Positions 1 through 64,000 of a stretch of 64,000 nt of DNA are shown in pieces. Within the stretch, counting starts at the first letter, position 1. The number at the start of each line of letters is the position of its first letter. The stretch comes from a virus, in the IMG/VR virus record IMGVR_UViG_3300017917_002349, positions 64,001-128,000 of that record. One strand, given 5' to 3'. The translations under genes and the position numbers were made by a program. The notes below the pieces were generated by a model. It had not been told where the DNA came from and did not search any database. It worked only from the letters and a program-made list of their open reading frames with translations.

Positions 1-1358
1 TAGCTATGTTGCCGCGTCAGATGGGTAAGACCACATGTGCAACTGGTTATCTTCTATGGTACACTATGTTTGTACCAGAAGCACAGGTTCTTATCGCTGC
101 TCACAAATATGAAGGTGCGCAGGACATCATGAACCGCTATCGTTATGGTTATGAAAACCTGCCCGACTTTATACGTGCAGGAGTACATAGCTACAATAGA
201 AACACTATTGAATACGACAATGGGGCTCGTATACAGGCAACCACAACCACAGAAAATACTGGTCGTGGTAAATCTCTTTCTTTAATCTATTGCGACGAGT
301 TTGCATTCGTCCAACCCCCAGAAAAAGCCAAAGAGTTCTGGACTGCACTGTCACCAACACTATCAACAGGTGGTAAGTGTATTATCACATCAACACCAAA
401 CTCAGACGAAGATCAATTCGCTATGATATGGACTGAGGCAAATAATAAGTTTGATGAATATGGCAACGAACAGACCGTGGGTGTAAATGGTTTCTTTCCG
501 TATTTCGCACATTGGAACGAGCATCCGGATCGCGACGAAGAGTGGGCTAAAGTAGAAAGGGCTAAGATCGGTGACGAACGTTTCCGTAGAGAATTTGACT
601 GTGAATTCTTGATCTTTGATGAAACTCTAATCAACGCAGTAAAACTAGCAGACTTAAAAGGTATAGATCCTATGATGACCATGGGACAAACACGTTGGTA
701 TAAAGAAATTGATCCTCGCTGTACATATCTAGTGGCGCTGGATCCTAGTCTAGGTACAGGTGGTGATTATGGCGCTATACAGGTCTATGAAATGCCTAGC
801 ATGGAACAGGTAGCAGAATGGCGCCATAATCTGACTCCTATACAAACGCAGACAAAACATCTAAGAGATATTTGTAACTATATCAAGACACAAGGAGAAG
901 AAAAAGGCGGACATCCCCAGATTTATTATTCTGTAGAAAATAATACCGTGGGAGAAAGTGCTTTGATCTGTATCCAGAACCTGGGAGAAGAAAATATTCC
1001 AGGATTATTCTTATCGGAACCTATACGCAAAGGGCATGTGCGTAGATTCCGCAAAGGTTTTAATACCACACACAAGTCTAAGATTCTAGCCTGTAGCCAA
1101 CTAAAACATTTGCTTGAAACTAAAAAAATGGCTGTATACAGTAAACCGTTGGTATCCGAGCTTAAAACATACGTGGCCACTGGGGTAGGATTTAGAGCTA
1201 AAAAAGGCGAGCATGATGATCTTGTCTCGGCTACACTGTTGATCATGCGCATGGCTAACATACTCAGCGACTGGGATCCTAAGATCTACGAAAAAATGAC
1301 GGATAAATTAACTGAAGATCAACTGCCTATGCCTATATTCGTCAGCAGCGGTTTTTGA
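1..1358 (+). CDS. terL: Terminase large subunit (T4 gp17-like), 5'-truncated by the window
   Basis: Walker A PRQMGKTT, Walker B LIYCDEFAF, ITSTPN coupling motif, nuclease LDPS..GGDY and HDDLV. Confidence 0.95.
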   Translation, partial: AMLPRQMGKTTCATGYLLWYTMFVPEAQVLIAAHKYEGAQDIMNRYRYGYENLPDFIRAGVHSYNRNTIEYDNGARIQATTTTENTGRGKSLSLIYCDEFAFVQPPEKAKEFWTALSPTLSTGGKCIITSTPNSDEDQFAMIWTEANNKFDEYGNEQTVGVNGFFPYFAHWNEHPDRDEEWAKVERAKIGDERFRREFDCEFLIFDETLINAVKLADLKGIDPMMTMGQTRWYKEIDPRCTYLVALDPSLGTGGDYGAIQVYEMPSMEQVAEWRHNLTPIQTQTKHLRDICNYIKTQGEEKGGHPQIYYSVENNTVGESALICIQNLGEENIPGLFLSEPIRKGHVRRFRKGFNTTHKSKILACSQLKHLLETKKMAVYSKPLVSELKTYVATGVGFRAKKGEHDDLVSATLLIMRMANILSDWDPKIYEKMTDKLTEDQLPMPIFVSSGF

Positions 1359-1370
1359 ATAAATATACTT

Positions 1371-3242
1371 ATGGACGCAACAAACAATATTGCCACAGAT
1401 TTATTTTATAAAGTAAGAAGCAGATTTCAGGGCCTTAAATTAGGCGACGAAATGGGCCAAATTACTATTAACCCCGAACAGGCAAGATTTTTTGATTTCG
1501 ATTACATGGAAGGTGAAACTCCCATAGGACATGTCAGCATCAGCCTTGCTGAACCTAATTCTATGAAAGTTTATTTCAGTTCAGGAATAACAGAATCCAT
1601 GGACGGCAATCAAAAGACTAATTGGTACGGATTCTTAAAAGAACTTCGTGTGTTTGCCAAAAGACGACTAATGGCGTTCGATACCAGAGATATCGCCAAA
1701 GATAATTTAGATAAGAGAGATTACGCTTTTTTGAGTCAACATAATCAACCTCAAAAACCACAGGCTAATACTCTAGTGAAACCAGTTGGAGAAAATACAA
1801 TGAACGTCAGTGAAAGTATGATGTACGGTAGCAGCACTATGAGCTATCAAAAATTAATGGATACAAGATTGATTATCAAACACAACAAGGCCCTTACAGA
1901 CGATAGCCAGCCTGGTGCAAGAACTAGAAATATTTCAGCATTGTTTGTCGAAAATCAAGACGGAGAAAGATTTAAGTATCCGTTTATACATCTTGCAGGT
2001 GCTCGTGCTATGCAACGACACGTTGCCAACGGCGGTGTACCCTATGATGAAATTGGCAAAAGTATAGTAAGGATGAGCGAAGAAATCGCTGCTTTAAAAA
2101 GTTTTGGTAATTATGTAGTTCGTAATGATCTAATGAATACTGACAATAATAATATTGTTGAAAGAAGTTCACATTACCTTGATAGTCTAAGAGAACAAAT
2201 CAAAGCATTAGCAAAACAAGGTCACTATGAAGCATACAAAGAAAATTTTCAGGCACAAGAACAAGTAGAAGTTCCTGACGAAGTAATTAATCAATATACA
2301 GAACAATTTACTGTAAAGAATTTCAAAGAAGATATTAAATCAGTTTTTCCGGTATTGTTCCGCCTGATGCAGGAAGAAAATACCTTAGGCTATGACGACA
2401 TAGTCGCAATGACAACCAACGAAAATATTAATGATGAAATAGAGATAGATGAATCCGATGATCCGTTTGAAAAATTCGAATCATGGATAATGAATCTAGG
2501 AGAGGAATCGGCGATCACAAGCCAAGACAGCGAAGAACAAGCACAGGCAGTGAAAGAATTACAAGAATTAGTAGGACAGCATTTTCCTGCAGGTGTAGAT
2601 GGCACTAATGCCATTCAAAGTCTAAAGGGTATAATCGATGATCCTAAATTATTCAAACAAATTAAAGAAATCAGTAAAGAAGATCCCGACAGTTGTGTTA
2701 GAGGCCTTGTTAAAGATTGGTTAGAACAAAATGCTCCAGAGACATTGGAACAACTAGACTTTGGCGATTATACTGAAGAACCAGAAACAGAATACAACGA
2801 CGCCACCGATTCTTATCCAGGAGAACCTAACGGTCCTGCAGAAGAGGCCAGCGATCCTAATCATCCTGAATATGACAAGGCCGACGACTACGATCTATCA
2901 CCGGCCCAGAGAGGCAAAGGCACTGACAAATATCGTTTACCGGATACAAAGAAACACGATGATCGACATAAACGAGATTTTCAAAAACGTGCAGGCACTT
3001 ATAAAGGTGAAGGCAGTGAACAATTAAATGTACAAGAACTCGCAGAATTTATCACTTCATTCTATGACAGAGATTCTGGAACATTTCCAAAAGGCCCAGA
3101 AGGTGTAGCATTGATGGTAGGCAAGAAATTTGGTGAACAGGCAGAGTCGGTAGCTCGTAAATTTGTCGAAAGAATGGCTCCGCAGCAAACCACAGAGCAT
3201 AATCCTGAATTGGCACGTATTAAAGAACTAGCAAGAATTTAA
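1371..3242 (+). CDS. Hypothetical 623-aa acidic protein, probably virion/late
   Basis: Long ORF directly after a TAAATA late-promoter-like box (1360-1365). Confidence 0.75.
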   Translation: MDATNNIATDLFYKVRSRFQGLKLGDEMGQITINPEQARFFDFDYMEGETPIGHVSISLAEPNSMKVYFSSGITESMDGNQKTNWYGFLKELRVFAKRRLMAFDTRDIAKDNLDKRDYAFLSQHNQPQKPQANTLVKPVGENTMNVSESMMYGSSTMSYQKLMDTRLIIKHNKALTDDSQPGARTRNISALFVENQDGERFKYPFIHLAGARAMQRHVANGGVPYDEIGKSIVRMSEEIAALKSFGNYVVRNDLMNTDNNNIVERSSHYLDSLREQIKALAKQGHYEAYKENFQAQEQVEVPDEVINQYTEQFTVKNFKEDIKSVFPVLFRLMQEENTLGYDDIVAMTTNENINDEIEIDESDDPFEKFESWIMNLGEESAITSQDSEEQAQAVKELQELVGQHFPAGVDGTNAIQSLKGIIDDPKLFKQIKEISKEDPDSCVRGLVKDWLEQNAPETLEQLDFGDYTEEPETEYNDATDSYPGEPNGPAEEASDPNHPEYDKADDYDLSPAQRGKGTDKYRLPDTKKHDDRHKRDFQKRAGTYKGEGSEQLNVQELAEFITSFYDRDSGTFPKGPEGVALMVGKKFGEQAESVARKFVERMAPQQTTEHNPELARIKELARI

Positions 3243-3264
3243 TATCATATGTAGCAGATAGATT

Positions 3265-3288
3265 GGGCACTTCGGTGCCCTTTCTTTT
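3265..3288 (+). terminator. Intrinsic terminator
   Basis: GGGCAC-TTCG-GTGCCC stem with UUCG tetraloop and TTTCTTTT tail. Confidence 0.9.
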
Positions 3289-3384
3289 GGATAAAAATGT
3301 GTTACACAAATTTACAATAAATGTCAACGAAAAATCTCTCTGTGGCGTTATAATAGTAAGTAGTTAGACAACAGGAGAACATTT

Positions 3385-3687
3385 ATGAAAAAACTCGTTT
3401 CCGTTACATTAGCTGTATTAATGATGTCAGCTACCGCAAGTCAAGCCAATCCAAATCATCATCATCACGGTCACGGTCACTATGGTTGGGTGGCACCTTT
3501 GGTATTGGGGGGTGTAGCAGGATATGTTATAGCCAACAGACCACAACCACAACCACCCACAGTTATCGTACAACAACCACCAAATCCTACATCTGTTCCG
3601 TTTCCAGTCCCACCGTACGGATATAGATATGAACAAATTCTCGATGCCTATTGTAATTGTTATCGATGGGTATTGGTATCAAACTAA
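3385..3687 (+). CDS. Exported His/Pro-rich small protein
   Basis: AGGAG RBS, signal peptide, HHHHGHGH, hydrophobic segment, Pro-rich tail ending CNCYRWV. Confidence 0.75.
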   Translation: MKKLVSVTLAVLMMSATASQANPNHHHHGHGHYGWVAPLVLGGVAGYVIANRPQPQPPTVIVQQPPNPTSVPFPVPPYGYRYEQILDAYCNCYRWVLVSN

Positions 3688-3728
3688 TTGTAGTAAATTA
3701 GTACTTCATAAACTTTAAGGAGATTAAT

Positions 3729-3929
3729 ATGAAGAAAGTAGCTCTAGTAATCGCATCATTATTTGCAGTCACAGCTTTTGCAGCTGAGCCAGCAAAGAAA
3801 GAAGAAAAGAAAGCAGAAGCCAAGCCGGCCGCAGCAGCACCAGCAGCACCAGCATCAGCAGCCAAACCCGCTGAAAAGAAAGCTGAGCCTGCCAAAAGCG
3901 ACAAAAAGGCAGAGCCTGCTAAGAAGTAA
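3729..3929 (+). CDS. Exported Ala/Lys/Pro-rich low-complexity peptide
   Basis: AGGAG RBS, signal peptide ending AFA, AEPAKK repeats. Confidence 0.75.
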   Translation: MKKVALVIASLFAVTAFAAEPAKKEEKKAEAKPAAAAPAAPASAAKPAEKKAEPAKSDKKAEPAKK

Positions 3930-4110
3930 TCCTCATAGGGTCTATGTTCTAACAGCCGATGAATCAGAAGTCGAGCTAGCATTTGATGATGCTGTTCACC
4001 GAAGTTACAGACGCCCAAGAATAGAAGAACCCGACGAAGATGACGATCTTCCAGAATATATTAAATGGAGATTGTTTTTAGCAAGACAGTTAGCATTGCT
4101 GAAGTATAAG

Positions 4111-4139
4111 GAAAAGCGGGCATGACCCGCTTTTCTTTT
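4111..4139 (+). terminator. Intrinsic terminator
   Basis: GAAAAGCGGG-CATGA-CCCGCTTTTC followed by TTTT. Confidence 0.85.
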
Positions 4140-4245
4140 GGCAAAAAATATTTAGAAAATCATTGACCTTGCTAAATAAAATACGCATAATATACATATG
4201 CGCAAGGCATACATTTTAAGGCAAAATATAGGAGGCTAGATTAAA

Positions 4246-5223
4246 ATGGCAACATTAGCAGAAATCCGTGCGAAACTTCAAGAAGCACAAAACAAGTCTA
4301 CAGGAAACTCCACCGGCGGTGGCGACAACGCAATTTACCCACATTGGAACATGCAAGAAGGCAAAGAGGCCGTGGTACGGTTCTTACCTGATGGCAATCC
4401 TAACAACACATTCTTTTGGGTAGAACGTGCGATGATTAAATTGCCGTTCGCAGGCGTAAAAGGTGAAACAGATTCACGTCAAGTACAGGTGCAGGTGCCC
4501 TGCGTTGAAATGTACAACGATGGATCAGTATGTCCAATCCTTAGCGAAGTACGTGGTTGGTTCAAAGACAAGAGCCTAGAAGAAATGGGTCGTAAGTATT
4601 GGAAGAAGCGTTCATACATCTTCCAAGGATTTATTGTCGAAGATCCACTAAAGGAAGATACAACACCAGAAAATCCAATCCGTAGATTTATCATCGGTCC
4701 TCAGATCTATCAAATCATCCGTTCTGCTCTAATGGATCCTGAGTTGGAAGAACTGCCAACTGACTATCTTAGAGGCGTTGATTTCCGCATCGCAAAAACC
4801 AGTAAAGGCGGATTTGCAGACTATTCTACTAGTAAGTGGAGTCGCAGAGAACGTGCATTGACTGATATTGAAAAAGCAGCCATTGAGACTCATAACCTAT
4901 TCGACCTATCAGCATTCTTACCAAAGAAGCCAACTGATGTTGAACTTAAGGTCATGAAAGAAATGTTTGAAGCATCTGTAGACGGCGAAGCCTATGACAT
5001 GGAACGTTGGGGTCAGTATTTCAAGCCAGCAGGTATGAGTGCTGCCACAGGTGATCCAGTGGCTAAAACATCTGCTCGTTCTGCTCCGGTAGACGAAGAC
5101 CAAGACGACGAACCAGCTAGTGCTCCGGCGCCAACGCCAACAGCGGCACCAGCGGCATCTAATGAAAGCGCATCACGTGCTCAAGATATATTGGCAATGA
5201 TTCGCAATCGTCAAAAACAATAA
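4246..5223 (+). CDS. Single-stranded DNA-binding protein (T4 gp32-like)
   Basis: VRFLPD, Zn-ligand Cys residues, DFRIAKTSKGGFADYSTSKW, acidic tail; next to uvsX. Confidence 0.9.
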   Translation: MATLAEIRAKLQEAQNKSTGNSTGGGDNAIYPHWNMQEGKEAVVRFLPDGNPNNTFFWVERAMIKLPFAGVKGETDSRQVQVQVPCVEMYNDGSVCPILSEVRGWFKDKSLEEMGRKYWKKRSYIFQGFIVEDPLKEDTTPENPIRRFIIGPQIYQIIRSALMDPELEELPTDYLRGVDFRIAKTSKGGFADYSTSKWSRRERALTDIEKAAIETHNLFDLSAFLPKKPTDVELKVMKEMFEASVDGEAYDMERWGQYFKPAGMSAATGDPVAKTSARSAPVDEDQDDEPASAPAPTPTAAPAASNESASRAQDILAMIRNRQKQ

Positions 5224-5289
5224 ACACGGCTCGGGCCTCTGTGATCTAGTCACACGCCCAAGTTCTCACACCTATTAGGAGAATATAAA

Positions 5290-5481
5290 ATGGCAAAATT
5301 AAACAAACTGGCAAAAGTAAATGAAAGTATCACTATCAATCGTTATGACAATGCATGGATGGTTGAGATCGGTGGCCGCGACAAAAAAGAAGAATGGAAG
5401 ACCGCCAAGACTGTGTGTAATACAGAACAAGAACTCATTGAATTAATCAAAGAGTACAACACTATGGACTTAGACAACTAA
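5290..5481 (+). CDS. Hypothetical protein
   Basis: AGGAG RBS, operon packing with uvsX. Confidence 0.75.
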   Translation: MAKLNKLAKVNESITINRYDNAWMVEIGGRDKKEEWKTAKTVCNTEQELIELIKEYNTMDLDN

Positions 5482-5482
5482 T

Positions 5483-6562
5483 ATGGCAAAAGCATTCGAT
5501 GTAAGTAAATTTAGAAAAAGCCTTACTAAAAATATCGAAGGTCTTAGTATTGGTTTTAATGATCCCACAGATTGGGTCAGCACAGGTAACTATGCTCTCA
5601 ATTATCTAATCAGTGGTGATTTTCATAGGGGAGTCCCTCTAGGTAAAGTTACTGTGTTTGCTGGCGAGAGTGGTGCAGGAAAATCATTTATCTGTTCAGG
5701 CAACCTAGTTCGACATGCACAACAACAAGGAATTTTTGTTGTGCTGATTGACTCAGAAAATGCCTTAGATGAAAAATGGCTGCATGCTCTTAATGTCGAT
5801 ACTTCGGAAGATAAATTGCTTAAGTTGAACATGGCAATGATTGACGATGTGGCCAAAACCATAAATGAGTTCATGGCAGAATACAAAGGCATGCCGGAAG
5901 AAGATCGTCCTAAGGTGCTGTTTGTTATTGATTCTTTGGGAATGTTGTTGACTCCCACAGATGTCAATCAGTTCGAAGCAGGTGATTTGAAAGGTGACAT
6001 GGGTCGTAAGCCCAAGGCCTTAACAGCATTGGTTCGTAACTGTGTTAACATGTTTGGTAGTGCAAATGTTGGATTGGTGGCAACTAATCATACCTATGCC
6101 AGTCAAGACATGTTTGACCCCGATGATAAAATCTCAGGCGGACAAGGATTTATCTATGCGTCTAGTATTGTTGTTGCTATGAAAAAACTCAAGCTCAAAG
6201 AAGATGAGGATGGCAACAAAATCTCAGAAGTCAAAGGTATTCGCGCTGCCTGTAAGATTATGAAAACACGATATGCAAAACCTTTTGAAAGTGTACAGGT
6301 AAAGATTCCTTACGAAACAGGTATGAATCCATATAGCGGGTTAACAGACTTAGCAGAAGCAAAAAATCTTCTTAAGAAAGATGGTAACAGATTATCTTAC
6401 GTCAGCAAAGACGGCGAGATATTAAAATTATATAGAAAAGAGTGGGAAAGAAACGAAGGCGGGTGTCTTGATATTGTTATGGCTGACTTTTCAAAAGTCG
6501 GTGAAAATTCTTCAACAGAGATAACTAATACTGTTACACCAACCTTGGAGACCGCTGAATGA
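5483..6562 (+). CDS. uvsX: RecA-like recombinase UvsX
   Basis: GESGAGKS Walker A, DSENALD, VIDSLG, SGGQG. Confidence 0.93.
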   Translation: MAKAFDVSKFRKSLTKNIEGLSIGFNDPTDWVSTGNYALNYLISGDFHRGVPLGKVTVFAGESGAGKSFICSGNLVRHAQQQGIFVVLIDSENALDEKWLHALNVDTSEDKLLKLNMAMIDDVAKTINEFMAEYKGMPEEDRPKVLFVIDSLGMLLTPTDVNQFEAGDLKGDMGRKPKALTALVRNCVNMFGSANVGLVATNHTYASQDMFDPDDKISGGQGFIYASSIVVAMKKLKLKEDEDGNKISEVKGIRAACKIMKTRYAKPFESVQVKIPYETGMNPYSGLTDLAEAKNLLKKDGNRLSYVSKDGEILKLYRKEWERNEGGCLDIVMADFSKVGENSSTEITNTVTPTLETAE

Positions 6563-6795
6563 AGGAAGATTTAATTGCAGATCTCTGGAGCGTGATGATT
6601 GAACACATTCCAGAAAAATATCGTAAAGATGTTGCTGCCGATTATGTTAACACATTGCTAGATCATGGCATAAAAACTTCTATACTAGAAGGATTACAAG
6701 GCATCGATCCTTATCTAGATGATGCTCTTGACTATGCCATGGATGGTGATGATCCATCGGATGACGACGAAGATTATTACGAAGACGAGGATTAA
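6559..6795 (+). CDS. Hypothetical acidic protein
   Basis: Overlapping start/stop with both neighbours. Confidence 0.75.
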   Translation: MKEDLIADLWSVMIEHIPEKYRKDVAADYVNTLLDHGIKTSILEGLQGIDPYLDDALDYAMDGDDPSDDDEDYYEDED

Positions 6796-7250
6796 TGAAC
6801 TGGTACGATCGAGTTTCAAAAGATATTTCAAATATACCAGATGCTGTGGCATTCTATGAGGCTGAATTATTAGCAGCGAAGAATGATGCTCGCATAGCGG
6901 GAAACATTGAAAGAGCCTCTGCTGCGATGCCTGGCATTGTTGAAAATAGATTTAATCAACTTCAAGAAATTGAAGCTATACTTGAATATCTAAACATTGA
7001 GCTCCGTCGACTTCGTAGCCAACATTTTCGTAAGTATCTCGAAAACTATCAACGTGCTTTGTCCTCTAGAGATTGTGAAAAGTTTGTAGAGGGCGAAGCA
7101 GACGTTGTTGATTTTGAAAAAATTATCAATGATTTTGCCTTGCTTAGAAATAAATGGTTAGGCATTATCAAAGCCTTGGATATTAAACAATGGCAGTTGA
7201 GTAATATTGTAAAACTTAGAACTGCCGGATTAGAAGATGCTACTCTATGA
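6795..7250 (+). CDS. uvsY: Recombination mediator, UvsY-like
   Basis: All-helical about 150 aa, C-terminal KQWQLSNIVKLRTAG, near uvsX. Confidence 0.8.
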   Translation: MNWYDRVSKDISNIPDAVAFYEAELLAAKNDARIAGNIERASAAMPGIVENRFNQLQEIEAILEYLNIELRRLRSQHFRKYLENYQRALSSRDCEKFVEGEADVVDFEKIINDFALLRNKWLGIIKALDIKQWQLSNIVKLRTAGLEDATL

Positions 7251-8212
7251 ATATCTTAGTTACAGGCGGGTTAGGCCTCATCGGTCATAACATAGTACAG
7301 AAATTAAATAATCAAGGACACAAGGTTATTGTTTACGATAACTGTACTACCTATGGAATTATCCCTCAAGCAGAATTAGATTATCTCATCGCCGAGCGTA
7401 AAAAATTAATCGGCGATGTAGAAATACATGAAAATGATATTCTTCAAGGTAGTATGTTTGATTGGCTGCTACCTAAACATAACATCGAAGCCATTATTCA
7501 TCTAGCAAGTTTTCCCAGGCAGAAAGTAGTTAATGCTAATCCTTGTTGGGGTAGCACTGTGATGAGTACAGGACTTTTGATGCTACTAGAAAAAGCAGTT
7601 CAACACGGTGTTCGTAGATTTACCTATGCAAGCTCTAGCATGGTATATGGAGATTTCGAAGACTACGTTACCGAAGATGCGGTATGTAGACCACAAGGCC
7701 AATACGGCATTTTGAAATTAGCAGGCGAATGGTTAGTCAAAGACTATACCCGCAAGTATGGCATCGAGCACACTATTCTTAGACCCAGCGCCGTCTATGG
7801 GCCATTAGATGTTGAAGATAGAGTTATTTCTAAATTCTTACTTACTGCGATGCGAGGTCAAACCCTCAAGGTAAATGGACGCAATGAGACTTTAGATTTC
7901 ACATATGTAGACGATGCAGCCACAGGATTTGTAAATGCTACCTTGTCTCCTATTGCGGCTAACAACACCTATAATATAACCAAGAGTCATAGTTATACCT
8001 TATTGGCCGCTGCTGAACTAGCTATAACGTTAGCAGGAAGAGGCGGTATTGAAGTTAGAGACAAGGACGCAGATTTTCCTAGTCGTGGTGCTCTGGATAT
8101 AACCAAAGCTCGTAGAGATTTTGATTTTTCCCCTAAAGTAGATATAGAAGAAGGTTTTGAAATTTATTACAAGTGGTTAACAGAATCGCCTTATTGGCAA
8201 TCTAATCTTTAA
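7247..8212 (+). CDS. NAD-dependent epimerase/dehydratase
   Basis: GGLGLIG, SSSMVYG, YGILK (YxxxK). Confidence 0.92.
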   Translation: MNILVTGGLGLIGHNIVQKLNNQGHKVIVYDNCTTYGIIPQAELDYLIAERKKLIGDVEIHENDILQGSMFDWLLPKHNIEAIIHLASFPRQKVVNANPCWGSTVMSTGLLMLLEKAVQHGVRRFTYASSSMVYGDFEDYVTEDAVCRPQGQYGILKLAGEWLVKDYTRKYGIEHTILRPSAVYGPLDVEDRVISKFLLTAMRGQTLKVNGRNETLDFTYVDDAATGFVNATLSPIAANNTYNITKSHSYTLLAAAELAITLAGRGGIEVRDKDADFPSRGALDITKARRDFDFSPKVDIEEGFEIYYKWLTESPYWQSNL

Positions 8213-8243
8213 TCTGCAATAAAATACCCATATAAATAAGACT

Positions 8244-9008
8244 ATGAAAATAGTCTTAGTCACAGGGGGTTTTGACCCCATACATTCTGGGCATATTGCC
8301 TATTTCAAGGCAGCCAAACAACTTGGTGATATTTTGATAGTTGGTGTCAATTCTGACGCATGGCTGGCACGGAAGAAAGGTGCAGCATTTATGCCCAGCA
8401 CTGAACGTATATCTATAATCGAAAATATCAAAGCAGTAGATGGTGTTCTACTGTTCGACGACAACGATGGATCAGCCAAAGAAGCTATTAAAAATGTACG
8501 TCGATTATATCCAGACAGTAAAATAATTTTCGCCAATGGCGGTGATCGCACCTCATCAAATATCCCGGAAATGGACATCATAGATGATAACCTAGAGTTT
8601 GCCTTTGGTGTAGGCGGCGAAAACAAAATGAATTCTAGTTCTTGGATACTTGAAGAATGGAAAGCACCTAAAACACAACGTCCTTGGGGATATTATAGAG
8701 TCTTGCACGAAAACGGTAAAGAGGTTAAGTTGAAAGAGCTAACTGTAGATCCTGGTAAGAGACTATCAATGCAACGCCACAAGGACAGAGGTGAAATATG
8801 GTTTGTTGCAGAGGGCATAGCTACATTGTATTATATCGATGATCGAACTACTGACGTTGAACTAAGTGGACACTATAAAAAGTTTCAAACATTGTTTATT
8901 TCTAACAACGAATGGCATCAGCTCAGCAACGAATCTGATCGACCACTAAAAATCGTTGAAATCCAATACGGCGAGCGATGTGAAGAAGAGGATATAGAAA
9001 GAAAATGA
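8244..9008 (+). CDS. Cytidylyltransferase-like domain fused to mannose-6-phosphate-isomerase-type cupin
   Basis: GGFDPIHSGH (HxGH), then RPWGYY..LSMQRH..EIQYG. Confidence 0.88.
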   Translation: MKIVLVTGGFDPIHSGHIAYFKAAKQLGDILIVGVNSDAWLARKKGAAFMPSTERISIIENIKAVDGVLLFDDNDGSAKEAIKNVRRLYPDSKIIFANGGDRTSSNIPEMDIIDDNLEFAFGVGGENKMNSSSWILEEWKAPKTQRPWGYYRVLHENGKEVKLKELTVDPGKRLSMQRHKDRGEIWFVAEGIATLYYIDDRTTDVELSGHYKKFQTLFISNNEWHQLSNESDRPLKIVEIQYGERCEEEDIERK

Positions 9009-9685
9009 TTCCTGTATTCATTGGTTACGATCCTAGAGAAGCTATCGCATATCATGTTTGTTCTAACAGTATTATTAGGCGTTCTAGTCAACCTGTTACC
9101 ATAGCGCCATTGGCTCTTAACATATTAAAAGATTATAAAGAAACTCACACAGACGGTAGTAATCATTTTATCTACAGTCGATTTCTAGTACCGCATCTAA
9201 TGAACTATAGAGGATGGGCCATATTCATCGACGGTGATATGATATTCAGAGACGATGTAGTTAACTTATGGAATCTTCGAGATGAATCAAAAGCCGTTAT
9301 GGTGGTCAAACATGATTATCAAACTAAGATGCTGGAAAAATATCTTGGTTCAAAAAATGAAAACTATCCCAGAAAGAATTGGTCAAGCGTCATCCTATGG
9401 AATTGCGGGCACCCCGCTAATCAATCCGTTACACCAGAATTCGTCCAACAAGCCACAGGAGCACAGGTCCACAGATTCTCTTGGTTGACCGATGATCTTA
9501 TAGGTGCCTTACCCATGGAATGGAATTGGTTAGATTTAGAATACGAATATAATCATGATGCCAAACTAGTACATTATACTTTAGGAACTCCTTGCTTTCA
9601 CGAATTTGCAGATCAGGGAGATTTTGCCGACGAGTGGCATCGGGAACGCATATACACAGATTACTGCCAGCAAAAAAATATATGA
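9005..9685 (+). CDS. Glycosyltransferase (GT-A, GT8-like)
   Basis: IGYDPRE, FIDGDM (DxD), RKNWSS, HYTLG. Confidence 0.85.
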   Translation: MIPVFIGYDPREAIAYHVCSNSIIRRSSQPVTIAPLALNILKDYKETHTDGSNHFIYSRFLVPHLMNYRGWAIFIDGDMIFRDDVVNLWNLRDESKAVMVVKHDYQTKMLEKYLGSKNENYPRKNWSSVILWNCGHPANQSVTPEFVQQATGAQVHRFSWLTDDLIGALPMEWNWLDLEYEYNHDAKLVHYTLGTPCFHEFADQGDFADEWHRERIYTDYCQQKNI

Positions 9686-10500
9686 ACAATTGGATTTTTC
9701 TCAGCAAGGACGGCGAAGATGAATATGTCAATATGTTTGCCATCGGTACCGGAGGTAGAGTAATATCTACACAAGATTTCGTATTTGAAGATTCAAACGA
9801 CCCCTTGGTTATTAGGGGAATACTTAAGAAAAAGATCATACAAGAATGTTGGAAAACCAATAGAGATTTTTATTTTATAGATACCGGATACTTAGGTAAT
9901 CAAAAAGGTCCGCTTAACCCCATGGGATGGAAATACTATCATCGTATTGTCAAAAATGATCTTCAATATGCGGGTGACATTATTCCTAGACCCGACGATC
10001 GTTTTAGAAAATTAGCTGTTCCTATCATGCCGTGGAAACGTGGAGGAAGGAAAATATTGATTGCTAAACCCGATGATAAACCTATGAGATTTTACGGATT
10101 AGATCTAGAGCAGTGGTTAGAACAAACTATTAATACGATTCAACAATATTCAGATAGAGAAATAGTTGTCCGAGAAAGAGTGAAGAGTAGGACAGATAGA
10201 ATGGTACATAATACTCTTAAAGAGGCTCTAGATGATGATGTACACTGTCTAGTAACTTTTAACAGCAATGCCGCTACAGAATCAGTATTACATGGAATAC
10301 CTGCCTTTACACTGGCTCCTAGTCATGCTGCGGGACCAGTATGTAGCAATGATCTTTCTCGGATTGAAAATCCTTATTATCCAGACAAAGACAAAGTGCA
10401 TGCATGGGCCTGTCATTTAGCATATCTTCAGTTTCATAATCATGAGCTTAGGGATGGTTCTGCTAAAAGACTTATAGAACAAACTTATTCAGGAATCTAA
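9682..10500 (+). CDS. Capsule-polysaccharide-synthesis-like (GT-B) protein, paralog 1
   Basis: TFNSNAATESVLHGIP and W..HLAYLQF..E..G tail shared with three paralogs; start moved to ATG 9682. Confidence 0.65.
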   Translation: MNNWIFLSKDGEDEYVNMFAIGTGGRVISTQDFVFEDSNDPLVIRGILKKKIIQECWKTNRDFYFIDTGYLGNQKGPLNPMGWKYYHRIVKNDLQYAGDIIPRPDDRFRKLAVPIMPWKRGGRKILIAKPDDKPMRFYGLDLEQWLEQTINTIQQYSDREIVVRERVKSRTDRMVHNTLKEALDDDVHCLVTFNSNAATESVLHGIPAFTLAPSHAAGPVCSNDLSRIENPYYPDKDKVHAWACHLAYLQFHNHELRDGSAKRLIEQTYSGI

Positions 10501-10502
10501 AA

Positions 10503-11183
10503 ATGGATTTACATTTTATTACGAGTGTATCTAAAAATTATTGGAATGAAACGGGTCAGTACTGTATCAAAACTTGGAACAGTTTACCGGGAAAAATTAC
10601 AGTATATATAGATCAAAAAGACGGCGATTTAGACTGGATCAAAGATATTCCGTTTCATAAGGAACTTTTATATGTACCTAATCTAGAAGCCAGAGTCGCA
10701 GATAGAGCCAAGGTGAGAAAATTCTGGGGCAAGGCCACGGCACAGATTACAGCCTGTAGAAATCGAGGCCTGGACGAAAGAATAATCTGGATCGATGCAG
10801 ATGTAGAAAATACTCTGGCCAATATGCCTCCTGTAATTTTCAATTTTGAATTTCCTGAACCAGTGGCTGTGATGAATTCGGGAGATCATGAAGATTGTTG
10901 GGAATCAGGAATAGTGATTTTTAATCAGAGAGGTGAAAAGTTTGATCGATTTGTAAGACTATACGAAAAGGCATGGCTAGACGAAGACACTCTTTTGGGA
11001 TTATATAGGCCATATGATGCTCAGGTAATAGGACATGTGGCTTCTGAGCGAGGATATAAAAATCTATGTCAAAGAGAATGTAAAAATATAAATGCCATGG
11101 AAAATACTCATTTTGCTCCTTATTTTAAGCATTGGATTAACAAAGATAACAAAAAGAAATTACAAGAACAAAGAGCTCAGTGA
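10503..11183 (+). CDS. Putative glycosyltransferase (GT-A)
   Basis: WIDAD (DxD), ESG; resembles 16610-17416. Confidence 0.65.
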   Translation: MDLHFITSVSKNYWNETGQYCIKTWNSLPGKITVYIDQKDGDLDWIKDIPFHKELLYVPNLEARVADRAKVRKFWGKATAQITACRNRGLDERIIWIDADVENTLANMPPVIFNFEFPEPVAVMNSGDHEDCWESGIVIFNQRGEKFDRFVRLYEKAWLDEDTLLGLYRPYDAQVIGHVASERGYKNLCQRECKNINAMENTHFAPYFKHWINKDNKKKLQEQRAQ

Positions 11184-12115
11184 TGTCGACCATAGCCGTT
11201 TACCATAACTCCGTTCCTAATAAGAAAAGCCAAGAAAAAATTGATCTGTTGATAAATTTTTCTACGGGTGCAAAACGTTGTGGCGAATTAGTATTTGATT
11301 ATTACGATTATAATTATAGACCATCAGATGTGGCTATTATTCAAGGATGGATAGCTCCAGGGGTACCGACAGGTAAACATCTTCAATTGAGAAATACTGT
11401 AATACAACAACAGATCAGATCTCAAAAATACGTAGTAGGAGTAGACAGTAATTTATTCTTATATGCTAACAAGGAAAATCCCAAACATTATCTAAGATAT
11501 AGTTTTAACGGAATATTTCCCAATGCCGGTATTTATTGCGACAGTGAGATAGATCCTAGTCGCTGGCGCAAAATTAGTCAAGACTTTGATATTCATCTTA
11601 AAGATTATAGAAAAACAGGAGATCATATACTGTTATGCCTACAACGCAATGGCGGATGGAGTATGGATGGTTTTGATGTACAGGACTGGGCTAATAATGT
11701 GATAGATACTATTAAAAAACATACAGACAGGACCATAGTAATTAGGCCTCATCCAGGAGACAAAGCTTCTGCTAATTATCTCAATCCTAGAATGCCTGGC
11801 TGTAAAATAAAATTTAGTAAAAGAGTTATTCTAAGCTATGAAAAAAATCTCAAGGATGATCTCAAAGATTGCTGGGCCGCTATAAACTATAATTCTAGCC
11901 CAGTTGTGGGAGCTGCTATAGAAGGTGTACCTATTTTTGTCACAGATCCTGTACGTAGTCAATGTGCCGAGATCGCCAACCTCGATCTAACGCAAATAGA
12001 AAGTCCGCAATTACCTGATAGACAAAAATGGGTAGAACGACTGTCTATGTTTCATTGGAACTTCGACGAGTTGAAATCGGGTGAATGTTGGCAGCATATG
12101 AAAAGGTTCATATGA
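11180..12115 (+). CDS. Capsule-polysaccharide-synthesis-like protein, paralog 2
   Basis: IRPHP, NSSPVVGAAIEGVP, RQKW..LSMFHW..E..SG. Confidence 0.65.
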   Translation: MMSTIAVYHNSVPNKKSQEKIDLLINFSTGAKRCGELVFDYYDYNYRPSDVAIIQGWIAPGVPTGKHLQLRNTVIQQQIRSQKYVVGVDSNLFLYANKENPKHYLRYSFNGIFPNAGIYCDSEIDPSRWRKISQDFDIHLKDYRKTGDHILLCLQRNGGWSMDGFDVQDWANNVIDTIKKHTDRTIVIRPHPGDKASANYLNPRMPGCKIKFSKRVILSYEKNLKDDLKDCWAAINYNSSPVVGAAIEGVPIFVTDPVRSQCAEIANLDLTQIESPQLPDRQKWVERLSMFHWNFDELKSGECWQHMKRFI

Positions 12116-12118
12116 AAT

Positions 12119-12916
12119 ATGTATCAAATTTTGTTTAAAGACTACGAACAAGGTCATTCATGGTTTGATAATTGGAAGAACCTACGTATTTTAGATTCCT
12201 ACGAATATGTAGATAGATCTAAGCCTCTTATAATTGGTTCAGATCTCTTAAGACGAGAAGTAAGACATTCACTTAATACACATCAACCAGCAATCTATAT
12301 AGCTAGAGGTTATGTAGGTAACCATATGTATAAAAAAAGACAGCTGTGGAGATATAGTGTCAACGGATGGGCAAATACAAAATTATTAGATGTTCCTTAT
12401 TCTAGGTGGGATGTTATGAATTTAGAAAGACATCCTTGGAAAGTTAAAGAAGTTAAAAACGTGTTAATAGCTCCTAGTAAGATGACCATGCCTATATGGG
12501 ATCCGGAGTTTGGTTGGAACTGGGCCGATGACATGTCTAAAAAATTTCCGGGTGCTGAAACAAGAATAAGATATAAGCGAGGAAAAAGCGGTTTACGTTG
12601 GGCAACATTATTTGAAGATTTAGATTGGGCTGATCTAGTCGTAGCTCAGGGATCTGCTATCACTGCCGAAGCTTTTTGGTACGGAAAAAAAGTTATCAGT
12701 ACACATCCGTGCATTACCTGGGCAGCTCAAAAAAATACATTAGACGATTGGCAGGATCCAACCGAACCTACATTTAGAGATCTATGGCACGAGCACCTGG
12801 CATGGTGTCAATTTACCTCTGCTGAATGGGAATCGGGGGAGGTGTTGGATTTGATAGAAAAATATACAGGAAACCCGCTAGAATATATCGTTAATTATCC
12901 GTATGATTTCAAATAA
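12119..12916 (+). CDS. Capsule-polysaccharide-synthesis-like protein, paralog 3
   Basis: SAITAEAFWYG, R..W..HLAWCQF..E..SG. Confidence 0.6.
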   Translation: MYQILFKDYEQGHSWFDNWKNLRILDSYEYVDRSKPLIIGSDLLRREVRHSLNTHQPAIYIARGYVGNHMYKKRQLWRYSVNGWANTKLLDVPYSRWDVMNLERHPWKVKEVKNVLIAPSKMTMPIWDPEFGWNWADDMSKKFPGAETRIRYKRGKSGLRWATLFEDLDWADLVVAQGSAITAEAFWYGKKVISTHPCITWAAQKNTLDDWQDPTEPTFRDLWHEHLAWCQFTSAEWESGEVLDLIEKYTGNPLEYIVNYPYDFK

Positions 12917-13730
12917 AATTCTTTAAATCCAATAGCTGTTTTTGGTAATCCGGTATTTCAAAATTAATAGATTGCCTAGTGTCTACTAATATTTTGTTGA
13001 TTGTTTTAGGGCCGTGGGTCCTAATAATATTTTTATCTAAATTAAAAATATCATTAATTTTACAAAGTAAATCGTATTTGTTTATATAAACATGATTATT
13101 GACCAAATTATATATACCAAATATACTAGGATCATTAATATATTTTTCTATGCACTTTGCTAATTGTAGAGTAGTAATACCATTCCACATAGCATTCTCC
13201 CAACCGGGAATATCTCTCTCTTTGTTATGAATTAGCCAATTAAATAAACCAGAACCACTAGTTTTTAATTCGGGTCCTATAATACTCAATCTAAATGTAA
13301 TATCCTTAGAATTGTTTACTTCTCCCAAGGATTTAGATCTTCCATAAAAATTTCTTTCGGTATGAATATCATCTTCTTTATAATTACCTGATAATCCGTC
13401 AAAGACACAATCAGTAGATAGATGAATTAATTTAGTCTCGGAGTATTTAATTGCATTTTCTATGGTGTGAGGAAGCCATGAATTTATAATAATTGCTCTA
13501 TTAGGATTTTCGATACTATCTTTAACTAACAAACCTATACAATTAATAATGAAATCAAAATCTTCTGAACATAGTTTAAAAAATTTTTCTGTTGAAGATA
13601 TTTCTTCAATATCTAGTATAAAATCAGCATTGGATCTGGCTAAAGTCGAAACAGAATGACCTTGTTGACGTAAATATTTCACTATCATATGACCCGCCAT
13701 GCCATTTGATCCTAAAACTAAAATTTTCAT
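12909..13730 (-). CDS. dTDP-4-dehydrorhamnose-reductase-like SDR
   Basis: GSNGMAG, STDCVFDG, YGRSK. Confidence 0.88.
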   Translation of the reverse strand: MKILVLGSNGMAGHMIVKYLRQQGHSVSTLARSNADFILDIEEISSTEKFFKLCSEDFDFIINCIGLLVKDSIENPNRAIIINSWLPHTIENAIKYSETKLIHLSTDCVFDGLSGNYKEDDIHTERNFYGRSKSLGEVNNSKDITFRLSIIGPELKTSGSGLFNWLIHNKERDIPGWENAMWNGITTLQLAKCIEKYINDPSIFGIYNLVNNHVYINKYDLLCKINDIFNLDKNIIRTHGPKTINKILVDTRQSINFEIPDYQKQLLDLKNFI

Positions 13731-14707
13731 ATAAATTTTCCCTTGGTAAGCATAGTATGAATTTCTTCGTTATTCATAATTTTAGTTTTAGAAGAAAATT
13801 CCTCGTAAGGAAATTTTAGAAAATTTTGATATCTAGTCCTTAAAGTAGAATTAAATCCTGCCGGCAGAGTCACGTAATAATGATCATCATAACAATAGGT
13901 TAATTGAGATTCATGATGTGAAATTAACATTTCGTTTAGTTTTTCTCCAGGTCGCATTCCTGTTTCGATAATGTCAACCTTTCCGTATTCGTCCATAAGC
14001 ACATCTGCTAGATCTTTTATGTAACAAGCCGGCATATTCATTACAAAAGTCTCTCCTCCTATACTGTCGATAGATGCTTTAAATAATAGTTGTATCGCTT
14101 CTTCTAAAGTAAGAAAAAATCTAGTCATCTTTGTATCAGTTATAGTAATCGGACCTCCATTTTTTATCTGCTCAATAAAATAAGGAATCACCGATCCACT
14201 TGAACCCATGACATTTCCTCCTCTGATACAGACAAATTTTGTATAATCACTTAAATCATTTGCTTGAACAATAATTTTTTCTCCCACAGCTTTGGTCATT
14301 CCATAGAGATTAATGGGTTCCACTGCCTTATCGGAAGAAACATCAATAACTTTTTTTATTTTGTTTTCAATAGCTGCATTTACAATATTTGTAGTACCTA
14401 AAATATTTGTTTTAATGGTCTCTTGTACATTGATTTCGCATACTGGTACATGTTTAAGTGCAGCTAGGTGAAATACAAAATCTACACCTCTTGTTGCAAG
14501 TCTAACAGATTCGTAGTCTCTAACATCACCTATAATAAACTTGAGTTTAGGATTATTAAACTTTCTCGACATGAGAACTTGTTGAAGTTCTCCCCTAGAA
14601 AAGCATATTATTTCTTCAACATTATAATTTTTTAACAAAAGTGAAATTAGGGTCTGGCCCCAAGAACCAGTAGCGCCACTAACAAAAATTCTTGAATGAT
14701 CAAACAT
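13727..14707 (-). CDS. UDP-GlcNAc 4,6-dehydratase (CapD/FnlA/PseB family)
   Basis: GATGSWG, AALKHVP, SSDKA, YGMTK, GNVMGSSGSV, RPGEKL. Confidence 0.92.
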   Translation of the reverse strand: MFDHSRIFVSGATGSWGQTLISLLLKNYNVEEIICFSRGELQQVLMSRKFNNPKLKFIIGDVRDYESVRLATRGVDFVFHLAALKHVPVCEINVQETIKTNILGTTNIVNAAIENKIKKVIDVSSDKAVEPINLYGMTKAVGEKIIVQANDLSDYTKFVCIRGGNVMGSSGSVIPYFIEQIKNGGPITITDTKMTRFFLTLEEAIQLLFKASIDSIGGETFVMNMPACYIKDLADVLMDEYGKVDIIETGMRPGEKLNEMLISHHESQLTYCYDDHYYVTLPAGFNSTLRTRYQNFLKFPYEEFSSKTKIMNNEEIHTMLTKGKFI

Positions 14708-15260
14708 TTTGTTCCTCTAAAATTTTAATAATTTCATCATTAGAATATAATCTTACATTCTTTATAAAATCTAAGAATTCGTTGTATGACAAGTTCTTGT
14801 AATAATCCGAAGGGAACACTTTTTTTGCAGGCATTTTGATAAGAGTTAGTCCAAAATTTTCATTCATAGGAAAAATTTTAAAATCCTCTTCTTTTAAAAA
14901 ATAATATAATAGCTTATAGGAATCCGAACAAAGATGAGATTGTGCATGTTCTTCGCTAGGAGGTATCATGTCATGAATTAGAATCCACTCATTACAATGA
15001 TCAACCGAATTATTAAAATCTCTTAATACAAAATCATAATCGTGATTCGCATCAATAAAAATTATATCAAATTTTTTATCAATGTCTAAGCCGGCGAAAT
15101 ATTCATCTGTTGTGCCTGTAAACAATGCTTTGCCATTAAGATCCACTGAAAATTTATCATTTGATCTAATCGACATAAAATTATAATTTTTAAAAACACC
15201 TAATTCCAGATAACTTTTATTTTCGATATCGGGTAAGTGATTAATTACTTGACAACTCAT
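14700..15260 (-). CDS. Class I SAM-dependent methyltransferase
   Basis: YLELGV, FIDANH, HD motif. Confidence 0.8.
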   Translation of the reverse strand: MSCQVINHLPDIENKSYLELGVFKNYNFMSIRSNDKFSVDLNGKALFTGTTDEYFAGLDIDKKFDIIFIDANHDYDFVLRDFNNSVDHCNEWILIHDMIPPSEEHAQSHLCSDSYKLLYYFLKEEDFKIFPMNENFGLTLIKMPAKKVFPSDYYKNLSYNEFLDFIKNVRLYSNDEIIKILEEQNV

Positions 15261-15928
15261 TTTTTCTCCTTTGGAATTTTTGGTGCTCCGGTATATTTTC
15301 TACCTTTTGATGGCGGACAAAATGTATAATCCCAAGTTAGAAATTCTTCATTAGTTGCTACACCAAAGTTATACCCAAGTTCTATTTCAGGTAAATTTCT
15401 TTTTACAGCATTGTGATGTAACTTAACAGTGTTCCAACTCGGATCTGTGGGATCTAGCCATTTATCTATAAAATGTTTACATGCCTCTACAGGTTGCCAT
15501 GATGATGGTCTTTTCTCATATTCAACTTCCTCGGTAACATACATACCGATATTAGCTTCTTTTAATCTTATATAATAATCATCGTCCTCGTACCCACCAC
15601 CGACAAATCTTTCATCAAATGGTCCTATTCGTCTGAACAATTCTTTTTTGAATCCAAAAAAAGCCAGTCTGTAGAGCGCCACAAATCCGTATCCTTGATC
15701 AATTAATGACAAAAGTTTTTTAATGTCTGTTGATTTAGGCAACACCTTATCGGACATCATAATAACTATCTCTGATTCGCAACCGTCCACGCACGAATTT
15801 ACCAGTTTTGAAAAACTAGGACAATTTTCACCATTATGAAAGTGTAGAGTCTCGGGGGCTACACTCTTAGCTATGGGTGTATAATATTGAGGTTTATTAG
15901 AGATTAAAAAACATTTGTAATCATTCAT
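15257..15928 (-). CDS. Glycosyltransferase family 2-like
   Basis: IGPFDERF..GYEDDD. Confidence 0.75.
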   Translation of the reverse strand: MNDYKCFLISNKPQYYTPIAKSVAPETLHFHNGENCPSFSKLVNSCVDGCESEIVIMMSDKVLPKSTDIKKLLSLIDQGYGFVALYRLAFFGFKKELFRRIGPFDERFVGGGYEDDDYYIRLKEANIGMYVTEEVEYEKRPSSWQPVEACKHFIDKWLDPTDPSWNTVKLHHNAVKRNLPEIELGYNFGVATNEEFLTWDYTFCPPSKGRKYTGAPKIPKEKK

Positions 15929-16613
15929 CTTTAAATTTATCCCAGAATGTTTTTGACGATGTTAAACTCTTTTTACCTTCGTGTTTGGTCATTGCAATTC
16001 CCATGACATAACTATGGATCTGTATAATAACATGGTGCTGATTGATTGCATTGTCTGCTGGTAGGTACGTTTTAGAATACGTTTCTACTAATTTTTTTGC
16101 CGCATGTGGCTTGATTGCATAACCGCAATTTCCGGGCATTGAACTTTGATAATAATCAGCAGCTATGGCTTCTCCTGTGGGATTATCTAGGTAATGGCGA
16201 TATTTCTCAGTTTTACTAGGATGTCCTAGTGCCAATACCAAAACATCTTGCCAGTCAATGGGGATATAATTTCTAGATAAAACAATGTCATCTTCCCAAA
16301 TAATAATGGGCTCATTTAACTCAACACATTTTTTCCAGAGCCTATAATGACTATAGAAACATCCCTGTATACCCGGTCCCCAATGGAAATTCGGATCAGG
16401 CAATTCAACCACATCATTATCTTTAGGAGGACCCTTGATACCCCAAGGATGCAGAGTTCTACCTTCTTCTTTCATCATCAATCTAGCATCGTTACCATAG
16501 GTACCTTCAAATAACTCAACATCCGCACCGTATTCTTCTAGTTTATTTTTTAGGTCAGTGGCTGTTTTAAGAGATGCTTCAATCTTAGAAAGGCAGATAA
16601 TAAAATTCTTCAT
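15921..16613 (-). CDS. Glycosyltransferase family 25
   Basis: GCFYSHYRLW, WEDD, GYAIKP.AAKKL, PAD. Confidence 0.85.
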   Translation of the reverse strand: MKNFIICLSKIEASLKTATDLKNKLEEYGADVELFEGTYGNDARLMMKEEGRTLHPWGIKGPPKDNDVVELPDPNFHWGPGIQGCFYSHYRLWKKCVELNEPIIIWEDDIVLSRNYIPIDWQDVLVLALGHPSKTEKYRHYLDNPTGEAIAADYYQSSMPGNCGYAIKPHAAKKLVETYSKTYLPADNAINQHHVIIQIHSYVMGIAMTKHEGKKSLTSSKTFWDKFKDE

Positions 16614-17416
16614 TGCCAGTATGCCTCTTTTCTTCTTATTTTAAGATCATTAGGTTTACTACGACCTAGATTCTTTCTTTCACCTTTGAGATGATCAAGA
16701 TAGGCGCCCCACGCACTGTTAATTAATGGATGCCCTTCTCCTTTGACAATGCCCTGACTCCAATTGAGTGTCTGTAGAAACGGCATCCTTGATTTTACCT
16801 CATCAAATACAAAACTATCATGCCATTCGTCTAGATAAAAAATTCCTCGCTCGGCATGATCGTACATCCATTTAAATGCCGATAAAAAAGTCTTGGTCTG
16901 TTCAGATTTAAGGTTGAGAGAATATAATCCGCATTCTGAATATTTGCCATCACGTCCTAGATATCCTAGATCTATATTATTAGGACAAAATTCTTTGATT
17001 TTTTCTATACTTATAGGACTATGGCATACTGTATCAGCATCCATCCAGAACAATACATCAGCATCTGTCTCTTTGGCACAGTCAAAAATAGCGTAGACCT
17101 TATGAGCGAATCTAACAGCATCCCACTTAAATCCTTTACCAGCATCTTTTCTCTTAGATCTTACAGGATCATCGGATACGTCGCCATTGGCCTTGGGTAC
17201 ATTTGCCCAACGTTCCTTGAATTCTCGTAAATCTTTGACTTCTTCTAATCTTTTCAAGGTAACTCTACTATGATCAGAGATTCTTGGATTACATTCTTCG
17301 GGGTATAGGTGTAGAGTTACCTCAGCTGGCCAATTTTGCATAAATGTATCTATCATACGTTGACCATATTGTCTGAGTCCTCGATCGTTGAAGGTAGTTA
17401 CTACACTTATTTTCAT
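16610..17416 (-). CDS. Putative glycosyltransferase (GT-A)
   Basis: RFAHKVYA, WMDAD, SECG, EWHDSFVFD, DHLKG. Confidence 0.7.
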   Translation of the reverse strand: MKISVVTTFNDRGLRQYGQRMIDTFMQNWPAEVTLHLYPEECNPRISDHSRVTLKRLEEVKDLREFKERWANVPKANGDVSDDPVRSKRKDAGKGFKWDAVRFAHKVYAIFDCAKETDADVLFWMDADTVCHSPISIEKIKEFCPNNIDLGYLGRDGKYSECGLYSLNLKSEQTKTFLSAFKWMYDHAERGIFYLDEWHDSFVFDEVKSRMPFLQTLNWSQGIVKGEGHPLINSAWGAYLDHLKGERKNLGRSKPNDLKIRRKEAYWQ

Positions 17417-17808
17417 TGTATTTTCCATATATGATATTTTTTTGTATAATCCACGACTTGGAATCTTTCTTTTCTTAAAAACTTTACCTGTTCGCTGCTA
17501 TTAGAAGGATCACCTTCAATGATCAGCAGACATCGATTACGTTTCCATAAAGGAATCAGCTCTCTTACCAAATTAGTTTGATCTGCATCTATCAAAACGA
17601 AATCTATGTCGTAGAGTGTGTGTATAGTTTCTAAATTTTCACGGTAAATTAAATTTTTTGCCTTGATTAACGGCTCTTTAGGATATACTATGAAAATCGT
17701 ATCAGTACTTTCTAACAGATCTTCTAAATTTCCAAATCCTGAACCTATGACCAGACCATAACGAACATGTTGGCTGATTTTTTTTATCCGTTTTGAAAAT
17801 TTTCCCAT
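17413..17808 (-). CDS. Hypothetical protein (degenerate methyltransferase-like)
   Basis: VIGSGFG and DFVLID resemble MTase motifs; operon packing. Confidence 0.55.
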   Translation of the reverse strand: MGKFSKRIKKISQHVRYGLVIGSGFGNLEDLLESTDTIFIVYPKEPLIKAKNLIYRENLETIHTLYDIDFVLIDADQTNLVRELIPLWKRNRCLLIIEGDPSNSSEQVKFLRKERFQVVDYTKKYHIWKIQ

Positions 17809-17844
17809 GATTTGCTATTAAATACTACTATATTTATTCCCTAT

Positions 17845-18687
17845 ATGAGAGTCAAACTTTATAAAGAATACGGTGCGCTGAACAGTGGTCCTGTCTTTGC
17901 GGCAGTAGAGCAAGGATTGAAGCACATAGGCTGTCAGATAGTCAACGAGGGTCAAGACCTAGATGTGATTTGGTCAGTTTTATGGCAAGGACGTATGCAG
18001 GCCAATAAACGTGTATATGAAACAGCCAAATCACAGTGCAGACCCGTAATGATCATCGAAGTTGGAAATTTATTCAGAGGCAGAACATGGAGATTGTCTT
18101 TAGATAATATCAACGGGCTAGGAAATTTCGCCAATGACACTAACCTTGACCCGAATAGACCTAAAAAACTAGGAATAGATCTCAGGCCACCTGCTACTGC
18201 TAGAAAAAAAGACATATTAGTCATTGGGCAACATCATCACAGCCTTCAATGGCATAAAAAACAGCCAATGTCCGATTGGGTTTCGCAGACTCTGACAGAA
18301 ATACGGCAGCACACAGACAGACCTATAGTGATTAGGCCGCACCCACGTAACCCGTTTTCATTAAACATACCTGGAATCCGGGTTGAGTATCCTCAACAGG
18401 TTCCAGGAACCTATGACGATTTCAATTTTGATCCTTTTTATCATTGTGTACTTAATTTTAACAGTGGTCCTGCAGTGAAAGCAGCCATAGAAGGTGTCCC
18501 AGTCATCACAGATATGTCTAGTTTGGCCTATCCGGTCAGCGACAAATTAGAAAATATAGAAAATCCTCAACTTCCTTCTAGAGAAGATTGGTTTATCAGG
18601 CTCTGCCATACCGAATGGTTCATACCAGAACTGCAACAAGGAATTCCGCAACAGCGGTTGATAGAATATCTGGCCAGAAAGTCTTGA
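17845..18687 (+). CDS. Capsule-polysaccharide-synthesis-like protein, paralog 4
   Basis: IRPHPR, NSGPAVKAAIEGVP, REDW..LCHTEW..E..G. Confidence 0.65.
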   Translation: MRVKLYKEYGALNSGPVFAAVEQGLKHIGCQIVNEGQDLDVIWSVLWQGRMQANKRVYETAKSQCRPVMIIEVGNLFRGRTWRLSLDNINGLGNFANDTNLDPNRPKKLGIDLRPPATARKKDILVIGQHHHSLQWHKKQPMSDWVSQTLTEIRQHTDRPIVIRPHPRNPFSLNIPGIRVEYPQQVPGTYDDFNFDPFYHCVLNFNSGPAVKAAIEGVPVITDMSSLAYPVSDKLENIENPQLPSREDWFIRLCHTEWFIPELQQGIPQQRLIEYLARKS

Positions 18688-18712
18688 CTTCAGAGACTTT
18701 TTTTGCTATTAT
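18684..18712 (+). promoter_or_regulatory. Sigma70-type promoter giving a leaderless mRNA
   Basis: TTGACT-17-TATTAT; ATG 18719 at the expected +1. Confidence 0.7.
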
Positions 18713-18718
18713 TGTATT

Positions 18719-19906
18719 ATGACTAATTTTGCCTACATAGAAGACGTCTTTCTTCGATTCTGCGACCTCATCTGGCAGGATAAAATCGAAGTCTTGCCCT
18801 ATGACTTTAATATTTGTAGTAGTCTTACCCAGCAGCTTCATGATCAAAAGCTGATTACAGCCAATCAGGCAAATTTTATTCTCAAGATTTTATCAAGGTA
18901 TGTCTCGATAGCAGCCGAACACGGTGTGATATATCAGGACAACCTTGAAAATCCAATATGGAAAAATAAATTCCGTGTAGTGGACCTAGAAAAAAGAATT
19001 TTCATAGAACACACCGCTGATAGTATCAATATCTGTTTCAAATTTCCTTACTCGCTGAAAAATTTATTTGATAAAGAAATTGAAAAAGATGTTCCCTATG
19101 GCACCAGCTCATGGGATGCTGATAGAAAATTGAGAATAGGTAATTTCTACAATTATAATATCATACAGGTCTATGAATTTTGTAAGAAACATGACTTTTC
19201 TATCGACGACACCTTCCTTGATGCTGTCAGCCAAGTAGAAGAAATCTGGGAACAACAGGAAGAAATGAATTTTACCTCAAAAATTCTTGACGGTGAAATC
19301 ATATTATCTAATACGTCCGAAGACGTGTCAAATTATTGGTCGCAACATCGAAGCGATGATGTGATCAAAGACAGTTTTTTGGCAAAATCTATGGGTTACC
19401 CTATCAGATATGATCATACACCTAACAGTATATTTGAAAAAATCTGTTCCGAATCAGAAAAAATGTTCTGGTTGAAAACCTATGAAGATTTTTTCAGTGT
19501 ACACACAGCGGTAGGCGGAATCTCTGTGATCTTGTTAGACAGGAATACTAAGGATTTGGTCGAATATCTTAAAAACTTAGTTTCTATAGCCGATCAATTT
19601 GTTGATCGATCAGATATCAAGATCTGTTTCAGGGAAGAAAAAGCACAAAATTCAAATTTAAACAACTGGATTAAATCGTCGGGCCTAGGAGGTAAGGTTG
19701 ATCAAGGAAAAATCTTGATTTTTCAACACAAACCGGCCAAATGGTTGTTTACAAAAAATGTAGATGTTAAAATTATTGGTACTAACAGTTATACTCCTCA
19801 CATGGAACCTATATCGTCTAGTTGGATACAGAGTCATCCCTGTGTATTATACATAGGCGATGTTAAACCAACATCGACAAGGAATAAAAAAATTGTCAAC
19901 TTGTAA
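18719..19906 (+). CDS. Hypothetical protein upstream of uvsW
   Basis: 395-aa ORF with its own promoter. Confidence 0.8.
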   Translation: MTNFAYIEDVFLRFCDLIWQDKIEVLPYDFNICSSLTQQLHDQKLITANQANFILKILSRYVSIAAEHGVIYQDNLENPIWKNKFRVVDLEKRIFIEHTADSINICFKFPYSLKNLFDKEIEKDVPYGTSSWDADRKLRIGNFYNYNIIQVYEFCKKHDFSIDDTFLDAVSQVEEIWEQQEEMNFTSKILDGEIILSNTSEDVSNYWSQHRSDDVIKDSFLAKSMGYPIRYDHTPNSIFEKICSESEKMFWLKTYEDFFSVHTAVGGISVILLDRNTKDLVEYLKNLVSIADQFVDRSDIKICFREEKAQNSNLNNWIKSSGLGGKVDQGKILIFQHKPAKWLFTKNVDVKIIGTNSYTPHMEPISSSWIQSHPCVLYIGDVKPTSTRNKKIVNL

Positions 19907-21347
19907 ATTAATCATAAAAGATGAAGTCAATATCCGAGTAGAAGGACTTGCAGTTGAGACAAGACGTAAAATTGTCAACGAATTAAAATTCGATCTACCA
20001 TATGCACGCCACATGCCAGCATATAAATTAGGTCGATGGGACGGAACCAAGACCTATTTTGGTATCGGGGGTACAGGTTACCTTGCTCATCTAGATGTTA
20101 TATTACCTATCATAGAACAATCTGGATATGATATCGAAATTGAGGATTTAAGACAGCATCTATCATTTAAATTTCCTACCATAGGAGAAAATTACTGGGC
20201 AGATCAAGGTAAGACTTGGCCTAAAGGACATCCTGAAGCAGGTAAGCCTATTATCCTACGTGATTATCAATATGACGTTGTCAATAAATTTTTAGAAAAT
20301 CCACAGGCTCTACAGGAGGTAGCCACAGGTGCAGGCAAGACTATTACTACGGCGACGTTATCGCATCTTTGTGAGGTATATGGTCGTACAATGGTTATTG
20401 TTCCGAACAAATCGCTTGTTGTCCAGACTGAAGAAGACTACAAAAATCTAGGATTAGATGTAGGTGTTTATTTTGGCGACCGTAAAGAATTAAATCGTAC
20501 ACACACTATCTGCACATGGCAAAGTCTTAATGTGCTAGACAAGAAAAGTTATGATTCTGAGACATTATCCTTAGCTGAATTCTGCGAAGGAGTTGTAGCA
20601 GTAATAGTAGACGAAGTGCATCAGGCCAAAGCCGATGTTCTGACGAAATTGCTCACACAGAATTTTAGACATTGTGCCATACGATGGGGACTTACAGGAA
20701 CAGTACCGAGAGAAAAATGGGAGTTTCATGGAATACTAGCCAGTATAGGACCTGTGATTAATCAGGTTTCGGCACATGATCTACAACAGAAAGATGTATT
20801 GGCTCAATTGCATATCAATATACTTCAAACCACTGATGTTCAGGTGTTCAGGTCCTACCAAGAAGAATATACGTATCTGGTCACAGATAGTACTAGGATG
20901 GATTGGCTGGGTGCAAAAATCAAAGAAATTTCTCAATCAGGAAACACATTGGTATTAGTTAACAGGATTGATACCGGAAATAAATTGATGACTTTGATAC
21001 CCGAAGCAGTGTTTATTTCCGGTGCGGTAAAACTAGATGATAGAAAAGAAGAATATGATGAAATTAAAACAAGCGATAACAAGATTATTGTGGCGACTTA
21101 CGGTGTGGCCGCTGTTGGTATTAATATCCCTAGGATTTTTAATCTGGTTCTTTTGGAACCCGGAAAGAGCTTTGTTCGCGTTATACAATCAATTGGACGC
21201 GGTATTCGCAAAGCAGAAGACAAAGACTTCGTACAGATCTGGGATATAACCAGCACCTGCAAATATGCCAAGAGACATCTTACAGAAAGAAAAAAATATT
21301 ATAAAGAAGCCAAATATCCTTTTACAGTATCCAAGGTAACAATATGA
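19893..21347 (+). CDS. uvsW: SF2 DNA helicase UvsW
   Basis: LRDYQ, ATGAGKT, DEVH, GLTGT, QSIGRGIR; probable TTG start at 19893. Confidence 0.92.
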   Translation: MSTCKLIIKDEVNIRVEGLAVETRRKIVNELKFDLPYARHMPAYKLGRWDGTKTYFGIGGTGYLAHLDVILPIIEQSGYDIEIEDLRQHLSFKFPTIGENYWADQGKTWPKGHPEAGKPIILRDYQYDVVNKFLENPQALQEVATGAGKTITTATLSHLCEVYGRTMVIVPNKSLVVQTEEDYKNLGLDVGVYFGDRKELNRTHTICTWQSLNVLDKKSYDSETLSLAEFCEGVVAVIVDEVHQAKADVLTKLLTQNFRHCAIRWGLTGTVPREKWEFHGILASIGPVINQVSAHDLQQKDVLAQLHINILQTTDVQVFRSYQEEYTYLVTDSTRMDWLGAKIKEISQSGNTLVLVNRIDTGNKLMTLIPEAVFISGAVKLDDRKEEYDEIKTSDNKIIVATYGVAAVGINIPRIFNLVLLEPGKSFVRVIQSIGRGIRKAEDKDFVQIWDITSTCKYAKRHLTERKKYYKEAKYPFTVSKVTI

Positions 21348-21850
21348 AAATTTTAACACTCAATAACAGATCTTTTGATCTAAACGAATTGCCCGATGAA
21401 GTCGATGAAGACACTAGATTTTCAGTCTTAGACAACAGTAACTCTGTCGAACCTGATTTCTTTTTCATGCCATTGATTTTTCTTGAGTCATTTAACAGTC
21501 CTGCGATTTTATTAAACATCGGTGGTTACGAAGTTCAAATGCCGTTAGATTGGTGTATGGTAGTAGGCGATAAAGATTGTGGTCTAGATCCCGAAGTACT
21601 GCCTCTGACCAGCCTAAATGAAAGAGGGTTTGATGCATTTGTGTTCAACCCCATCGGAGGATTTAGATGTGAATACATGCCCATCGAGATAGTAAATATC
21701 TATCAAGATGTCCGCTGGTATTTTCCTAAAATGAAAAACGGACAACTTTTAACCGTGCCCTTAAACGACGATGAAAATCCGCCATGTGTATATTTTGTCA
21801 AAGAGATTTCTAGACAGAGTGAAATTATTCAATTGGATAAATTAATCTAA
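21344..21850 (+). CDS. Hypothetical beta-rich protein
   Basis: Translationally coupled to uvsW. Confidence 0.75.
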   Translation: MKILTLNNRSFDLNELPDEVDEDTRFSVLDNSNSVEPDFFFMPLIFLESFNSPAILLNIGGYEVQMPLDWCMVVGDKDCGLDPEVLPLTSLNERGFDAFVFNPIGGFRCEYMPIEIVNIYQDVRWYFPKMKNGQLLTVPLNDDENPPCVYFVKEISRQSEIIQLDKLI

Positions 21851-22089
21851 TGCCCATGGATAGTCTTTTTTATGAAAGTTCCGACGACGCATTTAAAAGA
21901 AGATGCATCGGTTGGGAATTAAAATTTATTCTATGGCCTAGACAATGCCATTACTCGAAAAAATGGTTATGGTTAAAGAATGCCTACCTAGGTGTGAGCA
22001 TGTTAACAGGTCCCGGAGAACCTATATTTGAATATAGGTGGTGTGATAAAAATCAATATCTATTTGAAAAAATAAAGGGCAGAATATGA
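21850..22089 (+). CDS. Hypothetical protein
   Basis: Coupled ORF. Confidence 0.65.
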   Translation: MPMDSLFYESSDDAFKRRCIGWELKFILWPRQCHYSKKWLWLKNAYLGVSMLTGPGEPIFEYRWCDKNQYLFEKIKGRI

Positions 22090-22622
22090 AAACAGGAAAA
22101 AAATTATTATCTGTTTCGGCGGCCTATACCACTAAAAATGCTTCTAATAGACGAGAACTATTCATCAATGATCTTGTTAAATTATTTAATTGGACCGTGG
22201 GTGCTGAAATTGGTGTTAGGGAAGGAAGGACTTCTTTCTGTTTATTGAATGATAATAAAACGCTGAAAATATATGCTGTGGATAAAGATATTTCTCAATT
22301 TTATAATTCAAAGATAAGAGAAAAATACAAAGAACGATTAATAGCCTTAGAGGGAATTAGTTGGGAAATGTCCCAAGGTGTAGCTGACGAAAGTCTAGAT
22401 TTTGTATTCATTGATGCAGGACATGGCTATAAATCTGTGATGAAAGATCTTGAATCATGGATACCTAAATTGAAAAAAACAGGATGGCTAATAGGCCATG
22501 ATATTAATTTTCCTGCTGTGTATCAAGCAGTATCGGAACGCTGTAAAGATTTTAAAATAGGACCGGATAATGTTTGGTTCTTATCGCCCAGTGGCGATTA
22601 CACTATGTTGGAGAAAATATGA
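22086..22622 (+). CDS. Class I SAM-dependent methyltransferase
   Basis: GAEIGV, DFVFIDAGH, GHD. Confidence 0.85.
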   Translation: MKTGKKLLSVSAAYTTKNASNRRELFINDLVKLFNWTVGAEIGVREGRTSFCLLNDNKTLKIYAVDKDISQFYNSKIREKYKERLIALEGISWEMSQGVADESLDFVFIDAGHGYKSVMKDLESWIPKLKKTGWLIGHDINFPAVYQAVSERCKDFKIGPDNVWFLSPSGDYTMLEKI

Positions 22623-22972
22623 TCGCAGGTAAAGTGTGGGGTAAAACTGAATTGTTAGAAGCCAACGGAGTTTTAGAATTCCATAGAATAGAAATTAAAA
22701 AGGGCGGTGTCTGTTCGAAACACAAACATCGGCACAAATGGAATGGTTTCTTTGTAGAAAAAGGCGCATTGGTCGTACGTGTCTGGAAAAATAATTACGA
22801 TCTTATAGATGAGACGGTGCTTATGGATGGCATGTATACAAAGGTTGCGCCTGGAGAATATCATCAGTTCGAGGCACTAGAAGATACAGTAGCATTCGAA
22901 TTATATTGGGCAGAATTTGATCACGACGACATTGAAAGAGAGACTGTGGGGTATAAAAATGGGCAGACTTAG
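22619..22972 (+). CDS. Cupin-domain protein
   Basis: CSKHKH..KWNGF and PGEYHQF metal motifs. Confidence 0.8.
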   Translation: MIAGKVWGKTELLEANGVLEFHRIEIKKGGVCSKHKHRHKWNGFFVEKGALVVRVWKNNYDLIDETVLMDGMYTKVAPGEYHQFEALEDTVAFELYWAEFDHDDIERETVGYKNGQT

Positions 22973-23207
22973 ACCCGGAGCCACGTATATCTACGAGCAG
23001 GCCGATGGTGTGACCTATGCTCGAGAATCAGGAGCGCCGGTTACTGAAAGATTCGAAATTGGAAGAACCGTTGGTAGACGAGAATTAGATGAACACAACG
23101 AATGGGTTCAAATAAGATTGGCCGCTAAGAAAAATCCTGCTTTACAACGTGCCGTGGATCATGTTAAACTATTATATAAGATGACAATGGATTATGGGCA
23201 AAAATAA
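22959..23207 (+). CDS. Hypothetical protein
   Basis: Coupled ORF. Confidence 0.7.
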   Translation: MGRLRPGATYIYEQADGVTYARESGAPVTERFEIGRTVGRRELDEHNEWVQIRLAAKKNPALQRAVDHVKLLYKMTMDYGQK

Positions 23208-23673
23208 ACATATAGATCTTTTCAAGGACATGATTCCTGCAGTAGATATGGGGCTAAAAGATCTATGGGAAGCTGCTACCGAAGAAGGACGAAAAGAAAT
23301 CAAGGGAGATCTTTGGAATTTAAATCGTTATATCAGTAGTGTCAAAACCAATAATCGAGAACTCCAAGAACACTATGTTCTCACTGTAAATGAATTTTAC
23401 AATAAGAACTGGAACGAGATCTCTAAACATCCCAAGCTTCAATGGATGACCTTGACCTTGGCCAGTCACGAAAGCCGAAAAACACAATTCCATGAATGGC
23501 TGCCTCTCAAAAGAGAAAAAAATAAAAAAGAAGAATTTCTAGCGCAGTTATTTCCTAATATGAAATGGACCGATGTTGAAACACTAGCCAAGGTTACCAC
23601 AGATAAAGAAGTCAAAGAATATTGTACGTCATTAGGCTGGGATAAGAAACAAATTGCAGACATTAAATTATAA
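23194..23673 (+). CDS. Putative clamp-loader small subunit (gp62-like)
   Basis: Size, LNRYIS..NEFYN..HPKLQW pattern, replication context. Confidence 0.55.
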   Translation: MGKNKHIDLFKDMIPAVDMGLKDLWEAATEEGRKEIKGDLWNLNRYISSVKTNNRELQEHYVLTVNEFYNKNWNEISKHPKLQWMTLTLASHESRKTQFHEWLPLKREKNKKEEFLAQLFPNMKWTDVETLAKVTTDKEVKEYCTSLGWDKKQIADIKL

Positions 23674-24340
23674 GTGTGAATACTGCGGCAAAGATTTTGC
23701 TAGAGAAAAGACTCTTGCTGTACATATCTGCGAACAAAAACGTAGACATCTTAGCAAAACCGAAAAGCACGTTCAAGCAGGATTATTAACTTTTCAAAGA
23801 TTCTATGATATTGCACAGAAAGGTAAGACTAAAAAAACATTTGACGAATTTGCACAGAGTCCTTACTACACAGCCTTTGTAAAATTTGGCAGCTTTTTAG
23901 TTAATACTGCTCCCATCTATCCGGAAAGGTTTATAGATTTTGTAATCAAGAGCGGTGTTAAATTAGATCACTGGTGTAGAGACGAACTATATGATCAATA
24001 CATCGTAGAGATGATAAAATCAGAGCCGGCCGACGGGGCTATACAGAGAACCATCAAAACAATGATGGATTGGGCAGATACAAATTCTGCTCCGTGGGAG
24101 CACTATTTTCAATATGTTAATCTAAACAGAGCTACCCACGATATCAAAGAAGGACTGGTCAGTCCGTGGATGGTGTTAAATACCAAGTCAGGCAAGGATA
24201 TGCTTAAAAGGATGAATGACGAACAATTAGAAATAGTTGGTCCAATCATTGATCCGCAATTTTGGTTGCGAAGATTTAAAGCATTACCTGCAGATGTTGA
24301 ACTAATCAAAGATGTGATTAAAGAAGGTAAAATTTTATAA
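23654..24340 (+). CDS. Zinc-finger protein
   Basis: CEYCGKDF..LAVHICE. Confidence 0.75.
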   Translation: MQTLNYKCEYCGKDFAREKTLAVHICEQKRRHLSKTEKHVQAGLLTFQRFYDIAQKGKTKKTFDEFAQSPYYTAFVKFGSFLVNTAPIYPERFIDFVIKSGVKLDHWCRDELYDQYIVEMIKSEPADGAIQRTIKTMMDWADTNSAPWEHYFQYVNLNRATHDIKEGLVSPWMVLNTKSGKDMLKRMNDEQLEIVGPIIDPQFWLRRFKALPADVELIKDVIKEGKIL

Positions 24341-24564
24341 TGAGTAAAAGGCCTAAACAGGAACCTGAAATCGAAGAACTGCGAGAAAACGAAGAATTTA
24401 TTTCAAGAGATGATATAGATATCGAAGTTGTAGTTGCTGATGACAATCCTAGTGTATATGTAAAATTTTCTGGATTTGATGACAACGAAGATGCCGAAGA
24501 ATATGCTCAATTTCTAGCAGAAACATTGCCTCTATTACTTTTCGAAACAACGAGGATACAATGA
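24340..24564 (+). CDS. Hypothetical acidic protein
   Basis: Coupled ORF. Confidence 0.7.
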   Translation: MSKRPKQEPEIEELRENEEFISRDDIDIEVVVADDNPSVYVKFSGFDDNEDAEEYAQFLAETLPLLLFETTRIQ

Positions 24565-25412
24565 AAAAAATATTAATCATGGGACTGCCCGGATCGGGTA
24601 AAACCTATTTCGCAGAACGGTTGAAAAAATTTCTTGAAGAAAATTCAACCTTAAATCACATGCCTGTAGAAAGCATGATAAATCTTGAGATATTGCCGCA
24701 GTCATGGAATGCCAAGGTTAAATGGTTTAATGCTGACGAAGTCAGAAAGCGATATAACGACTGGGATTTTAGTAAGGAAGGTCGTATCAGACAAAGTATC
24801 AGGATGGCAGAATTCGCATTGACATCTAATGCAGATTTTGTAATTTGTGATTTTGTAGCACCGTTGGTCGAGATGCGCAACAATTTCAAAGCAGATTGGA
24901 CCATCTGGATGGATACTATCAGCGAAGGTAGATACGAAGATACCAATAAGGCATTTATAGCTCCCGAAGTTTATGATTTCCGTATCACAGAACAAAACGC
25001 TGAAAAATGGGTTGAATTTGTAGGCATGCATATCTTAGAGAACAAGCGGCGCCCGAAATTTGACTGGCAGAAAGAAACCGTACAGATGCTGGGACGTTGG
25101 CAGCCATGGCACGACGGTCATCGCGCATTGTTCGAACGTGCCATTGCGAAAACTGGTCAAGTAGTAATACAAATCAGAGACTGCCAAGGATGGCAAGGTT
25201 CTAATCCTTTTGCGATTGAACAGGTTAAAAGCTTCATTAAAAAAGATTTAGATCCTATCTATCAAGGACAGTACGAAATACAGGTAGTGCCGAATGTAGT
25301 TAATATCACCTACGGTAGAGATGTGGGTTATAAGATCGAACAAGAAACCTTTGATGAAAATGTAACTTCTATCTCTGCGACCAAAATTAGAAAAGGTCTA
25401 GGTCTAGCATGA
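24561..25412 (+). CDS. Adenylyl-sulfate-kinase-like domain fused to HxGH nucleotidyltransferase domain
   Basis: GLPGSGKT, NADEVR..DFS.EGR; GRWQPWHDGH and ISATKIR. Confidence 0.8.
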   Translation: MKKILIMGLPGSGKTYFAERLKKFLEENSTLNHMPVESMINLEILPQSWNAKVKWFNADEVRKRYNDWDFSKEGRIRQSIRMAEFALTSNADFVICDFVAPLVEMRNNFKADWTIWMDTISEGRYEDTNKAFIAPEVYDFRITEQNAEKWVEFVGMHILENKRRPKFDWQKETVQMLGRWQPWHDGHRALFERAIAKTGQVVIQIRDCQGWQGSNPFAIEQVKSFIKKDLDPIYQGQYEIQVVPNVVNITYGRDVGYKIEQETFDENVTSISATKIRKGLGLA

Positions 25413-25633
25413 ACAAATACCACATCAGATTCAATACCAAACATGGCGGTAGTGATTTGGTGTGGCGTATATTTGAAAATGGTATCGAACATCTGGCCAC
25501 AGATGTTCGCATCGTAGGCGAAACATTCACCGAATGCACATTTGAACACGGTGAAACTAAATGGAACATATCGTGTCTAGGACGTATGGTATGGGTCGAT
25601 CGTGTAGCAGTGATTGTAACAGGCAAAGACTAA
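25409..25633 (+). CDS. Hypothetical protein
   Basis: Coupled ORF. Confidence 0.7.
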   Translation: MNKYHIRFNTKHGGSDLVWRIFENGIEHLATDVRIVGETFTECTFEHGETKWNISCLGRMVWVDRVAVIVTGKD

Positions 25634-25649
25634 CAACAGATAAAATAAT

Positions 25650-26228
25650 ATGCCAGATATTGATATAGATTTCTTAGACAGAGACAAAGCACTTCAATGC
25701 TTAGATTTTATAGGTGCTAGTAGGTTAGATAATGGAAAGCTAGTTAAACATAACACAGGAATTTACCTACATGATGTACCAGTTGATGCAGTCACTGGTC
25801 TGTGCCAGTTACCTTATGAACAAGCAGAAAAAGAAGGTTATTTTAAAATTGATTTTTTAAATGTTGGAATTTATAAAGGTGTTCGAGATGAAGAACATCT
25901 TACTAGCCTGATGACTACGGAGCCGTTATGGGATCTATTACAACAAAAAGACTTTGTGGATCTATTATTTCATTTGAACGGACATGGGGATGTTCTGAAG
26001 AAGACCTGCCCTACTTCCGTGGAACAATTAGCTGCGGTCCTTGCCATGATCAGACCCGCCAAGAGACATTTGATTGGTCAGAACTGGACTACGATCATGA
26101 AGGAAGTATGGATCCGTCCGACTACTGAAGAATACTACTTTAAGAAAAGTCATGCCACTGCTTATGCTATGGCGATTGTTGTTCAAATGAATCTCATCTG
26201 CGAAAGTATCAGTTATGGATACAGTTGA
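25650..26228 (+). CDS. Miniature DNA polymerase III alpha (DnaE)-like protein
   Basis: PDIDIDF, KHNTG, FKIDFL, AMIRP, YYFKKSHATAY. Confidence 0.85.
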   Translation: MPDIDIDFLDRDKALQCLDFIGASRLDNGKLVKHNTGIYLHDVPVDAVTGLCQLPYEQAEKEGYFKIDFLNVGIYKGVRDEEHLTSLMTTEPLWDLLQQKDFVDLLFHLNGHGDVLKKTCPTSVEQLAAVLAMIRPAKRHLIGQNWTTIMKEVWIRPTTEEYYFKKSHATAYAMAIVVQMNLICESISYGYS

Positions 26229-26790
26229 TCTTGATGCGTTTGCGTCTAGCCAGATACAGAGCAAGTTGTGGTTAGTTAAGACGCTAGAGAGAACCTTAGA
26301 ACACAACGAACCTATAGAACCACATATAGGTTATGACATATGGATCTTAGCAGGTTGGTATGGTCTCATTAATTTTATGTTGCAGATAAGAAGCAATATT
26401 AGATTGAACAGTGTTAGATCATTTGATGTAGATCCATTGTGTGCAGAAATTGCAGAAAAAATTAATAGCCTATGGGTTTGGAAAAATTGGGAATTCAAGG
26501 CTGAAACCCAGGATATAAATCAATTAGATTATGTCAGTTCCCCTCATGTTATTATTAATAGTTCAGTAGAACATATGACTTCAAATATATGGTGGGAAAA
26601 TATTCCTATCGGAACTGTGGTATGTCTACAGGCCAGTGATATGGATCATGAAGATCATATCAATAAATTTCACAGCACACATGATATGTTACTGACATAT
26701 CCGCTGAGTGATCTATATTATGAAGGCGTTAAGCGATTTGAATACGATGATTTTTCATTTCATCGTTATATGATTATAGGGATTAAGTAG
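26215..26790 (+). CDS. Putative methyltransferase
   Basis: ILAGWYG, SFDVDP, INSSVEH. Confidence 0.65.
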   Translation: MDTVDLDAFASSQIQSKLWLVKTLERTLEHNEPIEPHIGYDIWILAGWYGLINFMLQIRSNIRLNSVRSFDVDPLCAEIAEKINSLWVWKNWEFKAETQDINQLDYVSSPHVIINSSVEHMTSNIWWENIPIGTVVCLQASDMDHEDHINKFHSTHDMLLTYPLSDLYYEGVKRFEYDDFSFHRYMIIGIK

Positions 26791-27154
26791 GTTTTCTTAC
26801 CAGCGTGATACTTTTACGTTTGATTCTTTTGACAATTATGTCATTTAGGCTAGTGCAGGGCCCTAAATTTACCTTAACATCCTTGGTAGAAAAATTACGG
26901 ATAGCATATCGAAATTCAGATATCTCTTTTAACAAAAAGATATTGATAGGAATTTGTCGATTTGATTCCCACCACCAAACTTCACCTAGCTCGATAAATT
27001 TAGCCTTTTCTGGCTCGCTTTTTATCAGGCTGTAATCATACATGCTAGTGACCTGTGAGTCTTGGTTGATGATGATGCCTACATATTCCTGATCTACGTG
27101 AGTAAGTATACTAATGAATGGAAAATTTTGTTGTAAGTTTTCAGTTATTCTCAT
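26783..27154 (-). CDS. Hypothetical protein
   Basis: WWWESNRQIPINIFL; isolated minus-strand ORF. Confidence 0.75.
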   Translation of the reverse strand: MRITENLQQNFPFISILTHVDQEYVGIIINQDSQVTSMYDYSLIKSEPEKAKFIELGEVWWWESNRQIPINIFLLKEISEFRYAIRNFSTKDVKVNLGPCTSLNDIIVKRIKRKSITLVRKPT

Positions 27155-27182
27155 AGATAAATATTGCTAAGGGTCCAAAATT

Positions 27183-28013
27183 ATGCAAGCAATTTCAGTT
27201 TATTTATATCCAAACAAACTAGATGTATTTACTAATTTACCAGACTCCTGGACTTCAGAGAGGTATCGTAGAGTGTACAACAGAACTTTAAAATTATTTC
27301 GAGGTGTATCTAATAGGATTGACATCCAGGTTAGAAATTCTGATCAAAAATCTCTAGACATTACAGGATATAGTTTGGTTTTTAATCTGATCAACAGAGA
27401 AACCAAAGCACTGATTTTGCAGCAAGATTTTCTGCCCATCGACGGCAGTAGTCTTATACGAGGAAAACTAAGTCTAGATCTTTCGGAATCTGCACTAGAA
27501 TCAGTTAGATCTGGATTCTATCATTATTCTATCGTGAAAGAAATTAGATCTACAGATAATAATGGTAACTATACCGTTACAGAAAGGACTCCTTTGTACA
27601 TAGACAGTCAATACGGTACATTTGCTGCTGTGGAAATAAACGACAATATTCTAGGCGAACCGGTCGATAGTAGAAAAATAATCGCTTTCAATCAATATAA
27701 CCCGTTTGAAAATCCTAGATACTTTATCAGCAGTATCATTGATGCCAAACCCGAATTATCTTCTAGTCAAAGCCTTCATACCTTTCAATTTAATATGACT
27801 AGCTATTATGGTCAAATTATCATACAAGGTTCCCAGAGTGAAGGCGGCAACCCACAGGTTTGGGTTGATGTTCCAGACGGAAATTTCAACCTCACTGGCG
27901 AATCTATTACCTATAAAAATATATCTGGTAAGTTCGATTATTTTAGAATCAAACATATACCAGATCAAACTATAACTTCACATGGAACCGTTGACAGCGT
28001 ACTATACAGATAG
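27183..28013 (+). CDS. Putative structural (beta-rich, baseplate-like) protein
   Basis: TAAATA box at 27158; beta-strand-rich composition. Confidence 0.6.
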   Translation: MQAISVYLYPNKLDVFTNLPDSWTSERYRRVYNRTLKLFRGVSNRIDIQVRNSDQKSLDITGYSLVFNLINRETKALILQQDFLPIDGSSLIRGKLSLDLSESALESVRSGFYHYSIVKEIRSTDNNGNYTVTERTPLYIDSQYGTFAAVEINDNILGEPVDSRKIIAFNQYNPFENPRYFISSIIDAKPELSSSQSLHTFQFNMTSYYGQIIIQGSQSEGGNPQVWVDVPDGNFNLTGESITYKNISGKFDYFRIKHIPDQTITSHGTVDSVLYR

Positions 28014-28019
28014 TATACT
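27991..28019 (+). promoter_or_regulatory. Sigma70 promoter giving a leaderless primase mRNA
   Basis: TTGACA-17-TATACT; ATG 28026 at +1. Confidence 0.75.
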
Positions 28020-28025
28020 GTATGT

Positions 28026-29054
28026 ATGACCCTGGTTATAGATAAATTTCGTTCGCTACTACCCCCTAGAGCCAAACATAGTCCCAGTGGATGGACCAGT
28101 TTCAATGCGCCTTGCTGTCAGCACAGGGGTCACAGTCCGGACACTAGAAAGCGGGCTGGTATCCGTTTTGATGGTAACGGTATAATCTATAATTGTTTCA
28201 ACTGCAAATTCACCACGGGATGGCAGCCCGGATCTCCTTTGGGAGAAAAAATGAAAAGTCTTTGTAGGTGGTTAGGTGCCAATGATGACGATATCAAGAC
28301 TATGGTGTTTGAGGCTCTCAAAACCGAAGGCGAAGATTACCAACCTGCAGAATATCAGATCAAAGTAGATTTCGAAGATAAACCACTACCAGAGCATGCC
28401 ATGAGCCTAATGGACTGGAGCGGAATCATGGAAGGCGAAATAGAAGAAAAATTAGGTCCGCAATTTATTGATGTTTTAAGATATCTAATGACCAGAGGAT
28501 ATGAAAATCCTTTTGATTATGATTTCTATTGGAGTCCCGCACCGGGCTATGAAAACAGAATCATAATTCCCTTTCGTTGGCAGGGTAGGATCGTAGGTAA
28601 TACAGCTAGAAGAATCACCGACGGAAAACCAAAATATCTATCAGATCAACACCCCTATTTCGTCTTTAATGTTGATAAACAGAAAGAAGAATATAGGTAT
28701 GTCTTTGTCTGTGAAGGACCATTTGATGCATTGGCTATCGGCGGTGTGGCATTACTCACTAACGAAGTAAGCGATCAGCAGGCGAGAATAATTAACAGTA
28801 TAGGCAAACAAGTAATAGTAATACCAGATCAAGATCGAGCAGGCTCAATTTTAATCACTCAGGCTGCCGAATTAGGATGGTCAGTGGCTTTTCCTAATTG
28901 GGACGATGATGTAAAAGACTGTGCAGAGGCAGTGTTGAGATATGGAAAACTGTTCACTATCGTAGATGCTATTGAAACGTCAACAAGCAATCTCGCAAAA
29001 ATAGAAATAGAAAAAAGAAAATTGTTGACGAAATTGGAGATATTGAATGCTTAA
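28026..29054 (+). CDS. DNA primase (gp61-like)
   Basis: Zn-binding CC..H/CFNC, TOPRIM VCEGPFDAL and PDQDRAG, KD. Confidence 0.92.
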   Translation: MTLVIDKFRSLLPPRAKHSPSGWTSFNAPCCQHRGHSPDTRKRAGIRFDGNGIIYNCFNCKFTTGWQPGSPLGEKMKSLCRWLGANDDDIKTMVFEALKTEGEDYQPAEYQIKVDFEDKPLPEHAMSLMDWSGIMEGEIEEKLGPQFIDVLRYLMTRGYENPFDYDFYWSPAPGYENRIIIPFRWQGRIVGNTARRITDGKPKYLSDQHPYFVFNVDKQKEEYRYVFVCEGPFDALAIGGVALLTNEVSDQQARIINSIGKQVIVIPDQDRAGSILITQAAELGWSVAFPNWDDDVKDCAEAVLRYGKLFTIVDAIETSTSNLAKIEIEKRKLLTKLEILNA

Positions 29055-29163
29055 AAAGATTTTAGGGTTTTTACTCTATCCTTTTGTGAAATACAAAGAA
29101 CATAGGGCATGGAAAAAACGTTTAGAAGAACTTAAAAAACGCGATCCATTTATCTATAAATGA
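29047..29163 (+). CDS. Small hypothetical protein (38 aa, not in ORF track)
   Basis: GGAG RBS; MLKKILG...KKRDPFIYK fills the gap with overlapping stop/start. Confidence 0.65.
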   Translation: MLKKILGFLLYPFVKYKEHRAWKKRLEELKKRDPFIYK

Positions 29164-30128
29164 TTACCTGGGGAATAAATGCTCTGAATCATGATGCCAG
29201 TATTGCCGTAATGGTAGGCAATGATCTACGATTCTGGGAAAGATCCAGTAAGTATTCAAATATCAAAGGCGACGACAAACTTAATAGTACTTTGATTAGA
29301 GCAGCTATAGATGCAAGTGGCGGTAAAGGACCTTCTGATATTGTTTGGTACGAAAAACCCTGGCTGAAAAAAACCAGACAGTTTTATGCAGGTCAGTATC
29401 GTTGGGCGTTTGATCTGAAAGAATTGCCTAGTGTATATCTAAAAGAATTTAGGTTAAATTATGCAAAAATTCATTACTTACCACATCATCTCAGTCATGC
29501 TGCTGCAGGATTCCTAACATCACCGTTTAAAGATGCAGTAGTAATCGTTTTAGATGCCATGGGAGAATGGGAATCGGCGACTATATGGCAGGGACACAAT
29601 AACAGTCTAAAGAAACTGTGGAGTCGAAGCTATCCGACTAGTCTTGGTTTATTTTATTCTGCATTTACTGATCTAATAGGTTTCAAGCCAATCGCAGAAG
29701 AACACCTCCTGCAACAGTTTAGTGACAAAGGAGATCCTAATAGATTCGGCAGCGATATTTACGCATACTGGAAAAAAGGCTGGCATCTAAAATATAATCT
29801 ACACAAAGGTGTAAGGAACTGGCCTTATCCTATACAAACAGATCAAGACAGATATGACATAGCTGCCGCAGTACAGGCAGTGTTTCAACTACAGGCCTAC
29901 GAAGTCGTGCAAATAGCGAAAAGATTATCAAATGATCGGAATCTAGTATACATGGGCGGCTGTGCTATGAATTCTAAATTCAACGAAATACTGCCTGGCG
30001 AGTTTGATCATATCTGGAGTTTACCTATTCCGGGTGATGCTGCAAGTTCTATGGGTGCCGCACTGTATTTTAAGAAAGCAAGATACAAGTATCAAGGTGA
30101 TCTTGCAAAACACATACAAATCAAGTAA
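29160..30128 (+). CDS. Carbamoyltransferase, N-terminal (Kae1-like) domain only
   Basis: NHDAS, HHLSHAA, DAMGE, SLGLFY, GGCAMN, PGDA. Confidence 0.88.
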   Translation: MITWGINALNHDASIAVMVGNDLRFWERSSKYSNIKGDDKLNSTLIRAAIDASGGKGPSDIVWYEKPWLKKTRQFYAGQYRWAFDLKELPSVYLKEFRLNYAKIHYLPHHLSHAAAGFLTSPFKDAVVIVLDAMGEWESATIWQGHNNSLKKLWSRSYPTSLGLFYSAFTDLIGFKPIAEEHLLQQFSDKGDPNRFGSDIYAYWKKGWHLKYNLHKGVRNWPYPIQTDQDRYDIAAAVQAVFQLQAYEVVQIAKRLSNDRNLVYMGGCAMNSKFNEILPGEFDHIWSLPIPGDAASSMGAALYFKKARYKYQGDLAKHIQIK

Positions 30129-30131
30129 AAT
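30103..30131 (+). promoter_or_regulatory. Sigma70-type promoter giving a leaderless helicase mRNA
   Basis: TTGCAA-17-TAAAAT; ATG 30138 at +1. Confidence 0.6.
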
Positions 30132-30137
30132 AATAAG

Positions 30138-31562
30138 ATGATAAAAGATTACGGTTTTGAAGTTCAAAAACTTTATTTAGAATTAATGTTGGCAGATGCA
30201 GAAGTGTTTGTTCGCTGCCAAGGTATTTTTGATCACACATTGTTTGATCGAAAACTACAAGATGCAGCAGAATTTGTCAATGAGTATTCAAAGAAATATT
30301 CTGTGTTGCCTGATTATGAAATGGTCAATTCTACCTGCGCGGTCAGTTTGAAAAAACCCGAAGATGTCAAACATGGACACATGGATTGGCTCATGGACGA
30401 GTTCGAATCGTTTACTAGACACAAGGCTCTAGAACGTGCCATTATTAATTCTGCAGACCTATTAGAAAAACATGATTACGGTCAAGTAGAGACCATGATT
30501 AAAGAAGCTGTTCAAATTGGTCTCGCCAAAGACATGGGCACAGATTATTTCGCAGATCCTAGAGCAAGATTAATGCGCATCAAAGACAAAAATGGTCAGA
30601 TCAGCACAGGTTGGCCTAGTCTTGATCGCAGATTATTTGGAGGAATGAACCGTGGCGAGCTTAATATTTTTGCTGGTGGTAGTGGTGCAGGTAAATCGTT
30701 GTTCCTTGCCAACTTGGGTGTTAACTGGGCATTGCAGGGGCTCAATGTTGTCTATCTAACCTTAGAACTTTCAGAAGATCTAGTATGTATGCGTGTAGAC
30801 GCAATGACTACGGGTATATCAACTAAAGAAATTTTTAAAGAATTAGATGACCTAGAAATGAAGGTCAAGATAATCGGTAAAAAATCCGGAGCCTTTCAAG
30901 TCAAATATATGCCGTCTGGCAAGACCTGTAATGATCTTCGAGCCTATCTAAAAGAATTTGAAATCAAAACAGGAAGAAAGGTAGATGTTCTATTAGTCGA
31001 TTACCTAGATCTATTAATGCCTATCAGTAGAAAAATTAGTCCAGCAGACTTATTCATTAAAGACAAATATGTATCTGAAGAGTTAAGAAATTTAGCTGTA
31101 GAACGTCAATGTATATTAGTAACTGCATCACAGTTAAATCGTGGTGCAGTTGAAGAAGTAGAATTCGACCATAGCCATATTTCGGGTGGTTTATCTAAGA
31201 TTCAAACTGCTGATAACGTGTTTGGTATCTTCACTAGTCGTGCTATGCGTGAACGTGGCAGATATCAGATACAGCTAATGAAGACTCGTTCAAGCAGCGG
31301 AGTTGGACAAAAAGTTGATCTAGAATTTAATCTAGAAACCTTGAAAATTTCAGATCTCCCTGAAGACGAACAAGAAAGTCATAATGGTGCTGGCCGAGGC
31401 GGGTCTAGTATTATTGACCAAATCAAACGTAAAACAGAGGTACAGCGTGAGGAACCATCAGACGGTAGTCCTGCTCCAAAGGTAAGAGCCCATGTAGAAA
31501 GTACCAAATTACGTGAGATTCTTAGCAACATGGGCGGAGACGATGAAGACGCACCGTTTTGA
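30138..31562 (+). CDS. Replicative DNA helicase (gp41/DnaB-like)
   Basis: GGSGAGKS, TLELS, VDYLDL, TASQLNR, MKTR. Confidence 0.94.
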   Translation: MIKDYGFEVQKLYLELMLADAEVFVRCQGIFDHTLFDRKLQDAAEFVNEYSKKYSVLPDYEMVNSTCAVSLKKPEDVKHGHMDWLMDEFESFTRHKALERAIINSADLLEKHDYGQVETMIKEAVQIGLAKDMGTDYFADPRARLMRIKDKNGQISTGWPSLDRRLFGGMNRGELNIFAGGSGAGKSLFLANLGVNWALQGLNVVYLTLELSEDLVCMRVDAMTTGISTKEIFKELDDLEMKVKIIGKKSGAFQVKYMPSGKTCNDLRAYLKEFEIKTGRKVDVLLVDYLDLLMPISRKISPADLFIKDKYVSEELRNLAVERQCILVTASQLNRGAVEEVEFDHSHISGGLSKIQTADNVFGIFTSRAMRERGRYQIQLMKTRSSSGVGQKVDLEFNLETLKISDLPEDEQESHNGAGRGGSSIIDQIKRKTEVQREEPSDGSPAPKVRAHVESTKLREILSNMGGDDEDAPF

Positions 31563-31794
31563 AGTAGCTAAATTCTTCCCTGGAGAGGGCGACGGTTCGG
31601 GCAATATCTATATAGATTGGCCTTGTATTCATCGACAAGTTGGAGTAGAACACATCACGTGGATTAAAAATCAAGACCCTCTGGAGTGCCAAATGGTGTT
31701 GGAAACTCGTCCTAGTGATAGCTATACCTATGTAGTAGCAGAAATCTACTCAGATAAATTAGCCACGCTCTACGGATTGTTATGGGCTAAATAA
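31543..31794 (+). CDS. Hypothetical protein
   Basis: GGAG RBS, ATG 31543. Confidence 0.65.
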   Translation: MKTHRFEVAKFFPGEGDGSGNIYIDWPCIHRQVGVEHITWIKNQDPLECQMVLETRPSDSYTYVVAEIYSDKLATLYGLLWAK

Positions 31795-31797
31795 TGG

Positions 31798-32508
31798 ATG
31801 CGTTTAAGAGAACTTAAAGAACGATCCGACATCATTACAATAAATCGTCGCCTTAATCCTAAAATATGGAACGACGATGACCTCAAGCCGGAAGTCAAAT
31901 CCAAGCTCATAGAAATAGCTCGTGCATTCGAAGAATTCGTTGGTATAGAGCTAGAAGTTGAAGATTATACAATAACCGGCTCTAATGCTAATTTTACATG
32001 GACAGAATACAGTGATCTGGACCTACATCTTATTATTCCCGGTACGCCCACCGACGAACAAAGAGAACTTTTCAATGCTAAAAAAGCTCTTTGGAGTGAA
32101 CAGCACGACATCTCCATCAAAGGACTTCCGGTAGAATGTTATGTACAGGGCGAGGATGAACCACACCATTCTACAGGCGTTTATTCTCTTACTAAAAACG
32201 GTTGGTTAGTAGAACCTAAAAAAGTAAAGCCTCAAATAGACGATGCCAGCATAGAAGCAAAAAAAGATGCGTTGCTGGCTCAAATTGAACATGCCATGCT
32301 CAGTAGAGATCTAGACAAACTTCGTACAGTCAAAGATAAAATAACTCAGATGCGTCGGGCAGGTCTAGAAAGAGCGGGAGAATGGTCGGTAGAAAATCTA
32401 GTGTTTAAAATCTTGCGCAATCTAGGACTCATAGATCAAATCACAGAAAAAATAAGAGAGCTGGAAGATTCCGAGCTCTCTTTAGAACAATCTAACGTTT
32501 TAGATTAA
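31798..32508 (+). CDS. Pol-beta-superfamily nucleotidyltransferase
   Basis: GS-x9-DLD signature plus distal acidic residue; TAAATA box upstream. Confidence 0.8.
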   Translation: MRLRELKERSDIITINRRLNPKIWNDDDLKPEVKSKLIEIARAFEEFVGIELEVEDYTITGSNANFTWTEYSDLDLHLIIPGTPTDEQRELFNAKKALWSEQHDISIKGLPVECYVQGEDEPHHSTGVYSLTKNGWLVEPKKVKPQIDDASIEAKKDALLAQIEHAMLSRDLDKLRTVKDKITQMRRAGLERAGEWSVENLVFKILRNLGLIDQITEKIRELEDSELSLEQSNVLD

Positions 32509-33191
32509 TCTTTCTTTTCGCCAAATAACTGTAGAAGATTTAGGAATAGATTGATAAAGTCCATATACAGTGTCAACGCACCCATAATCTCAACACTGTC
32601 AGAAGTTTCAGTAGAAACCATCTCTCTAATCTGTTGTGTGTCATAGGCAGTAAGTCCTAGGAATATTAGAATAGCGATTGCTGAAATCACCATCTGCATC
32701 ACTGTAGAACCGATGAAGATATTAACGATACTGGCAATGATAATAGCAATCAAGCCAACAAATAGTAAACTACCTAAACCGCTGAGATCCTTTTTGGTAA
32801 AGTAGCCATAGCCGCTCATCACACCAAATAGAATCGCACCGCCCATAAAAGCCGATACGATAGAACCCATATTGTAAATCACAAAGATTGTAGCAAAGCT
32901 CAGCCCCATTAGTGCGGCAAAACCATGTAGACATAACTGTGCCGTGGATTTTGAAGGTTGGTTAGATAGTACATAGGTCACACCAAAAATTGCAGCCAGT
33001 GGTGCAAAGATCACTATCCATTTCATTATACCTGTGAAAAAGAATGCCATAAGTTCAGCATTGGTGCCTACGAAGAAACTGACCAACATGCTGATCAGCA
33101 CAGCAAGTCCCATATGACCGTAGACACGGCCCATGGCTGAATTAATTTCTTCGGCTGAACGATAGGTCATACCGTAGGTTGTATCAAACAT
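32505..33191 (-). CDS. Bax inhibitor-1/YccA family membrane protein
   Basis: Seven hydrophobic segments, AYDTQ, ALTLYMDFINLF; promoter TTGACA-17-TATAAT at 33222-33250. Confidence 0.93.
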   Translation of the reverse strand: MFDTTYGMTYRSAEEINSAMGRVYGHMGLAVLISMLVSFFVGTNAELMAFFFTGIMKWIVIFAPLAAIFGVTYVLSNQPSKSTAQLCLHGFAALMGLSFATIFVIYNMGSIVSAFMGGAILFGVMSGYGYFTKKDLSGLGSLLFVGLIAIIIASIVNIFIGSTVMQMVISAIAILIFLGLTAYDTQQIREMVSTETSDSVEIMGALTLYMDFINLFLNLLQLFGEKKD

Positions 33192-33321
33192 TTTGAACTC
33201 CTTGAAGTTGATTGTTTTTATATTATAGTGTAAAATATTTACTATGTCAAGTCTTTAATTATTCTAAAAACGGATTTTTTAAGGCAAAATAATAAATACG
33301 CATATAATAAGGTTCAAAAAA

Positions 33322-33756
33322 ATGTTGCACATCATCGATAATCTACAAGATACACTTTTATCGCTAATCAAAGACGATCCTGTCCGTCCAGAAATTCCAG
33401 TGGATTTCAGGGTGGACGAACACGGAAAAATCTTTGTTTTGAAAAATGAAGAAGGTCAACCTCTGGCTGTGACCTGTGTAAAATTTCTAGCAGACATTCC
33501 CCAAAATGTCGAAGACCTTACCACATTGGCTGTGAATTCAAATACTGCTGTGTTCTATACTATTTGGAGTTATGCTGCTGGTGCTGGTCGCGATTTGATC
33601 GGTGAAGCCCAATCTTGGATCAAGAGTAATCGACCAGAAGTTAATACCTATGTCACTCTAAGTCCCAAGACCGAAATGGCTCGTAAGTTCCATCACAAAA
33701 ATGGTGCTACGACCTTTAGAGAAAATCCGGATACTGTTAATTATCTTTATCAGTAA
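33322..33756 (+). CDS. GNAT-fold-like hypothetical protein
   Basis: YTIWSY..GAGR, TLSP, ARKFH.KNGA. Confidence 0.6.
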   Translation: MLHIIDNLQDTLLSLIKDDPVRPEIPVDFRVDEHGKIFVLKNEEGQPLAVTCVKFLADIPQNVEDLTTLAVNSNTAVFYTIWSYAAGAGRDLIGEAQSWIKSNRPEVNTYVTLSPKTEMARKFHHKNGATTFRENPDTVNYLYQ

Positions 33757-34630
33757 ATAGATCTATGCCAACTCTACGCTTCCAAGGCAGTATAGTGCCT
33801 TGGTTGTGTATATTTTCAAAATAGAATTTTACCGCCACAGGATTTAATTCGGCTTTGATAAAATCAATGTCGTCAAACCATTTAGTATGAATGAGATCCG
33901 TGGAGTATCCTTGGCTAAGATCTACAGGTACTTTATTAACAAAATAATCTACTAATCTGCTGCTGAGTATGTCGTGATTGCTGAGACACATATGATTGTA
34001 TCTACAGTCATAGCCTTTGAAATATCCTGAACCGTTAGCTTCGTACTGCTCAAATACCCAATCTTTGTCACGATATTCACCCCACTGTATTTCTACCAAT
34101 GATCCCTGCGCCCAATCGAGATCAGGCCATTGTGTACAGGGGTGTACAGAATCATCAAAAGCACGGATCATCAAAGGTGCTCTTAGATTTTTTATCCTAG
34201 TTTGATAGGCTATCAAAGCTAGTCTACTCACAGTCTGTAGGTGATCTAGGGCAGGGCGTTGGATATGTTTGAGATACAATTCTGCTGCGCGAGCACGATC
34301 TTTGCCCACCTGCCGATCTAGATCTATGATATTCCAATTAGTCAGGGTAGGTTGATCTTCAAAATACCAATACCTAGCGGCACTGGTCAAAACTATGATC
34401 ACATAGTCTTGCGGCATGATCTGATCCACAAAACTCATATAACTGTTCAAGGTCCAATCCTGTGAACAGCCTATGAGACTATAGTTGAACAATTCAATGG
34501 GATGGCCTATGCTCTTACTCAAACGGTGAGCGGTCTGTCTAGTCCAGCTTCGAGCGGAATCTTTAGAGGGATCGCAGATGCCAAAGCTGTCTGCGAATAC
34601 CCATAGTCTTGTGGTAGTGCGAGAGTCCAT
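33737..34630 (-). CDS. SGNH-hydrolase-like hypothetical protein
   Basis: FADSF and C-terminal NH motif. Confidence 0.55.
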   Translation of the reverse strand: MDSRTTTRLWVFADSFGICDPSKDSARSWTRQTAHRLSKSIGHPIELFNYSLIGCSQDWTLNSYMSFVDQIMPQDYVIIVLTSAARYWYFEDQPTLTNWNIIDLDRQVGKDRARAAELYLKHIQRPALDHLQTVSRLALIAYQTRIKNLRAPLMIRAFDDSVHPCTQWPDLDWAQGSLVEIQWGEYRDKDWVFEQYEANGSGYFKGYDCRYNHMCLSNHDILSSRLVDYFVNKVPVDLSQGYSTDLIHTKWFDDIDFIKAELNPVAVKFYFENIHNQGTILPWKRRVGIDLFTDKDN

Positions 34631-34667
34631 GACTGTATATATCTGTCATGGATCAGTGAAGTTTAGA

Positions 34668-34856
34668 TTATTGACTTACGGTATAGGTACTGACCTCAGC
34701 TGACCATTGATCTGTACCGCGCTGCTGCATCTGGGCCGCAAACGCCTGTGCCAATCGCCAAGCCTCTGACTGATCAGTGATATGTCTGCTGAGATCTTGA
34801 CGCTGTACACGTACATGAGTAGTGAGATTACGTGCCATAACTTTATATGCTTGCAT
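34668..34856 (-). CDS. Hypothetical protein
   Basis: AGGAG RBS and TAAATA box upstream. Confidence 0.7.
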   Translation of the reverse strand: MQAYKVMARNLTTHVRVQRQDLSRHITDQSEAWRLAQAFAAQMQQRGTDQWSAEVSTYTVSQ

Positions 34857-34876
34857 AGCCTGCTCCTGTTACGTAT

Positions 34877-35518
34877 TTATTCAGTTTTGTTTTTTGGCTC
34901 GGCTATAAAGTTATAGATCACACAGAATCTCTGAGATGCTGTTTTGGGTCTGCCCGTGGTTCTCCAATGCGTACCGTCGAAATCGTACCAGGTATTAGCC
35001 TGAGCCGCTAGTTCGAATGCAGTGTCAAATGTTTCGGGTATTTCCCATTCTTGTAGCCACGATCTCTGTTGATATACTGTGGTTGGGGTATCGCTGGTTT
35101 CTGGAAAATACAATCCAGTCTGATGCGGGCCAACTAGATCGATATGAGGTCTGCTGTGATCCGATTCTGTGGGCAGGCTGTTGACTATGCGGATCTTGAA
35201 CAGCACACCCAAGCGCCTGTCTGTGCGATCCAAGGCAGTTAATAAAGGTACTACTAGAAAATTATAGAGTTCGCTCTGTTCAAAGTCGTTGTCATATACC
35301 AAATGGGTGAATTGATTCCAGTCATAGAGTCTGATGTCCTTGCAGCGTTCCGGTCCGAAATATCCATAATTGATGCAGGGATCAGTCACAACATGGCGAT
35401 AAAAGTCCGAGACTTCCTCTGTTAACAGATCGTCGACCTGATGTAGTTTTGGAATAATTTTTAGATCGCTGTGTTTTCTAGGTTCTCCCGGAACGGGCAT
35501 GGGCATAAAATCAGTCAT
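34877..35518 (-). CDS. Putative 2OG-Fe(II) oxygenase
   Basis: PHID, FDGTHW, R..I.YN. Confidence 0.65.
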   Translation of the reverse strand: MTDFMPMPVPGEPRKHSDLKIIPKLHQVDDLLTEEVSDFYRHVVTDPCINYGYFGPERCKDIRLYDWNQFTHLVYDNDFEQSELYNFLVVPLLTALDRTDRRLGVLFKIRIVNSLPTESDHSRPHIDLVGPHQTGLYFPETSDTPTTVYQQRSWLQEWEIPETFDTAFELAAQANTWYDFDGTHWRTTGRPKTASQRFCVIYNFIAEPKNKTE

Positions 35519-35533
35519 AGTATCTCCTTGTCT

Positions 35534-35551
35534 TTTACTTAGCTAAGTAAA
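35534..35551. promoter_or_regulatory. Back-to-back divergent late-type promoters
   Basis: Perfect palindrome TTTACTTAGCTAAGTAAA places TAAGTA on each strand between divergent genes. Confidence 0.55.
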
Positions 35552-35554
35552 TTC

Positions 35555-36163
35555 ATGCAAGCACAGATTTTAGATTTGTTTCCTACCGCGGTGGTGCGCT
35601 ACAGCATAGACCCAGACCAATGGCGGGATCAACTACAGCAGCAGGTCATGGAACACACTGGCAGTCACAGTTATTCTGTGAATACCCACATACTGGATCT
35701 TTTTCCTGATTTGGCCAAGGATTTTCTGCTGTGTCTCAACGACTATGCAGCCAATGTATTGGCTCTGAGCGAACCACAGAGCCTACAGACCAGTTGGCTG
35801 AACCATAGCCAAGGCACAGACTATACACATGAACACATGCACAGCAATGCAGTATTGGCCTGTTGTTGGTATATTGATCTACCTCAGGGTCGAGATCGCA
35901 TAAGATTCCATAAACCAGACAGCAGAGCTTGGGGAGTATGGAGCATGATGTTTGACCTAGATCCTCAACGCCAACAGCGCAGTCCCTATGCCAAGAACAC
36001 CGTGGAACTGTCAGTGACCAATGGGGATCTGTTGGTTTGGCCCGCATGGTTGCTGCACAGCGTACCCGAGATGGGCCAACCGGGTCACAGATGGAGTCTG
36101 GCTGCTAATACCATGCCTCAATCAGGTTGGGGACGAGGACTACATGAATATAGAAATGATTAG
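35555..36163 (+). CDS. 2OG-Fe(II) oxygenase (TIGR02466-like)
   Basis: SWLN, HEHMH, WPAWLLHSV, RWSLAAN. Confidence 0.85.
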   Translation: MQAQILDLFPTAVVRYSIDPDQWRDQLQQQVMEHTGSHSYSVNTHILDLFPDLAKDFLLCLNDYAANVLALSEPQSLQTSWLNHSQGTDYTHEHMHSNAVLACCWYIDLPQGRDRIRFHKPDSRAWGVWSMMFDLDPQRQQRSPYAKNTVELSVTNGDLLVWPAWLLHSVPEMGQPGHRWSLAANTMPQSGWGRGLHEYRND

Positions 36164-36671
36164 GCACGAGGATCAATGGTGCATCCATGGCCATATAGAC
36201 CTAGATCCGCAATGGCGCATCATGTTCAGAAACCCCACTAGGAACTATGCTGATCTAACCAAAACGCATGGTGGGCTACAGTGGGAACCCGCACCGATCT
36301 ACGGCCTTTCTCGCTTGGATCGTCTAGCACAACGGCTGCTGAACCAAGCGGGCATCGCTAGGACCATAACCGCAGTTTGGAAGTCTTGGTGCATTGACTA
36401 TGCACCGGGAGGTTATCAGGATCCGCATCAGCACGGCTCGGCCCTGATAACCAGTGTGTTGTATTTTGATCAGGACAGTTCAGAGACCATACTACAGATA
36501 GGCCAGCGTGAACTAAAATTCAGCAGCACGCCTGGCAGATTCATCTTGTTTGACGGATTGACCACGCACTGGGGCACGCCTGTGCAGGTCCGCAAGCGAG
36601 TCTTGGTCACTGACTGGGAATATCGAGAATTCACAGCCGAAATCCAAACCAATAGATCAGACCAGGTATGA
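36144..36671 (+). CDS. 2OG-Fe(II) oxygenase
   Basis: YQDPHQH, SVLYF, FDG..HW, RVLV; start moved to 36144. Confidence 0.75.
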   Translation: MNIEMIRHEDQWCIHGHIDLDPQWRIMFRNPTRNYADLTKTHGGLQWEPAPIYGLSRLDRLAQRLLNQAGIARTITAVWKSWCIDYAPGGYQDPHQHGSALITSVLYFDQDSSETILQIGQRELKFSSTPGRFILFDGLTTHWGTPVQVRKRVLVTDWEYREFTAEIQTNRSDQV

Positions 36672-36864
36672 TGATAAAGAACTGTGGCAGGAAGTTCATG
36701 ATCAGAGCACGTTCCCGCCAACGATAGCCCACATAGACCCACCCCGAAGCACCTGCCAGTTGCAGCAGGCTATTCCAGGGCGTCCAGCCCATGACATGGA
36801 ATACCATGGCCACGGTTATGATTAGAGCACTGATCCATTTGATCCACCACACATGATCTCTCAT
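36631..36864 (-). CDS. Small three-TM membrane protein (DUF6552-like)
   Basis: IKW, PWN, W.ERALI.N. Confidence 0.7.
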   Translation of the reverse strand: MRDHVWWIKWISALIITVAMVFHVMGWTPWNSLLQLAGASGWVYVGYRWRERALIMNFLPQFFIIIPGLIYWFGFRL

Positions 36865-37544
36865 CTGTGGGAGCCCAATCTCTGGCTTCTCGTGGGAGCG
36901 CAGCCTGCCAAGGTGATGTCATCTAGCCAGTAGTGATCTATGCTCTGCACATACTTGTGATTGGCATCCTTGTCTATGAAACGGAAGATCCTAGGATCGT
37001 CCCAGGCTATGGGAAAGTCTAGTATGCGGCTGACCCAGCGTAGATAGTGTTCACGATGCAGGAAGAATGCTTCGTGATCCAAGAAATGATAGTCTAGGCC
37101 CGAAGGGATCAGGGTATTGTAATAGTAGTCCTGTGCTATGGGGGTGGTATGTTCACCCCGCACACGCTGCTGTTGCACACGATTGATATTTTGATCCCTA
37201 ACGATCATGGCCACAGATACTCTTACTCCCAGGCTCTGGGCCCGCTCTGCTACTTCTAGGATTTTAGGCACGTATCTCACACCGTCGAAGAAAAATGGAC
37301 AGCTGACATTGGCCAGATGGTACTGGCTGCCCTCAAAGGTCTCGGGGGTCAACAGTTCGGGACGCAGCCAGTATTCTGCAAAGGGTTCTTGATCGCTGGG
37401 CACCCAATATTCTTCCAGCAGAGCATCCCAGCCCTGTACCTCGGGGCTCAGGCTCAACAGCCTTGAAAACAGGTGATTGCCCGAGCCCTGCGGTCCCGTT
37501 ACTATCAGCAGTCGTTTATCTTGTGTATCTCTGTTGTCCAACAT
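36861..37544 (-). CDS. Sulfotransferase-like P-loop protein
   Basis: TGPQGSGNH, IVRD. Confidence 0.6.
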   Translation of the reverse strand: MLDNRDTQDKRLLIVTGPQGSGNHLFSRLLSLSPEVQGWDALLEEYWVPSDQEPFAEYWLRPELLTPETFEGSQYHLANVSCPFFFDGVRYVPKILEVAERAQSLGVRVSVAMIVRDQNINRVQQQRVRGEHTTPIAQDYYYNTLIPSGLDYHFLDHEAFFLHREHYLRWVSRILDFPIAWDDPRIFRFIDKDANHKYVQSIDHYWLDDITLAGCAPTRSQRLGSHR

Positions 37545-38175
37545 AGGTTCTTACTTTCAATGGGTTGATGTCGTCTGTGGGCCCCGTACCAGAATCTGGA
37601 GCGAACACAAACAGGATCACAGCTGAATCATCTGTGATAAAGTTATGTAGCTCGTTTCTGCGCATGTAGAAAATTTCTCCTTCACGCACAGCATAGAACT
37701 CATTGTTGTCCAGCTCAACACGTCCCTGGCCTCGCAGGACCATGCCTACCCTATGGCTGGGATGTGTGTGCAGGGTCTGGTACATGTGTGGGGGAAAATG
37801 TACGTAGTTAATCACAGGGTCGCCCAATCTTCCAGGGTTGATGGCCGTGGTATTGGTGCCTCCGTCCATGTATGAAAGATTGCCCTGATCCAAGGTGTCC
37901 TGCACATAGTAGCGGCTTTCAAGACAGTGCAGTCCTGGATACTCTATCACACAGGCCGTGCCTGCGTCTGTGTTGATGGTAAACTCATGGTTCACAGCCA
38001 GGGCCGCTGCCACAGTGGTGAATTGGGCTGTGCTGCTGGTGTAGCTGCTGTGATTCAGCATGACATAGTATGTGCCTTCAGTGGCAGCAAAGGTCTGTGT
38101 AGACTGAGTGGGTACGTGTGTGATGGTCAATGGCCATCGATCTAGAAATTTCTGTCGTCCTTGTATATTGATCAT
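37516..38175 (-). CDS. Cupin-domain protein
   Basis: HTHPSHRVG and ELHNF. Confidence 0.8.
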   Translation of the reverse strand: MINIQGRQKFLDRWPLTITHVPTQSTQTFAATEGTYYVMLNHSSYTSSTAQFTTVAAALAVNHEFTINTDAGTACVIEYPGLHCLESRYYVQDTLDQGNLSYMDGGTNTTAINPGRLGDPVINYVHFPPHMYQTLHTHPSHRVGMVLRGQGRVELDNNEFYAVREGEIFYMRRNELHNFITDDSAVILFVFAPDSGTGPTDDINPLKVRTYVGQQRYTR

Positions 38176-38190
38176 AGCTGGTCTCGTAGG

Positions 38191-38220
38191 AAAAAAAAGC
38201 GAGTGGGATTAGCACTCGCT
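38191..38220 (-). terminator. Intrinsic terminator after the ferritin-like gene
   Basis: AGCGAGTG-CTAATCC-CACTCGCT plus T-tract on the minus strand. Confidence 0.8.
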
Positions 38221-38237
38221 CTCTGTGGGGGTTGGGA

Positions 38238-38936
38238 TTACCAACCGTAGGCGTCTGCGACCAATGCACGGCCGCTTTCTGAAGCCACTGTGTTACGGCA
38301 GCTGATGTCGTAGAGATCACGACGCATACGTGCAGCCAAGGCCTGCGCACGATCTGCATCTTCCTGGGTCTTGATCAACTGCTCTAGCTTGCGAGCGCCG
38401 ATGTTGGCATGGAAGCCTTCATCACGAGCGATCTTGGCATAGGTTGTGCTGATGAACTCATCATCAACGCAGCGAGCCATTTCATCCCAGACTGCTTCTG
38501 CACGACCTTCTGCTACCAACTGATAGGCAGCCAGTGCGATGGCATCTGTGTCTGCACCGTACTGAGCCAATAGACCCGCACCCTTGGCAGTGGGACGAGC
38601 TGCTTCAGCGCGGATAGCTGCATCAACGTCTAGATCTTGACCAGTGATGTGCTCGATGACTTCCTTGACCATACGGAAATGATTGGCTTCATCGTGAGCC
38701 TGCTTGGTTAATAGCTGTAGTTCTTCTACAGGTGTGTCAGAGGGCAACTGTGCGATGGTCTGGCTGATTTCAACCATGTTCATGCGCTCATTGACCATAC
38801 GACCAATAAAGTGTGTGACTAGTTCTTGTTGAGCTGGCTTAGAATCGAAGTAAGCTCGGACGTTGTGTTGGCTGGCAGCAAACAGAGCTTGGTTATCTCT
38901 GCGGATCTGCTCGACCACTTGGCGTGCTTGTGACAT
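38238..38936 (-). CDS. Ferritin-like diiron-carboxylate protein
   Basis: E..DEANH..E..DEGFH paired ExxH motifs. Confidence 0.85.
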   Translation of the reverse strand: MSQARQVVEQIRRDNQALFAASQHNVRAYFDSKPAQQELVTHFIGRMVNERMNMVEISQTIAQLPSDTPVEELQLLTKQAHDEANHFRMVKEVIEHITGQDLDVDAAIRAEAARPTAKGAGLLAQYGADTDAIALAAYQLVAEGRAEAVWDEMARCVDDEFISTTYAKIARDEGFHANIGARKLEQLIKTQEDADRAQALAARMRRDLYDISCRNTVASESGRALVADAYGW

Positions 38937-39043
38937 TGTGTGTTCTCCTTGAAAAAATTGCTTGGGTGATAAAAAATTCCTGATTTTAGAAAAAATTCGT
39001 TCCTATCACAGAATTATTTATCTTTTAGAAAATTTTTTCAGAA

Positions 39044-39253
39044 TTAATCAAATAAGGTCATTATAACACGAGTTTGTTCGGGCCAGCGCAGTATCCAAAG
39101 ATCTGCTAGTTTGGGCTGTGTGAACAGCAGCCACCAATCTGTGGCCAGATGCAGATGATTGAGACTGCGTGGCCATGCATGCACCAAAGGTTGCCATGAC
39201 ATGATGAGATCTCGCTGGCAGGTGTTGAAGTCTTCAAGGTAGACTAGGAGCAT
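39044..39253 (-). CDS. Hypothetical protein
   Basis: TAAATA box just upstream. Confidence 0.5.
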   Translation of the reverse strand: MLLVYLEDFNTCQRDLIMSWQPLVHAWPRSLNHLHLATDWWLLFTQPKLADLWILRWPEQTRVIMTLFD

Positions 39254-39311
39254 GAGATATTTAATCTAAATCCGTGGTTATACCATTTAACTATCCCCCA
39301 ACAAATATAAT

Positions 39312-39956
39312 TTAATTTTTTCTAAATACGATCCAATCAAATTTATCAATGACTTCTACCAATGTATAGTCATATTGTGAAACAACTAAATCGCATACCA
39401 TTTTTACTTGTGGTGTATTTCTTTGAATAATACTACTATTTCTATATCTAGGGACATCTAATATTGCAGGACCTAAACTAACAATACTTTTTGTTATTGT
39501 CCAAGTTAAATCATCAAAGACTATTATACCACCACTTTTTATCATTATGTTAGATAACACAAATGCTATTAGTGTAGACTCGAACGTATGCCCGCCATCT
39601 ATATAACAGAAATCAAACTTCTCAGCATCTGCTTTAATTAAGTTTGCTAAATCCCACGAATAGCCTTCTCTACTAACTATTGGGTTAATATAATTTTCTA
39701 ATGAAAATTCTTGCATTAGATCATTAATGTTAGGAACAAGTTTATTTGAAAGTAGGTCAAATGTTGTTAGTTTTCCAACACCTTGCTCCTCGAGGATAGC
39801 ACCTAGATAAACAGAACTTTTTCCATGAAAATGTCCTAGTTCACAAAGATTTTTAAATTTGTTCTGATGTATTAAATCTCGTAGATACAGGGCCTGCTCG
39901 TGTCTCATATAGGGCAGATCTTTATATTTTTCAGTTATAGCATTTATTTTATACAT
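39312..39956 (-). CDS. Class I SAM-dependent methyltransferase (AT-rich gene)
   Basis: ELGHFHGKS, FDFCYIDGGH, GGIIVFDD. Confidence 0.85.
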   Translation of the reverse strand: MYKINAITEKYKDLPYMRHEQALYLRDLIHQNKFKNLCELGHFHGKSSVYLGAILEEQGVGKLTTFDLLSNKLVPNINDLMQEFSLENYINPIVSREGYSWDLANLIKADAEKFDFCYIDGGHTFESTLIAFVLSNIMIKSGGIIVFDDLTWTITKSIVSLGPAILDVPRYRNSSIIQRNTPQVKMVCDLVVSQYDYTLVEVIDKFDWIVFRKN

Positions 39957-39979
39957 ACTAATTAATTAGTCAATAAAAT

Positions 39980-40054
39980 TGGTAGCCGCGAGTGGGAACG
40001 ATCCACCGGCCTAACGCTTATCAAGCGTTTGCTCTACCACTGAGCTACGCGGCT
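39980..40054 (-). tRNA. tRNA-Ile(GAT)
   Basis: Cloverleaf, anticodon arm AACGC-TTGATAA-GCGTT, encoded CCA. Confidence 0.9.
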
Positions 40055-40176
40055 AAATTTGGTAGTTTGATAACGATCTTGCGGCATTAGATATTTATCG
40101 GCGCAGCCGCGCAAAAAATTTTTGAGCGCGAAGCGTAGCGCAGCAAACGCGGTCAAAAGAGATCTAGACTGGGATA

Positions 40177-40419
40177 TCAGAGTAGAGAATCGCCGCCGAG
40201 ATCAGGATCCAGCGGTAGTCCCGTGGCGAGATCTAGACTGGGATCTACACAGGGGCAATGATCAGCCCAGGTTAACAGGAACTCTGTTAATAGCTGGGGA
40301 TCTGTGATGGTAAAACGTGTGCGATTGAGATGAGGGTCGATGTCAATGCCTCGTGACTCTAACCACCGGAGTACATGATAGAACTGGGGATCTTGGGTAT
40401 ATACACAGTATTGCGGCAC
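40177..40419 (-). CDS. Hypothetical protein
   Basis: Protein-like ORF, HLNRTRF. Confidence 0.55.
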   Translation of the reverse strand: MPQYCVYTQDPQFYHVLRWLESRGIDIDPHLNRTRFTITDPQLLTEFLLTWADHCPCVDPSLDLATGLPLDPDLGGDSLL

Positions 40420-40450
40420 AGCAATATATATGCTAAATACTACCTAGAGA

Positions 40451-40696
40451 GTGAAATTTCTAGGAGAACACACCGTGACAGAAACACATTGGAGAACTAT
40501 AGCAAAGAGCATATCTTGGCGCATAGTGGCAACACTGGTAACAGCATGGTTCACAGGCCTAACTGGTGCTATAGTGATTAATATATGGATGACAGTGGCA
40601 TATTACATACACGAGCGTGTATGGACAAGAATTACATGGGGCTTTAAGCCCTTTTTTGTTGACCAGAATAAGATCAGTGTAGACAGCAGAGTCTAG
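40451..40696 (+). CDS. DUF2061-like membrane protein
   Basis: ETHWRTIAKSISWR..YYIHERVW..I.WG. Confidence 0.8.
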   Translation: MKFLGEHTVTETHWRTIAKSISWRIVATLVTAWFTGLTGAIVINIWMTVAYYIHERVWTRITWGFKPFFVDQNKISVDSRV

Positions 40697-40828
40697 CCCG
40701 AAATGGGAGTACAGCCCAAAAAAATTGGCCGCGCAAAAAAAACAGATCCCGAAAAAGTTTTCAGGGTGGTGATTTGCTACCACACTGTTGCTAAAATACA
40801 ACACATGCATGCATAACCGGCCACCACC

Positions 40829-41041
40829 TCAACACCGAAGGGTCTGACCTGGCTGCCTCTGCTCAGGTCTAAGGTGGCCACCACAGTGTCTGAGGGCTCG
40901 ATCATCCCAGGCAGGTATCTGATCATGCAGCTGACCTTGGCTGGGCCTGGGATCCCAGGGTGCGTCACGATAATCTCGTATAGCGCACGCCTGTAGAGCT
41001 AGACAGCTAACTACAGCAACGCCGAATAATAGCCGTGACAT
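40829..41041 (-). CDS. Putative lipoprotein
   Basis: Signal peptide with LQAC lipobox. Confidence 0.65.
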   Translation of the reverse strand: MSRLLFGVAVVSCLALQACAIRDYRDAPWDPRPSQGQLHDQIPAWDDRALRHCGGHLRPEQRQPGQTLRC

Positions 41042-41240
41042 CTTCTGTTATCTCTGTGTGTTGATCCATGACTGCTGCGATCATCAGCTGATGTATGGTC
41101 ACAGCATCCTGCTTGTATGCTGGGGGCAAGTTGCCAATAAGACGATCCACTGCCTCTTGCGATTCGCAGCTCCAGATCATGTCAGCGATCTGATACTGCT
41201 GACGGGTCAGTCCCCGTAGTTCAATAGTCATTGCCGTCAC
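41007..41240 (-). CDS. Hypothetical protein
   Basis: Early-array ORF. Confidence 0.7.
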   Translation of the reverse strand: MTAMTIELRGLTRQQYQIADMIWSCESQEAVDRLIGNLPPAYKQDAVTIHQLMIAAVMDQHTEITEDVTAIIRRCCS

Positions 41241-41415
41241 CTGCTCGCTTGATCATCAGTGTGCCACACGCCATGCAGCCAAGTCCAGTGACTGCTACCA
41301 GCACTGACTGTAGGAGCTCTGAGTCAGTGATTGAGTTCTCTACACCGCCTACTGCGAATGCTGTGATGATCATACCTACTATGACGACGAACATGCCCTG
41401 CTTTTCTGTGACCAT
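41221..41415 (-). CDS. Small two-TM membrane protein
   Basis: AGGAGCAC RBS and promoter 41448-41476. Confidence 0.75.
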   Translation of the reverse strand: MVTEKQGMFVVIVGMIITAFAVGGVENSITDSELLQSVLVAVTGLGCMACGTLMIKRAGDGNDY

Positions 41416-41481
41416 TTAGTGCTCCTTGTTTGTTAGTGTATGTGTTGATTATACAGCCAAATGCTGGGTCTGTCAACCAAT

Positions 41482-41871
41482 TTAGACCCAGCTGTCTACC
41501 ATCAAGACAGGCTTCTTCAGCACTCGTTTGACGAAGTCCTCGGGCTCATCGTCAGTGCGTACTAACATAAAGCCCATGCTCTCTACTAGGTCTATTTCCT
41601 TGATCTCTAGGTCTATGCCCGCAGCTTCCAGGGCACGATTGATGTTAGTAAGCGCATACTTAACACCTGCGTCGAACGCCTCATACTCGCCGTCACCTAC
41701 ATCTTCTGCGTCATAGTCAAAACCCTCTACCATTGCGTTCAGATACTCTTGACCGTCTGCAACGATGAACTTGCCAATCTTCTTCCACTGGCGCTGGTCC
41801 TCGCAGTCGAAGTGGTCACAGCATTCGTTGAGATCAAAACTTGCGAATTCGTCGTAGTTTACTTTGGCCAT
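41482..41871 (-). CDS. Hypothetical acidic protein
   Basis: GGGAGCGAC RBS, own promoter. Confidence 0.8.
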   Translation of the reverse strand: MAKVNYDEFASFDLNECCDHFDCEDQRQWKKIGKFIVADGQEYLNAMVEGFDYDAEDVGDGEYEAFDAGVKYALTNINRALEAAGIDLEIKEIDLVESMGFMLVRTDDEPEDFVKRVLKKPVLMVDSWV

Positions 41872-41916
41872 TTGGGTCGCTCCCTGTTGTGTTAATATGT
41901 GTTAATTATAGCTGAA

Positions 41917-42201
41917 TCAATCACCGCTGTCAATCTGATAGCGATCCCCACACTCCGAGCAGGTGTATTCTGTAAGGCAACGCCCCACAGTCTGCGATGT
42001 ATACTTGTGTTTACAGGGCTGTCCTTCCTTGTCGAGTCGGACTTGACCTGTAGGGCGACCGAACATATACTGGCCGCCACAGTTGGTGCAACCAAAAGTA
42101 TCTGTGGCTGCATCATAGCCTGCGATCACGTGCTTATATTTGTTATCACCGGCCGGCACACGACCGCTACCGTTGCAAACTGGGCAAACGCCTTTTTCCA
42201 T
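41917..42201 (-). CDS. Cys-rich zinc-binding protein
   Basis: CPVCNGSG, CTNCGG, CSECG; start moved to ATG behind AGGAGCGAAA. Confidence 0.8.
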   Translation of the reverse strand: MEKGVCPVCNGSGRVPAGDNKYKHVIAGYDAATDTFGCTNCGGQYMFGRPTGQVRLDKEGQPCKHKYTSQTVGRCLTEYTCSECGDRYQIDSGD

Positions 42202-42256
42202 CTTTCGCTCCTTACTATTCACTATACCTATAGTATAGCACCGCAGGCCCAATCTG

Positions 42257-42568
42257 TCAACCAATCTTCTTGATCTTCCTATCCAAAGATTCCTGGATCT
42301 CTCGTGTGGCTTGATCTAGCAGTTGCCCGCGGGTGTGGACGTCGCTGTTGCAGAACTGCCACATCTTGAACGCATCCCCTCTGAGTCCCATCAAGATCCC
42401 TTCGTAGTCCCGGTAGGAGCAGCAGGCCCAGAGACTCTGAGGACGATAGGTGTAGAAGTCATAGTCACGCTCTGTGTTGTGCTGGGTGACTATGCGTCGG
42501 GCCGTGCTCTGCAGTCGGTAATACTTCTGCATGTGCCCGGACTTTTGATCGTAGACTACCCACCCCAT
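42257..42568 (-). CDS. Hypothetical protein (N-terminus resembles 55108-55413)
   Basis: MGWVVYDQKS start coupled to the upstream stop. Confidence 0.7.
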   Translation of the reverse strand: MGWVVYDQKSGHMQKYYRLQSTARRIVTQHNTERDYDFYTYRPQSLWACCSYRDYEGILMGLRGDAFKMWQFCNSDVHTRGQLLDQATREIQESLDRKIKKIG

Positions 42569-42915
42569 CAGTCCAACCTCGATCCTGCGTAGGCTTGGAA
42601 ACCATACCGCTTGAACACCTCTGCCGCTGCCTCTGCACCTGCTTCCAGGGTGTCCACGTTCTGGCAACCGAACTTGCTGGGATTCCACATCTGCAGACCG
42701 CCGCTGTAGGACGGACGGATGTCGCACTCTTTCAGTGCGCGACCGATCTTGGTGTTGCCTTTGACACCGTAGATGTTTACCCAGGCGAAACCACAGGCGA
42801 AACGATCTTGACCTCCCAGGACTTCCTGGAAGTATTTCTGTGCAGCAGCGTAGGCCGCTTGCTGTGCTTCTTGGACGATTGCAGGGATCTGCTCGGGGGT
42901 TGCTGTGATAGTCAT
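42568..42915 (-). CDS. Hypothetical protein
   Basis: ACGFAWV..SRLD; AGGAGCCC RBS. Confidence 0.8.
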   Translation of the reverse strand: MTITATPEQIPAIVQEAQQAAYAAAQKYFQEVLGGQDRFACGFAWVNIYGVKGNTKIGRALKECDIRPSYSGGLQMWNPSKFGCQNVDTLEAGAEAAAEVFKRYGFQAYAGSRLD

Positions 42916-42968
42916 TTGGGCTCCTTGTTGTCTAAGTGTGTGTAGTATACTGTGAATTGGCTGCTGTG

Positions 42969-43199
42969 TCAACCAAAATGTTTCAGTAGCCCGCCAAGGC
43001 ATAGGGTTATGGCCACAGCATTAATCACCATCTGCGGATAGTTCTTGACCCTAACAGTCCAGATGAAATAGGCTGTGCCACCTAGCAGTCCCATAAGAAT
43101 ATTCCACGGATGTAGCTGCGGGAAGTAGTTCATCAGCAGGTACATGACTAGGATGAACGCCGTGCCCACCCATTGGATGATGTCGTTGATGTCTCTCAT
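42969..43199 (-). CDS. Small three-TM membrane protein
   Basis: QW.GT, PWN; resembles 36631-36864. Confidence 0.75.
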   Translation of the reverse strand: MRDINDIIQWVGTAFILVMYLLMNYFPQLHPWNILMGLLGGTAYFIWTVRVKNYPQMVINAVAITLCLGGLLKHFG

Positions 43200-43309
43200 A
43201 GAGCAGCCACGTTGGCCAACACCGCGGCAGTGATCAATAGACCGGCTTGGATGACGCCAGTGATCCAGCCCAGGTAAATCACAGTCAGTGCACCGATGAG
43301 TTTCAACAT
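43196..43309 (-). CDS. 37-aa hydrophobic peptide (not in ORF track)
   Basis: MLKLIGALTVIYLGWITG... behind AGGAGCGAAC and a promoter. Confidence 0.7.
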   Translation of the reverse strand: MLKLIGALTVIYLGWITGVIQAGLLITAAVLANVAAL

Positions 43310-43376
43310 AGTTCGCTCCTAAGTTGTTTAGTTAGTGTGTATATAATAGCATCACTGAACCAAAATGTCAACCAAA

Positions 43377-43745
43377 TTATGTGTGGCTTTTCTGCAACAG
43401 TTCTGAGTCCGGGCTGCGGATCACGAAAGATTCTGTGGGGAATCTCTGCTGTATGCTCTTGAACAGCTCATCTTGGTTGCGCCCCTGACCTAGGAACTGC
43501 TGGGTGTCAGAGCGATAGGCATAGAAGGTATCCTCGTGGCACTCCAATTGGATCTGGATCCTAGGAGCTTCCACGGGAGGTTCTGCTGCAGGCTCTGGGA
43601 ATACGTCGGGGTGTAGATCTCTCAGTTGCTGATCCTTGATTCCCAATCGTCGCATCAGCTGCGTGAATGCTGACAGCATGAACAGCTCACAGAGCTTCCA
43701 ACCTACTATTGTGCCTAGGCTGATGCCTATGAGGAAATCAATCAT
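43377..43745 (-). CDS. Hypothetical protein with N-terminal TM
   Basis: Coupled ORF, QFLGQG. Confidence 0.7.
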   Translation of the reverse strand: MIDFLIGISLGTIVGWKLCELFMLSAFTQLMRRLGIKDQQLRDLHPDVFPEPAAEPPVEAPRIQIQLECHEDTFYAYRSDTQQFLGQGRNQDELFKSIQQRFPTESFVIRSPDSELLQKSHT

Positions 43746-44071
43746 TAGGTTCTCCGGGGTTTGAGCAGAGCCTGGCTTTCCTTGCGCAGTAGTCCCGCTC
43801 TGCGGTACATTTCATCTGCGGCCCGGTTCATGCTTTCACTTCGAGCTTCGGCTAGCTTGGTGCCGCCGAACTCTCGATCGATGTAGTATTGGATGAGGCT
43901 GTTCTTGATCATAGAAGGTAGATCCATGCCCGTGTCCTCGGGTACGATAAAGCGCACAGGGCAACGACCCCATCCACCGTACTCTACGAATTCTGCATAC
44001 CAACGTCTATGATCTTTGTTGTAGGGGTCGAAGGCCACTAGGGGCCTGCACAAGAACTCAAGTTTGCTCAT
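43745..44071 (-). CDS. Hypothetical protein
   Basis: RPLVAFDP..HR, WGRCPVRF; promoter 44112-44140. Confidence 0.75.
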   Translation of the reverse strand: MSKLEFLCRPLVAFDPYNKDHRRWYAEFVEYGGWGRCPVRFIVPEDTGMDLPSMIKNSLIQYYIDREFGGTKLAEARSESMNRAADEMYRRAGLLRKESQALLKPRRT

Positions 44072-44163
44072 TTATCTATCTGGATCCTCTTGGGTCTATA
44101 TTATATATCTTATTATATACAAAGTATTGGTCAAAGTCAACCTACTAGCAGCGGGGCGGTGAT

Positions 44164-44237
44164 AAAAAAACCCACTGTACGTGCATACAGTGGGTCCAAG
44201 TTACCGCCGCCGGGAGCGAATCGGTTTAGGCAGTAAC
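44164..44237 (-). ncRNA. 3'UTR anti-RBS hairpin 1 plus intrinsic terminator (candidate regulatory RNA)
   Basis: GUUACUGCC/GGCGGUAAC outer stem, CCG/CGG inner stem, loop AUUCGCUCC; then ACCCACUGUA/UACAGUGGGU plus U-tract. Confidence 0.7.
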
Positions 44238-44531
44238 AGCCGCTGTCTTCGCGACAGTGACCTTGACACCTGCTTTGGGTGCAGGATTCTTTTTCTCGCA
44301 GTAGGCGATGGCAGCTTGGATAGCGGCATTGCCCGAGCCAAAGCCCACGGACTTGAGATGCTGTACAGCTTCAGCCTTGGTCATCTCGTTGGGCAGCTCT
44401 ACGAGATCCACATCAGTATGACCGTTCTTAGCGAGGATCTTGATGCGCATCACATCATTGGCAAAACGTAGCTTGGTCTTGCCTTCAAGGGTTGAAACGC
44501 CTGCAACAGCAAATTTCTTATCAGTAGCCAT
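44226..44531 (-). CDS. Hypothetical basic protein
   Basis: FAVAGVS..RFAND..GHTDVDLVELP..MTK; own promoter; RBS GGAGAU. Confidence 0.8.
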   Translation of the reverse strand: MATDKKFAVAGVSTLEGKTKLRFANDVMRIKILAKNGHTDVDLVELPNEMTKAEAVQHLKSVGFGSGNAAIQAAIAYCEKKNPAPKAGVKVTVAKTAAVTA

Positions 44532-44613
44532 TTTCAAATCTCCAAAAGTGTGTGTATGAATCTGCCAATCCTTTTATTGGCATAGTTTACTATAGCACAA
44601 CTATCCAAGTATG

Positions 44614-44805
44614 TCAACCGATCGGTTGCCCAATTTGTGGAATCACTTGGATAGTCACGCTTTCCTTCTCGTCTAGGGCGGCGATAAACTCGTCATCATA
44701 GACCAGATCCTGCATGGCCAAATCAATCATTGATTCGACCCGATCCAGATCTGCTTGGCCTGGGCCAGAGCAGATCACGGTAAATGTGTAGGCAAATGTT
44801 CTCAT
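44614..44805 (-). CDS. Hypothetical protein
   Basis: Coupled ORF. Confidence 0.7.
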   Translation of the reverse strand: MRTFAYTFTVICSGPGQADLDRVESMIDLAMQDLVYDDEFIAALDEKESVTIQVIPQIGQPIG

Positions 44806-45422
44806 CCTATCAAACTACGGCGCTGTTCAGCACCATCCTTGATCCATTCTGTGAGCTCTTCTTCGTTCTCACGCTCCCATTCACGGATGCTCTCCGAGAT
44901 ACCAAATGCTTCGTCCAACTCCGGATAGTTCTGCTCGATCTCGTCGGCACCCATGCCTTCTAGACTGAAATCATCGCAGGAGCCTTCAGAGTATTCGCCA
45001 GCAAATGCCATACCACCTTCATAGAACAGGGCATTGACACGGAAACCCAGTTGCTCGAGCTTCTGGTAAGCATTCACGGGTGGAGCCCATGCTGAGTCGA
45101 AGCAGGTGTGTAAGATCCGACCATCTGGATGGATATCCTGATTGCCCGATTCGCCTACATCCCATTTGGTGCCCCACTCATTGGTGCAGAAATCATACCA
45201 GTTGCCGTAGCCATACTTCTCTACATTGCGTCGAGTCTGTGCTTCCAGAGCCTGCTGTTTCTCGTCGTCACCGTAGGAACCACTCATAGTTTCTGTGAGT
45301 TCTTTGGGCACAGGAATGAACTCTTGCAGGAACTCTCCCCGCTCAAGTGCATCGTAGGCCCGCTTGATCATCGCTGGGTCATCGTGTTCTAGTGTGACGT
45401 TATTGTTGCACCAATTCGGCAT
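44802..45422 (-). CDS. DUF1281/YubB (Api92-like) ferredoxin-fold protein
   Basis: MPNWCNN, WYDF..WGTKWD, FDSAWAPP. Confidence 0.8.
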   Translation of the reverse strand: MPNWCNNNVTLEHDDPAMIKRAYDALERGEFLQEFIPVPKELTETMSGSYGDDEKQQALEAQTRRNVEKYGYGNWYDFCTNEWGTKWDVGESGNQDIHPDGRILHTCFDSAWAPPVNAYQKLEQLGFRVNALFYEGGMAFAGEYSEGSCDDFSLEGMGADEIEQNYPELDEAFGISESIREWERENEEELTEWIKDGAEQRRSLIG

Positions 45423-45456
45423 AGTCGCTCTCCTAAGTCAAGTTAGTATTATACAG

Positions 45457-45681
45457 TCAACGGCTCAAAATGTCAACCAGTTTTTGGTTCTGGAAATCTT
45501 TGTATCTGCGATCCAATAAGGAGTCTACGCTGTCCACGAGGGTCTGTTCCATGAGTGTGGCATTTCTGCCACAGATCTGTTCCACCGTCCGCAGGATCTT
45601 GTGCTGTGCCATGGGGCTGTATTCACCGGACTCCAGGGCCTCTACGGCTCTGCGAATGTATTCATGTTCTTGGGGGGTCAT
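45457..45681 (-). CDS. Hypothetical protein
   Basis: Early-array ORF. Confidence 0.65.
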   Translation of the reverse strand: MTPQEHEYIRRAVEALESGEYSPMAQHKILRTVEQICGRNATLMEQTLVDSVDSLLDRRYKDFQNQKLVDILSR

Positions 45682-45892
45682 AGTCTTTCACCATACGGTA
45701 TAGGGGTTCAATTTCTTCACAGTCTACAGCAGAGAATTCGTCATCTCTCCAATCCACGAACTCTGTGCGGACTGGATCTCCATAGTTGCCATCATAGGCT
45801 AGGCTCAGTGCTTCCTCTTCCGAGTCCGCTTCGATCTCGTAGTATTCATCGATAACAGCGGCACGAGCTAGGGTGAACTTGAATCTAGCCAT
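45662..45892 (-). CDS. Hypothetical protein
   Basis: IEADSEEEA motif. Confidence 0.7.
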   Translation of the reverse strand: MARFKFTLARAAVIDEYYEIEADSEEEALSLAYDGNYGDPVRTEFVDWRDDEFSAVDCEEIEPLYRMVKDYDPPRT

Positions 45893-46131
45893 CAGTAATC
45901 CGCCGTGACACGACCGTTATCATAGGTAAGGAATACCTTGCCCGTTTCCACTTGGCCTGTGCCAGCTTCGTCGAAGTAGGTTACCTTATAGCAGAACTGA
46001 CCGCCATTGGTGATACCTACAAACTCTGCGGATTCAAAACTAGCACCTGTGTAACCACTGACTGCTAGAGCACGGGCCAGGCCCTGCCTAGTGAATGTGG
46101 TTAAGGTCTTGAGCGTGTCTGCTGTGATCAT
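45892..46131 (-). CDS. Hypothetical protein
   Basis: Coupled ORF. Confidence 0.7.
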   Translation of the reverse strand: MITADTLKTLTTFTRQGLARALAVSGYTGASFESAEFVGITNGGQFCYKVTYFDEAGTGQVETGKVFLTYDNGRVTADY

Positions 46132-46352
46132 TAGGCACCCCCGTAGTAGATCGCATCCTCATCGGCTGCATTCTCAGCGTATTCTGCGGGGTCCTCATCA
46201 CAATCCTCGCTAAGGATACGCTGGACTTCTTCTGGCTTCAACTCTAGGACGCGGGCGATAGTCAGCACGGTCTGTGCGTCCTGCCCAAAATCGTCACCCA
46301 TGTCGTGGGCCATTTCCTGCACTTCTATTTCCAAATTGCTGAAAAATCCCAT
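46131..46352 (-). CDS. Hypothetical acidic protein
   Basis: AGGAGAGCGAC RBS; start moved to 46352. Confidence 0.75.
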   Translation of the reverse strand: MGFFSNLEIEVQEMAHDMGDDFGQDAQTVLTIARVLELKPEEVQRILSEDCDEDPAEYAENAADEDAIYYGGA

Positions 46353-46401
46353 TGTCGCTCTCCTAAGTATGTGTATATTATAACACACCCTATCCAATCT
46401 G

Positions 46402-46731
46402 TCAACCGATTTCTGCCACGTGTTTGCAGTTGCCACGGAAGGTGAATCCCGGACAGGTGCAGGTCTTGTCCTCTAGATTAACAAAGTAGGAGTTGCCTTT
46501 GGATCCCTTGATCTCCACGGTCGCATTCTTGGCTGCATTCTCAGGGGCCTTGAATGGATTGGGCTTGACTGTTTCGAACTTGCGTCCCCGCTTGTCGAAT
46601 CCTTTGATTCCGTTCTTGAAATACTTGATCTCTTTGGTATCATGCCGTTGGTAGGCAATCAGCGTGGTGCCATCTAGTAGGTAAACATGGGGATGGAAGG
46701 CACCCCCAGTGGTTTCACGCAGTGCTTCCAT
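46402..46731 (-). CDS. SWIM zinc-finger protein
   Basis: GSKGNSY..CTCPGF..CKH. Confidence 0.85.
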   Translation of the reverse strand: MEALRETTGGAFHPHVYLLDGTTLIAYQRHDTKEIKYFKNGIKGFDKRGRKFETVKPNPFKAPENAAKNATVEIKGSKGNSYFVNLEDKTCTCPGFTFRGNCKHVAEIG

Positions 46732-46997
46732 TAACGGTAGTCCTTACGATCACCAAATCGTTCGTTCCAATCGTAGCCAGCCATGTATTCAGCCACTGAC
46801 TCTTTATCGGAGACTTCAACGCGGGGTCCGGAGTCGCTACCAACACCGCCATAGTGCGGCTGTGGACGACGACCGTAGTAGGAATCGGCACTGCCACGAT
46901 CATACAAGCAACCGTGAACTCCACGCACAAACGGAAAACCCTTAAGGGCCCGGACAACACGCTCTTGCTCTGTTTCAGTTTCTAGTTTAATATACAT
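46731..46997 (-). CDS. Hypothetical protein
   Basis: YDRGSADSYYGR; AGGAGCGAAG RBS. Confidence 0.8.
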   Translation of the reverse strand: MYIKLETETEQERVVRALKGFPFVRGVHGCLYDRGSADSYYGRRPQPHYGGVGSDSGPRVEVSDKESVAEYMAGYDWNERFGDRKDYR

Positions 46998-47061
46998 CTT
47001 CGCTCCTGTTATCTAACTATGACTCAAGTATAGCACCAAAATGGCACCCTGTCAACCAAAA

Positions 47062-47382
47062 TCAACGAGGAATACGAACTACGATGCCCTGTGGCGTAGA
47101 AACAACAGCATAGCCCTTGCTCTCAAGAATGCTCACGGCCTCACGAGCCATGGCGCGATCTCTCTTTATGGCACCCTCAAGTTTCACAGCGATGAATTTC
47201 TTGCGGTAGTTGATGTAGCTCTCAGCGTAGGCGAACGCTGTATCCAAAAGGTCCAGAGCTCGCTGTGCCATGCACTGCTGCTGGGGGGTGTAGGTGCAGG
47301 CCAGTTCTCTGTTGCGGTAGTAGGCATTGAGGGCTGCCCCGCGTTTGTTGTCATCTGCATCACGATAGTTTAGTTGTTTCAT
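47062..47382 (-). CDS. Hypothetical protein
   Basis: AGGAGCGUG RBS, own promoter. Confidence 0.75.
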   Translation of the reverse strand: MKQLNYRDADDNKRGAALNAYYRNRELACTYTPQQQCMAQRALDLLDTAFAYAESYINYRKKFIAVKLEGAIKRDRAMAREAVSILESKGYAVVSTPQGIVVRIPR

Positions 47383-47457
47383 TTCACGCTCCTTATGTTC
47401 ACTGTACCTACAGTATAACACCGAAGAATCAAAATGTCAACCAAAATGTCAAAGACC

Positions 47458-47817
47458 CTAGACTATCAAGGGTTTCTTGTAGGGGTCCCTACGATCACTC
47501 CAGATCTTGTAGCTGTGGTTGGCACGTACCCAATCTGCAAATGTCTGTGGCTCAGTCTTGAACCAGGCCTGGATATCGTCTGGACCAATATCTTCCGTGC
47601 TGGTAAACACGTAGATTTCGTAGTGACGATGCTGGTTATACTGTGCTCGAAGTTTCAGTGCTGTAAGGTTAAAGCCCATGGGCTTCTCTACCTTCTTGCT
47701 TTGTTTTATCGAATCAAACAGATGGTTCTTAGCCCAGTTGTCAGGGTGGTGTTCCGTGATCTCTTCAAAGAACTCCACCCCCTCACAGTCCCAAGAGACT
47801 ATGTAATAACGTGTCAT
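47458..47817 (-). CDS. Hypothetical protein
   Basis: WDCEG, LRAQYN.HRHYEIY. Confidence 0.75.
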   Translation of the reverse strand: MTRYYIVSWDCEGVEFFEEITEHHPDNWAKNHLFDSIKQSKKVEKPMGFNLTALKLRAQYNQHRHYEIYVFTSTEDIGPDDIQAWFKTEPQTFADWVRANHSYKIWSDRRDPYKKPLIV

Positions 47818-47987
47818 GAGTTTACTGTGTTGTGCGGATCGAATTCTTCCTCAGAACCAACTCCATTGGAGTCTAACCATTGATAGATCAGTTCCAGAGG
47901 ACAGTCCAGTTGCAGGGCGATGCTCTTAGGGCCATAGCCCTCGATGTAGAGCTGCTCGATGTCATAGGCTAGATCGCTGAGACTCAT
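47814..47987 (-). CDS. Small HTH-like protein (57 aa, not in ORF track)
   Basis: GYGPKSIALQLDCPLELIYQW; coupled on both sides. Confidence 0.65.
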   Translation of the reverse strand: MSLSDLAYDIEQLYIEGYGPKSIALQLDCPLELIYQWLDSNGVGSEEEFDPHNTVNS

Positions 47988-48109
47988 CGTGCAGTCTCCT
48001 TCATGACTTCCTGGGTCTTACCCACAGCCTTATCGATAGCGGATGCTACGCCTGATACTCCAACAGTGGCCACAAACATACCTGCAATGAATGCCATTAG
48101 AATTTTCAT
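47984..48109 (-). CDS. 41-aa membrane-anchored peptide (not in ORF track)
   Basis: AGGAG RBS; MKILMAFIAGMFVATVG. Confidence 0.7.
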   Translation of the reverse strand: MKILMAFIAGMFVATVGVSGVASAIDKAVGKTQEVMKETAR

Positions 48110-48118
48110 GACTACTCC

Positions 48119-48208
48119 TTAAACAAACGCCCAATAAGAACCTACGGCTATTGCATAAACAGCAACAGCGTAGCCCAACATCTTTAGATCTTCTTTGAAC
48201 AAATCCAT
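48119..48208 (-). CDS. 29-aa hydrophobic peptide (not in ORF track)
   Basis: AGGAGCAA RBS behind promoter 48239-48267. Confidence 0.6.
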   Translation of the reverse strand: MDLFKEDLKMLGYAVAVYAIAVGSYWAFV

Positions 48209-48327
48209 GCTTGCTCCTTGAACATTTACGATACCTATAGTATACAACCAATCTAGGATTTTGTCAACTACGCACACGTATAACAGCGGGGCCTGTAGCT
48301 AAAAAGCCACATCCCCTGGCACTCCTG

Positions 48328-49533
48328 TCAAGCTGTCTCTCTTTCGTAGATCACAGTCTGTCCAAAGGGTGCTTCTGCCTTGTCGTTGCCTTTGACAACG
48401 AATATGGTATCGCAGTAGTCCTCTTCACCCCAACCACCACAAGGGTAGCCGTCCGTGAACATGATAAACTTCTTAGGACGAATGTCATTCTCCTGCATGA
48501 ACTGCCAGTTGACTTCGAAGTCTGTGCCACCACCGCCCTGAGGTTCGTAGTCTAACAGGTCTTCACTGTTATCATGTGTGATCTCTTTGTGGTTATAGAT
48601 CTCTGTGTCAAAGCACCACAGATTGACCTTGAAGTCCTCGAACTGATCCATGATGCCCTTGATCTCGCCTAAGAAAATAGTTGCATCTTCTTCACCGATA
48701 CTACCACTCATGTCCATAGAGACCGCTACGTCGATGGTAGTGGCTTCCTTCATGCCCGGAAGGATAGCACCTGAGTGCATACTCTTGCGATTCACACGCT
48801 GGAAGGAATAGTCATTGCGGACGATGCTTTGGATCTCTTGGCGAACCAACTCGCGCCACGAAATCTTAGGCTCAGTCATAGACTTGATCATACGCATGAT
48901 GCCTGCGGGGGTCTTACCTGCACCAGCGGCCGCGGCACTCTGGATCATAGCCTCTTTGATCTCATCACGGATACGCTGAGCATCTTCCTTGCTCATGCCA
49001 GGACGATTGCCTTTGCCTTCTTTGTCGTCGCCTTCACCACCTTGGCCGTCACCTTCTTTGATGTGCTCGTCAAGCAGATCGCCCAATTGCTTGAGCAGTT
49101 GATCCATAGGGATCTTCTCTGCCTTCTCATAGAGATCGTCGTAGATCTCTTCCCAGGCCATGCCACGGTACTTGGCATCATAGCAGATCTTGACCTGTGT
49201 GATTTTCTCGCCGATACGCTCGTCTACGAGGATCTGGTTCACAGCGAAGTCCTGTGCGATGTTGCTGAGCTGACGATCGCGACTACCAACACGGCCAAAG
49301 TGATCAAACACGCAGTGACAGATCTCGTGACCAAACAGGAATTCAAGTTGTTTAGGCGAGAGCTTCTCTACGAACTTGGTATTGTAGTAAAAGTCTCGTC
49401 CATTGGTTGCGGCAGTAGGACACCACTCGTCTGCGTTAATAAGACGCATACGGGTTGCCATGTTGCCAAAGAAAGGAGCCTTGAGCAGTAGGCCTACTCG
49501 GGCTGTGATAAGTTTTTCTACGATTGGATCCAT
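48328..49533 (-). CDS. Metallopeptidase-vWA protein (DUF2201-like)
   Basis: HEICH, DMSGS MIDAS, GGGTDF, FTDG. Confidence 0.9.
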   Translation of the reverse strand: MDPIVEKLITARVGLLLKAPFFGNMATRMRLINADEWCPTAATNGRDFYYNTKFVEKLSPKQLEFLFGHEICHCVFDHFGRVGSRDRQLSNIAQDFAVNQILVDERIGEKITQVKICYDAKYRGMAWEEIYDDLYEKAEKIPMDQLLKQLGDLLDEHIKEGDGQGGEGDDKEGKGNRPGMSKEDAQRIRDEIKEAMIQSAAAAGAGKTPAGIMRMIKSMTEPKISWRELVRQEIQSIVRNDYSFQRVNRKSMHSGAILPGMKEATTIDVAVSMDMSGSIGEEDATIFLGEIKGIMDQFEDFKVNLWCFDTEIYNHKEITHDNSEDLLDYEPQGGGGTDFEVNWQFMQENDIRPKKFIMFTDGYPCGGWGEEDYCDTIFVVKGNDKAEAPFGQTVIYERETA

Positions 49534-49590
49534 TAGTCGCTCTCCTTACTGTATGTATCTATTATAGCACCTCGGGCCCTAGTTGTCAAC

Positions 49591-49719
49591 CAAAAAGAAA
49601 CCGGGCAGTGTTGCCATACTACAACACCCCCGGCACCCTCCGCCAGTGACTAGATGGCGCGGAAAAGGGTGGGCTAGAGCCCTGGGGAGCCCTAGCCCTA
49701 GGCTACGGTGAGGTCTTAA
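49591..49719 (-). ncRNA. Structured 3'UTR of the MoxR gene with self anti-RBS and terminator
   Basis: UUAAGACCUCAC, then three consecutive hairpins, the last ending in UUUCUUUUU. Confidence 0.6.
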
Positions 49720-50804
49720 TTGTTCTCCATAGCCGTCAACACATACTTGCCGAAACGCTTGTGGAACTCGTCGAAGCTCTGCATCTTGGTAGCGTCAAAG
49801 GGCAGGTTGTAGTTGGTGAGTCCAGTCTTGGCACCCATGACAACCAGCTCAGTCGGGAAGTTATCCATCATGTAGCGGAAGAACAGGTCAGCCTTGTCGT
49901 CAAACTTCTTGTCCTTTTTCTCAGCGGCATCCTTGAGCTCGTAGCAGAGGCTAACGGTCAATGAATACATGGCACTGACTTCTTTGATAGCCAAGTCCTT
50001 GACCTTGCCTTCGAGGATGTCGGAAGCCTTAGGCAATTTGCCTGCGATCTTGCGGTGAGCCATAAACTTCACAGCCAAACCGTCACCGATAGCACCTGCG
50101 ATCAAGTTCTGCAGGGTCTCGTTGTCAGTGTCATCGTCATTGAGCAGGTCGCTGACGAACACCCAAGAACGAGGAGTCGCAAATGACTTGCTAGGGCTCT
50201 TAGGATCGAAGTCATAGAGGTCTTGCTTGGCAAAACCCACATAACCAACGACCTCAGGGTGGATGTCGTTCATAACAGCCCACTCTTGGAAGTCATCGAA
50301 GTCTACCTTCATCTCCAAGTGGACGAAACGGTTTGCCAACGGAGCAGGCATACGGTAGGTAACACCACGGTCGCCTTCACGGTTACCAGCGGCAACGATG
50401 TCCACGCCCTTGGGCAGTTCATAGGTGCCTACACGGCGGTTAAGGATCAACTGATAGGCCGCGGCTTGCACGGCAGGAGGAGCGGAGTTAAGCTCGTCCA
50501 AGAAGATCAATGCAGTGGAGTCTGCATTGGTAGGCAGTTCTGCAGGAGGAGCCCAGACCATCTTGCCCTGCTCTGCATTGTAATAGGGGATGCCCTTGAT
50601 GTCTGTGGGTTCCCAAAGAGCCAGACGAACGTCAATGACCTCACGGTCCATCTCAAGACCGATCTGCTTGACGATATCGCTCTTACCGATACCTGGAGGG
50701 CCCCACAGGAATGTAGGACGGCGAACTTTGATCGCCTTACGGATCGCCTTTTTGGCGCTCTTAGGGCCACATTGACGAACGGAAATATCTTGTGCTTTTG
50801 CCAT
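49716..50804 (-). CDS. MoxR-like AAA+ ATPase
   Basis: GPPGIGKS, FLDELN, AAGN, LANRF, TPRSW; adjacent vWA gene. Confidence 0.92.
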   Translation of the reverse strand: MAKAQDISVRQCGPKSAKKAIRKAIKVRRPTFLWGPPGIGKSDIVKQIGLEMDREVIDVRLALWEPTDIKGIPYYNAEQGKMVWAPPAELPTNADSTALIFLDELNSAPPAVQAAAYQLILNRRVGTYELPKGVDIVAAGNREGDRGVTYRMPAPLANRFVHLEMKVDFDDFQEWAVMNDIHPEVVGYVGFAKQDLYDFDPKSPSKSFATPRSWVFVSDLLNDDDTDNETLQNLIAGAIGDGLAVKFMAHRKIAGKLPKASDILEGKVKDLAIKEVSAMYSLTVSLCYELKDAAEKKDKKFDDKADLFFRYMMDNFPTELVVMGAKTGLTNYNLPFDATKMQSFDEFHKRFGKYVLTAMENN

Positions 50805-50879
50805 TTAAGACCTCACTAAAGTTAGAACAAACAAACTGCTTTCCCAGTATCATTATTGTAGCACCTCTCGGTGCAGTTG

Positions 50880-51515
50880 TCAACCACTGATTTTCACGTA
50901 GTTGAGCTGTGTGGCGCCGTTGCCACGGTGTTGCTTGATCTTGCCCTTGATGCGCACAGTGCCCTGGAGTTCCTTGGTATGCCAGAAATCCACGATGCTG
51001 TCACCCATACGTGCATCCATGCGGTACTTGCCATATTCTGCGTTGTACCGTGTGCGGATCACAGTGACATCACCCACGATGGTATCACCTACAGCGCCCG
51101 GGAGCGGTTGGGAACTGAAGATCTCTCGCTTGAGTTCAGCATGCGCAGCATCACGCAAGGCCACTGAGGGCAAACAGCTGATCACAGCGAAATCGTAGAT
51201 ATCACGACCCGTGAACTCTTCTTTGGCTGCAATCCGCATGGCAGTCTGCTGGAAATCATTCATCTTGCCTGTGAGAGCCAACAGCGTGTATGATTTGAAG
51301 TGATCCCGGGCTGAGCGTCCTGCAGCGTAGTCGGCTTCAGTGATCTGGGTGAAATCGTTGTCGCGGAGCCATTGCTTGACCATGGCTTTGTTGGCTCGCT
51401 TGTCGACCACGTAGCTTTCGTCGATATAACGGCCTTTGTCCTCTTTGAGATACTCACCGTTGATGCGTTGAGCTGCTGCCGCGGCACCCCAAACTTGATC
51501 TGCTGTAAATTGCAT
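50880..51515 (-). CDS. Hypothetical protein with C-terminal OB-fold-like region
   Basis: AGGAGCGAU RBS; TQLNYVK end. Confidence 0.8.
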   Translation of the reverse strand: MQFTADQVWGAAAAAQRINGEYLKEDKGRYIDESYVVDKRANKAMVKQWLRDNDFTQITEADYAAGRSARDHFKSYTLLALTGKMNDFQQTAMRIAAKEEFTGRDIYDFAVISCLPSVALRDAAHAELKREIFSSQPLPGAVGDTIVGDVTVIRTRYNAEYGKYRMDARMGDSIVDFWHTKELQGTVRIKGKIKQHRGNGATQLNYVKISG

Positions 51516-51622
51516 CTATCGCTCCTTGCTATTCACTATACCTCTAGTATACGATCTTTTGGCCCAGTTGTCAACCGTTTTGGGGAGTGCCGGCGGGTGT
51601 GGCTTTTCTGCAACATATGGTC

Positions 51623-51696
51623 AAAAAAACAGGGCCTAGTAAGGCCCTGTCAAAACCGCCCCGGGAGCGAATCGGCTTGGTTTTGAGGAGCGAACC
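51623..51696 (-). ncRNA. 3'UTR anti-RBS hairpin 2 plus intrinsic terminator (candidate regulatory RNA)
   Basis: GUUCGCUCCU, then UCAAAACC/GGUUUUGA outer stem, CCG/CGG inner stem, loop AUUCGCUCC; then ACAGGGCCU/AGGCCCUGU plus U-tract. Confidence 0.72.
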
Positions 51697-51972
51697 TTAG
51701 GCTACGGTCCAACCAGCTGCCTTGGCCATGTAACCAAGTGCTACGATTTCACGGCTGGGTTGACCCAACTCGTACTCAGTGACTGTGACACCGTTGCCTG
51801 CTGTGCGGCTGTTTGCGTAGACAGCATAACCACCTTGACGGATGCGGCTAGCTTCTGCGGCTAGATTCTTTACACCAAAACGCTTGCTGGCCTGAGCGGC
51901 TGTAAGAGTTTCACCATTGTAAAGAGCTTGGAAGACCTTGAAAGTCTTGGTTTCGGGATTGAATCGCTTCAT
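51697..51972 (-). CDS. Winged helix-turn-helix protein
   Basis: GETLTAAQASKRFGVKNL..SRIRQGGY plus beta wing; TTGCAA-17-TATAGT promoter. Confidence 0.75.
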   Translation of the reverse strand: MKRFNPETKTFKVFQALYNGETLTAAQASKRFGVKNLAAEASRIRQGGYAVYANSRTAGNGVTVTEYELGQPSREIVALGYMAKAAGWTVA

Positions 51973-52069
51973 GTTTTTTCCTCTAAATGTTATAGCTGAT
52001 TACTTGTTTTTCAGCGTCCTTATAATATACTATAATCCAAAATATATTGCAAGGATCAATATTACCAAA

Positions 52070-52270
52070 TTACTTTTTACTAACCTTTACGCTGGGCACA
52101 GCCATGATAACAGCCGCAGCCAACCAGGTGTAAAAGGTATAGGGCAGCACATGATTAGGCCAGAGATGCTGTCCAAATTCGTTAATGGCCCAGATAAAGG
52201 CCAATGGCCCAATGGCTACAAAGAACACTACCACAGCCACCAAGCCCACGATAGTCATGAGTTTATTCAT
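52070..52270 (-). CDS. Small membrane protein
   Basis: Two hydrophobic segments. Confidence 0.7.
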   Translation of the reverse strand: MNKLMTIVGLVAVVVFFVAIGPLAFIWAINEFGQHLWPNHVLPYTFYTWLAAAVIMAVPSVKVSKK

Positions 52271-52493
52271 CGTCTTTCTCCTGTGCAGCAGCCAAGGCAG
52301 CGATTTCAGCGTCGATGGCCCGCTCTTTCTTCTTACCAGCCAGTGCAGTGCCTCGCTGATACACCTGCCAATAATGATCCCCGCAGTAGCTCTTGCCCTG
52401 AAGCACAGCTGAACCGCAGTAGTGGATCGAACCCCTTAGGGGGTCCTGATCCGGACCAATCCACTGGCACTCACGGATTGGAATGTCTACCAT
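52263..52493 (-). CDS. Small Cys/His protein (GcrA C-terminal-like motif)
   Basis: CQWIG..YCG..SYC..H. Confidence 0.6.
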   Translation of the reverse strand: MVDIPIRECQWIGPDQDPLRGSIHYCGSAVLQGKSYCGDHYWQVYQRGTALAGKKKERAIDAEIAALAAAQEKDDE

Positions 52494-53614
52494 TAATGCA
52501 TCCCCTTCATAACAGTTACGCGAGCATGACCTTCCCAATTGCTGGGGAACGCCTTGCGCAGTTGTGCTACTTTGAGCACGGTACGTAGGCTGAGTTCACG
52601 CATGCTGGCACGATTGGTCTCGATGAAATTAACCACTTCGTCCTTGGCGATGTCCTCAAGCTCGTAGTCATCTAACATACCGTCCTTGACGATCTGCTTG
52701 ATGCGCAAGACCTTCTCGCGGTCAGTGTCCATGCGCAGATCGATGTAGTGGCAACGGCTTTCAAGAGCGGCAAGGTGATCCTGCAGTTTCTTAGAACGCA
52801 CATTCTCAAACTTCAAGTTAGTGATAAAGATAGCACCACCCTTGAACTCGAAACGATCTGGAATACCCTCGCTTCGCAGGATACGGCTGTCAGTGTTCCA
52901 CGAGATAGTACGCTTCTTGGAACTGTCCAGGGCCGCTTTTAAAATATTAAGCGAGATGTCGTCCAAAAGAATGCTGTCACAGTCGTCAAACACAAGAATG
53001 CTCTTAGAGTCTGAGAACTTGTAGAGCTTAGAGTACAGACCAATGGCACTCATAGCACCCTTGACGATCTCGTACTTGGGCTTGCGTTCGCCTAGCGTGT
53101 TGAACAGATCGTCCTTAGACAGTACTTCTTCAACACCAAAGCTCTTGCCCACACCAGGAGGGCCTGTGACGATCATGGCACGTACATCGCCTGCTTTCAC
53201 AGCCTTGGTCATGTCCTTGAGGATCTCAAAACGCACACGGGTACGCTCGATGATCTGTTCATCGGTCTCGTGTGCTACAGCAGAGTCAGCGACCTTGATC
53301 TGTGTGAAGTCTGTGACCTCGGCACCCTTGGTGCTCTTGTTCTTGAGCGCAGTCAACATGCTGACAGCCTGGGGCTGGCGAGTGGCCTGTACAGTACCTT
53401 CCACGGCATAGTCTCCTTGACGGCAACGGATGCGGATTGAACGATCTGGGAACGGGATACTGCCTGCGGGACTTACGCTGGTACCATCGACAGTGACATA
53501 GCCTTCGCCCGTCTTTGAGACCTTGTAGTCTTCGACCAACTCGAATGAATAGCCGGCAACATTAGTGGGTTGACCCTTGATGTTGTACCAGCCCTCGGTG
53601 AAAGTAATACGCAT
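52493..53614 (-). CDS. P-loop/AAA ATPase
   Basis: GPPGVGKS, VFDDCD, FITN, ALESR; AGGAGCGAAA RBS. Confidence 0.85.
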   Translation of the reverse strand: MRITFTEGWYNIKGQPTNVAGYSFELVEDYKVSKTGEGYVTVDGTSVSPAGSIPFPDRSIRIRCRQGDYAVEGTVQATRQPQAVSMLTALKNKSTKGAEVTDFTQIKVADSAVAHETDEQIIERTRVRFEILKDMTKAVKAGDVRAMIVTGPPGVGKSFGVEEVLSKDDLFNTLGERKPKYEIVKGAMSAIGLYSKLYKFSDSKSILVFDDCDSILLDDISLNILKAALDSSKKRTISWNTDSRILRSEGIPDRFEFKGGAIFITNLKFENVRSKKLQDHLAALESRCHYIDLRMDTDREKVLRIKQIVKDGMLDDYELEDIAKDEVVNFIETNRASMRELSLRTVLKVAQLRKAFPSNWEGHARVTVMKGMH

Positions 53615-53695
53615 TTTCGCTCCTGTGTATTTGTTGAACATTCTCGTATTATATTACAGATAGGGGCTGTTGTCAACCCCTAACAGTAATAACCC

Positions 53696-54130
53696 TTATG
53701 CGTCAAGGGCTTCTTGTATGCCAAACGCCTTCTCTAGATCTACAAACCCGCCCTCGCAGCCGTAGTATTCTACATACCAATTGCCGTCCAAACGGTAGAT
53801 ATAGTTGTATTCTTCAAACTGGCTGTCACGCTGATAAGCAGCAAAGTCTGCCCAAACCCGGCACTCACAGCCTGTCTCGCCACGATCGCGTCCGTAGGCT
53901 GTGGTCCAATTGTCGGGTTTGTTGCGATCGTCAAAGTCGTGGGCCTGACCGATCTCAGGGCGCAGGCTGCTGATATCGCCCAAGAGCATGAGAGCGTAGA
54001 TCTTGGCACGATCCTGGTAGTGTTCCTGCAGGATCTTACCGTTGTTGTCCAGGTAACCGTCCCAGTGGCAGTAGATCTGCATGATCTCACCGTTGGGCTG
54101 TTCCATCGCGATAGTGCTTCGTGTTGCCAT
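53696..54130 (-). CDS. Hypothetical protein
   Basis: MATRS..YCHWDGY..YGRDRGE; AGGAGCGAAC RBS. Confidence 0.8.
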   Translation of the reverse strand: MATRSTIAMEQPNGEIMQIYCHWDGYLDNNGKILQEHYQDRAKIYALMLLGDISSLRPEIGQAHDFDDRNKPDNWTTAYGRDRGETGCECRVWADFAAYQRDSQFEEYNYIYRLDGNWYVEYYGCEGGFVDLEKAFGIQEALDA

Positions 54131-54198
54131 AGTTCGCTCCTAGTTGTTTAACTCAGTCTAGAGTATAACACGGGCCGGAGCCCGTGTCAACCACATTG

Positions 54199-54552
54199 TT
54201 AAATACCCTGGAACTCTGTAAGGGCTTTCTGTGCGTCTGCGTCCAACATACAGGCGTCCATGGCCCGTTGCTTTTCCTCTGCTACGGTCTTGCGATATGC
54301 TTCCAACTCTGCTTGTTTGGCTTCCATAGCAGGCCACACTACATCTGAAGGGTTAAGGTAAGGACCCGTGTAGTCTACCTTGTCTTCCTTAAGGGTGATC
54401 TCACCTGAGCGGATGCCCTCAAATACCATGCCCCACGTGGGTTGCTGAGGACGGCCTGTGGGTCCGAACAGTTCTTGTGCTTTAGATTGGACCTTCTCCG
54501 CAGCGATCTCGTTGAGTCGGCGGACGAAATACTCGCGTTGTGCTTGTTCCAT
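54199..54552 (-). CDS. Hypothetical protein
   Basis: AGGAGCGC RBS, own promoter. Confidence 0.8.
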   Translation of the reverse strand: MEQAQREYFVRRLNEIAAEKVQSKAQELFGPTGRPQQPTWGMVFEGIRSGEITLKEDKVDYTGPYLNPSDVVWPAMEAKQAELEAYRKTVAEEKQRAMDACMLDADAQKALTEFQGI

Positions 54553-54624
54553 AATGCGCTCCTTAAAAGTGTGTGTGATATAGTAAGTTGCTCTGCTTCC
54601 TTACTATGTCATTATTATATGCTC

Positions 54625-55107
54625 TTACGAGCCTGTTGTCAACCGGATTTGGTGTGGCTGATCAGCCACAGTGGCAAAGTGCTCGATGAAGATGTGATGA
54701 GCATCACCCGATCGTTGGATGCAGCGATCAGCAGCACGATAGAGATCCAGCCACGTGGGTCCCGGGATCATCTCGTAGACAGGCTGTTCGCCCCAATGAT
54801 CTCTGTAGCAGACTTCCACAGCAGCAGCATAGGGATGCTGCTGGTTCAGGTCCTCTACTTCAAAGATACTCCAGATTGAGCGCAGGCCCAGTTGCTGCTT
54901 GATGTCGCTGTAGTGATCCATCTTAGTGTCAAATGCAGCTTCATCCTGCTTGTAGGCATTCTCCAAGCCCTGCTCGAACTGACGGACGATTTTCAACAGC
55001 AGATCCCCCAGGGGCTGCTCTACGACCATACGCTGTAGATCACGCAGCTCGCAGAGGGTGTTGTGTACAGTTTTAAAGTCTTGTGAGTGAAGTGTCACGG
55101 TTTCCAT
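54625..55107 (-). CDS. Hypothetical protein
   Basis: TW.DLY.AAD..SGD.HHIFIE. Confidence 0.75.
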   Translation of the reverse strand: METVTLHSQDFKTVHNTLCELRDLQRMVVEQPLGDLLLKIVRQFEQGLENAYKQDEAAFDTKMDHYSDIKQQLGLRSIWSIFEVEDLNQQHPYAAAVEVCYRDHWGEQPVYEMIPGPTWLDLYRAADRCIQRSGDAHHIFIEHFATVADQPHQIRLTTGS

Positions 55108-55413
55108 TTACATGCTCCAATAGAGTTCAGATGAAGGATCGCAGCTACGGGGTGTGTTGACACTCTGTGTGAACTCAGCACCCGTCATCAAGTTACGCTT
55201 TGTGACACGCTGTTCTATCACTGAGTGATACCACGCAGCTTCCGCGGCAGCCATCCAGAACAGGGGGTCGTCTTCATGAGCATTGCTGCCCGGGTAGTAG
55301 GGAAAGTGACGCACATACTTCTTGTGCGCTCTAGTGATGGCAGCCTGTGCAGCCGGGTGGGTCTTGTAGCTCTTGACTATGGCAGAACTACGCTTGTCGT
55401 ATACGTACCACAT
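55108..55413 (-). CDS. Hypothetical protein
   Basis: NLMTG..NTPRSCDPSSELYWSM; AGGAGCGAC RBS. Confidence 0.8.
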   Translation of the reverse strand: MWYVYDKRSSAIVKSYKTHPAAQAAITRAHKKYVRHFPYYPGSNAHEDDPLFWMAAAEAAWYHSVIEQRVTKRNLMTGAEFTQSVNTPRSCDPSSELYWSM

Positions 55414-55467
55414 GGTCGCTCCTTGTTAACGTTACAGTGCGTATTATACACAGAAGAGTGGCGCCTG

Positions 55468-55788
55468 TCAACTACCACGCAGATCGGTGTTGTAGAATGG
55501 ACGCAGTTCGCGGATTAATTCACGCTCGCGAGCATGAGCCGCTGTCTTGCCTCGCACCAATTCCAAAGGCTCGATGCGGATCAGTTCTTTAGAATCATAG
55601 CTTCTCAACAGACGGCATAGAGCCCAGGTCTTGGCTTCAGTGCGAGCGCGATACCAGTGCTTGGCTGCCCGGCTACGTAGACTCTTTAGCACTGTGGTCT
55701 CTGTTTTGGCAGTAACACCAATGTAGACTCCCTCAGGGCCTGTGATCTGATATATGATGTGATTACGATCTGATCTCTTTGCTCGCAT
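55468..55788 (-). CDS. GIY-YIG-like nuclease domain protein
   Basis: IYQI..YIGVT, R..H, E.ELI, YN. Confidence 0.75.
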   Translation of the reverse strand: MRAKRSDRNHIIYQITGPEGVYIGVTAKTETTVLKSLRSRAAKHWYRARTEAKTWALCRLLRSYDSKELIRIEPLELVRGKTAAHARERELIRELRPFYNTDLRGS

Positions 55789-55873
55789 AGTCCGCTCCTT
55801 CACTATGCATATAGTATAACATCACCGGGCCAATCTGTCAACCAAAATAACAAAGACCCTACAGGGCCTCGGG

Positions 55874-56002
55874 TTATTGTACGTGATCCTCGATTAGTTG
55901 CGCGAGCTGCTCGACAGCCGCCTGCGCGGCATCGTCGTCTAAATTTGTGTGCTGCTGTAGCGAGGCTAATGCAGCGTAGAACTGTTGCTGTAGATCTGAC
56001 AT
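55874..56002 (-). CDS. Small hypothetical protein (42 aa)
   Basis: AGGAGCAC RBS behind promoter 56025-56053. Confidence 0.65.
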   Translation of the reverse strand: MSDLQQQFYAALASLQQHTNLDDDAAQAAVEQLAQLIEDHVQ

Positions 56003-56061
56003 AGTGCTCCTTGTGTAAGTGTTAATTATAGCACTCCCCGTCCAATCTGTCAACCAAAATG

Positions 56062-56128
56062 ATATCCACAGGATATACACATGTTGTCCACAGACTCGTC
56101 CACAACCCTGTGCATATCCTGTGGATCG
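56062..56128. promoter_or_regulatory. Cluster of six DnaA-box-like 9-mers
   Basis: ATATCCACA, ATATACACA, TTGTCCACA, TCGTCCACA direct at 11-12 bp pitch; TGTGCATAT, TGTGGATCG inverted. Confidence 0.6.
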
Positions 56129-56188
56129 GTCGCGAACGTTGTTCTAGAGCCACGGCAGCCCCTCTGCGCTCGATCGCTGCTGCTGTAG

Positions 56189-56273
56189 TGGTAGGACCGA
56201 CCGGAATCGAACCGGTATGCATCGCTGCGAGGGATTTTAAGTCCCTTGTGTCTACCTATTTCACCACGGTCCC
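56189..56273 (-). tRNA. tRNA-Leu(TAA)
   Basis: Cloverleaf with variable arm, AGGGA-CTTAAAA-TCCCT, CCA. Confidence 0.93.
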
Positions 56274-56295
56274 CTAACGCGGGCTGCTGCTGTAG

Positions 56296-56372
56296 TGGCC
56301 ACGCATAAGGGATTCGAACCCCTGACCCACAGCTTAGAAGGCTGTTGCTCTATCCTGCTGAGCTAATGCGTG
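56296..56372 (-). tRNA. tRNA-Arg(TCT)
   Basis: Cloverleaf, ACAGC-CTTCTAA-GCTGT, GGTTCGAATCC, CCA. Confidence 0.93.
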
Positions 56373-56377
56373 ATGTT

Positions 56378-56454
56378 TGGTGGGCCCCCCGGGACTTGAA
56401 CCCGGACTCAACGGATTATGAGTCCGCTGCTTTAACCAATTAAGCTAAAGGCCC
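56378..56454 (-). tRNA. tRNA with CAT anticodon (probably Ile2/lysidine type, otherwise elongator Met)
   Basis: Cloverleaf, GACTCATAATC arm and GGGCC acceptor resembling tRNA-Ile2, CCA. Confidence 0.88.
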
Positions 56455-56468
56455 TGTGACTAGTGTAA

Positions 56469-56801
56469 TTAATCCTCTCTTGGGTGTGGTTGATTCACTT
56501 CTGGATCCCACTGTGTAGTGCGCTGCTGCTGCCCTAGTGTGACAAAACGATGTAGATCTTCCATGTGTTCTTGGAATATGTCAGGCACGGCAGCTGCTGC
56601 TCGCTGCATGTCATATGTGTGGGGATAGTGACGCAGCGCCCCGCGAGCACGATCACGTATGCCCGAGGGAATCCTGGGAGTCATCCGGGGATCGCAGAGC
56701 TCTTCCAGCAGCCTACGTGCCTGTTCAACAGCTCGATAACGTTCATCTGGTAAGGTCATGTCCCAATCTCTGCTTGATGATAATCTGCGCTTCTTAAGCA
56801 T
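56469..56801 (-). CDS. Hypothetical protein
   Basis: TLPDERYRAV..LRHYP; promoter 56808-56836. Confidence 0.75.
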   Translation of the reverse strand: MLKKRRLSSSRDWDMTLPDERYRAVEQARRLLEELCDPRMTPRIPSGIRDRARGALRHYPHTYDMQRAAAAVPDIFQEHMEDLHRFVTLGQQQRTTQWDPEVNQPHPRED

Positions 56802-56832
56802 CAGTATATTATATGCTCATAAAGTCAAGTTG

Positions 56833-57057
56833 TCAACGAGTTTTGGTAGATCGTGCAGCGGGGCCTCGTAGTGATCTTAGTCTAGCTAGATAGATTTCCA
56901 CTGCTCGGCAACGAGCCACTGTGTGATAACGACTGGCCAGCTGCCAATAGTAGAGGGCCAGCGTGTGACTGGTAGTGGCTATGACCAAAGCGCCTTGGCT
57001 GTCATATACGGTGTATCTACACTCACAGGGCAGATATTCAACTAGTAGACGGCTCAT
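56833..57057 (-). CDS. Hypothetical protein
   Basis: TAAATA box upstream; stop lies in the next -35 box. Confidence 0.5.
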   Translation of the reverse strand: MSRLLVEYLPCECRYTVYDSQGALVIATTSHTLALYYWQLASRYHTVARCRAVEIYLARLRSLRGPAARSTKTR

Positions 57058-57230
57058 GATCTAGTATTTACAGCAGCGGGGCCTAGTGCGGGCCACCCTC
57101 AGGCCAGGTCAGGGAGCCGCGAACACGGTGGGAAATGGTGCCAAACGATGCGATCTAGGGGTCTAGCGTGTGGAAACTCAGAGCGCAGAGTAGATCTAGG
57201 GTGGTGGTATGACAGGCTATGCTAAAATGG

Positions 57231-57290
57231 TCACACTTTTCCACACTTTTCCACACTTTATCACACTTTTCGCTACTTTTCTGCACCCTT
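57231..57290 (+). repeat. 10-bp-period tandem repeat (YCACACTTTT)
   Basis: tcacactttt ccacactttt ccacacttta tcacactttt cgctactttt ctgcaccctt. Confidence 0.85.
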
Positions 57291-57489
57291 TTTCACTCTC
57301 GGCCTGCGCAGCGGCCCGTATACGCAAGGCGGCGATCAGTAAATCACACAAACACACACTCACTGACCCGCGTCCGCATCATCAGCAGCGGGGCCTTGGG
57401 CACCGATCTCTGATGCGGGGCCTAGCACTACTCCCCAAGCTATGTAACCCATCCATACCGCCAGCACTATCAGCATGGCCCATTCACGT

Positions 57490-57636
57490 TCAGTTAACAT
57501 CTTCCCCCACCTCCATCCAAGATAACAACACTAGAAACACCACGGCTGTGATCACCATCATTAGGGGTGCCGCTGATCTTATGCTCAGGGTCATCATTAA
57601 CCACATGTAAAGGAACACTGAGATTTTCTGCCACAT
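57490..57636 (-). CDS. 48-aa membrane peptide (not in ORF track)
   Basis: AGGAGG RBS, TAAGTA box at 57659-57664, hydrophobic MWQKISVFLYMW... Confidence 0.55.
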   Translation of the reverse strand: MWQKISVFLYMWLMMTLSIRSAAPLMMVITAVVFLVLLSWMEVGEDVN

Positions 57637-57684
57637 ACACTGCCTCCTAGTCTACACATACTTATCCAGTAAATACGAGATCAT

Positions 57685-57870
57685 ATGTTGTATACTCTAT
57701 ACCTCACAGCCCAACAGCTAGATCGGGCACAGGACCTAATAGGGGATCAATCCCAGGTTAGATTATGGCATGTGCTCGCAGACTACTCCACGGGCTACTC
57801 CACGGAAGATCGCTTTGTTCTGCTCATAGACTGTGATCCCCGCCAGTATCTGCTGATGTTGCTGTTATGA
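57685..57870 (+). CDS. Hypothetical protein
   Basis: TAAATA box at 57670. Confidence 0.55.
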   Translation: MLYTLYLTAQQLDRAQDLIGDQSQVRLWHVLADYSTGYSTEDRFVLLIDCDPRQYLLMLLL

Positions 57871-57932
57871 TCGCGGCCGCGGCGCTTCGCGCAGGAAAAT
57901 TATCATTTGCTCTCTGCCTGGTAAATATGTAT

Positions 57933-58313
57933 ATGAGAAATATCTGTATCCTTGCTCTGGCTTTGGTCGTCACTGCCTGCTCTCATCTGCAGTCGTGGAT
58001 ACCTTCATTTTGGGACGACAATCAATCAAATTATATTGTGCAGACTCGTTTGAGCATAGAGAGTCTGGACTGTGCTCGTGAACAGCTACCACAGGTACAG
58101 AGTCTACAGCGTGATATCCGTAGGTTTGAACTATACTCAGAATCCAAGGGCAGCTTGCAAAAGGACGTACTCAGGGTCATAGAACCCATGAAGAACACAG
58201 TAGATGAGTGGGCCCGAAGGGGCGAAGGGTCTCGGACCTATTGCGAGATCAAACGGAAATTATTGGCACAGCAGGCAGAACGTGCGGCTAGGGTCATACT
58301 GGGGAGATGGTAA
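57933..58313 (+). CDS. Putative lipoprotein
   Basis: MRNICILALALVVTAC lipobox; TAAATA at 57922. Confidence 0.75.
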   Translation: MRNICILALALVVTACSHLQSWIPSFWDDNQSNYIVQTRLSIESLDCAREQLPQVQSLQRDIRRFELYSESKGSLQKDVLRVIEPMKNTVDEWARRGEGSRTYCEIKRKLLAQQAERAARVILGRW

Positions 58314-58547
58314 ATGATTGAACAACTACAGTTTCTAACGTCATGTGGCAGGCCCTGGGCAGAGCAGCGAGCGCAGTTTGCCCTAGAGATCACTAGGGCA
58401 CATCAGCAGGGTGATATATCCGAGTCGGAGTATCAGGCACTCATGGCTGACCTGATCCGATCAGATCGATTAAATGAGGAAGCCGATGACGGGGACATCA
58501 AGAACCTATTGGTCAGCTGCATAATGATTGGAGCGAAATTGGCATGA
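58314..58547 (+). CDS. Hypothetical protein
   Basis: Coupled ORF. Confidence 0.7.
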   Translation: MIEQLQFLTSCGRPWAEQRAQFALEITRAHQQGDISESEYQALMADLIRSDRLNEEADDGDIKNLLVSCIMIGAKLA

Positions 58548-59023
58548 AAATCCGTGATGTAATACAAGAAAATATCTTTACCTGCGACTATCATAAGGTC
58601 ATGCAGGCCGTGGCTGAACTCTATCAGCAACACTACGCAGTCAACGTATGGAACTCTGCAGAAGCACATGACGCTGCTGCCCGGGTACTGATGAAGCAGC
58701 ATCCCACAGATGAAGAGCTGGACTTGATCATCGACACCGCAGAGCTGCCAGAACGATTCCTAGATCTAGACTTTCCCGTCATGGATGAGCTGATGTTTGG
58801 CTCTGGCGGAGACATCACAGAAGAGCCTGCTTCTAGAGACCTCTGCACATCGGGCAAGCCCGATAGGGCTCTGGGTGCCAGCCAACTGGCCAGCTGTAAG
58901 TCGCAGGGCTATCGCAGCAGAGAAGGTGGCAAGAGCCACAAGATAGGCTCAGAACGTGTCAAGGTCCGTGGCAAACGCATCAAGGGCAAGAAGTACGGCG
59001 GCCCCCTACCAGATTGGAGTTAA
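58544..59023 (+). CDS. Hypothetical protein with basic C-terminal domain
   Basis: MKIRDVIQE N-terminus; LASCKSQG..YGGPLPDWS. Confidence 0.7.
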   Translation: MKIRDVIQENIFTCDYHKVMQAVAELYQQHYAVNVWNSAEAHDAAARVLMKQHPTDEELDLIIDTAELPERFLDLDFPVMDELMFGSGGDITEEPASRDLCTSGKPDRALGASQLASCKSQGYRSREGGKSHKIGSERVKVRGKRIKGKKYGGPLPDWS

Positions 59024-59583
59024 TGTTGACAGACCTTGCTGCCGGAGATCTGCTCATAGCACCCCCTGCCATGCAGGACACACGTTTCCATCACTCGGTG
59101 TTGTTGATCACACAGCACTCGCAGCGAGCCAGTTTCGCTCTGTGTGTAAATCGACCCACTGAGCACAGGCTCAATGACATACTAGAACCCCTGACCATAC
59201 GATTTCCCCAAAACCCACAGATGTATTGGGGCGGTCCTGTGAGCCCTTCCACGGTATGGATGCTGCACGACTCAGCTTGGTCAAGCCAGGGCACGGCTCC
59301 CGTCACTGATCAGTGGAGCATCACCAGCCATCACCAGATGTTTGATCACATACAGGCGCAGGGTTGGCCCCAGCAGTATAGACTGATGTTTGGACACTCG
59401 GGCTGGGGGCCTGGGCAGCTCACAGCAGAACTCACAGGCCAAGACCCCTGGAGCCATCGCAGCAGCTGGCTGGTACTACACGGGCCTGACCCAGACTGGC
59501 TCTTGAACCCCCAGGTAGAAGAACTATGGCGCCAGGCCACAGCATTCTGTGGACAGCAGACCGTGGACACTTGGATGGCCTAA
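59023..59583 (+). CDS. YqgE/AlgH family protein
   Basis: LLIAPPAM.D.RF, NRP, GGPV, GHSGWGPGQL..E. Confidence 0.9.
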   Translation: MLTDLAAGDLLIAPPAMQDTRFHHSVLLITQHSQRASFALCVNRPTEHRLNDILEPLTIRFPQNPQMYWGGPVSPSTVWMLHDSAWSSQGTAPVTDQWSITSHHQMFDHIQAQGWPQQYRLMFGHSGWGPGQLTAELTGQDPWSHRSSWLVLHGPDPDWLLNPQVEELWRQATAFCGQQTVDTWMA

Positions 59584-59584
59584 C

Positions 59585-60466
59585 ATGCAGCTGGTACCTA
59601 GGTACCCCAGCCCAGAACTCGTGATAGATTGGTGGCTGATGAATCACAGCAGATACCAACCCCCATATTGGCACCCCATACTGTATCAGGGCAACATCAG
59701 CTTACCCCAGTTAGATCACTGCCTTGGGTTCTTGGCACAGGCCCAGGCCCAGGGCCGACCCTTGAGGGTGAAATTCACAGGGGGTGAGGTCACAGAATGG
59801 TCCGGGTTTGATCTGCTGATCAAGGCAGCCCAGGCCCAGGGCATCTACACGGAATTCCGCAGCCATGCCCAGATCAGCCGAGAACAGTGGCAGACCCTGA
59901 TGCAGAGCTCCGGCTCTGTGAACATGGACTATCACCCAGGGTTTGCCAGCCCTGCGGTGTTTCTGGGCAATCTAGATGTGGCCTGTGATCTGGGCGTGAC
60001 CGTGTCAGTGACCCTGAACATGACCAAGGGCTCATGGCCAGAGCTCATAGATCTAGAACAGACCATACAGAGACGCAGGCCAGAGGTCCAGGTGCAGAGG
60101 CACATAGTGTTCATGGACCCAGTGTTCAACACAGAGCCCCAAGACTACACACCAGAACAGCTGGCCCAGCTGCGAGATCAGACCCTGGACCTATGTCTAG
60201 GCTCAGAGCTCACAGACTACGCGACCCTGGTCTTAGAATCACGTAACAGATTCCAGGGTTGGCAGTGCCATGCGGGACTAGATCAATGTGTGGTAGATGC
60301 TTGGGGTAGGGTCTATAGAAGCCACTGTAGACACAGAGGCTATATGGGCAAGATCAGCGATCCACAGATCACATGGCCCTCGGAGCCCGTGATCTGCGGT
60401 CTGGATCAGTGTGTGAATGCCTTTGATATACGGGCCATCAAGATACAGCAGACTGCTCTCGAATGA
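59585..60466 (+). CDS. Radical-SAM-like protein lacking the CxxxCxxC motif
   Basis: FTGGE, YHP, NRFQGWQCHAG and C-terminal Cys cluster. Confidence 0.7.
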   Translation: MQLVPRYPSPELVIDWWLMNHSRYQPPYWHPILYQGNISLPQLDHCLGFLAQAQAQGRPLRVKFTGGEVTEWSGFDLLIKAAQAQGIYTEFRSHAQISREQWQTLMQSSGSVNMDYHPGFASPAVFLGNLDVACDLGVTVSVTLNMTKGSWPELIDLEQTIQRRRPEVQVQRHIVFMDPVFNTEPQDYTPEQLAQLRDQTLDLCLGSELTDYATLVLESRNRFQGWQCHAGLDQCVVDAWGRVYRSHCRHRGYMGKISDPQITWPSEPVICGLDQCVNAFDIRAIKIQQTALE

Positions 60467-60953
60467 AGCCACGCAGAGCCTGTTCCACGAACTGATTAAA
60501 GGTCAGGTCCTGCTCATGGGCCAGCTTCATGTAGGTCAAGAGCTCTTGATCAGTGAAGTCCACGGGCACCTGTATTCTGGTGTCGTAGTCTTGGCCTTGA
60601 ACTATGGCCTGGGCCTTGTCTAGGAAGTCTTCTTCCACTTCAAGATCCGTGAAATCCACATCATCCCAGGCCTCCTTGGCTCGGGTTCCTAGATCTTCTG
60701 CGGCCTGATCATGGGCTGCTCGATACAGAGGATTGGTCCAACGATAGGCTCGATTTCTAGCATAGTCAAAGGCCTCCATTTGATAGACTTCCTGTGAGCG
60801 TGTGTCAAAAACCACGGTCACGGTGTGCCCGTCTTGATCACCATTCCATGAATCCAGCCTATAGGCATGGGGACCAAAACACTGCCAGGTATAGTCTGAC
60901 CCTTCTGTGATTCGATAATCACAGACCTGCATAAAATCACGTAGTGTAGGCAT
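60438..60953 (-). CDS. Hypothetical protein with C-terminal ribbon-helix-helix-like segment
   Basis: MKLAHEQDLTFNQFVEQAL. Confidence 0.7.
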   Translation of the reverse strand: MPTLRDFMQVCDYRITEGSDYTWQCFGPHAYRLDSWNGDQDGHTVTVVFDTRSQEVYQMEAFDYARNRAYRWTNPLYRAAHDQAAEDLGTRAKEAWDDVDFTDLEVEEDFLDKAQAIVQGQDYDTRIQVPVDFTDQELLTYMKLAHEQDLTFNQFVEQALRGFIREQSAVS

Positions 60954-60965
60954 GATAGTTCCTTG

Positions 60966-61433
60966 TTAGAAATTTGCTTGGTTTGAACGAATCCAACGGA
61001 TGAGGCTGTAGAGTTCTTTGCTGCCCTCGGGCATGAACTTCTTGCGCCAATCGTAGTCACAGTGCAGGCCACGATCCTTGAAGTAGCGTGTCTTGAACCT
61101 AGTACCGGGCTTGTTGACAGTGATGTCATGATCATAGCCATAACCACTCCAGCTGCTGCGACTTTTTTCGGTCCTAAAGGCCGTGATCACATAGCCGTCG
61201 GGGCAGTTGACCTGCCAACCCGTACCACCAATTTTCTTGTTGGGATGCGGCAACTGTTGCCAGGTATAGCCATCTATGACATCCTGTATCTCTCTTCGAT
61301 CTTCGGCTTCTTTTTTCAGAGCCATGAGACGATTACCGATCTGCTGCATGTCGCGAGCAGTCAAACCCATGAGCTGGGCCTGGACTAGGATTCTTTCTTG
61401 CTTGTCACTGAGTTTAGCACGTTCTCTTGCCAT
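60966..61433 (-). CDS. Hypothetical protein
   Basis: Promoter 61463-61491. Confidence 0.7.
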   Translation of the reverse strand: MARERAKLSDKQERILVQAQLMGLTARDMQQIGNRLMALKKEAEDRREIQDVIDGYTWQQLPHPNKKIGGTGWQVNCPDGYVITAFRTEKSRSSWSGYGYDHDITVNKPGTRFKTRYFKDRGLHCDYDWRKKFMPEGSKELYSLIRWIRSNQANF

Positions 61434-61487
61434 GATACTTGTCTGTGTGTTAATGAAACTTAATAATAACACCTTTCTAGAGCAGTG

Positions 61488-61733
61488 TCAACGATTTCTT
61501 TCGGAGATTTCTTTACAATGGACACAGAGCCTTACACCGGGCACGGCTATTTGGCGAGCTAGTGGTATGTCTTCACCACAGTCGTCACAGACTTCTGCAG
61601 AAGGTTCCTGTGCTTGTTTGGCCAATTTGTTCTGTACAGCACTGATAGCATTCATATGCATGTGCAGGCTGTGTAGCTGGGCCATTTCAGCTTCTTCTTC
61701 ATTGTTGTATTCGAATTGATCTAGATCATTCAT
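61488..61733 (-). CDS. DksA/TraR C4 zinc-finger protein
   Basis: CDDCGEDIPLARQIAVPGVRLCVHC. Confidence 0.9.
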   Translation of the reverse strand: MNDLDQFEYNNEEEAEMAQLHSLHMHMNAISAVQNKLAKQAQEPSAEVCDDCGEDIPLARQIAVPGVRLCVHCKEISERNR

Positions 61734-61990
61734 TTATCTGATTCTTTGATAGTGATTAATAGGCTGTTTCGATCTTGTTTATATTTGGCCCAGCTGTCCC
61801 AAAACGGGTCCCAGATCATCCATTTGGTCATGTAAAATCCAAAGACACACATGGGCACTGACATGATCACCCATCTGGCCCAACCTTCAGCACTCCAGCC
61901 CATGCCTAGGAAAAACATAGCAGTGAGCCACAGCTTTTGCCATCGTTCTTGACGAGACCATACCCAGCGAATCCATCTAAAAAATTCCAT
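61730..61990 (-). CDS. Membrane protein
   Basis: Trp-rich with two hydrophobic segments. Confidence 0.7.
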   Translation of the reverse strand: MEFFRWIRWVWSRQERWQKLWLTAMFFLGMGWSAEGWARWVIMSVPMCVFGFYMTKWMIWDPFWDSWAKYKQDRNSLLITIKESDK

Positions 61991-61991
61991 A

Positions 61992-62231
61992 CTAGTCTTT
62001 CTTTTTGAGTTGATCCATGACCTGTTGTTTGGCTCTGCGATCTAGATCGGAGTTTTCTGCTTCTATGATCTTATAGGCCATCAGGTCCATAAATTCCAAC
62101 AGGGCTATCTTGCCCTGTTCGTTAAACTTGTTGTAGCCCAACCCTACCGAACTTTTGTAATAGTAGTTGGGATTGTTCAGTATTTCTTCTAGACCACCGT
62201 AGACGAGATCTTTGACAGCACCCTTCTGCAT
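61992..62231 (-). CDS. Hypothetical protein
   Basis: ATG 62231 directly after the ligase stop. Confidence 0.7.
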   Translation of the reverse strand: MQKGAVKDLVYGGLEEILNNPNYYYKSSVGLGYNKFNEQGKIALLEFMDLMAYKIIEAENSDLDRRAKQQVMDQLKKKD

Positions 62232-62232
62232 G

Positions 62233-63558
62233 TTAAATTTTCTCACCTTTCGTAAAGCCGCGGAATCGGAGGAAGCGAGGGAAACGGAGCGACCATGTGT
62301 CCTCACTATCTTGGCTCCTAGTCGCTGCGTCTGCACGGACTTCCACGACCTGCCCAATGAGCGTATCCTTAGCTGACCAAAATTCTGCTCTCTGTTCGTC
62401 TGTAAAACCCGAACCACAATTGACCACGATTCTTTTACCATCGTCCGTTCCTTCACATACCAGAGCACCTAGCTTGCCCACATTGCGACCTGTGCCTTCT
62501 TCCACAGCAGTCACAGACAACGATACCTCGATAAACGGTTTCATCTTTAGCCAATCTGTGGTGCGTTTGCACTGATAGACAGCATTGGGCTCCTTGATCA
62601 TCACGCCTTCATAGCCAGCTTCAACCATTTCTCGCATGTAGTCGCGGAACTCGATCTCATCAGTGAACACATCTAGATCAAACTCACGTTGTGCCACGAT
62701 GTTGATAAAGCCTGAATCTGCAAAGATCTTAGAAAAGTTTTCGCGCAGGAAAGCTGAGCGACGTCGCTGACCCATGGTGCTCTTACCTGCCTTGAATTCA
62801 ACCAAAGGCAGGATATCGAACACATTCAACTGTGCATCTGATGTCTTGACATCGTGCTTGCGATGTACTTCACGCATCAATGCTTGAAAGTTACTGCTCA
62901 TGATCTCACCATCTATGACCATGCTACGCCCAAACTCCTCGATGAAGTTTGATAGATAATCAGTGATGTGGCTAAAGTTCTCTAAGACTTTACCGTTGCG
63001 GGTGTACTGAGTCACGGTCTTCTGTTCGTAATCGACCACGGTAAGACAGCGAACACCGTCTAGTTTAGGTTCGACGATTTTCTTGCCTGTGAGTTTGGTT
63101 TCGTGATTGGCAGAATCGTGGCTCAACTGACATTCAAACACTGGCACAGAATAATTTGGCTTCTTGAGCTTCTTGGCGATCTTGTTAACAGTGACTTCTG
63201 AAATTCCGCAACGAAGGTCCTTGCGTAAAATTCTAGAATAGAACCCATTCCATTGATCTTTAGTGGACACATCCATGGCCAGTTGTATGGCATCACGTGC
63301 GGCATGTCCAGTGAGTTCACGCTTGTATAATGCTTCGGCTAGTTCTTTGAAATTGACCCAGCTAAGGCCTTGTCCGTCTACTTCACTGATTGGAACTTGT
63401 TTCACACCAAAGGTATATAGATTGTCTAGACACATGCGAACACCTTCGAAGAATTCGTCTAGACCTTCGTTCATGGCAGATTCTAATACTGCTTCTTTGG
63501 CTAAGCGACTGTTGTCTGCTTCTAGCTGTGAAATAATTGTCTGCGGTTGTGTACGCAC
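62233..63558 (-). CDS. ATP-dependent DNA ligase
   Basis: EPKLDGVR, DGEI, EGVMIK, WLKMK, GSGFTD, SLRFPRF; promoter 63588-63616. Confidence 0.95.
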   Translation of the reverse strand: MRTQPQTIISQLEADNSRLAKEAVLESAMNEGLDEFFEGVRMCLDNLYTFGVKQVPISEVDGQGLSWVNFKELAEALYKRELTGHAARDAIQLAMDVSTKDQWNGFYSRILRKDLRCGISEVTVNKIAKKLKKPNYSVPVFECQLSHDSANHETKLTGKKIVEPKLDGVRCLTVVDYEQKTVTQYTRNGKVLENFSHITDYLSNFIEEFGRSMVIDGEIMSSNFQALMREVHRKHDVKTSDAQLNVFDILPLVEFKAGKSTMGQRRRSAFLRENFSKIFADSGFINIVAQREFDLDVFTDEIEFRDYMREMVEAGYEGVMIKEPNAVYQCKRTTDWLKMKPFIEVSLSVTAVEEGTGRNVGKLGALVCEGTDDGKRIVVNCGSGFTDEQRAEFWSAKDTLIGQVVEVRADAATRSQDSEDTWSLRFPRFLRFRGFTKGEKI

Positions 63559-63612
63559 CTTGGCTCCTTGATGTTTAACAATAATATATTATAGCACCAG
63601 AAAGATCGTTTG

Positions 63613-64000
63613 TCAATCACTGACCGTGAAAAAACTCTCCGGAACTTTGCTGACATCATATAGATCGGTGCGTTCTTTTGGAATCATGAAACGATCCATC
63701 ATTTTGGGCACATACTGCCACTGATTGGGCAGAATTTTACCGTCTGCAGTCGTGATGATATAGTCTTTGCTGGTAAAGTAATCCATTAGATCGTGAATGG
63801 TTCTGCCAAAGGCTCTGGGCTGTGTTTCCACGCACTCGATTTGAACTATTGGACGATTATTGGCGATGGTCTGATGAGCACCTTCAAGCACCTGTAGTTC
63901 ATAGCCTTCTACATCAATCTTAATGATGTCTACATCTGTGAAGTTATAAGAATCCAAAGTCAGTTGTGGAACCTGCACACGCTGATACCCTGTATTAATC
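63613..64000 (-). CDS. FkbM-family methyltransferase, 5'-truncated by the window
   Basis: TLDS..DIIKIDVEGYELQVLEGA..P...E. Confidence 0.88.
   Translation of the reverse strand, partial: INTGYQRVQVPQLTLDSYNFTDVDIIKIDVEGYELQVLEGAHQTIANNRPIVQIECVETQPRAFGRTIHDLMDYFTSKDYIITTADGKILPNQWQYVPKMMDRFMIPKERTDLYDVSKVPESFFTVSD

Follow-up and report, generated by a model that had tools for sequence, protein, structure and literature searches.

Why do some 20 small genes, clustered in a single block of an uncultured giant phage, have in common a Shine–Dalgarno (SD) sequence extended to GGAGCGA(A), and what could read this extension? The block lies in a window of 64 000 nucleotides, the whole stretch of DNA that was analysed (positions 64 001 to 128 000 of the IMG/VR record IMGVR_UViG_3300017917_002349). 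The array of small genes (41416–56012, minus strand) has a near-consensus sigma70 promoter private to nearly every gene; 22 promoters with scores of 11–12 of 12 are found on the minus strand within 16 kb. The leaders of the array are about 20–25 nt long and A/C-rich, with an SD of the type AAGGAGCGA(A) located 3–6 nt before the ATG. They are A-rich and G-poor, in line with the A/C-rich leaders of the sequence-only reading.

The extended motif, hereafter the barcode, had been reported at 18 starts, and all 18 carry it on the minus strand, 3–6 nt 5' of the ATG: GGAGCGA in eight cases, the variant GGAGAGCGA in three, GGAGCG followed by T, C or G in three, and GGAGC in four. The eight complete motifs, with the plus-strand position of TCGCTCC as the first coordinate, are located at 41877–41883 (start 41871), 51519–51525 (start 51515) and 55416–55422 (start 55413) and, in the form GGAGCGA(A), at 42205–42211 (start 42201; seed duplex −13.3 kcal/mol), 43313–43319 (start 43309, a hydrophobic ORF), 47000–47006 (start 46997), 53617–53623 (start 53614) and 54134–54140 (start 54130), all on the minus strand. 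The variant GGAGAGCGA, in which the spacing between GAGCGA and ATG equals that of the main class, is found on the same strand at 45426–45434 (start 45422), 46355–46363 (start 46352) and 49537–49545 (start 49533, a DUF2201 metallopeptidase/VWA gene). Some of the barcoded ORFs are very short, with 37 aa at 43309, 29 aa at 48208 and 42 aa at 56002. The window has 14 copies of TCGCTCC where 4.4 are expected, and none of 100 shuffles reached that count. The 'tmRNA' predicted by ARAGORN at 56378–56674 overlaps a tRNA-Met, is without Rfam support and was taken as spurious.

In the 161 938-bp contig, the pattern GGAG(AG)?CG is present at 12 of the 26 sigma70-promoter-proximal translation-initiation regions and at one of the 182 other genes (Fisher 1e-11); GGAGCG is thus not equally common elsewhere. 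Outside the barcoded class the SDs are mostly GGAGA and GGAGG, as had been claimed. The comparison was extended to relatives: about 100 related IMG/VR contigs yielded 563 distinct GGAG cassettes close to promoters. The bases that follow GGAG are C in 80 per cent of these cassettes at position +1, G in 79 per cent at +2 and A in 54 per cent at +3. The information content is about 1 bit at the extension versus 0.1–0.3 bit in the leader; from the −10 box to the SD, the leaders vary in sequence and length while the C and G after GGAG hold at about 80 per cent.

The barcode is not common to all sigma70-type promoters. Among the promoters of a complete 364-kb relative, only those in one higher-GC block have it, 16 of about 29 there and none of about 25 elsewhere. 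Shared ancestry contributes to the barcode counts, because the barcode sits in one hyperplastic block with duplicating cassettes. The hairpin described below and barcoded neighbours occur together in the sister clade G005. In PA5oct and Phosso, which are cultured but distant relatives, the barcode, the hairpin and the MoxR SD/stop pairing (see below) are all absent; the PA5oct paper describes TTGAC/TATAATA promoters and four ncRNAs, and does not report an extended SD. A nucleotide search of cultured phages with this DNA gave no match.

Two hairpins, both conserved, are encoded in the same gene block; they share the invariant core CCGAUUCGCUCCCGG and a 9-nt loop exactly complementary to GGAGCGAA. 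Hairpin A (51650–51686, minus strand; core 51661–51675; covariance-model score 56.6 bits) is composed of an outer stem, an inner CCG/CGG stem and the 9-nt loop AUUCGCUCC, and an additional single-stranded UCGCUCC lies beside it (51687–51693). It is directly followed by an intrinsic terminator with a 10-bp stem and a T-run (51621–51651, minus strand). Hairpin B (44200–44237, minus strand; core 44210–44224; 24.9 bits) has its 5' arm within the end of the upstream ORF and is also directly followed by an intrinsic terminator, with a 13-bp stem and a T-run (44161–44197, minus strand). These are the two best-scoring terminators of the minus strand.

The outer stem covaries: 90.6 per cent of the cells are paired versus 71.5 per cent in shuffles, with 80 double changes versus 24; G–U pairs are seen, and the slide controls collapse. 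MAFFT/RNAalifold recovered only the inner stem of the class B hairpins, and a comparison of own and swapped arms was used instead; own arms pair better (p 6e-8, and 4e-6 for hairpin B). The loop is predicted to be unpaired at 0.74–0.93 and includes UUCG, a match to the YUNR U-turn motif known from natural antisense loops. The limits of SD conservation (GGAGCGAA) line up with the edges of the hairpin loop. In the searched loci the core CCGAUUCGCUCCCGG occurs 115 times, always on the early-sense strand and never on the opposite one. An exact 15-mer scan of IMG/VR also returned some chance matches, about 28 of the 108 distinct contexts being without a hairpin context. Rfam covariance models applied to 36–64 kb at E<=1 matched only tRNAs, and neither hairpin.

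Hairpin A constitutes the 3' UTR of a 91-aa winged-helix gene (HTH_39; 51697–51972, minus strand) with the SD AGAGGAAAA and a leader of about 50 nt that carries a 5' stem-loop. Hairpin B is formed by the end and the 3' UTR of a 101-aa gene of unknown function (44226–44531, minus strand), which has the SD UGGAGAUU and a long structured leader. Neither gene is barcoded, and the barcode is absent from all 83 distinct leaders of the two families; long leaders with a 5' stem-loop are found in both. Searches of Pfam and PHROGs with the two genes and their neighbours revealed no RNA chaperone and no nuclease.

The reading that best accommodates these observations is an antisense circuit directed against ribosome-binding sites and built on the barcode and the hairpin loop; on sequence and modelling, we put its chances at about even. 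The barcode consists of the SD, GGAG, lengthened on its 3' side by CGA(A), which gives most promoter-proximal translation-initiation regions of the block 7–8 nt of complementarity to the apical loop A-UUCGCUCC. By inspection, CGA faces CAC of the canonical 16S tail, in agreement with the earlier claim that the extension lies outside canonical anti-SD pairing. Since each lies immediately upstream of a strong intrinsic terminator, the hairpins would form the 3' ends of early transcripts, or else an approximately 80-nt module released from the 3' UTR. By pairing with GGAGCGAA, the loop would mask the SD in competition with the 30S subunit, and the phage would thereby have a handle of its own for post-transcriptional control of this regulon. 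Shut-off of the barcoded genes, and its grading by the extent of the match, both raised in the sequence-only reading, are speculative. We infer pairing in vivo, repression as its effect, its timing and its action in trans or in cis.

The predicted duplex of the loop UUCGCUCC with GGAGCGAA has an energy of about −12 to −13 kcal/mol, versus −6.5 to −8.4 kcal/mol for the canonical anti-SD. Whole-molecule cofolding is noisy and separates the classes moderately, with medians of −6.4 kcal/mol for barcoded regions and −3.3 kcal/mol for the others. The seed, at 8 nt, is short. Compensatory changes of seed and target are not available, since both are invariant across the clade; the lone loop variant, GACUCG, is found without a matching shift in the targets, and gave no signal of covariation with GGAGCGAG targets.

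Longer matches are present in relatives, where the leaders of a few late envelope genes (coding for an autotransporter, a CsgF-like protein, a DUF4337 protein and a small membrane protein) complement 14–15 nt of the hairpin core. These genes have TAAATA, a short leader and then CCGGGAGCGAA(A)UCG(G)AUG. Complementarity here includes even the inner CCG/CGG stem, which is invariant; target and regulator can therefore form complementary hairpins, and the proposed handle would extend in relatives to these genes. The barcode is thus also present at a few late-promoter genes. The name 'early genes' used in the sequence-only reading, where 'early' is inferred solely from near-consensus TTGACA-N17-TATAAT promoters, is therefore too narrow: relatives put a longer form of this address on some late envelope genes, and the barcode is better seen as the mark of a regulon than as strictly early.

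The sequence-only reading also took the extension for the address of a regulator that acts in trans. This idea gains support from a conserved structured phage RNA that carries the exact complement in its loop; as to the mode of action, transcripts with a hairpin at their end may also be regulated in cis, besides any effect in trans. Of the window's four transcription units, two end without a barcode hairpin; cis action alone therefore does not suffice, and the model has to assume a regulator that works in trans.

The alternative that survives best, although we consider it unlikely, dispenses with a dedicated regulator: the extension would be a by-product of promoter–leader–SD cassettes of the PeSL type spread and homogenized by recombination within one hyperplastic block, or a locally favoured strong ribosome-binding site, and the loop complementarity would be coincidental. 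Such cassettes are known from T4-type phages (PMC2839356, PMC4122927), near-identical ones are repeated within single genomes (five copies in L074, for example), and the confinement of the barcode to one block of the 364-kb relative also speaks for this explanation. It accounts less well for leaders that diverge around a constant C and G, for the longer form of the motif at unrelated late genes outside the block and for the avoidance of the barcode by the hairpin-bearing genes; by our own estimate, the chance of an 8-mer complement within the invariant 15-nt core is about 1e-4 to 1e-3.

Rather less probable is a phage or host protein that reads GGAGCGA on the mRNA, either an endoribonuclease like RegB or a repressor like RegA, the hairpins then serving as terminator enhancers or as a nut/boxB-like site. 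T4 offers a precedent in the GGAG-biased early SDs cut by RegB (in part PMC3014915), and the conserved hairpin right before a terminator does look like an antitermination site. Searches of the contig for RegB (PF10715) and RegA (PF01818) gave no match, which speaks against this explanation; the contig is only about 46 per cent complete, so the factor could be encoded elsewhere. A protein reader would also leave unexplained the exact complementarity of loop and barcode and the 14–15-nt complementarity of the late leaders.

We find it distinctly improbable that the motif acts at the DNA level, with a DNA-binding protein, for example the winged-helix protein encoded just upstream of hairpin A, recognizing GGAGCGAA(TCGG) whatever its orientation, both downstream of promoters and at the two hairpin loci. 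On duplex DNA, the hairpin cores and the SD sites are indeed one sequence in opposite orientations, and the winged-helix gene does adjoin hairpin A. The reverse sites with the full core are nevertheless always in a covarying stem with G–U pairs, and invariably precede a terminator on the transcribed strand, neither of which a DNA site would need. Moreover, a lone asymmetric 8-bp half-site per gene is atypical of winged-helix dimers. Finally, an unusual host 16S 3' tail (…GAUUCGCUCCUU) pairing with the extension is very improbable: the loop GAUUCGCUCC equals the canonical GAUCACCUCC at seven of ten positions, but GGAGA, GGAGG or GAGGU serves as the SD elsewhere in the same genomes, the CCUCC core of the tail is to our knowledge almost universal, and a scan of a genome collection for GGNTGGATTCGCTCCTT, made to look for a matching host anti-SD, gave scattered matches, none of them at a 16S end among the 120 listed, which counts weakly against such a tail.

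The antisense circuit has several known counterparts. The c4 antisense RNA of phages P1 and P7 and the sar RNA of P22 are structured phage RNAs whose exposed loops pair with the ribosome-binding regions of mRNAs and block translation. The hairpins described here likewise predict a small structured phage-encoded RNA with a loop matching a ribosome-binding region, and have no sequence relation to c4 and no Rfam match. The c4 RNA, too, originates in the transcription region that contains its targets; it controls one operon, icd-ant, via two specific sites, whereas here one 8-nt loop matches about 10–20 promoter-proximal genes per genome, in addition to the late genes. In the RNAIII and Rsa RNAs (UCCC loops) of S. 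aureus and in RsaE/RoxS, a C-rich loop beside the terminator targets the SDs of many mRNAs. The predicted arrangement is similar, an anti-SD-like C-rich loop next to a terminator with many SD targets; those RNAs address the generic SD core of the host, whereas this one is viral and a private CGAA extension sets its targets apart from other phage genes.

In T4, the SD sequence marks a temporal class and permits class-specific post-transcriptional control by RegB (PMC3014915); the reader there is a protein nuclease, whereas the candidate reader here is an RNA. The PeSLs of T4-type phages place a near-perfect sigma70 promoter, an SD and a start codon before small ORFans in hyperplastic regions, and the present array resembles them in its near-consensus sigma70 promoters, SDs and ATGs before small variable genes of a hyperplastic region. 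PeSLs have been discussed as recombination substrates, and an extended SD with a complementary RNA has not been described for them (PMC2839356, PMC4122927). They have a stem-loop before each promoter, whereas here there are few terminator-like sites for 22 promoters.

If the pairing is real, a virus tags a whole gene class inside its ribosome-binding sites and reads the tag with its own small RNA. T4 obtains class-specific control from proteins, RegB and RegA; regulon-wide control by RNA has been described in bacteria, but we found none reported for a temporal class of phage genes. Barcode and hairpin would be a compact natural pair of an orthogonal ribosome-binding site and an anti-RBS RNA, suited to reporter systems. 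Together they provide a sequence signature for annotating the regulon in hundreds of uncultured giant-phage contigs.

A second SD pairing is found in the same block. The gene of a MoxR-type ATPase (49708–50816, minus strand) has a private SD, GUGAGGUCUUAA (50805–50816), whose GAGGU is conserved across relatives and which is complementary to the gene's own stop-codon region (49708–49719). For 60 distinct pairs, the energy is −16.5 kcal/mol for own partners versus −12.5 kcal/mol for swapped ones (p 2e-9). The SD and its own stop region covary, and SD/anti-SD RNA pairing is thus demonstrably under selection in the clade. Taken together, the two systems suggest, more tentatively than the circuit alone, a giant-phage clade with a private address system for ribosome-binding sites: one invariant terminator-side loop would read the barcoded SDs of 10–20 early genes and, by hairpin-to-hairpin match, those of late envelope genes, as a master post-transcriptional switch, alongside a closed-loop mRNA device formed by the SD and stop region of MoxR. 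The best analogue of the MoxR pairing is the fold-back of hok mRNA (fbi/tac), in which the 3' end pairs with the mRNA's own translation-initiation region in a toxin–antitoxin system whose activation depends on processing; the MoxR pairing, by contrast, bridges an ATPase gene of 1.1 kb and involves the stop codon. This covariation is rare comparative evidence for 5'–3' mRNA pairing in a bacterial system.

The window, bases 64001–128000, belongs to a single IMG/VR virus contig of 161,938 bp, rated about 46% complete. A nucleotide search gave no match to it among cultured phages; its DnaB-type helicase and DUF2201 protein show 43–51% identity to their counterparts in the giant phages PA5oct, Phosso and Atu_ph07. 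More than 100 IMG/VR contigs are related to it (DUF2201 identity 70–88%), near-complete genomes of 353–364 kb among them. The G+C content is about 50% at 36000–62000 and about 40% elsewhere. The tmRNA called by ARAGORN at 56378–56674 overlaps a tRNA-Met and Rfam backs only tRNAs, so that the call is probably spurious.

Nearly all small genes on the minus strand from 41.4 to 56.0 kb possess a promoter cassette of their own, composed of ttttggTTGACA-N17-TATAAT or TATACT, a leader, AAGGAGCGA(A), 3–4 nt and ATG; 22 promoters within 16 kb score 11–12 of 12. The ribosome-binding site extended to GGAGCGA(A) is referred to here as the barcode. All 18 starts listed in the sequence-only reading carry the motif stated for them, and the leaders (about 20–25 nt), described there as A/C-rich, are indeed A-rich and G-poor. 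The claim that the motif is specific to this class of genes also holds for the whole contig: GGAG(AG)?CG precedes 12 of 26 promoter-proximal and 1 of 182 other genes (p = 1e-11), and GGAGA and GGAGG are the rule outside the promoter-proximal class. The motif was not found in cultured distant relatives. The contig's only gene with the motif outside the block encodes 350 aa and lies beyond the window at genome position 18826 (+ strand), with AGGAGAGCGC before its ATG; a gene at 83177 of G001, a complete 364-kb relative, has GGAGAGCGA and a similar upstream sequence.

The exact complement of the barcode sits inside an invariant 15-nt core, CCGAUUCGCUCCCGG, present in two copies in the window, both on the minus strand (hairpin A, 51650–51686; hairpin B, 44200–44237), and in one to three copies in nearly every relative. 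In the window and the relatives, every copy of the core lies on the early-gene strand; the opposite orientation does not occur. The core is predicted to form the loop A-UUCGCUCC on a 3-bp CCG/CGG stem, within a longer outer stem, and the loop is predicted to be unpaired (0.74–0.93). The sequence of the outer stem varies among lineages and its arms covary: in a model-fitted alignment, 90.6% of cells are paired against 71.5% in shuffles, with 80 double changes against 24; G–U pairs are present, and shifting the partner abolishes the signal. In an alignment-free test, each 5' arm finds a better pairing partner in its own 3' arm than in 3' arms taken from different lineages (class A, p = 6e-8; class B, p = 4e-6). 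Hairpins A and B are directly followed on their 3' side by the two intrinsic terminators that score best on that strand, at 51621 and 44161, and the module measures about 79 nt from the 5' arm to the U-tract. The family is absent from Rfam; at least 119 IMG/VR stretches contain the exact 15-mer, and the hairpin-plus-terminator form is present in 78 distinct contexts. Barcoded neighbours and the hairpin, here with a further outer-stem sequence, also exist in the sister clade G005. A second, single-stranded UCGCUCC is found just upstream of hairpin A (51687–51693, minus) in some lineages only (the window and related loci L002, L010–L015, L022–L025 and L060).

The conserved part of the Shine–Dalgarno sequence (SD), GGAGCGAA, is exactly the stretch with which the loop can pair; its flanks (AA upstream, variable downstream) mismatch the hairpin stem. 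Predicted duplexes between the loop and the translation-initiation region reach −12 to −13 kcal/mol at perfect sites, about −10 at GGAGCG(N) and GGAGAGCGA, and −8.5 at GGAGC, and the canonical anti-SD is predicted to give −6.5 to −8.4 kcal/mol on the same sites. The hairpins are carried by the mRNAs of a 91-aa winged-helix gene (before A) and a 101-aa gene (before B). None of the 83 distinct leaders of these two families has the barcode; their SDs are of the AAAGGAAAC or AGAGGU type, and their leaders of about 50 nt (51975–52030 and 44535–44590, minus) contain a conserved, covarying 5' stem–loop, for example GCUGAA...UCAGC. These transcripts may be stabilized or differently timed. In relatives, the −10 boxes of these genes are weaker or atypical (TAAACT). 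No compensatory change of seed and target was found across lineages, since both are invariant.

The best-supported reading, which we hold with about even confidence, treats the barcode as an address that an anti-SD RNA loop of the phage itself would read. The pairing itself, its repressive effect and the timing of repression we infer. In trans, a stable 3'-end fragment would carry the loop to barcoded mRNAs; in cis, the loop would act on transcripts terminating at hairpin A or B. A model restricted to cis action is incomplete, because the units 51574–49600 and 44140–41000 have no barcode hairpin at their end.

The barcode might instead reflect the ancestry of the cassettes or a locally favoured ribosome-binding site, which we regard as unlikely. 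The mobile promoter cassettes (PeSLs) of T4-type phages have the same layout as those described here (PMC2839356, PMC4122927), but include a stem–loop before each promoter, which the present block lacks. The barcode of G001 is restricted to one block of higher G+C, the one with the hairpins: 16 of about 29 promoters there have it, against none of the approximately 25 sigma70-type promoters outside; this block shows the same G+C contrast as the window (0.48–0.49 against ~0.40). Among 563 distinct promoter-proximal GGAG cassettes of the relatives, GGAG is followed by C (80%), then G (79%), then A (54%), with an information content of about 1 bit against 0.1–0.3 bit in the leader around them. As judged from this sequence difference, these bases are under selection beyond mere cassette copying. 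In the GGAGAGCGA variant, the gap between GGAG and ATG is two bases longer, which leaves the distance from GAGCGA to the start unchanged.

A reader protein like RegB or RegA is more doubtful still; T4 RegB follows a parallel logic, in which a temporal class is marked through the SD, and no homologue of RegB or RegA is encoded in the contig (about 46% of a genome). An operator acting at the DNA level is improbable. As proposed earlier, the extension lies outside canonical anti-SD pairing, to which it adds nothing because its CGA faces CAC in the 16S tail; that an unusual host anti-SD explains it is hardly credible, GAGGU also being used by other genes of the same genomes besides GGAGA and GGAGG, and a search of 185,579 species genomes for 16S-like tails that contain the barcode complement giving scattered matches, none at a 16S end among those listed.

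The RNA-loop reading resembles the earlier idea of an address for a trans-acting regulator, for which graded matches might mean graded shut-off. The accompanying label 'early genes' is too narrow, as in G001 the barcode also stands before a few genes with T4-late-type TAAATA boxes. In many relatives, the leaders of late genes of this kind read CCGGGAGCGAA(A)UCG(G)AUG, an exact 14–15-nt complement of the whole hairpin core, the invariant CCG/CGG stem included; of the 80 loci listed for this pattern, 45 had it, and no such late gene occurs in the present, partial contig. Early leaders match over 8 nt, and a graded affinity is predicted for the two kinds of leader. Target and regulator could therefore form complementary hairpins, as in a classical antisense arrangement, which would also account for the invariance of the inner stem. 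The TAAATA-type genes with these leaders encode a CsgF-like protein (L145:12443–12939), a DUF4337 membrane protein (L187:10491–11095), a 93-aa membrane protein (L170:8039–8334) and an autotransporter (L139:435–2502), which indicates a diderm host.

Another SD of the block has a different partner. The gene of a MoxR-type ATPase (50804–49716, minus) has a private SD, GUGAGGUCUUAA, and its SD region (50805–50816) complements the region of its own stop codon (49708–49719) on the same strand. In 60 distinct orthologue pairs, changes at one site go with changes at the other (for example, GGUCUUAA with UUAAGACC, GGUCUCA with UGAGACC, GGUCA with UGACC, GGGGGUUUU with AAACCCCC), own pairs reaching −16.5 kcal/mol against −12.5 for swapped ones (p = 2e-9). 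At the level of sequence, this covariation suggests a 5'–3' closed loop or fold-back of the MoxR mRNA and, with the advantage of own over swapped pairs, demonstrates selection for SD/anti-SD RNA pairing in this clade.

By analogy, the phage P1 c4 antisense RNA and the C-rich-loop sRNAs of Gram-positive bacteria work like the mechanism proposed here. No account of an RNA loop dedicated to a virus-wide SD extension was found in the literature searched.

Two other elements recur in the block. A 14-bp palindrome, ACTATAGGTATAGT, follows a subset of the TATACT promoters and overlaps the −10 box and start site (42232–42215, 47412–47395, 48239–48222 and 51546–51529, minus); a symmetric change is seen in one copy (ACTGTAGGTACAGT), and the element may serve as an operator or form a hairpin at the 5' end. 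Between the terminators and the promoter that comes next lies a repeated motif, GTTGCAGAAAAGCCACA and then CCGGCACTCC, at 51590–51610 and after the hairpins in relatives.

Follow-up and report, generated by a model that had tools for sequence, protein, structure and literature searches.

The minus strand of the window analysed here (the whole stretch of 64,000 nucleotides from an uncultured giant phage, positions 64,001 to 128,000 of the IMG/VR virus record IMGVR_UViG_3300017917_002349) carries two copies of a small hairpin at the tails of early transcripts, and this hairpin very probably pairs with the tagged ribosome-binding sites (RBSs) of early genes, which would damp early protein synthesis. 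We consider it reasonably likely that the tail hairpins are antisense devices of the early transcripts, pairing with the leader tag both in cis and in trans and producing a pulse or a dose cap. In its broadest form the proposal, which we regard as evenly poised, is that of an address-coded regulon of a lytic jumbo phage built of RNA only, in which portable tail loops, acting in cis and in trans, read a private tag of early RBSs; the length of transcription would time early shut-off, and phage clades might exclude one another according to their tags.

Both copies are set on the sense strand between a stop codon and an intrinsic terminator and share a core of 21-22 nt (44203-44224 and 51655-51675; all features given here are on the minus strand) that differs between them by a one-base indel. 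The core hairpin of copy 1 (44210-44224) consists of a 3-bp stem and the 9-nt loop AUUCGCUCC; this 15-mer is identical in copy 2 (51661-51675), and the outer stems in which the two are nested (44200-44237 and 51650-51686) differ in sequence, the first one containing a U-G pair. A first-pass annotation of this DNA had already placed the cores between stop codon and terminator and located a second seed, with coordinates that all held on re-checking, and the CCG/CGG inner hairpin with an open loop that it described was reproduced in the MFE folds of both copies. Its assignment of the element to the 3' UTR is right for the core, which lies in the stop-to-terminator segment, and wrong for the 5' arm of the copy 1 outer stem, which consists of the last three codons and the stop codon of the upstream gene. 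The second seed is present beside copy 2 (51686-51695), where it provides a 9-nt match to the leader of the AAA ATPase gene, but it is kept in only a few relatives. Repeated 15-mers are not rare in the window (about 45, mostly promoter cassettes); a 15-nt match between the two short stop-to-terminator segments was reached in none of 5000 shuffles, in which the longest was 11. Taken alone, the hairpins fold no better than shuffled sequences (z of -0.8 and -0.3), and the inner stem of copy 2 is missing from the centroid structure. The probability of being unpaired is 0.65-0.81 for the anti-tag motif versus 0.43-0.44 over the entire element, and opening the anti-tag loop costs 0.06 kcal/mol. No third hairpin was found by a motif scan of the assembled phage genome, which comprises 162 kb and is about 46% complete. 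A host assignment via MAG contigs was tried and discarded, the matches being short contigs in unrelated MAGs that gave no coherent picture.

Copy 1 follows the K gene (44226-44531, stop codon 44226-44228), which codes for a basic protein of 101 aa that belongs to no known family and has no known fold, and copy 2 follows the W gene (51697-51972, stop codon 51697-51699), which codes for a wHTH protein (PF14090, phrog_4973). The minus-strand early array has only two strong terminators, and each is directly preceded by a copy: the one at 44168-44197 closes a block of promoters running from 49589 to 44617, and the one at 51628-51651 closes a block running from 55841 to 52052; a weak terminator-like hairpin lies near 55850, further upstream of the tagged leaders of the copy 2 block. 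Copy 2 closes an operon headed by the AAA ATPase gene (52493-53614, phrog_1250). Both K and W have promoters of their own (for K, a called sigma70 promoter at 44589-44617) and leaders without the tag, which is present in 0/57 and 0/36 of the host-gene leaders counted, in agreement with the earlier claim that these genes avoid the tagged RBS class. A private cis pair on the W or K messages was also considered and rejected, for cognate pairing was no better than non-cognate pairing. The K protein was modelled confidently (pLDDT 84) with a best fold match of only Z 3.2, so a role as an RNA chaperone is not supported.

The complement of the hairpin loop is borne by 14 sigma70-led leaders of the early array. 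The tag was found in 13 of the 30 called promoter-led genes, as opposed to 3 of the 183 other genes (p 2.5e-10), and in none of the 37 late-box genes. The loop had been described as the exact complement of the extended Shine-Dalgarno (SD) sequence of the early genes; the complementarity and the early, sigma70-led nature of the leaders were borne out, and the tag itself was refined to a core GAGCG with GGAGAGCG variants included. In cis reach of copy 2 are the tagged RBS of the AAA ATPase (53615-53624) and four further leaders upstream (54131-55800; starts 54130, 54552, 55413 and 55788), and upstream of copy 1 there are five (45423-49546; starts 45422, 46352, 46997, 47382 and 49533), three of them GGAGAGCG variants. 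The remaining four are out of reach: the leader at 51516-51527 is 3' of copy 2 and has the MoxR terminator before copy 1, so that trans action or read-through would be required, and three leaders 3' of the last copy (41872-43320; starts 43309, 42201 and 41871) have no cis tail. When hairpin targets were predicted against translation starts, as the first-pass annotation had proposed, 12 of the top 20 were promoter-led.

Relatives found by protein keep the element in 52 of 66 wHTH UTRs and in 27 of 28 K-gene UTRs, which is the conservation that had been set as a test. Among the copies, which were collected by an exact search and have a near-invariant core, the loop is AUUCGCUCC in 63 of 71 and the inner stem is CCG/CGG in 68 of 73, an invariance that leader pairing does not account for. 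Because the inner stem is nearly invariant, it is chiefly the outer stems that covary: at least five outer pairs form in 80 of 83 wHTH copies, with 57 different arms, which extends to relatives the original observation that the outer stems differ and nevertheless pair. The minus-strand orientation, first deduced from a G-U wobble, is confirmed by a strand-neutral mismatch test in relatives (G-U versus A-C counts of 16:1, 11:0 and 30:3) and by the terminator U-tracts; the two strands could not be told apart by the number of G-U pairs in plain MFE folds, a measure that the mismatch test replaced.

The loop was expected to co-vary with the early RBS motif of each relative, and it does. In a sister clade the leaders carry GAGGGC and the loops GCCCUC; TCGCTC is found at 55/68 GAGCG loci and 1/27 AGGGC loci, and GCCCTC at 6/68 and 19/27, respectively, counts that take in loci found by the motif itself and compare two main clades that represent one evolutionary change, relatives not being independent. 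The stems of GCCCUC multi-hairpin arrays vary freely. Across AAA-ATPase lineages, taken from a quick tree, the leader co-varies with the operon tail: a complement of at least 7 nt to the lineage's own tail is present in 48/72 lineages versus 4.5% for distant pairs, with at least five motif states. These comparisons make it very likely that loop-tag pairing is under selection. Some lineages count against the proposed device. In lineage L346 the leaders mostly carry GGAGCA and the loops stay GCCCUC, i.e., the loop follows the AAA leader and not the majority tag, and no anti-GGAGCA hairpin was found for this lineage; L342 also retains GCCCUC loops, L347 has the tag upstream of the SD, and one AAA lineage with GGAGUU leaders has no matching tail. 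In relative G006 two copies lie behind the AAA gene rather than the wHTH gene, making the element a portable one. Candidate third copies in G003 and G004 turned out to be tagged RBSs of opposite-strand genes, and TGCTCCT clusters in G013 are coding repeats. There is no cultured close relative; PA5oct, with 39-50% identity in the ATPases, has no shared tag in the region read.

How far a single hairpin reaches is a separate question. Nested transcripts have the hairpins as common tails, so that 10 of the 14 tags can be reached in cis, as in icaR, and since copy 2 tails the AAA-ATPase operon, whose leader has the 9-nt match, much of the pairing can be cis in the form of a 5'-3' closure. The family also uses gene-private cis pairs: the MoxR ATPase has an RBS of its own without the tag (50805-50816) and a 12-nt complement to it across the MoxR stop codon (49708-49719), single-stranded in the fold, which co-varies with the leader in relatives through compensatory variants. 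It is therefore conceivable, if rather unlikely, that pairing is exclusively cis, with each hairpin binding RBSs of the nested transcript it belongs to, chiefly the AAA-ATPase head, and with the other tags stemming from recombination-homogenised promoter cassettes. Placement of the copies before the array's strong terminators, the MoxR pair, the fact that all 11 same-strand tags of G006 lie upstream of its element pair, and the match of loops to the AAA leader from lineage to lineage, L346 and those with few shared tags among them, would all suit this explanation, and PeSL recombination of this kind is established in T4-like phages (PMC2839356). It leaves aside, however, the tagged leaders past the last element, of which there are four here and several in G003, G004, G005 and G016, and the K and W messages, which have no cis target because their promoters are their own and their leaders untagged; moreover, tag bases are held while leader flanks vary, and the tag is about as frequent behind an element-free terminator as in cis reach (55% versus 65%, p 0.06; 80% versus 72%, p 0.2). 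The unreachable tags and the similar frequency beyond terminators favour trans action as well. The earlier idea of trans-acting 3' UTR RNAs is supported, as a putative mode of action, for at least 4/14 leaders, and it has to be qualified because nested transcripts share the 3' end that carries the hairpin.

Three further explanations assign the element another role. That accumulated tails mainly silence early genes of an incoming related phage, with tag divergence creating immunity groups as for c4 in P1/P7, is improbable as the main role: tag and loop do switch as a block between sister clades, and a 4-nt change in c4 and its target limits P1/P7 cross-reactivity (PMC5320573), but the gene-private pairs (MoxR, and AAA in other lineages) fit self-control rather than exclusion, and the region has no sign of a temperate life style. 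Such exclusion and the antisense device are not mutually exclusive. Still less probable is a positive effect of pairing, which would shield tagged RBSs from a GGAG-cutting nuclease, stabilise or circularise the mRNA, or pass ribosomes from tail to head. Secondary structure does protect GGAG sites from T4 RegB (PMC3014915), and the K and MoxR elements lie at a stop codon, on the path of terminating ribosomes; yet the SD itself is inside the duplex, an arrangement that blocks initiation in icaR and c4, and a search of the assembled part gave no match to RegB or RegA, a weak test given silent controls and a genome about 46% complete. The least credible possibility, and a very slight one, is that no base pairing occurs and the element is a plus-strand GGA-loop protein decoy, a DNA operator or a recombination signal, as might be suggested by the near-invariance of the 15-mer including its stem and by the plus strand folding about equally well. 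The decoy, named by the first-pass annotation as the refuting alternative, fared poorly: the G-U bias and the U-tracts assign the RNA to the minus strand, the loop on the plus strand lacks an exposed full GGA, no good plus-strand promoter is nearby, and a decoy would be sense rather than complement and would not follow five different leader motifs. To judge from the sequences compared, the non-pairing reading is largely refuted by co-variation.

We thus return to the antisense device, which may operate as follows. The sequence shows many early promoters for the host sigma70 RNA polymerase, whose nested transcripts run to one of the two strong terminators, so that the hairpin lies at their end. 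As co-variation suggests, 6-8 bp would then form between the 9-nt loop and the GGAGCG(AA) tag overlapping the SD of promoter-proximal early genes. A transcript whose tail has been completed would do this in cis, and the W and K messages would act in trans on tagged leaders lacking a tail. At about -11 to -15 kcal/mol the duplex would cover the SD and mostly outcompete the 16S anti-SD (at leader 47382 the generic anti-SD pairs better than the hairpin seed), so initiation would be blocked, possibly followed by decay, by analogy with known anti-SD RNAs. Ordinary GGAG sites, as in late and host genes, would be spared. Because the hairpins are themselves on sigma70 transcripts, it is more cautious to read the effect as delayed negative feedback than as a timed early-to-late switch. 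The probable origin of the device is a head-to-tail pair private to the AAA-ATPase message, of the type still seen in MoxR.

As proposed, the device works like cuckoo/CcsR, icaR and P1 c4 and is a member of none of them. The cuckoo, CcsR1-4 and ar14 RNAs of Alphaproteobacteria (PMC8034643, PMC4615179) likewise expose loops on hairpins with variable stems, but their loop is the generic anti-SD CCUCCUCCC, absent from all 71 phage copies, whereas the phage loop complements a private tag, co-evolves with the viral leaders and leaves ordinary SDs alone; cuckoo RNAs adjoin a DUF1127 gene (CIN1), and the phage hairpins a wHTH gene and an unassigned one. Rfam, searched at the gathering score and at E up to 10, returned only tRNAs and a sub-threshold anti-hemB match, with no cuckoo/CcsR/ar14 or c4 match. 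Like 3' UTR-derived trans-acting sRNAs, the hairpins lie on the sense strand between a stop codon and an intrinsic terminator, and the tagged leaders without a cis tail would be their targets on other transcripts. In icaR of Staphylococcus aureus (PMC3868564) the message closes on itself, with a motif in the 3' UTR binding the SD, blocking initiation and inviting RNase III. Such pairing fits MoxR and the AAA operon directly, both having a co-varying 3' complement to an SD of the same transcript; icaR is one gene with one pair, while the lytic phage would use one tail for a tag shared by many nested and separate transcripts. The c4 RNA (PMC5320573) is also a phage RNA whose loops pair with RBS-overlapping targets and co-vary with them between related phages, but it has three stems, is processed by RNase P and has one operon of a temperate phage as its target, in contrast to a single small hairpin facing about 14 leaders. 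Early RBSs are marked post-transcriptionally by an extended GGAG motif in T4 as well (PMC3014915), where the readers are proteins, a nuclease (RegB) and a repressor (RegA), and not the RNA predicted here. PeSL cassettes of RB49 and phi1 (PMC2839356) are similarly repeated sigma70 promoter-leader cassettes before small early ORFs, with stem-loops that are terminators and recombination sites and for which no antisense loop to leaders has been described. Finally, CsrA/RsmA decoys expose GGA in loops of the transcribed strand, which in the phage bears the complement instead.

To our knowledge, post-transcriptional early-gene shut-off in large lytic phages has been seen mainly with the T4 proteins RegB and RegA, and we are aware of one bacterial case of 5'-3' UTR pairing, icaR. 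Our literature search found no description of the system, although the bare motif may be listed in the supplements of Weinberg 2017 or Fremin 2023. If the proposal is true, a widespread aquatic phage family controls its early genes by RNA alone, using a natural, co-evolving tag/anti-tag code in which an orthogonal tag distinguishes early messages from the late and host messages that share the ribosome with them. Pairing of 5' and 3' ends would then be common in phages and scalable from a single gene to a regulon, and the hairpin and its tag would constitute a simple two-part module of translational control.

The window covers bases 64001-128000 of a virus record 162 kb long; at about 46% completeness (CheckV), the record points to a jumbo phage with a genome of some 350 kb. 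A cultured close relative was not found, PA5oct and Paride having both ATPases at 39-50%. The phage has T4-like late boxes, and its minus strand carries, at about 41-56 kb, an early array of small genes, each preceded by a near-consensus sigma70 promoter. Palindromic TGTGGC/TGTTGC-type sites (window 51590-51615, other early cassettes and many relatives) adjoin early promoters, often within terminator stems; they are perhaps operators, with the wHTH protein as a potential binder.

The K gene (44226-44531, minus) and the wHTH gene (51697-51972, minus) are each followed, between stop codon and terminator, by an exact 15-nt core hairpin whose 3-bp stem closes the loop AUUCGCUCC (minus strand, 44210-44224 and 51661-51675, respectively); both copies, the second seed, the stops and the terminators lie where the first-pass annotation had placed them. 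The outer stems around the two cores are unrelated in sequence, and the 15 nt common to both stop-to-terminator segments compare with a maximum of 11 in 5000 shuffles. An exact search with the core matched at least 119 viral contigs. At loci found by protein alone, the element is present in 52 of 66 distinct wHTH UTRs and 27 of 28 K UTRs, with two or three loops in tandem in some relatives. The outer stems, the first of which starts inside the K coding sequence, vary freely in sequence with pairing kept in 80 of 83 (57 arms); the inner stem is near-invariant (68/73), a constancy not accounted for by pairing with leaders. The isolated hairpins are not more stable than shuffles. In the related record G006, the 15-mer is missing behind the wHTH gene and occurs twice behind the AAA ATPase gene, implying that the element is portable.

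The K protein family has 57 diverse members with invariant G11, R22, A24, R29, L33 and H38, and paralogues in some genomes; a fold search with its confident alpha/beta model returned no match. The K and wHTH leaders also contain 5' hairpins (44563-44582 and 51996-52016, minus); that of wHTH is kept in relatives (mean -5.7 versus -2.7 kcal/mol shuffled) and may be a message stabiliser or an operator.

The loop is complementary to a tag, an extended Shine-Dalgarno (SD) sequence with a GAGCG core. This core lies in the last 20 nt ahead of the start in 13 of the 30 promoter-led genes, against 3 of 183 other genes and none of the 37 with a late box (p 2.5e-10). Counting a short ORF at 43309, tagged leaders number 14. 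Predicted seed duplexes reach -11 to -15.6 kcal/mol with tagged leaders, against about -6 kcal/mol at ordinary GGAG sites and between -4.5 and -6.1 kcal/mol with the wHTH, K and MoxR leaders. In relatives' leaders, GGAG is followed by C (0.83), G (0.77), A (0.61) and A (0.57), with mixed flanks; the tag is absent there too from the leaders of the two genes that host the element (0/57 and 0/36), as had been claimed for the window. The full GGAGCGAA also precedes (58530-58543, plus) a plus-strand non-early gene (58544-59023), possibly as an extra target, possibly by chance.

The loop co-varies with the early ribosome-binding motif in relatives, a comparison that the first-pass annotation had suggested. 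In L123, a complete 357-kb relative, leaders read GAGGGCA, neither wHTH nor K is followed by the element, and the AAA ATPase gene has three hairpins behind it whose loops read UGCCCUC (z -6.7); the same GCCCUC-type design, with unrelated stems, occurs in about 45 further loci of its clade. Among 103 dereplicated loci, which were partly ascertained via the motif and reflect only one evolutionary change, the 3' zones of GAGCG-type arrays contain TCGCTC in 55/68 and GCCCTC in 6/68, whereas those of AGGGC-type arrays contain them in 1/27 and 19/27. The AAA leader has a complement of at least 7 nt before the first terminator in 48 of 72 lineages, versus 4.5% of 3254 distant pairs. Its motif states with matching tails (GGAGCGAA, GAGGGCA, GGAGCCAAC, GGAGCUA and two singletons) sit on separate supported branches of a quick tree; in one lineage, with a GGAGUU leader, a tail match was not found. 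Exceptions are L346 and L342, which keep GCCCUC loops with most leaders reading otherwise, and L347, where the tag precedes the SD. L347 and L123 leaders have repeats of the tag AGGGCAA close to where the transcript begins, 15-25 nt ahead of the SD; some leaders hold two of them. A K-copy loop variant (L214:10315-10332, L220:8937-8954), which represents a single event, is a perfect match to the GGAGAGCG-type leaders in the block upstream of it. Behind the AAA gene of a lineage that has no clear tag is a long hairpin with a 16-nt UG-rich loop (L355:11006-11060, L356:11003-11060).

The MoxR gene, located within the same interval as the two copies, has a private 12-nt leader/tail pair (50805-50816 with 49708-49719, minus; -17.6 kcal/mol), whose tail side is single-stranded and for which about 45 relatives show several compensatory variants. 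We infer that head-to-tail pairs private to single genes came first, and that a shared tag arose in two clades by generalisation of one such pair. The MoxR stop codon and the promoter that follows it are separated by a stack of three strong hairpins (49595-49707, minus; z -3.0); the shape of the first is kept in relatives, where its loop is of the CUCAG/CCCAG type. In PA5oct (NC_071039.1), the AAA ATPase leader (L383:19975-19997) has a complement just past the stop (L383:21170-21185; 8 nt, 10 with G-U), which is folded into a local hairpin; this is possibly a cultured case of head-to-tail pairing, or chance.

Could the element instead be a plus-strand decoy? When single mismatches in Watson-Crick-only folds were scored on the gene-sense strand, G-U outnumbered A-C by 16:1 (wHTH), 11:0 (K) and 30:3 (the sister clade with GCCCUC loops), although the relatives do not count as independent cases. 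The motif is exposed, with unpaired probabilities of 0.81, 0.65 and 0.75 versus about 0.43 for whole elements, and no plus-strand promoters were found near the hairpins. Together with the U-tracts, these observations led us to reject the decoy and bear out the minus-strand orientation originally proposed. Nor does the system belong to any known one compared. Its working mode is like that of the cuckoo/CcsR RNAs, whose anti-SD loops derive from 3' UTRs (PMC8034643), icaR (PMC3868564) and c4 (PMC5320573), but it lacks the cuckoo motif, a DUF1127 gene and the c4 fold; it would fill the role of T4 RegB/RegA (PMC3014915). A search of Rfam gave no match, and no published description was found within the literature searched.

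As for reach, promoter and terminator mapping places each copy just ahead of one of two strong terminators closing blocks of nested transcripts. Transcripts that run to copy 2, behind wHTH, carry five tagged leaders (55788-53614), and those that run to copy 1, behind K, another five (49533-45422), so these ten can be reached in cis. For tagged leader 51515, the MoxR terminator ends the transcript; leaders 43309, 42201 and 41871 are downstream of the last copy, and comparable orphans occur in four other records. Across relatives, the tag is almost as frequent behind an element-free terminator as where a copy can reach it in cis (55% vs 65% and 80% vs 72%). The wHTH and K genes are each transcribed from a promoter of their own, and their leaders lack the tag. 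The hairpin would act on tagged leaders in trans as well as in cis, and would not require a processed sRNA.

The hairpin system is real and conserved, and the hairpin is almost certainly a base-pairing device. Pairing with leaders very probably takes place in vivo and, by analogy with icaR and c4, is likely to repress initiation, since the SD would lie inside the duplex. The polymerase would cross 2-5 kb before tails appear and then accumulate, which suggests a pulse-like outcome. Because the hairpins are on sigma70 transcripts, the temporal switch first envisaged would operate as delayed feedback and not as a late-gene switch. Judged from sequence, the system would be a new form of anti-SD control by RNA, and its private code, which spans a regulon, is unusual.

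Follow-up and report, generated by a model that had tools for sequence, protein, structure and literature searches.

An icaR-like pairing between the stop-codon region and the ribosome-binding site of a MoxR-type ATPase mRNA, predicted in a clade of uncultured giant phages

Only three bacterial mRNAs, RNAIII/hld, icaR, and hbs, are known to have a 3′ end paired to their own 5′ leader, and to our knowledge none of these pairings is strongly supported by phylogeny. Two further long-range designs are related: hok mRNA is closed 5′ to 3′ by its fbi/tac fold-back with the Shine-Dalgarno (SD) not directly covered, and in MS2/Qbeta the Min Jou interaction masks a ribosome-binding site (RBS) with a distant coding segment, which is opened by translating ribosomes. 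In icaR mRNA of Staphylococcus aureus, a 5′UTR–3′UTR interaction (Ruiz de los Mozos et al. 2013; PMC3868564) brings a 3′-end motif onto the SD region of the same message and blocks the initiation complex (PMC3868564). The hbs mRNA of Bacillus subtilis has a 14-bp 5′/3′-UTR interaction (Braun et al. 2017; PMC5737220), which overlaps an RNase Y site, stabilizes the message, and leaves the SD unmasked. OppZ and CarZ of Vibrio cholerae, as summarized in a 2021 review, are autoregulatory sRNAs from 3′UTRs (Hoyos et al. 2020, cited in PMC7821165), released by RNase E and acting in trans with Hfq on an internal cistron of the operon; the same review considered the applicability of 5′–3′ pairing to further bacterial genes as still to be investigated (PMC7821165).

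The locus described here was carried by a 162-kb record of an uncultured giant phage (IMGVR_UViG_3300017917_002349); the window denotes the whole 64,000-nt stretch analyzed, i.e., positions 64,001 to 128,000 of that record, and all features of the locus are given in window coordinates and lie on the minus strand. The gene at 49716..50804 encoded a 362-aa MoxR-like AAA+ ATPase, with profile matches AAA_5 (33 bits; cut-off 22), AAA_3 (29.4 bits; cut-off 27), and phrog_1297 ATPase (E 5e-102), while the bpMoxR profile reached 22.8 bits, under its cut-off of 27; a single AAA_3/AAA_5-type module with an adjoining VWA-domain partner placed it among MoxR-type AAA+ proteins. The partner, a DUF2201_N metallopeptidase plus VWA-like gene at 49533..48328, contained DUF2201_N (E 2e-38) and a VWA-like DUF2201 domain (E 4e-15). 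The predicted sigma-70-type promoter of MoxR (50855..50883; TTGACA, 17 nt, TG-n-TACAAT) agreed with 11/12 consensus positions, its -35 hexamer overlapped the stop codon of an upstream 211-aa gene, and its -10 box stood at a constant distance from an ACTGRG motif in homologs; the predicted transcript start (ACUGGGAA, 50841..50848) had +1 placed seven nt past the -10 box. No terminator separated MoxR from the gene upstream of it, so longer read-through transcripts must exist, and the 5′ arm of helix A (see below) would be internal in them.

The stop codon of MoxR was followed by about 120 nt of stacked hairpins plus terminator, close to the figure of about 115 nt in the original prediction. Hairpin 2 (49663..49698; GGGCUAGGGCUC-CCCA-GGGCUCUAGCCC, then ACCCUUUU) had a covarying stem and was a predicted intrinsic terminator in most homologs; hairpin 3 (49641..49660; GCGCCA...UGGCG) was an extra 3′UTR hairpin of this phage and some relatives; and a predicted distal intrinsic terminator (49592..49633; CCGGGGGUGUUG...CAACACUGCCCGG, then a U-tract) came last. 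The consensus promoter of the next gene (49561..49589) marked the end of the predicted MoxR transcription unit. The MoxR promoter and the hairpin/U-tract terminators, predicted from sequence and conserved, enclosed both arms of the inverted repeat described below, and both arms lay on one predicted transcription unit. A covariance-model search of positions 47000–53000 against Rfam matched no known family, its sole match being a chance lncRNA (E 0.39).

The original prediction was that a perfect 12-bp inverted repeat pairs the stop region of MoxR with its own RBS, and both arms were found. The 5′ arm (GUGAGGUCUUAA / GTGAGGTCTTAA; 50816–50805) abutted the ATG (50804–50802) and comprised the SD GAGGU (50814–50810) plus the entire spacer to the AUG; the 3′ arm, or anti-RBS (TTAAGACCTCAC / UUAAGACCUCAC; 49719–49708), was its exact complement with the stop codon UAA (49718–49716) inside. 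The helix formed by these arms is called helix B. Exact copies of the 12-mer were confined, within the 162-kb record, to these two arms. Perfect inverted repeats of at least 12 nt and no more than 1.5 kb apart numbered 15 in the window versus 6.0 ± 2.2 in Markov resamples, so a 12-nt repeat at such spacing was itself unremarkable and what was unusual was its placement. A genome-wide scan for stop-proximal complements of each gene's RBS, suggested with the original prediction, singled out MoxR alone among the 212 ORFs of the record with a match of 12 nt between own RBS and own stop window; the runner-up match was 10 nt and AT-only, and the outcome was unchanged with a wider 3′UTR window. Mismatched gene pairs served as the control (n = 20,000), with none at 12 nt and 12 at 10 nt or more. 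A genome-wide own-RBS/own-stop rule was discarded, since no ORF besides MoxR rose above background in this record, and chance as the origin was ruled out by placement, conservation, and covariation (see below), though the raw repeat length was ordinary. By inspection, the anti-RBS matched the RBS of the downstream VWA gene over 4 nt only, and a terminator and that gene's own promoter intervened, so this target was rejected. A 15-nt perfect inverted repeat was also seen nearby, between the coding sequences of MoxR (50660–50674) and the VWA partner (49067–49081); at least 10 nt of it were kept in only 7/37 unique loci, within conserved coding motifs, and it was read as coincidence plus coding constraint.

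Helix B was followed across a clade of 71 unique loci, whose proteins were about 80–93% identical to the MoxR protein of the window. The duplex was retained in 71/71 of these loci, with a perfect core of 5–13 nt that was at least 8 nt in most and merely 5–6 nt in five lineages, and RNAduplex on 70 of them gave means of -17.1 kcal/mol and 11.6 pairs; a first set of 46 unique variants had a perfect complement of 7–13 nt (mean 10.2) in 46/46. Loss of complementarity in close homologs, which would have spoken against the pairing, was thus seen in none of these loci, and compensatory changes, by which the original prediction was to be checked, were present at both ends many times. At least 16 arm variants occurred in the clade, and the compensatory ones included GUGAGG/CCUCAC, GCGAGG/CCUCGC, ACGAGG/CCUCGU, GGAGG/CCUCC, AGAGG/CCUCU, GAGUGAGGAAG/CUUCCUCACUC, AGAGGUUA/UAACCUCU, AGGGGUCUUA/UAAGACCCCU, and GGAGAGGUCA/UGACCUCUCC, and others; the stop codon covaried too, with UAA, UAG, and UGA paired to UUA, CUA, and UCA preceding the AUG, respectively. 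Each divergent 5′ arm had its own 3′ arm as the best match, and both sides had changed in 6/10 pairs of helix B. The covariation score of helix B, hairpin 1 (see below), and the terminator stem taken jointly was 0.211 versus 0.102 for shuffled alignments (0/500 as high), and it was at most 0.061 for the same structure with the partner slid. When the counts were anchored, the three positions lying 3′ to the GAGGUC core were paired in 54–56 of 57, with their changes co-located on the tree, and G-U wobble variants occurred in the structure.

At the majority of the 71 unique loci the anti-RBS overlapped the stop codon, but it lay 3–21 nt downstream of it in several lineages, where it was still retained within a separate hairpin (L068, L119, L149, L144, and L106); stop-codon overlap was therefore usual but not obligatory. 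Arm length, register, and position varied between close relatives, while every locus had the same gene order and orientation, and neither inverted nor transposed copies were seen. Helix B pairing was absent from relatives at 72–74% identity and from phage PA5oct, so it was recognized as the innovation of one clade. The comparative sequence evidence was decisive for purifying selection on the predicted pairing with compensatory evolution of its arms.

The anti-RBS was presented by hairpin 1 (49701..49734; stem GGCUAUGG/CCGUAGCC), supported by local folding and covariation, in an 18-nt loop containing both the stop codon and the anti-RBS. The anti-RBS was at least 70% unpaired in local folds of 57/70 unique homologs, and the stem was Watson-Crick in 49/52 with about 22 compensatory events, its pair 1163–1217 occurring as UA, AU, CG, and GC. 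The 5′ strand of this stem was coding (Ala-Met codons plus the first base of Glu, just before the stop), and stem covariation fell on a synonymous Ala codon position.

A second contact, helix A (5–8 bp), weaker than helix B, probably joined the first nucleotides of the transcript (CUGGG, 50847–50843) to the apical loop of the hairpin-2 terminator (CCCAG, 49686–49682). A motif-anchored count of ACUG(A/G)G against terminator-loop C(U/C)CAG gave 58/58 concordant A-U or G-C combinations with 7 joint parsimony changes, and within the 162-kb record the motif followed a promoter at MoxR only. The formal pair count was marginal (covariation 0.130 versus 0.106; 28/500 shuffles as high) on the untailored alignment A1, in which long-5′UTR rows were truncated or misaligned and some rows carried another terminator; helix A was hence graded as probable, not established.

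Folding of the full-length window mRNA placed helix B in the minimum-free-energy structure with base-pair probabilities of 0.86–0.997; among 12 folded homolog mRNAs, the probability was at least 0.94 in 7 and below 0.5 in 5, with two at about 0. RNAfold could not represent the hairpin-1 loop and helix B jointly, since together they make a pseudoknot. The SD-to-AUG region was 31–55% unpaired in nascent prefixes up to nt 1125 and fell to 8% when the 3′ arm was present, i.e., the model predicts an RBS that stays accessible up to transcription of the 3′ arm. Helix B, with 9–13 bp plus flanking pairs, was below the canonical RNase III substrate size.

Conservation, compensatory changes, loop presentation, and the difference between full-length and nascent folding all argue for pairing at the RNA level. 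We consider it probable that MoxR mRNA closes end to end through helix B and, probably, helix A, and that its translation is thereby self-limited. Because the two sites changed together many times, it is most likely that the completed mRNA closes end to end and hides its own translation start: a 3′-terminal hairpin loop, usually with the stop codon, would complement the SD plus spacer of its own message at a mean of about -17 kcal/mol, and the first transcript nucleotides would probably pair with the terminator apical loop. The RBS would be accessible during MoxR transcription and sequestered once the 3′ end is made, so that a very strong consensus promoter would yield a limited, self-gated amount of protein per transcript. 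The locus is most likely an icaR-like 5′–3′ translation lock; we infer that it pairs in vivo and, as icaR does, lowers initiation, mainly in cis or possibly in trans.

As in icaR, a C-rich, anti-SD-like motif at the 3′ end (UCCCCUG in icaR and GACCUC in MoxR) was complementary to the message's own SD, over 12/12 nt in the window, and natural compensatory changes in both arms, stop codon included, supported the predicted pairing. The two systems differed in several respects: (i) the icaR motif lies deep in a 390-nt 3′UTR, whereas the MoxR anti-RBS usually spans the stop codon; (ii) MoxR is encoded by a dsDNA phage, and its anti-RBS covers the SD and the whole spacer (9–13 nt); (iii) in MoxR, a hairpin with a covarying stem displays the anti-RBS in its loop, and there is a probable second contact from the 5′ end to the terminator loop; and (iv) compensatory evolution was extensive for MoxR, whereas the pairing in icaR lacks conservation even in S. 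epidermidis (PMC7821165). The helix of hbs is of similar length and likewise links both UTRs of one mRNA, but in MoxR it is the SD that is targeted. The full-length transcripts of hok and RNAIII/hld are also 5′–3′ closed, being inert or delayed until a change at the 3′ end (for RNAIII, PMC7821165), whereas the MoxR locus displayed neither a toxin–antitoxin context nor an antisense RNA nor an identified 3′-processing signal; a hok-type fold-back was rejected, as the gene encodes an AAA+ ATPase and Rfam gave no hok/sok-like match in the region. OppZ and CarZ, as described in the review, resemble the proposed MoxR lock in that a 3′-terminal mRNA piece carries a seed against the RBS of its own transcript and exerts private negative feedback.

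General anti-leader hairpins were found in other 3′UTRs of the same clade: their loop (AUUCGCUCC) was the complement of an early-gene RBS, and loop and RBS covaried. The targeted leader was common to about a dozen genes, and the loops were placed behind other genes; they must act in trans, since the RBS of their host gene differs. The MoxR pair, in contrast, concerned one gene only, with the target on the same message. A second private pair had been proposed for the wHTH gene of the window, where UCCUCAAAA and UUUAGAGGA were indeed complementary at 8/9 positions; the match was not conserved, as 47 unique variants of the homologs had an own-RBS/3′UTR complement of only 4–7 nt, and the motif lay in the outer stem of a conserved general anti-leader hairpin. 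The original reading was thus upheld for a gene-specific, RNA-level pairing of the MoxR stop region with its own RBS and was given up for wHTH. A broader reading is speculative: these giant phages may use an addressable RBS/anti-RBS code in 3′-terminal hairpin loops, partly shared and partly private, in which a shared loop would switch off the common early leader, MoxR-like genes would bear a private RBS barcode plus its complement in cis as a two-contact lock, and a terminating ribosome, because the stop codon is within the lock, could briefly reopen the start as a counter or timer.

The same pairing might operate in trans, with the 3′-terminal segment (hairpin 1 and the terminator hairpin) released or accumulating as a stable fragment, i.e., a dose-dependent autoregulatory 3′UTR sRNA whose two loops would bind the RBS and 5′ end of other MoxR mRNAs. 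Display of an anti-RBS in a hairpin loop is a classical antisense design, the loop was entirely downstream of the stop in some lineages, other 3′UTRs of these phages carried the general anti-leader loops, and OppZ and CarZ, as the review presents them, are a precedent (PMC7821165); we nevertheless regard this as unlikely, since the promoter scan found no internal promoter close to the MoxR 3′ end, intramolecular pairing was predicted at P about 1 and is kinetically favored, and the nested order of helices A and B suits a panhandle. A role of the closed loop in mRNA fate over yield is distinctly unlikely: it would protect the message as in hbs, shielding it from 5′-end-dependent or leader cleavage, or keep it as a dormant, stable store as in hok or RNAIII/hld, with later activation by 3′ trimming or another trigger and delayed MoxR synthesis. 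Such a role would fit sequestration of the extreme 5′ end by helix A, the location of MoxR in an early-promoter array, the guarding of hbs mRNA against RNase Y by its 14-bp interaction (PMC5737220), and the delay of delta-hemolysin translation via 5′–3′ contact (PMC7821165); against it, helix B is exactly the SD plus spacer, which indicates translation control, helix A has weaker support than helix B, and no activating element was found.

Self-coupled translation, in which a terminating ribosome would melt the lock and free the adjacent RBS so that a new ribosome could load only on completion by another, would amount to an 'auto' counterpart of the MS2 coat–replicase long-range coupling; in MS2 one gene gates another, whereas MoxR would be gated at its start by its own end. 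The position of stop codon and AUG at one end of the helix, the overlap of anti-RBS and stop in the majority of the 71 unique loci, and the coding 5′ strand of the hairpin-1 stem are consistent with it, but the lineages that kept an anti-RBS 3–21 nt past the stop in a separate hairpin indicate that stop overlap is not essential to the arms, and we hold this explanation to be quite doubtful. A DNA-level feature, either looping operators bracketing the gene or terminal inverted repeats of a mobile cassette, is disfavored and highly improbable. In double-stranded DNA, an inverted repeat presents one site twice, so arms read by one protein would also co-vary, and other palindromic elements occurred near promoters in the region; however, the arms matched the SD plus spacer and the loop of an RNA hairpin with synonymous-site stem covariation, tolerated G-U wobbles, shifted in length, register, and position among close relatives, and took at least 16 variants within phages of >80% identical proteins, and neither a third 12-mer copy within the 162-kb record nor any transposed or inverted copy at the constant gene order and orientation was present.

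In the literature, no such 5′–3′ pairing was found described for a dsDNA phage, and dozens of compensatory changes in natural sequences, the choice of stop codon among them, backed the MoxR pairing. The phage group was abundant in metagenomes (>8,000 homologous proteins; contigs up to about 370 kb). With two short arms and one reporter, the MoxR lock would be a clean, mutable test system for whether translation is gated by end-to-end pairing, whether ribosomes that terminate influence initiation in return, and how phages whose genes all bear the same maximal promoter may dose a single protein; it also indicates that long-range RNA structure can constrain synonymous sites and stop-codon identity.

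The parent sequence, of which the window covers bases 64001-128000, was a 162-kb IMG/VR virus record with a completeness estimate of only 46%, and its source was thus taken to be a giant phage. The MoxR locus belonged to an array of short minus-strand transcription units, all of them preceded by a near-consensus promoter TTGACA-N17-TATAAT. This early array (window 41-56 kb) had higher G+C than the rest of the record, many other genes of which carried AT-rich leaders, and almost every early-array gene had a sigma-70 promoter that matched the consensus perfectly or nearly so (12 with at least 11/12 matches in 10 kb). The MoxR-type AAA+ ATPase gene (50804..49716, minus strand; 362 aa) matched AAA_5 and AAA_3 (MoxR-type families) and phrog_1297; it was followed by a gene (49533..48328, minus strand) with matches to a DUF2201_N metallopeptidase domain and a VWA-like domain, which is the expected partner of a MoxR-type ATPase, and preceded by a 211-aa gene (51515..50880, minus strand) without Pfam match. 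The TGA stop of the 211-aa gene overlapped the -35 hexamer of the MoxR promoter (50878-50883); no terminator was found between these two genes, and MoxR should therefore also ride on a longer read-through transcript.

The MoxR RBS region GUGAGGUCUUAA (50816-50805, minus strand), lying directly before the AUG, had its exact 12-nt complement UUAAGACCUCAC (49719-49708, minus strand) at the gene's own stop (UAA at 49718-49716), with hairpins and a terminator occupying roughly the next 120 nt, both as originally predicted. On length alone this repeat did not exceed chance: perfect inverted repeats of 12 nt or longer, spaced no more than 1.5 kb apart, numbered 15 in the window versus 6.0 +/- 2.2 in resampled sequence (about 2.5 times the expectation), including 41355 with 41816, 28036 with 29148, 16524 with 17866, and further ones. 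A nearby perfect inverted repeat of 15 nt would make the MoxR and VWA-partner mRNAs complementary (50660-50674 in the MoxR IVKQI codons near Walker A, 49067-49081 in the partner coding sequence); just 7 of the 37 unique homolog loci kept at least 10 nt of it, and it was probably coincidence plus coding constraint. Placement was assessed by comparing the RBS window of each of 212 crude ORFs of the 162-kb record with its own stop window: MoxR alone had a 12-nt match, and of 20,000 pairs of mismatched genes 12 matched over 10 nt or more and 0 over 12 nt, with the same outcome for a wider 3'UTR window. The genome-wide scan suggested by the original prediction thus recovered MoxR and, at 12 nt, none of the other ORFs; the own-RBS complement is gene-specific and no genome-wide rule.

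The sequence comparison was applied to 160 loci with a MoxR homolog from two IMG/VR scans, all metagenomic; duplicate removal gave an ingroup of 71 unique loci (proteins about 80-93% identical to that of the window), and mean column identity over the aligned loci was 76%. A perfect own-RBS/own-stop complement of 7-13 nt (mean 10.2 nt) was present in 46/46 unique variants of the first set, and the best duplex in the ingroup averaged 11.6 pairs and -17.1 kcal/mol. The expected compensatory change at both ends was evident in this helix (helix B): at least 16 different helix sequences occurred, each complementary inside its own locus, among them GUGAGG/CCUCAC, GCGAGG/CCUCGC, ACGAGG/CCUCGU, GGAGG/CCUCC, AGAGG/CCUCU, GAGUGAGGAAG/CUUCCUCACUC, AGAGGUUA/UAACCUCU, AGGGGUCUUA/UAAGACCCCU, and GGAGAGGUCA/UGACCUCUCC; in an arm-swap test, the best partner of each divergent 5' arm was its own 3' arm. 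The stop codon joined the covariation: UAA was paired with ...GGUCUUAA before AUG, UAG co-occurred with ...GGUCUAG, and UGA with ...GGUCUCA or ...GGUCA. Both-sided changes were found at 6 of 10 helix B pairs in the locus alignment, and the covariation score, covering helix B, hairpin 1 (see below), and the terminator stem together, was 0.211 versus 0.102 in shuffles (0/500 as high) and at most 0.061 with slid partners. The three pairs after the GAGGUC core were paired in 54-56 of 57 motif-anchored sequences, with changes co-located on the gene tree, and the outermost positions were paired only about half the time; helix B thus had a core of about 9 bp with variable extension. Relatives at 72-74% identity were AT-rich, with a plain terminator after the stop; own-RBS/stop complementarity was absent in them and in phage PA5oct, which makes the feature an innovation of one clade.

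The anti-RBS formed the loop of a 3' hairpin (hairpin 1), whose stem drew its 5' strand from the codons just before the stop (Ala, Met, and the first base of Glu) and its 3' strand from sequence after the anti-RBS. The Ala-codon wobble base formed a Watson-Crick pair with its partner in 49/52 sequences; all four pair types occurred, and the tree implied about 22 compensatory events. Such parsimony counts rest on the CDS tree, and recombination could raise or lower them. Local folds of 70 unique fragments left the anti-RBS at least 70% unpaired in 57. A few lineages (L068, L119, L149, L144, and L106) still kept the anti-RBS 3-21 nt 3' of the stop, in L068 within a separate hairpin loop of its own; the conserved principle was therefore an own-RBS complement in a 3' hairpin loop, which usually, but not necessarily, overlaps the stop codon.

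A shared leader GGAGCG preceded 11 starts in the window, and a 3'UTR hairpin loop AUUCGCUCC was the complement of this leader, GGAGCG(A). After the wHTH gene, a hairpin CCGAUUCGCUCCCGG (51655-51675, minus strand; homologous position in loci L001-L080), whose loop complements GGAGCGA, was missing from just two of the 47 listed unique homolog variants, with varying flanks; the wHTH 3'UTR of this phage had a second copy, UUCGCUCCUC, at about 51687. The private RBS/3'UTR pair originally proposed for wHTH did not hold: its complement was only 4-7 nt over 47 variants, and the pair was rejected, the cited motif being the outer stem of the general anti-leader hairpin. MoxR lacked the shared leader; its RBS and its loop were private and lay on the same message.

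A second contact (helix A) is probable. The predicted transcript start ACUG(A/G)GAA, 7 nt past the -10 box, complements the apical loop UUC(U/C)CAG of the hairpin after hairpin 1, in most homologs the terminator itself. The variable position was concordant in 58/58 sequences with both motifs (49 A-U and 9 G-C), with seven parsimony changes per side, seven of them joint, and within the 162-kb record both motifs were found at MoxR only; the formal pair count in an untailored alignment was only marginal, and helix A was accordingly graded probable rather than established. The helices were nested as 5'-A...B...ORF...B'...A'-3' (B' and A', 3' arms), and the MoxR message would adopt a panhandle shape. 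At 49601-49633, the palindrome copy at 49609 (GGGGGUGUUG...CAACAC) made up the stem of the predicted distal terminator hairpin of MoxR; its readings as a terminator stem and as an operator preceding the next promoter are compatible.

The minimum-free-energy structure of the window's own MoxR mRNA (predicted 1,253 nt) included the 12-bp helix, at pair probabilities of 0.86-0.997; across 12 diverse homolog mRNAs the helix probability was at least 0.94 in seven, 0.19-0.46 in three, and about 0 in two. The SD-to-AUG segment was 31-55% unpaired in prefixes of the nascent transcript (80-1,125 nt) and 8% unpaired after inclusion of the 3' arm, and these predictions fit a message translatable during synthesis and closed on completion.

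An RNA-level 5'-3' interaction masking the SD and spacer was the best-supported reading. Paired operators or terminal inverted repeats acting at the DNA level were disfavored because hairpin 1 covaried at a synonymous site, G-U variants were tolerated, arm register and length shifted among close relatives, and gene order and orientation were constant in all loci. Three further possibilities could either compete with or complement SD masking: (i) a released 3' fragment acting in trans, like OppZ and CarZ; (ii) message stabilization or dormant storage; and (iii) ribosome-dependent self-unlocking, suggested by the location of the stop codon inside the lock. Among cis-acting 5'-3' cases, hbs is stabilizing (PMC5737220) and RNAIII/hld delays translation (PMC7821165); the nearest parallel studied by experiment is S. 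aureus icaR, in which pairing of a 3'UTR motif with the SD blocks the initiation complex and generates an RNase III site (PMC3868564).

In-vivo pairing, the direction of the expression effect, the transcription start, and the terminators are predictions. Under SD masking, the RBS would be translatable as long as the nascent message is open, and the message would close once the 3' arm is made; translation would thereby be limited or gated for a gene under a maximal promoter.
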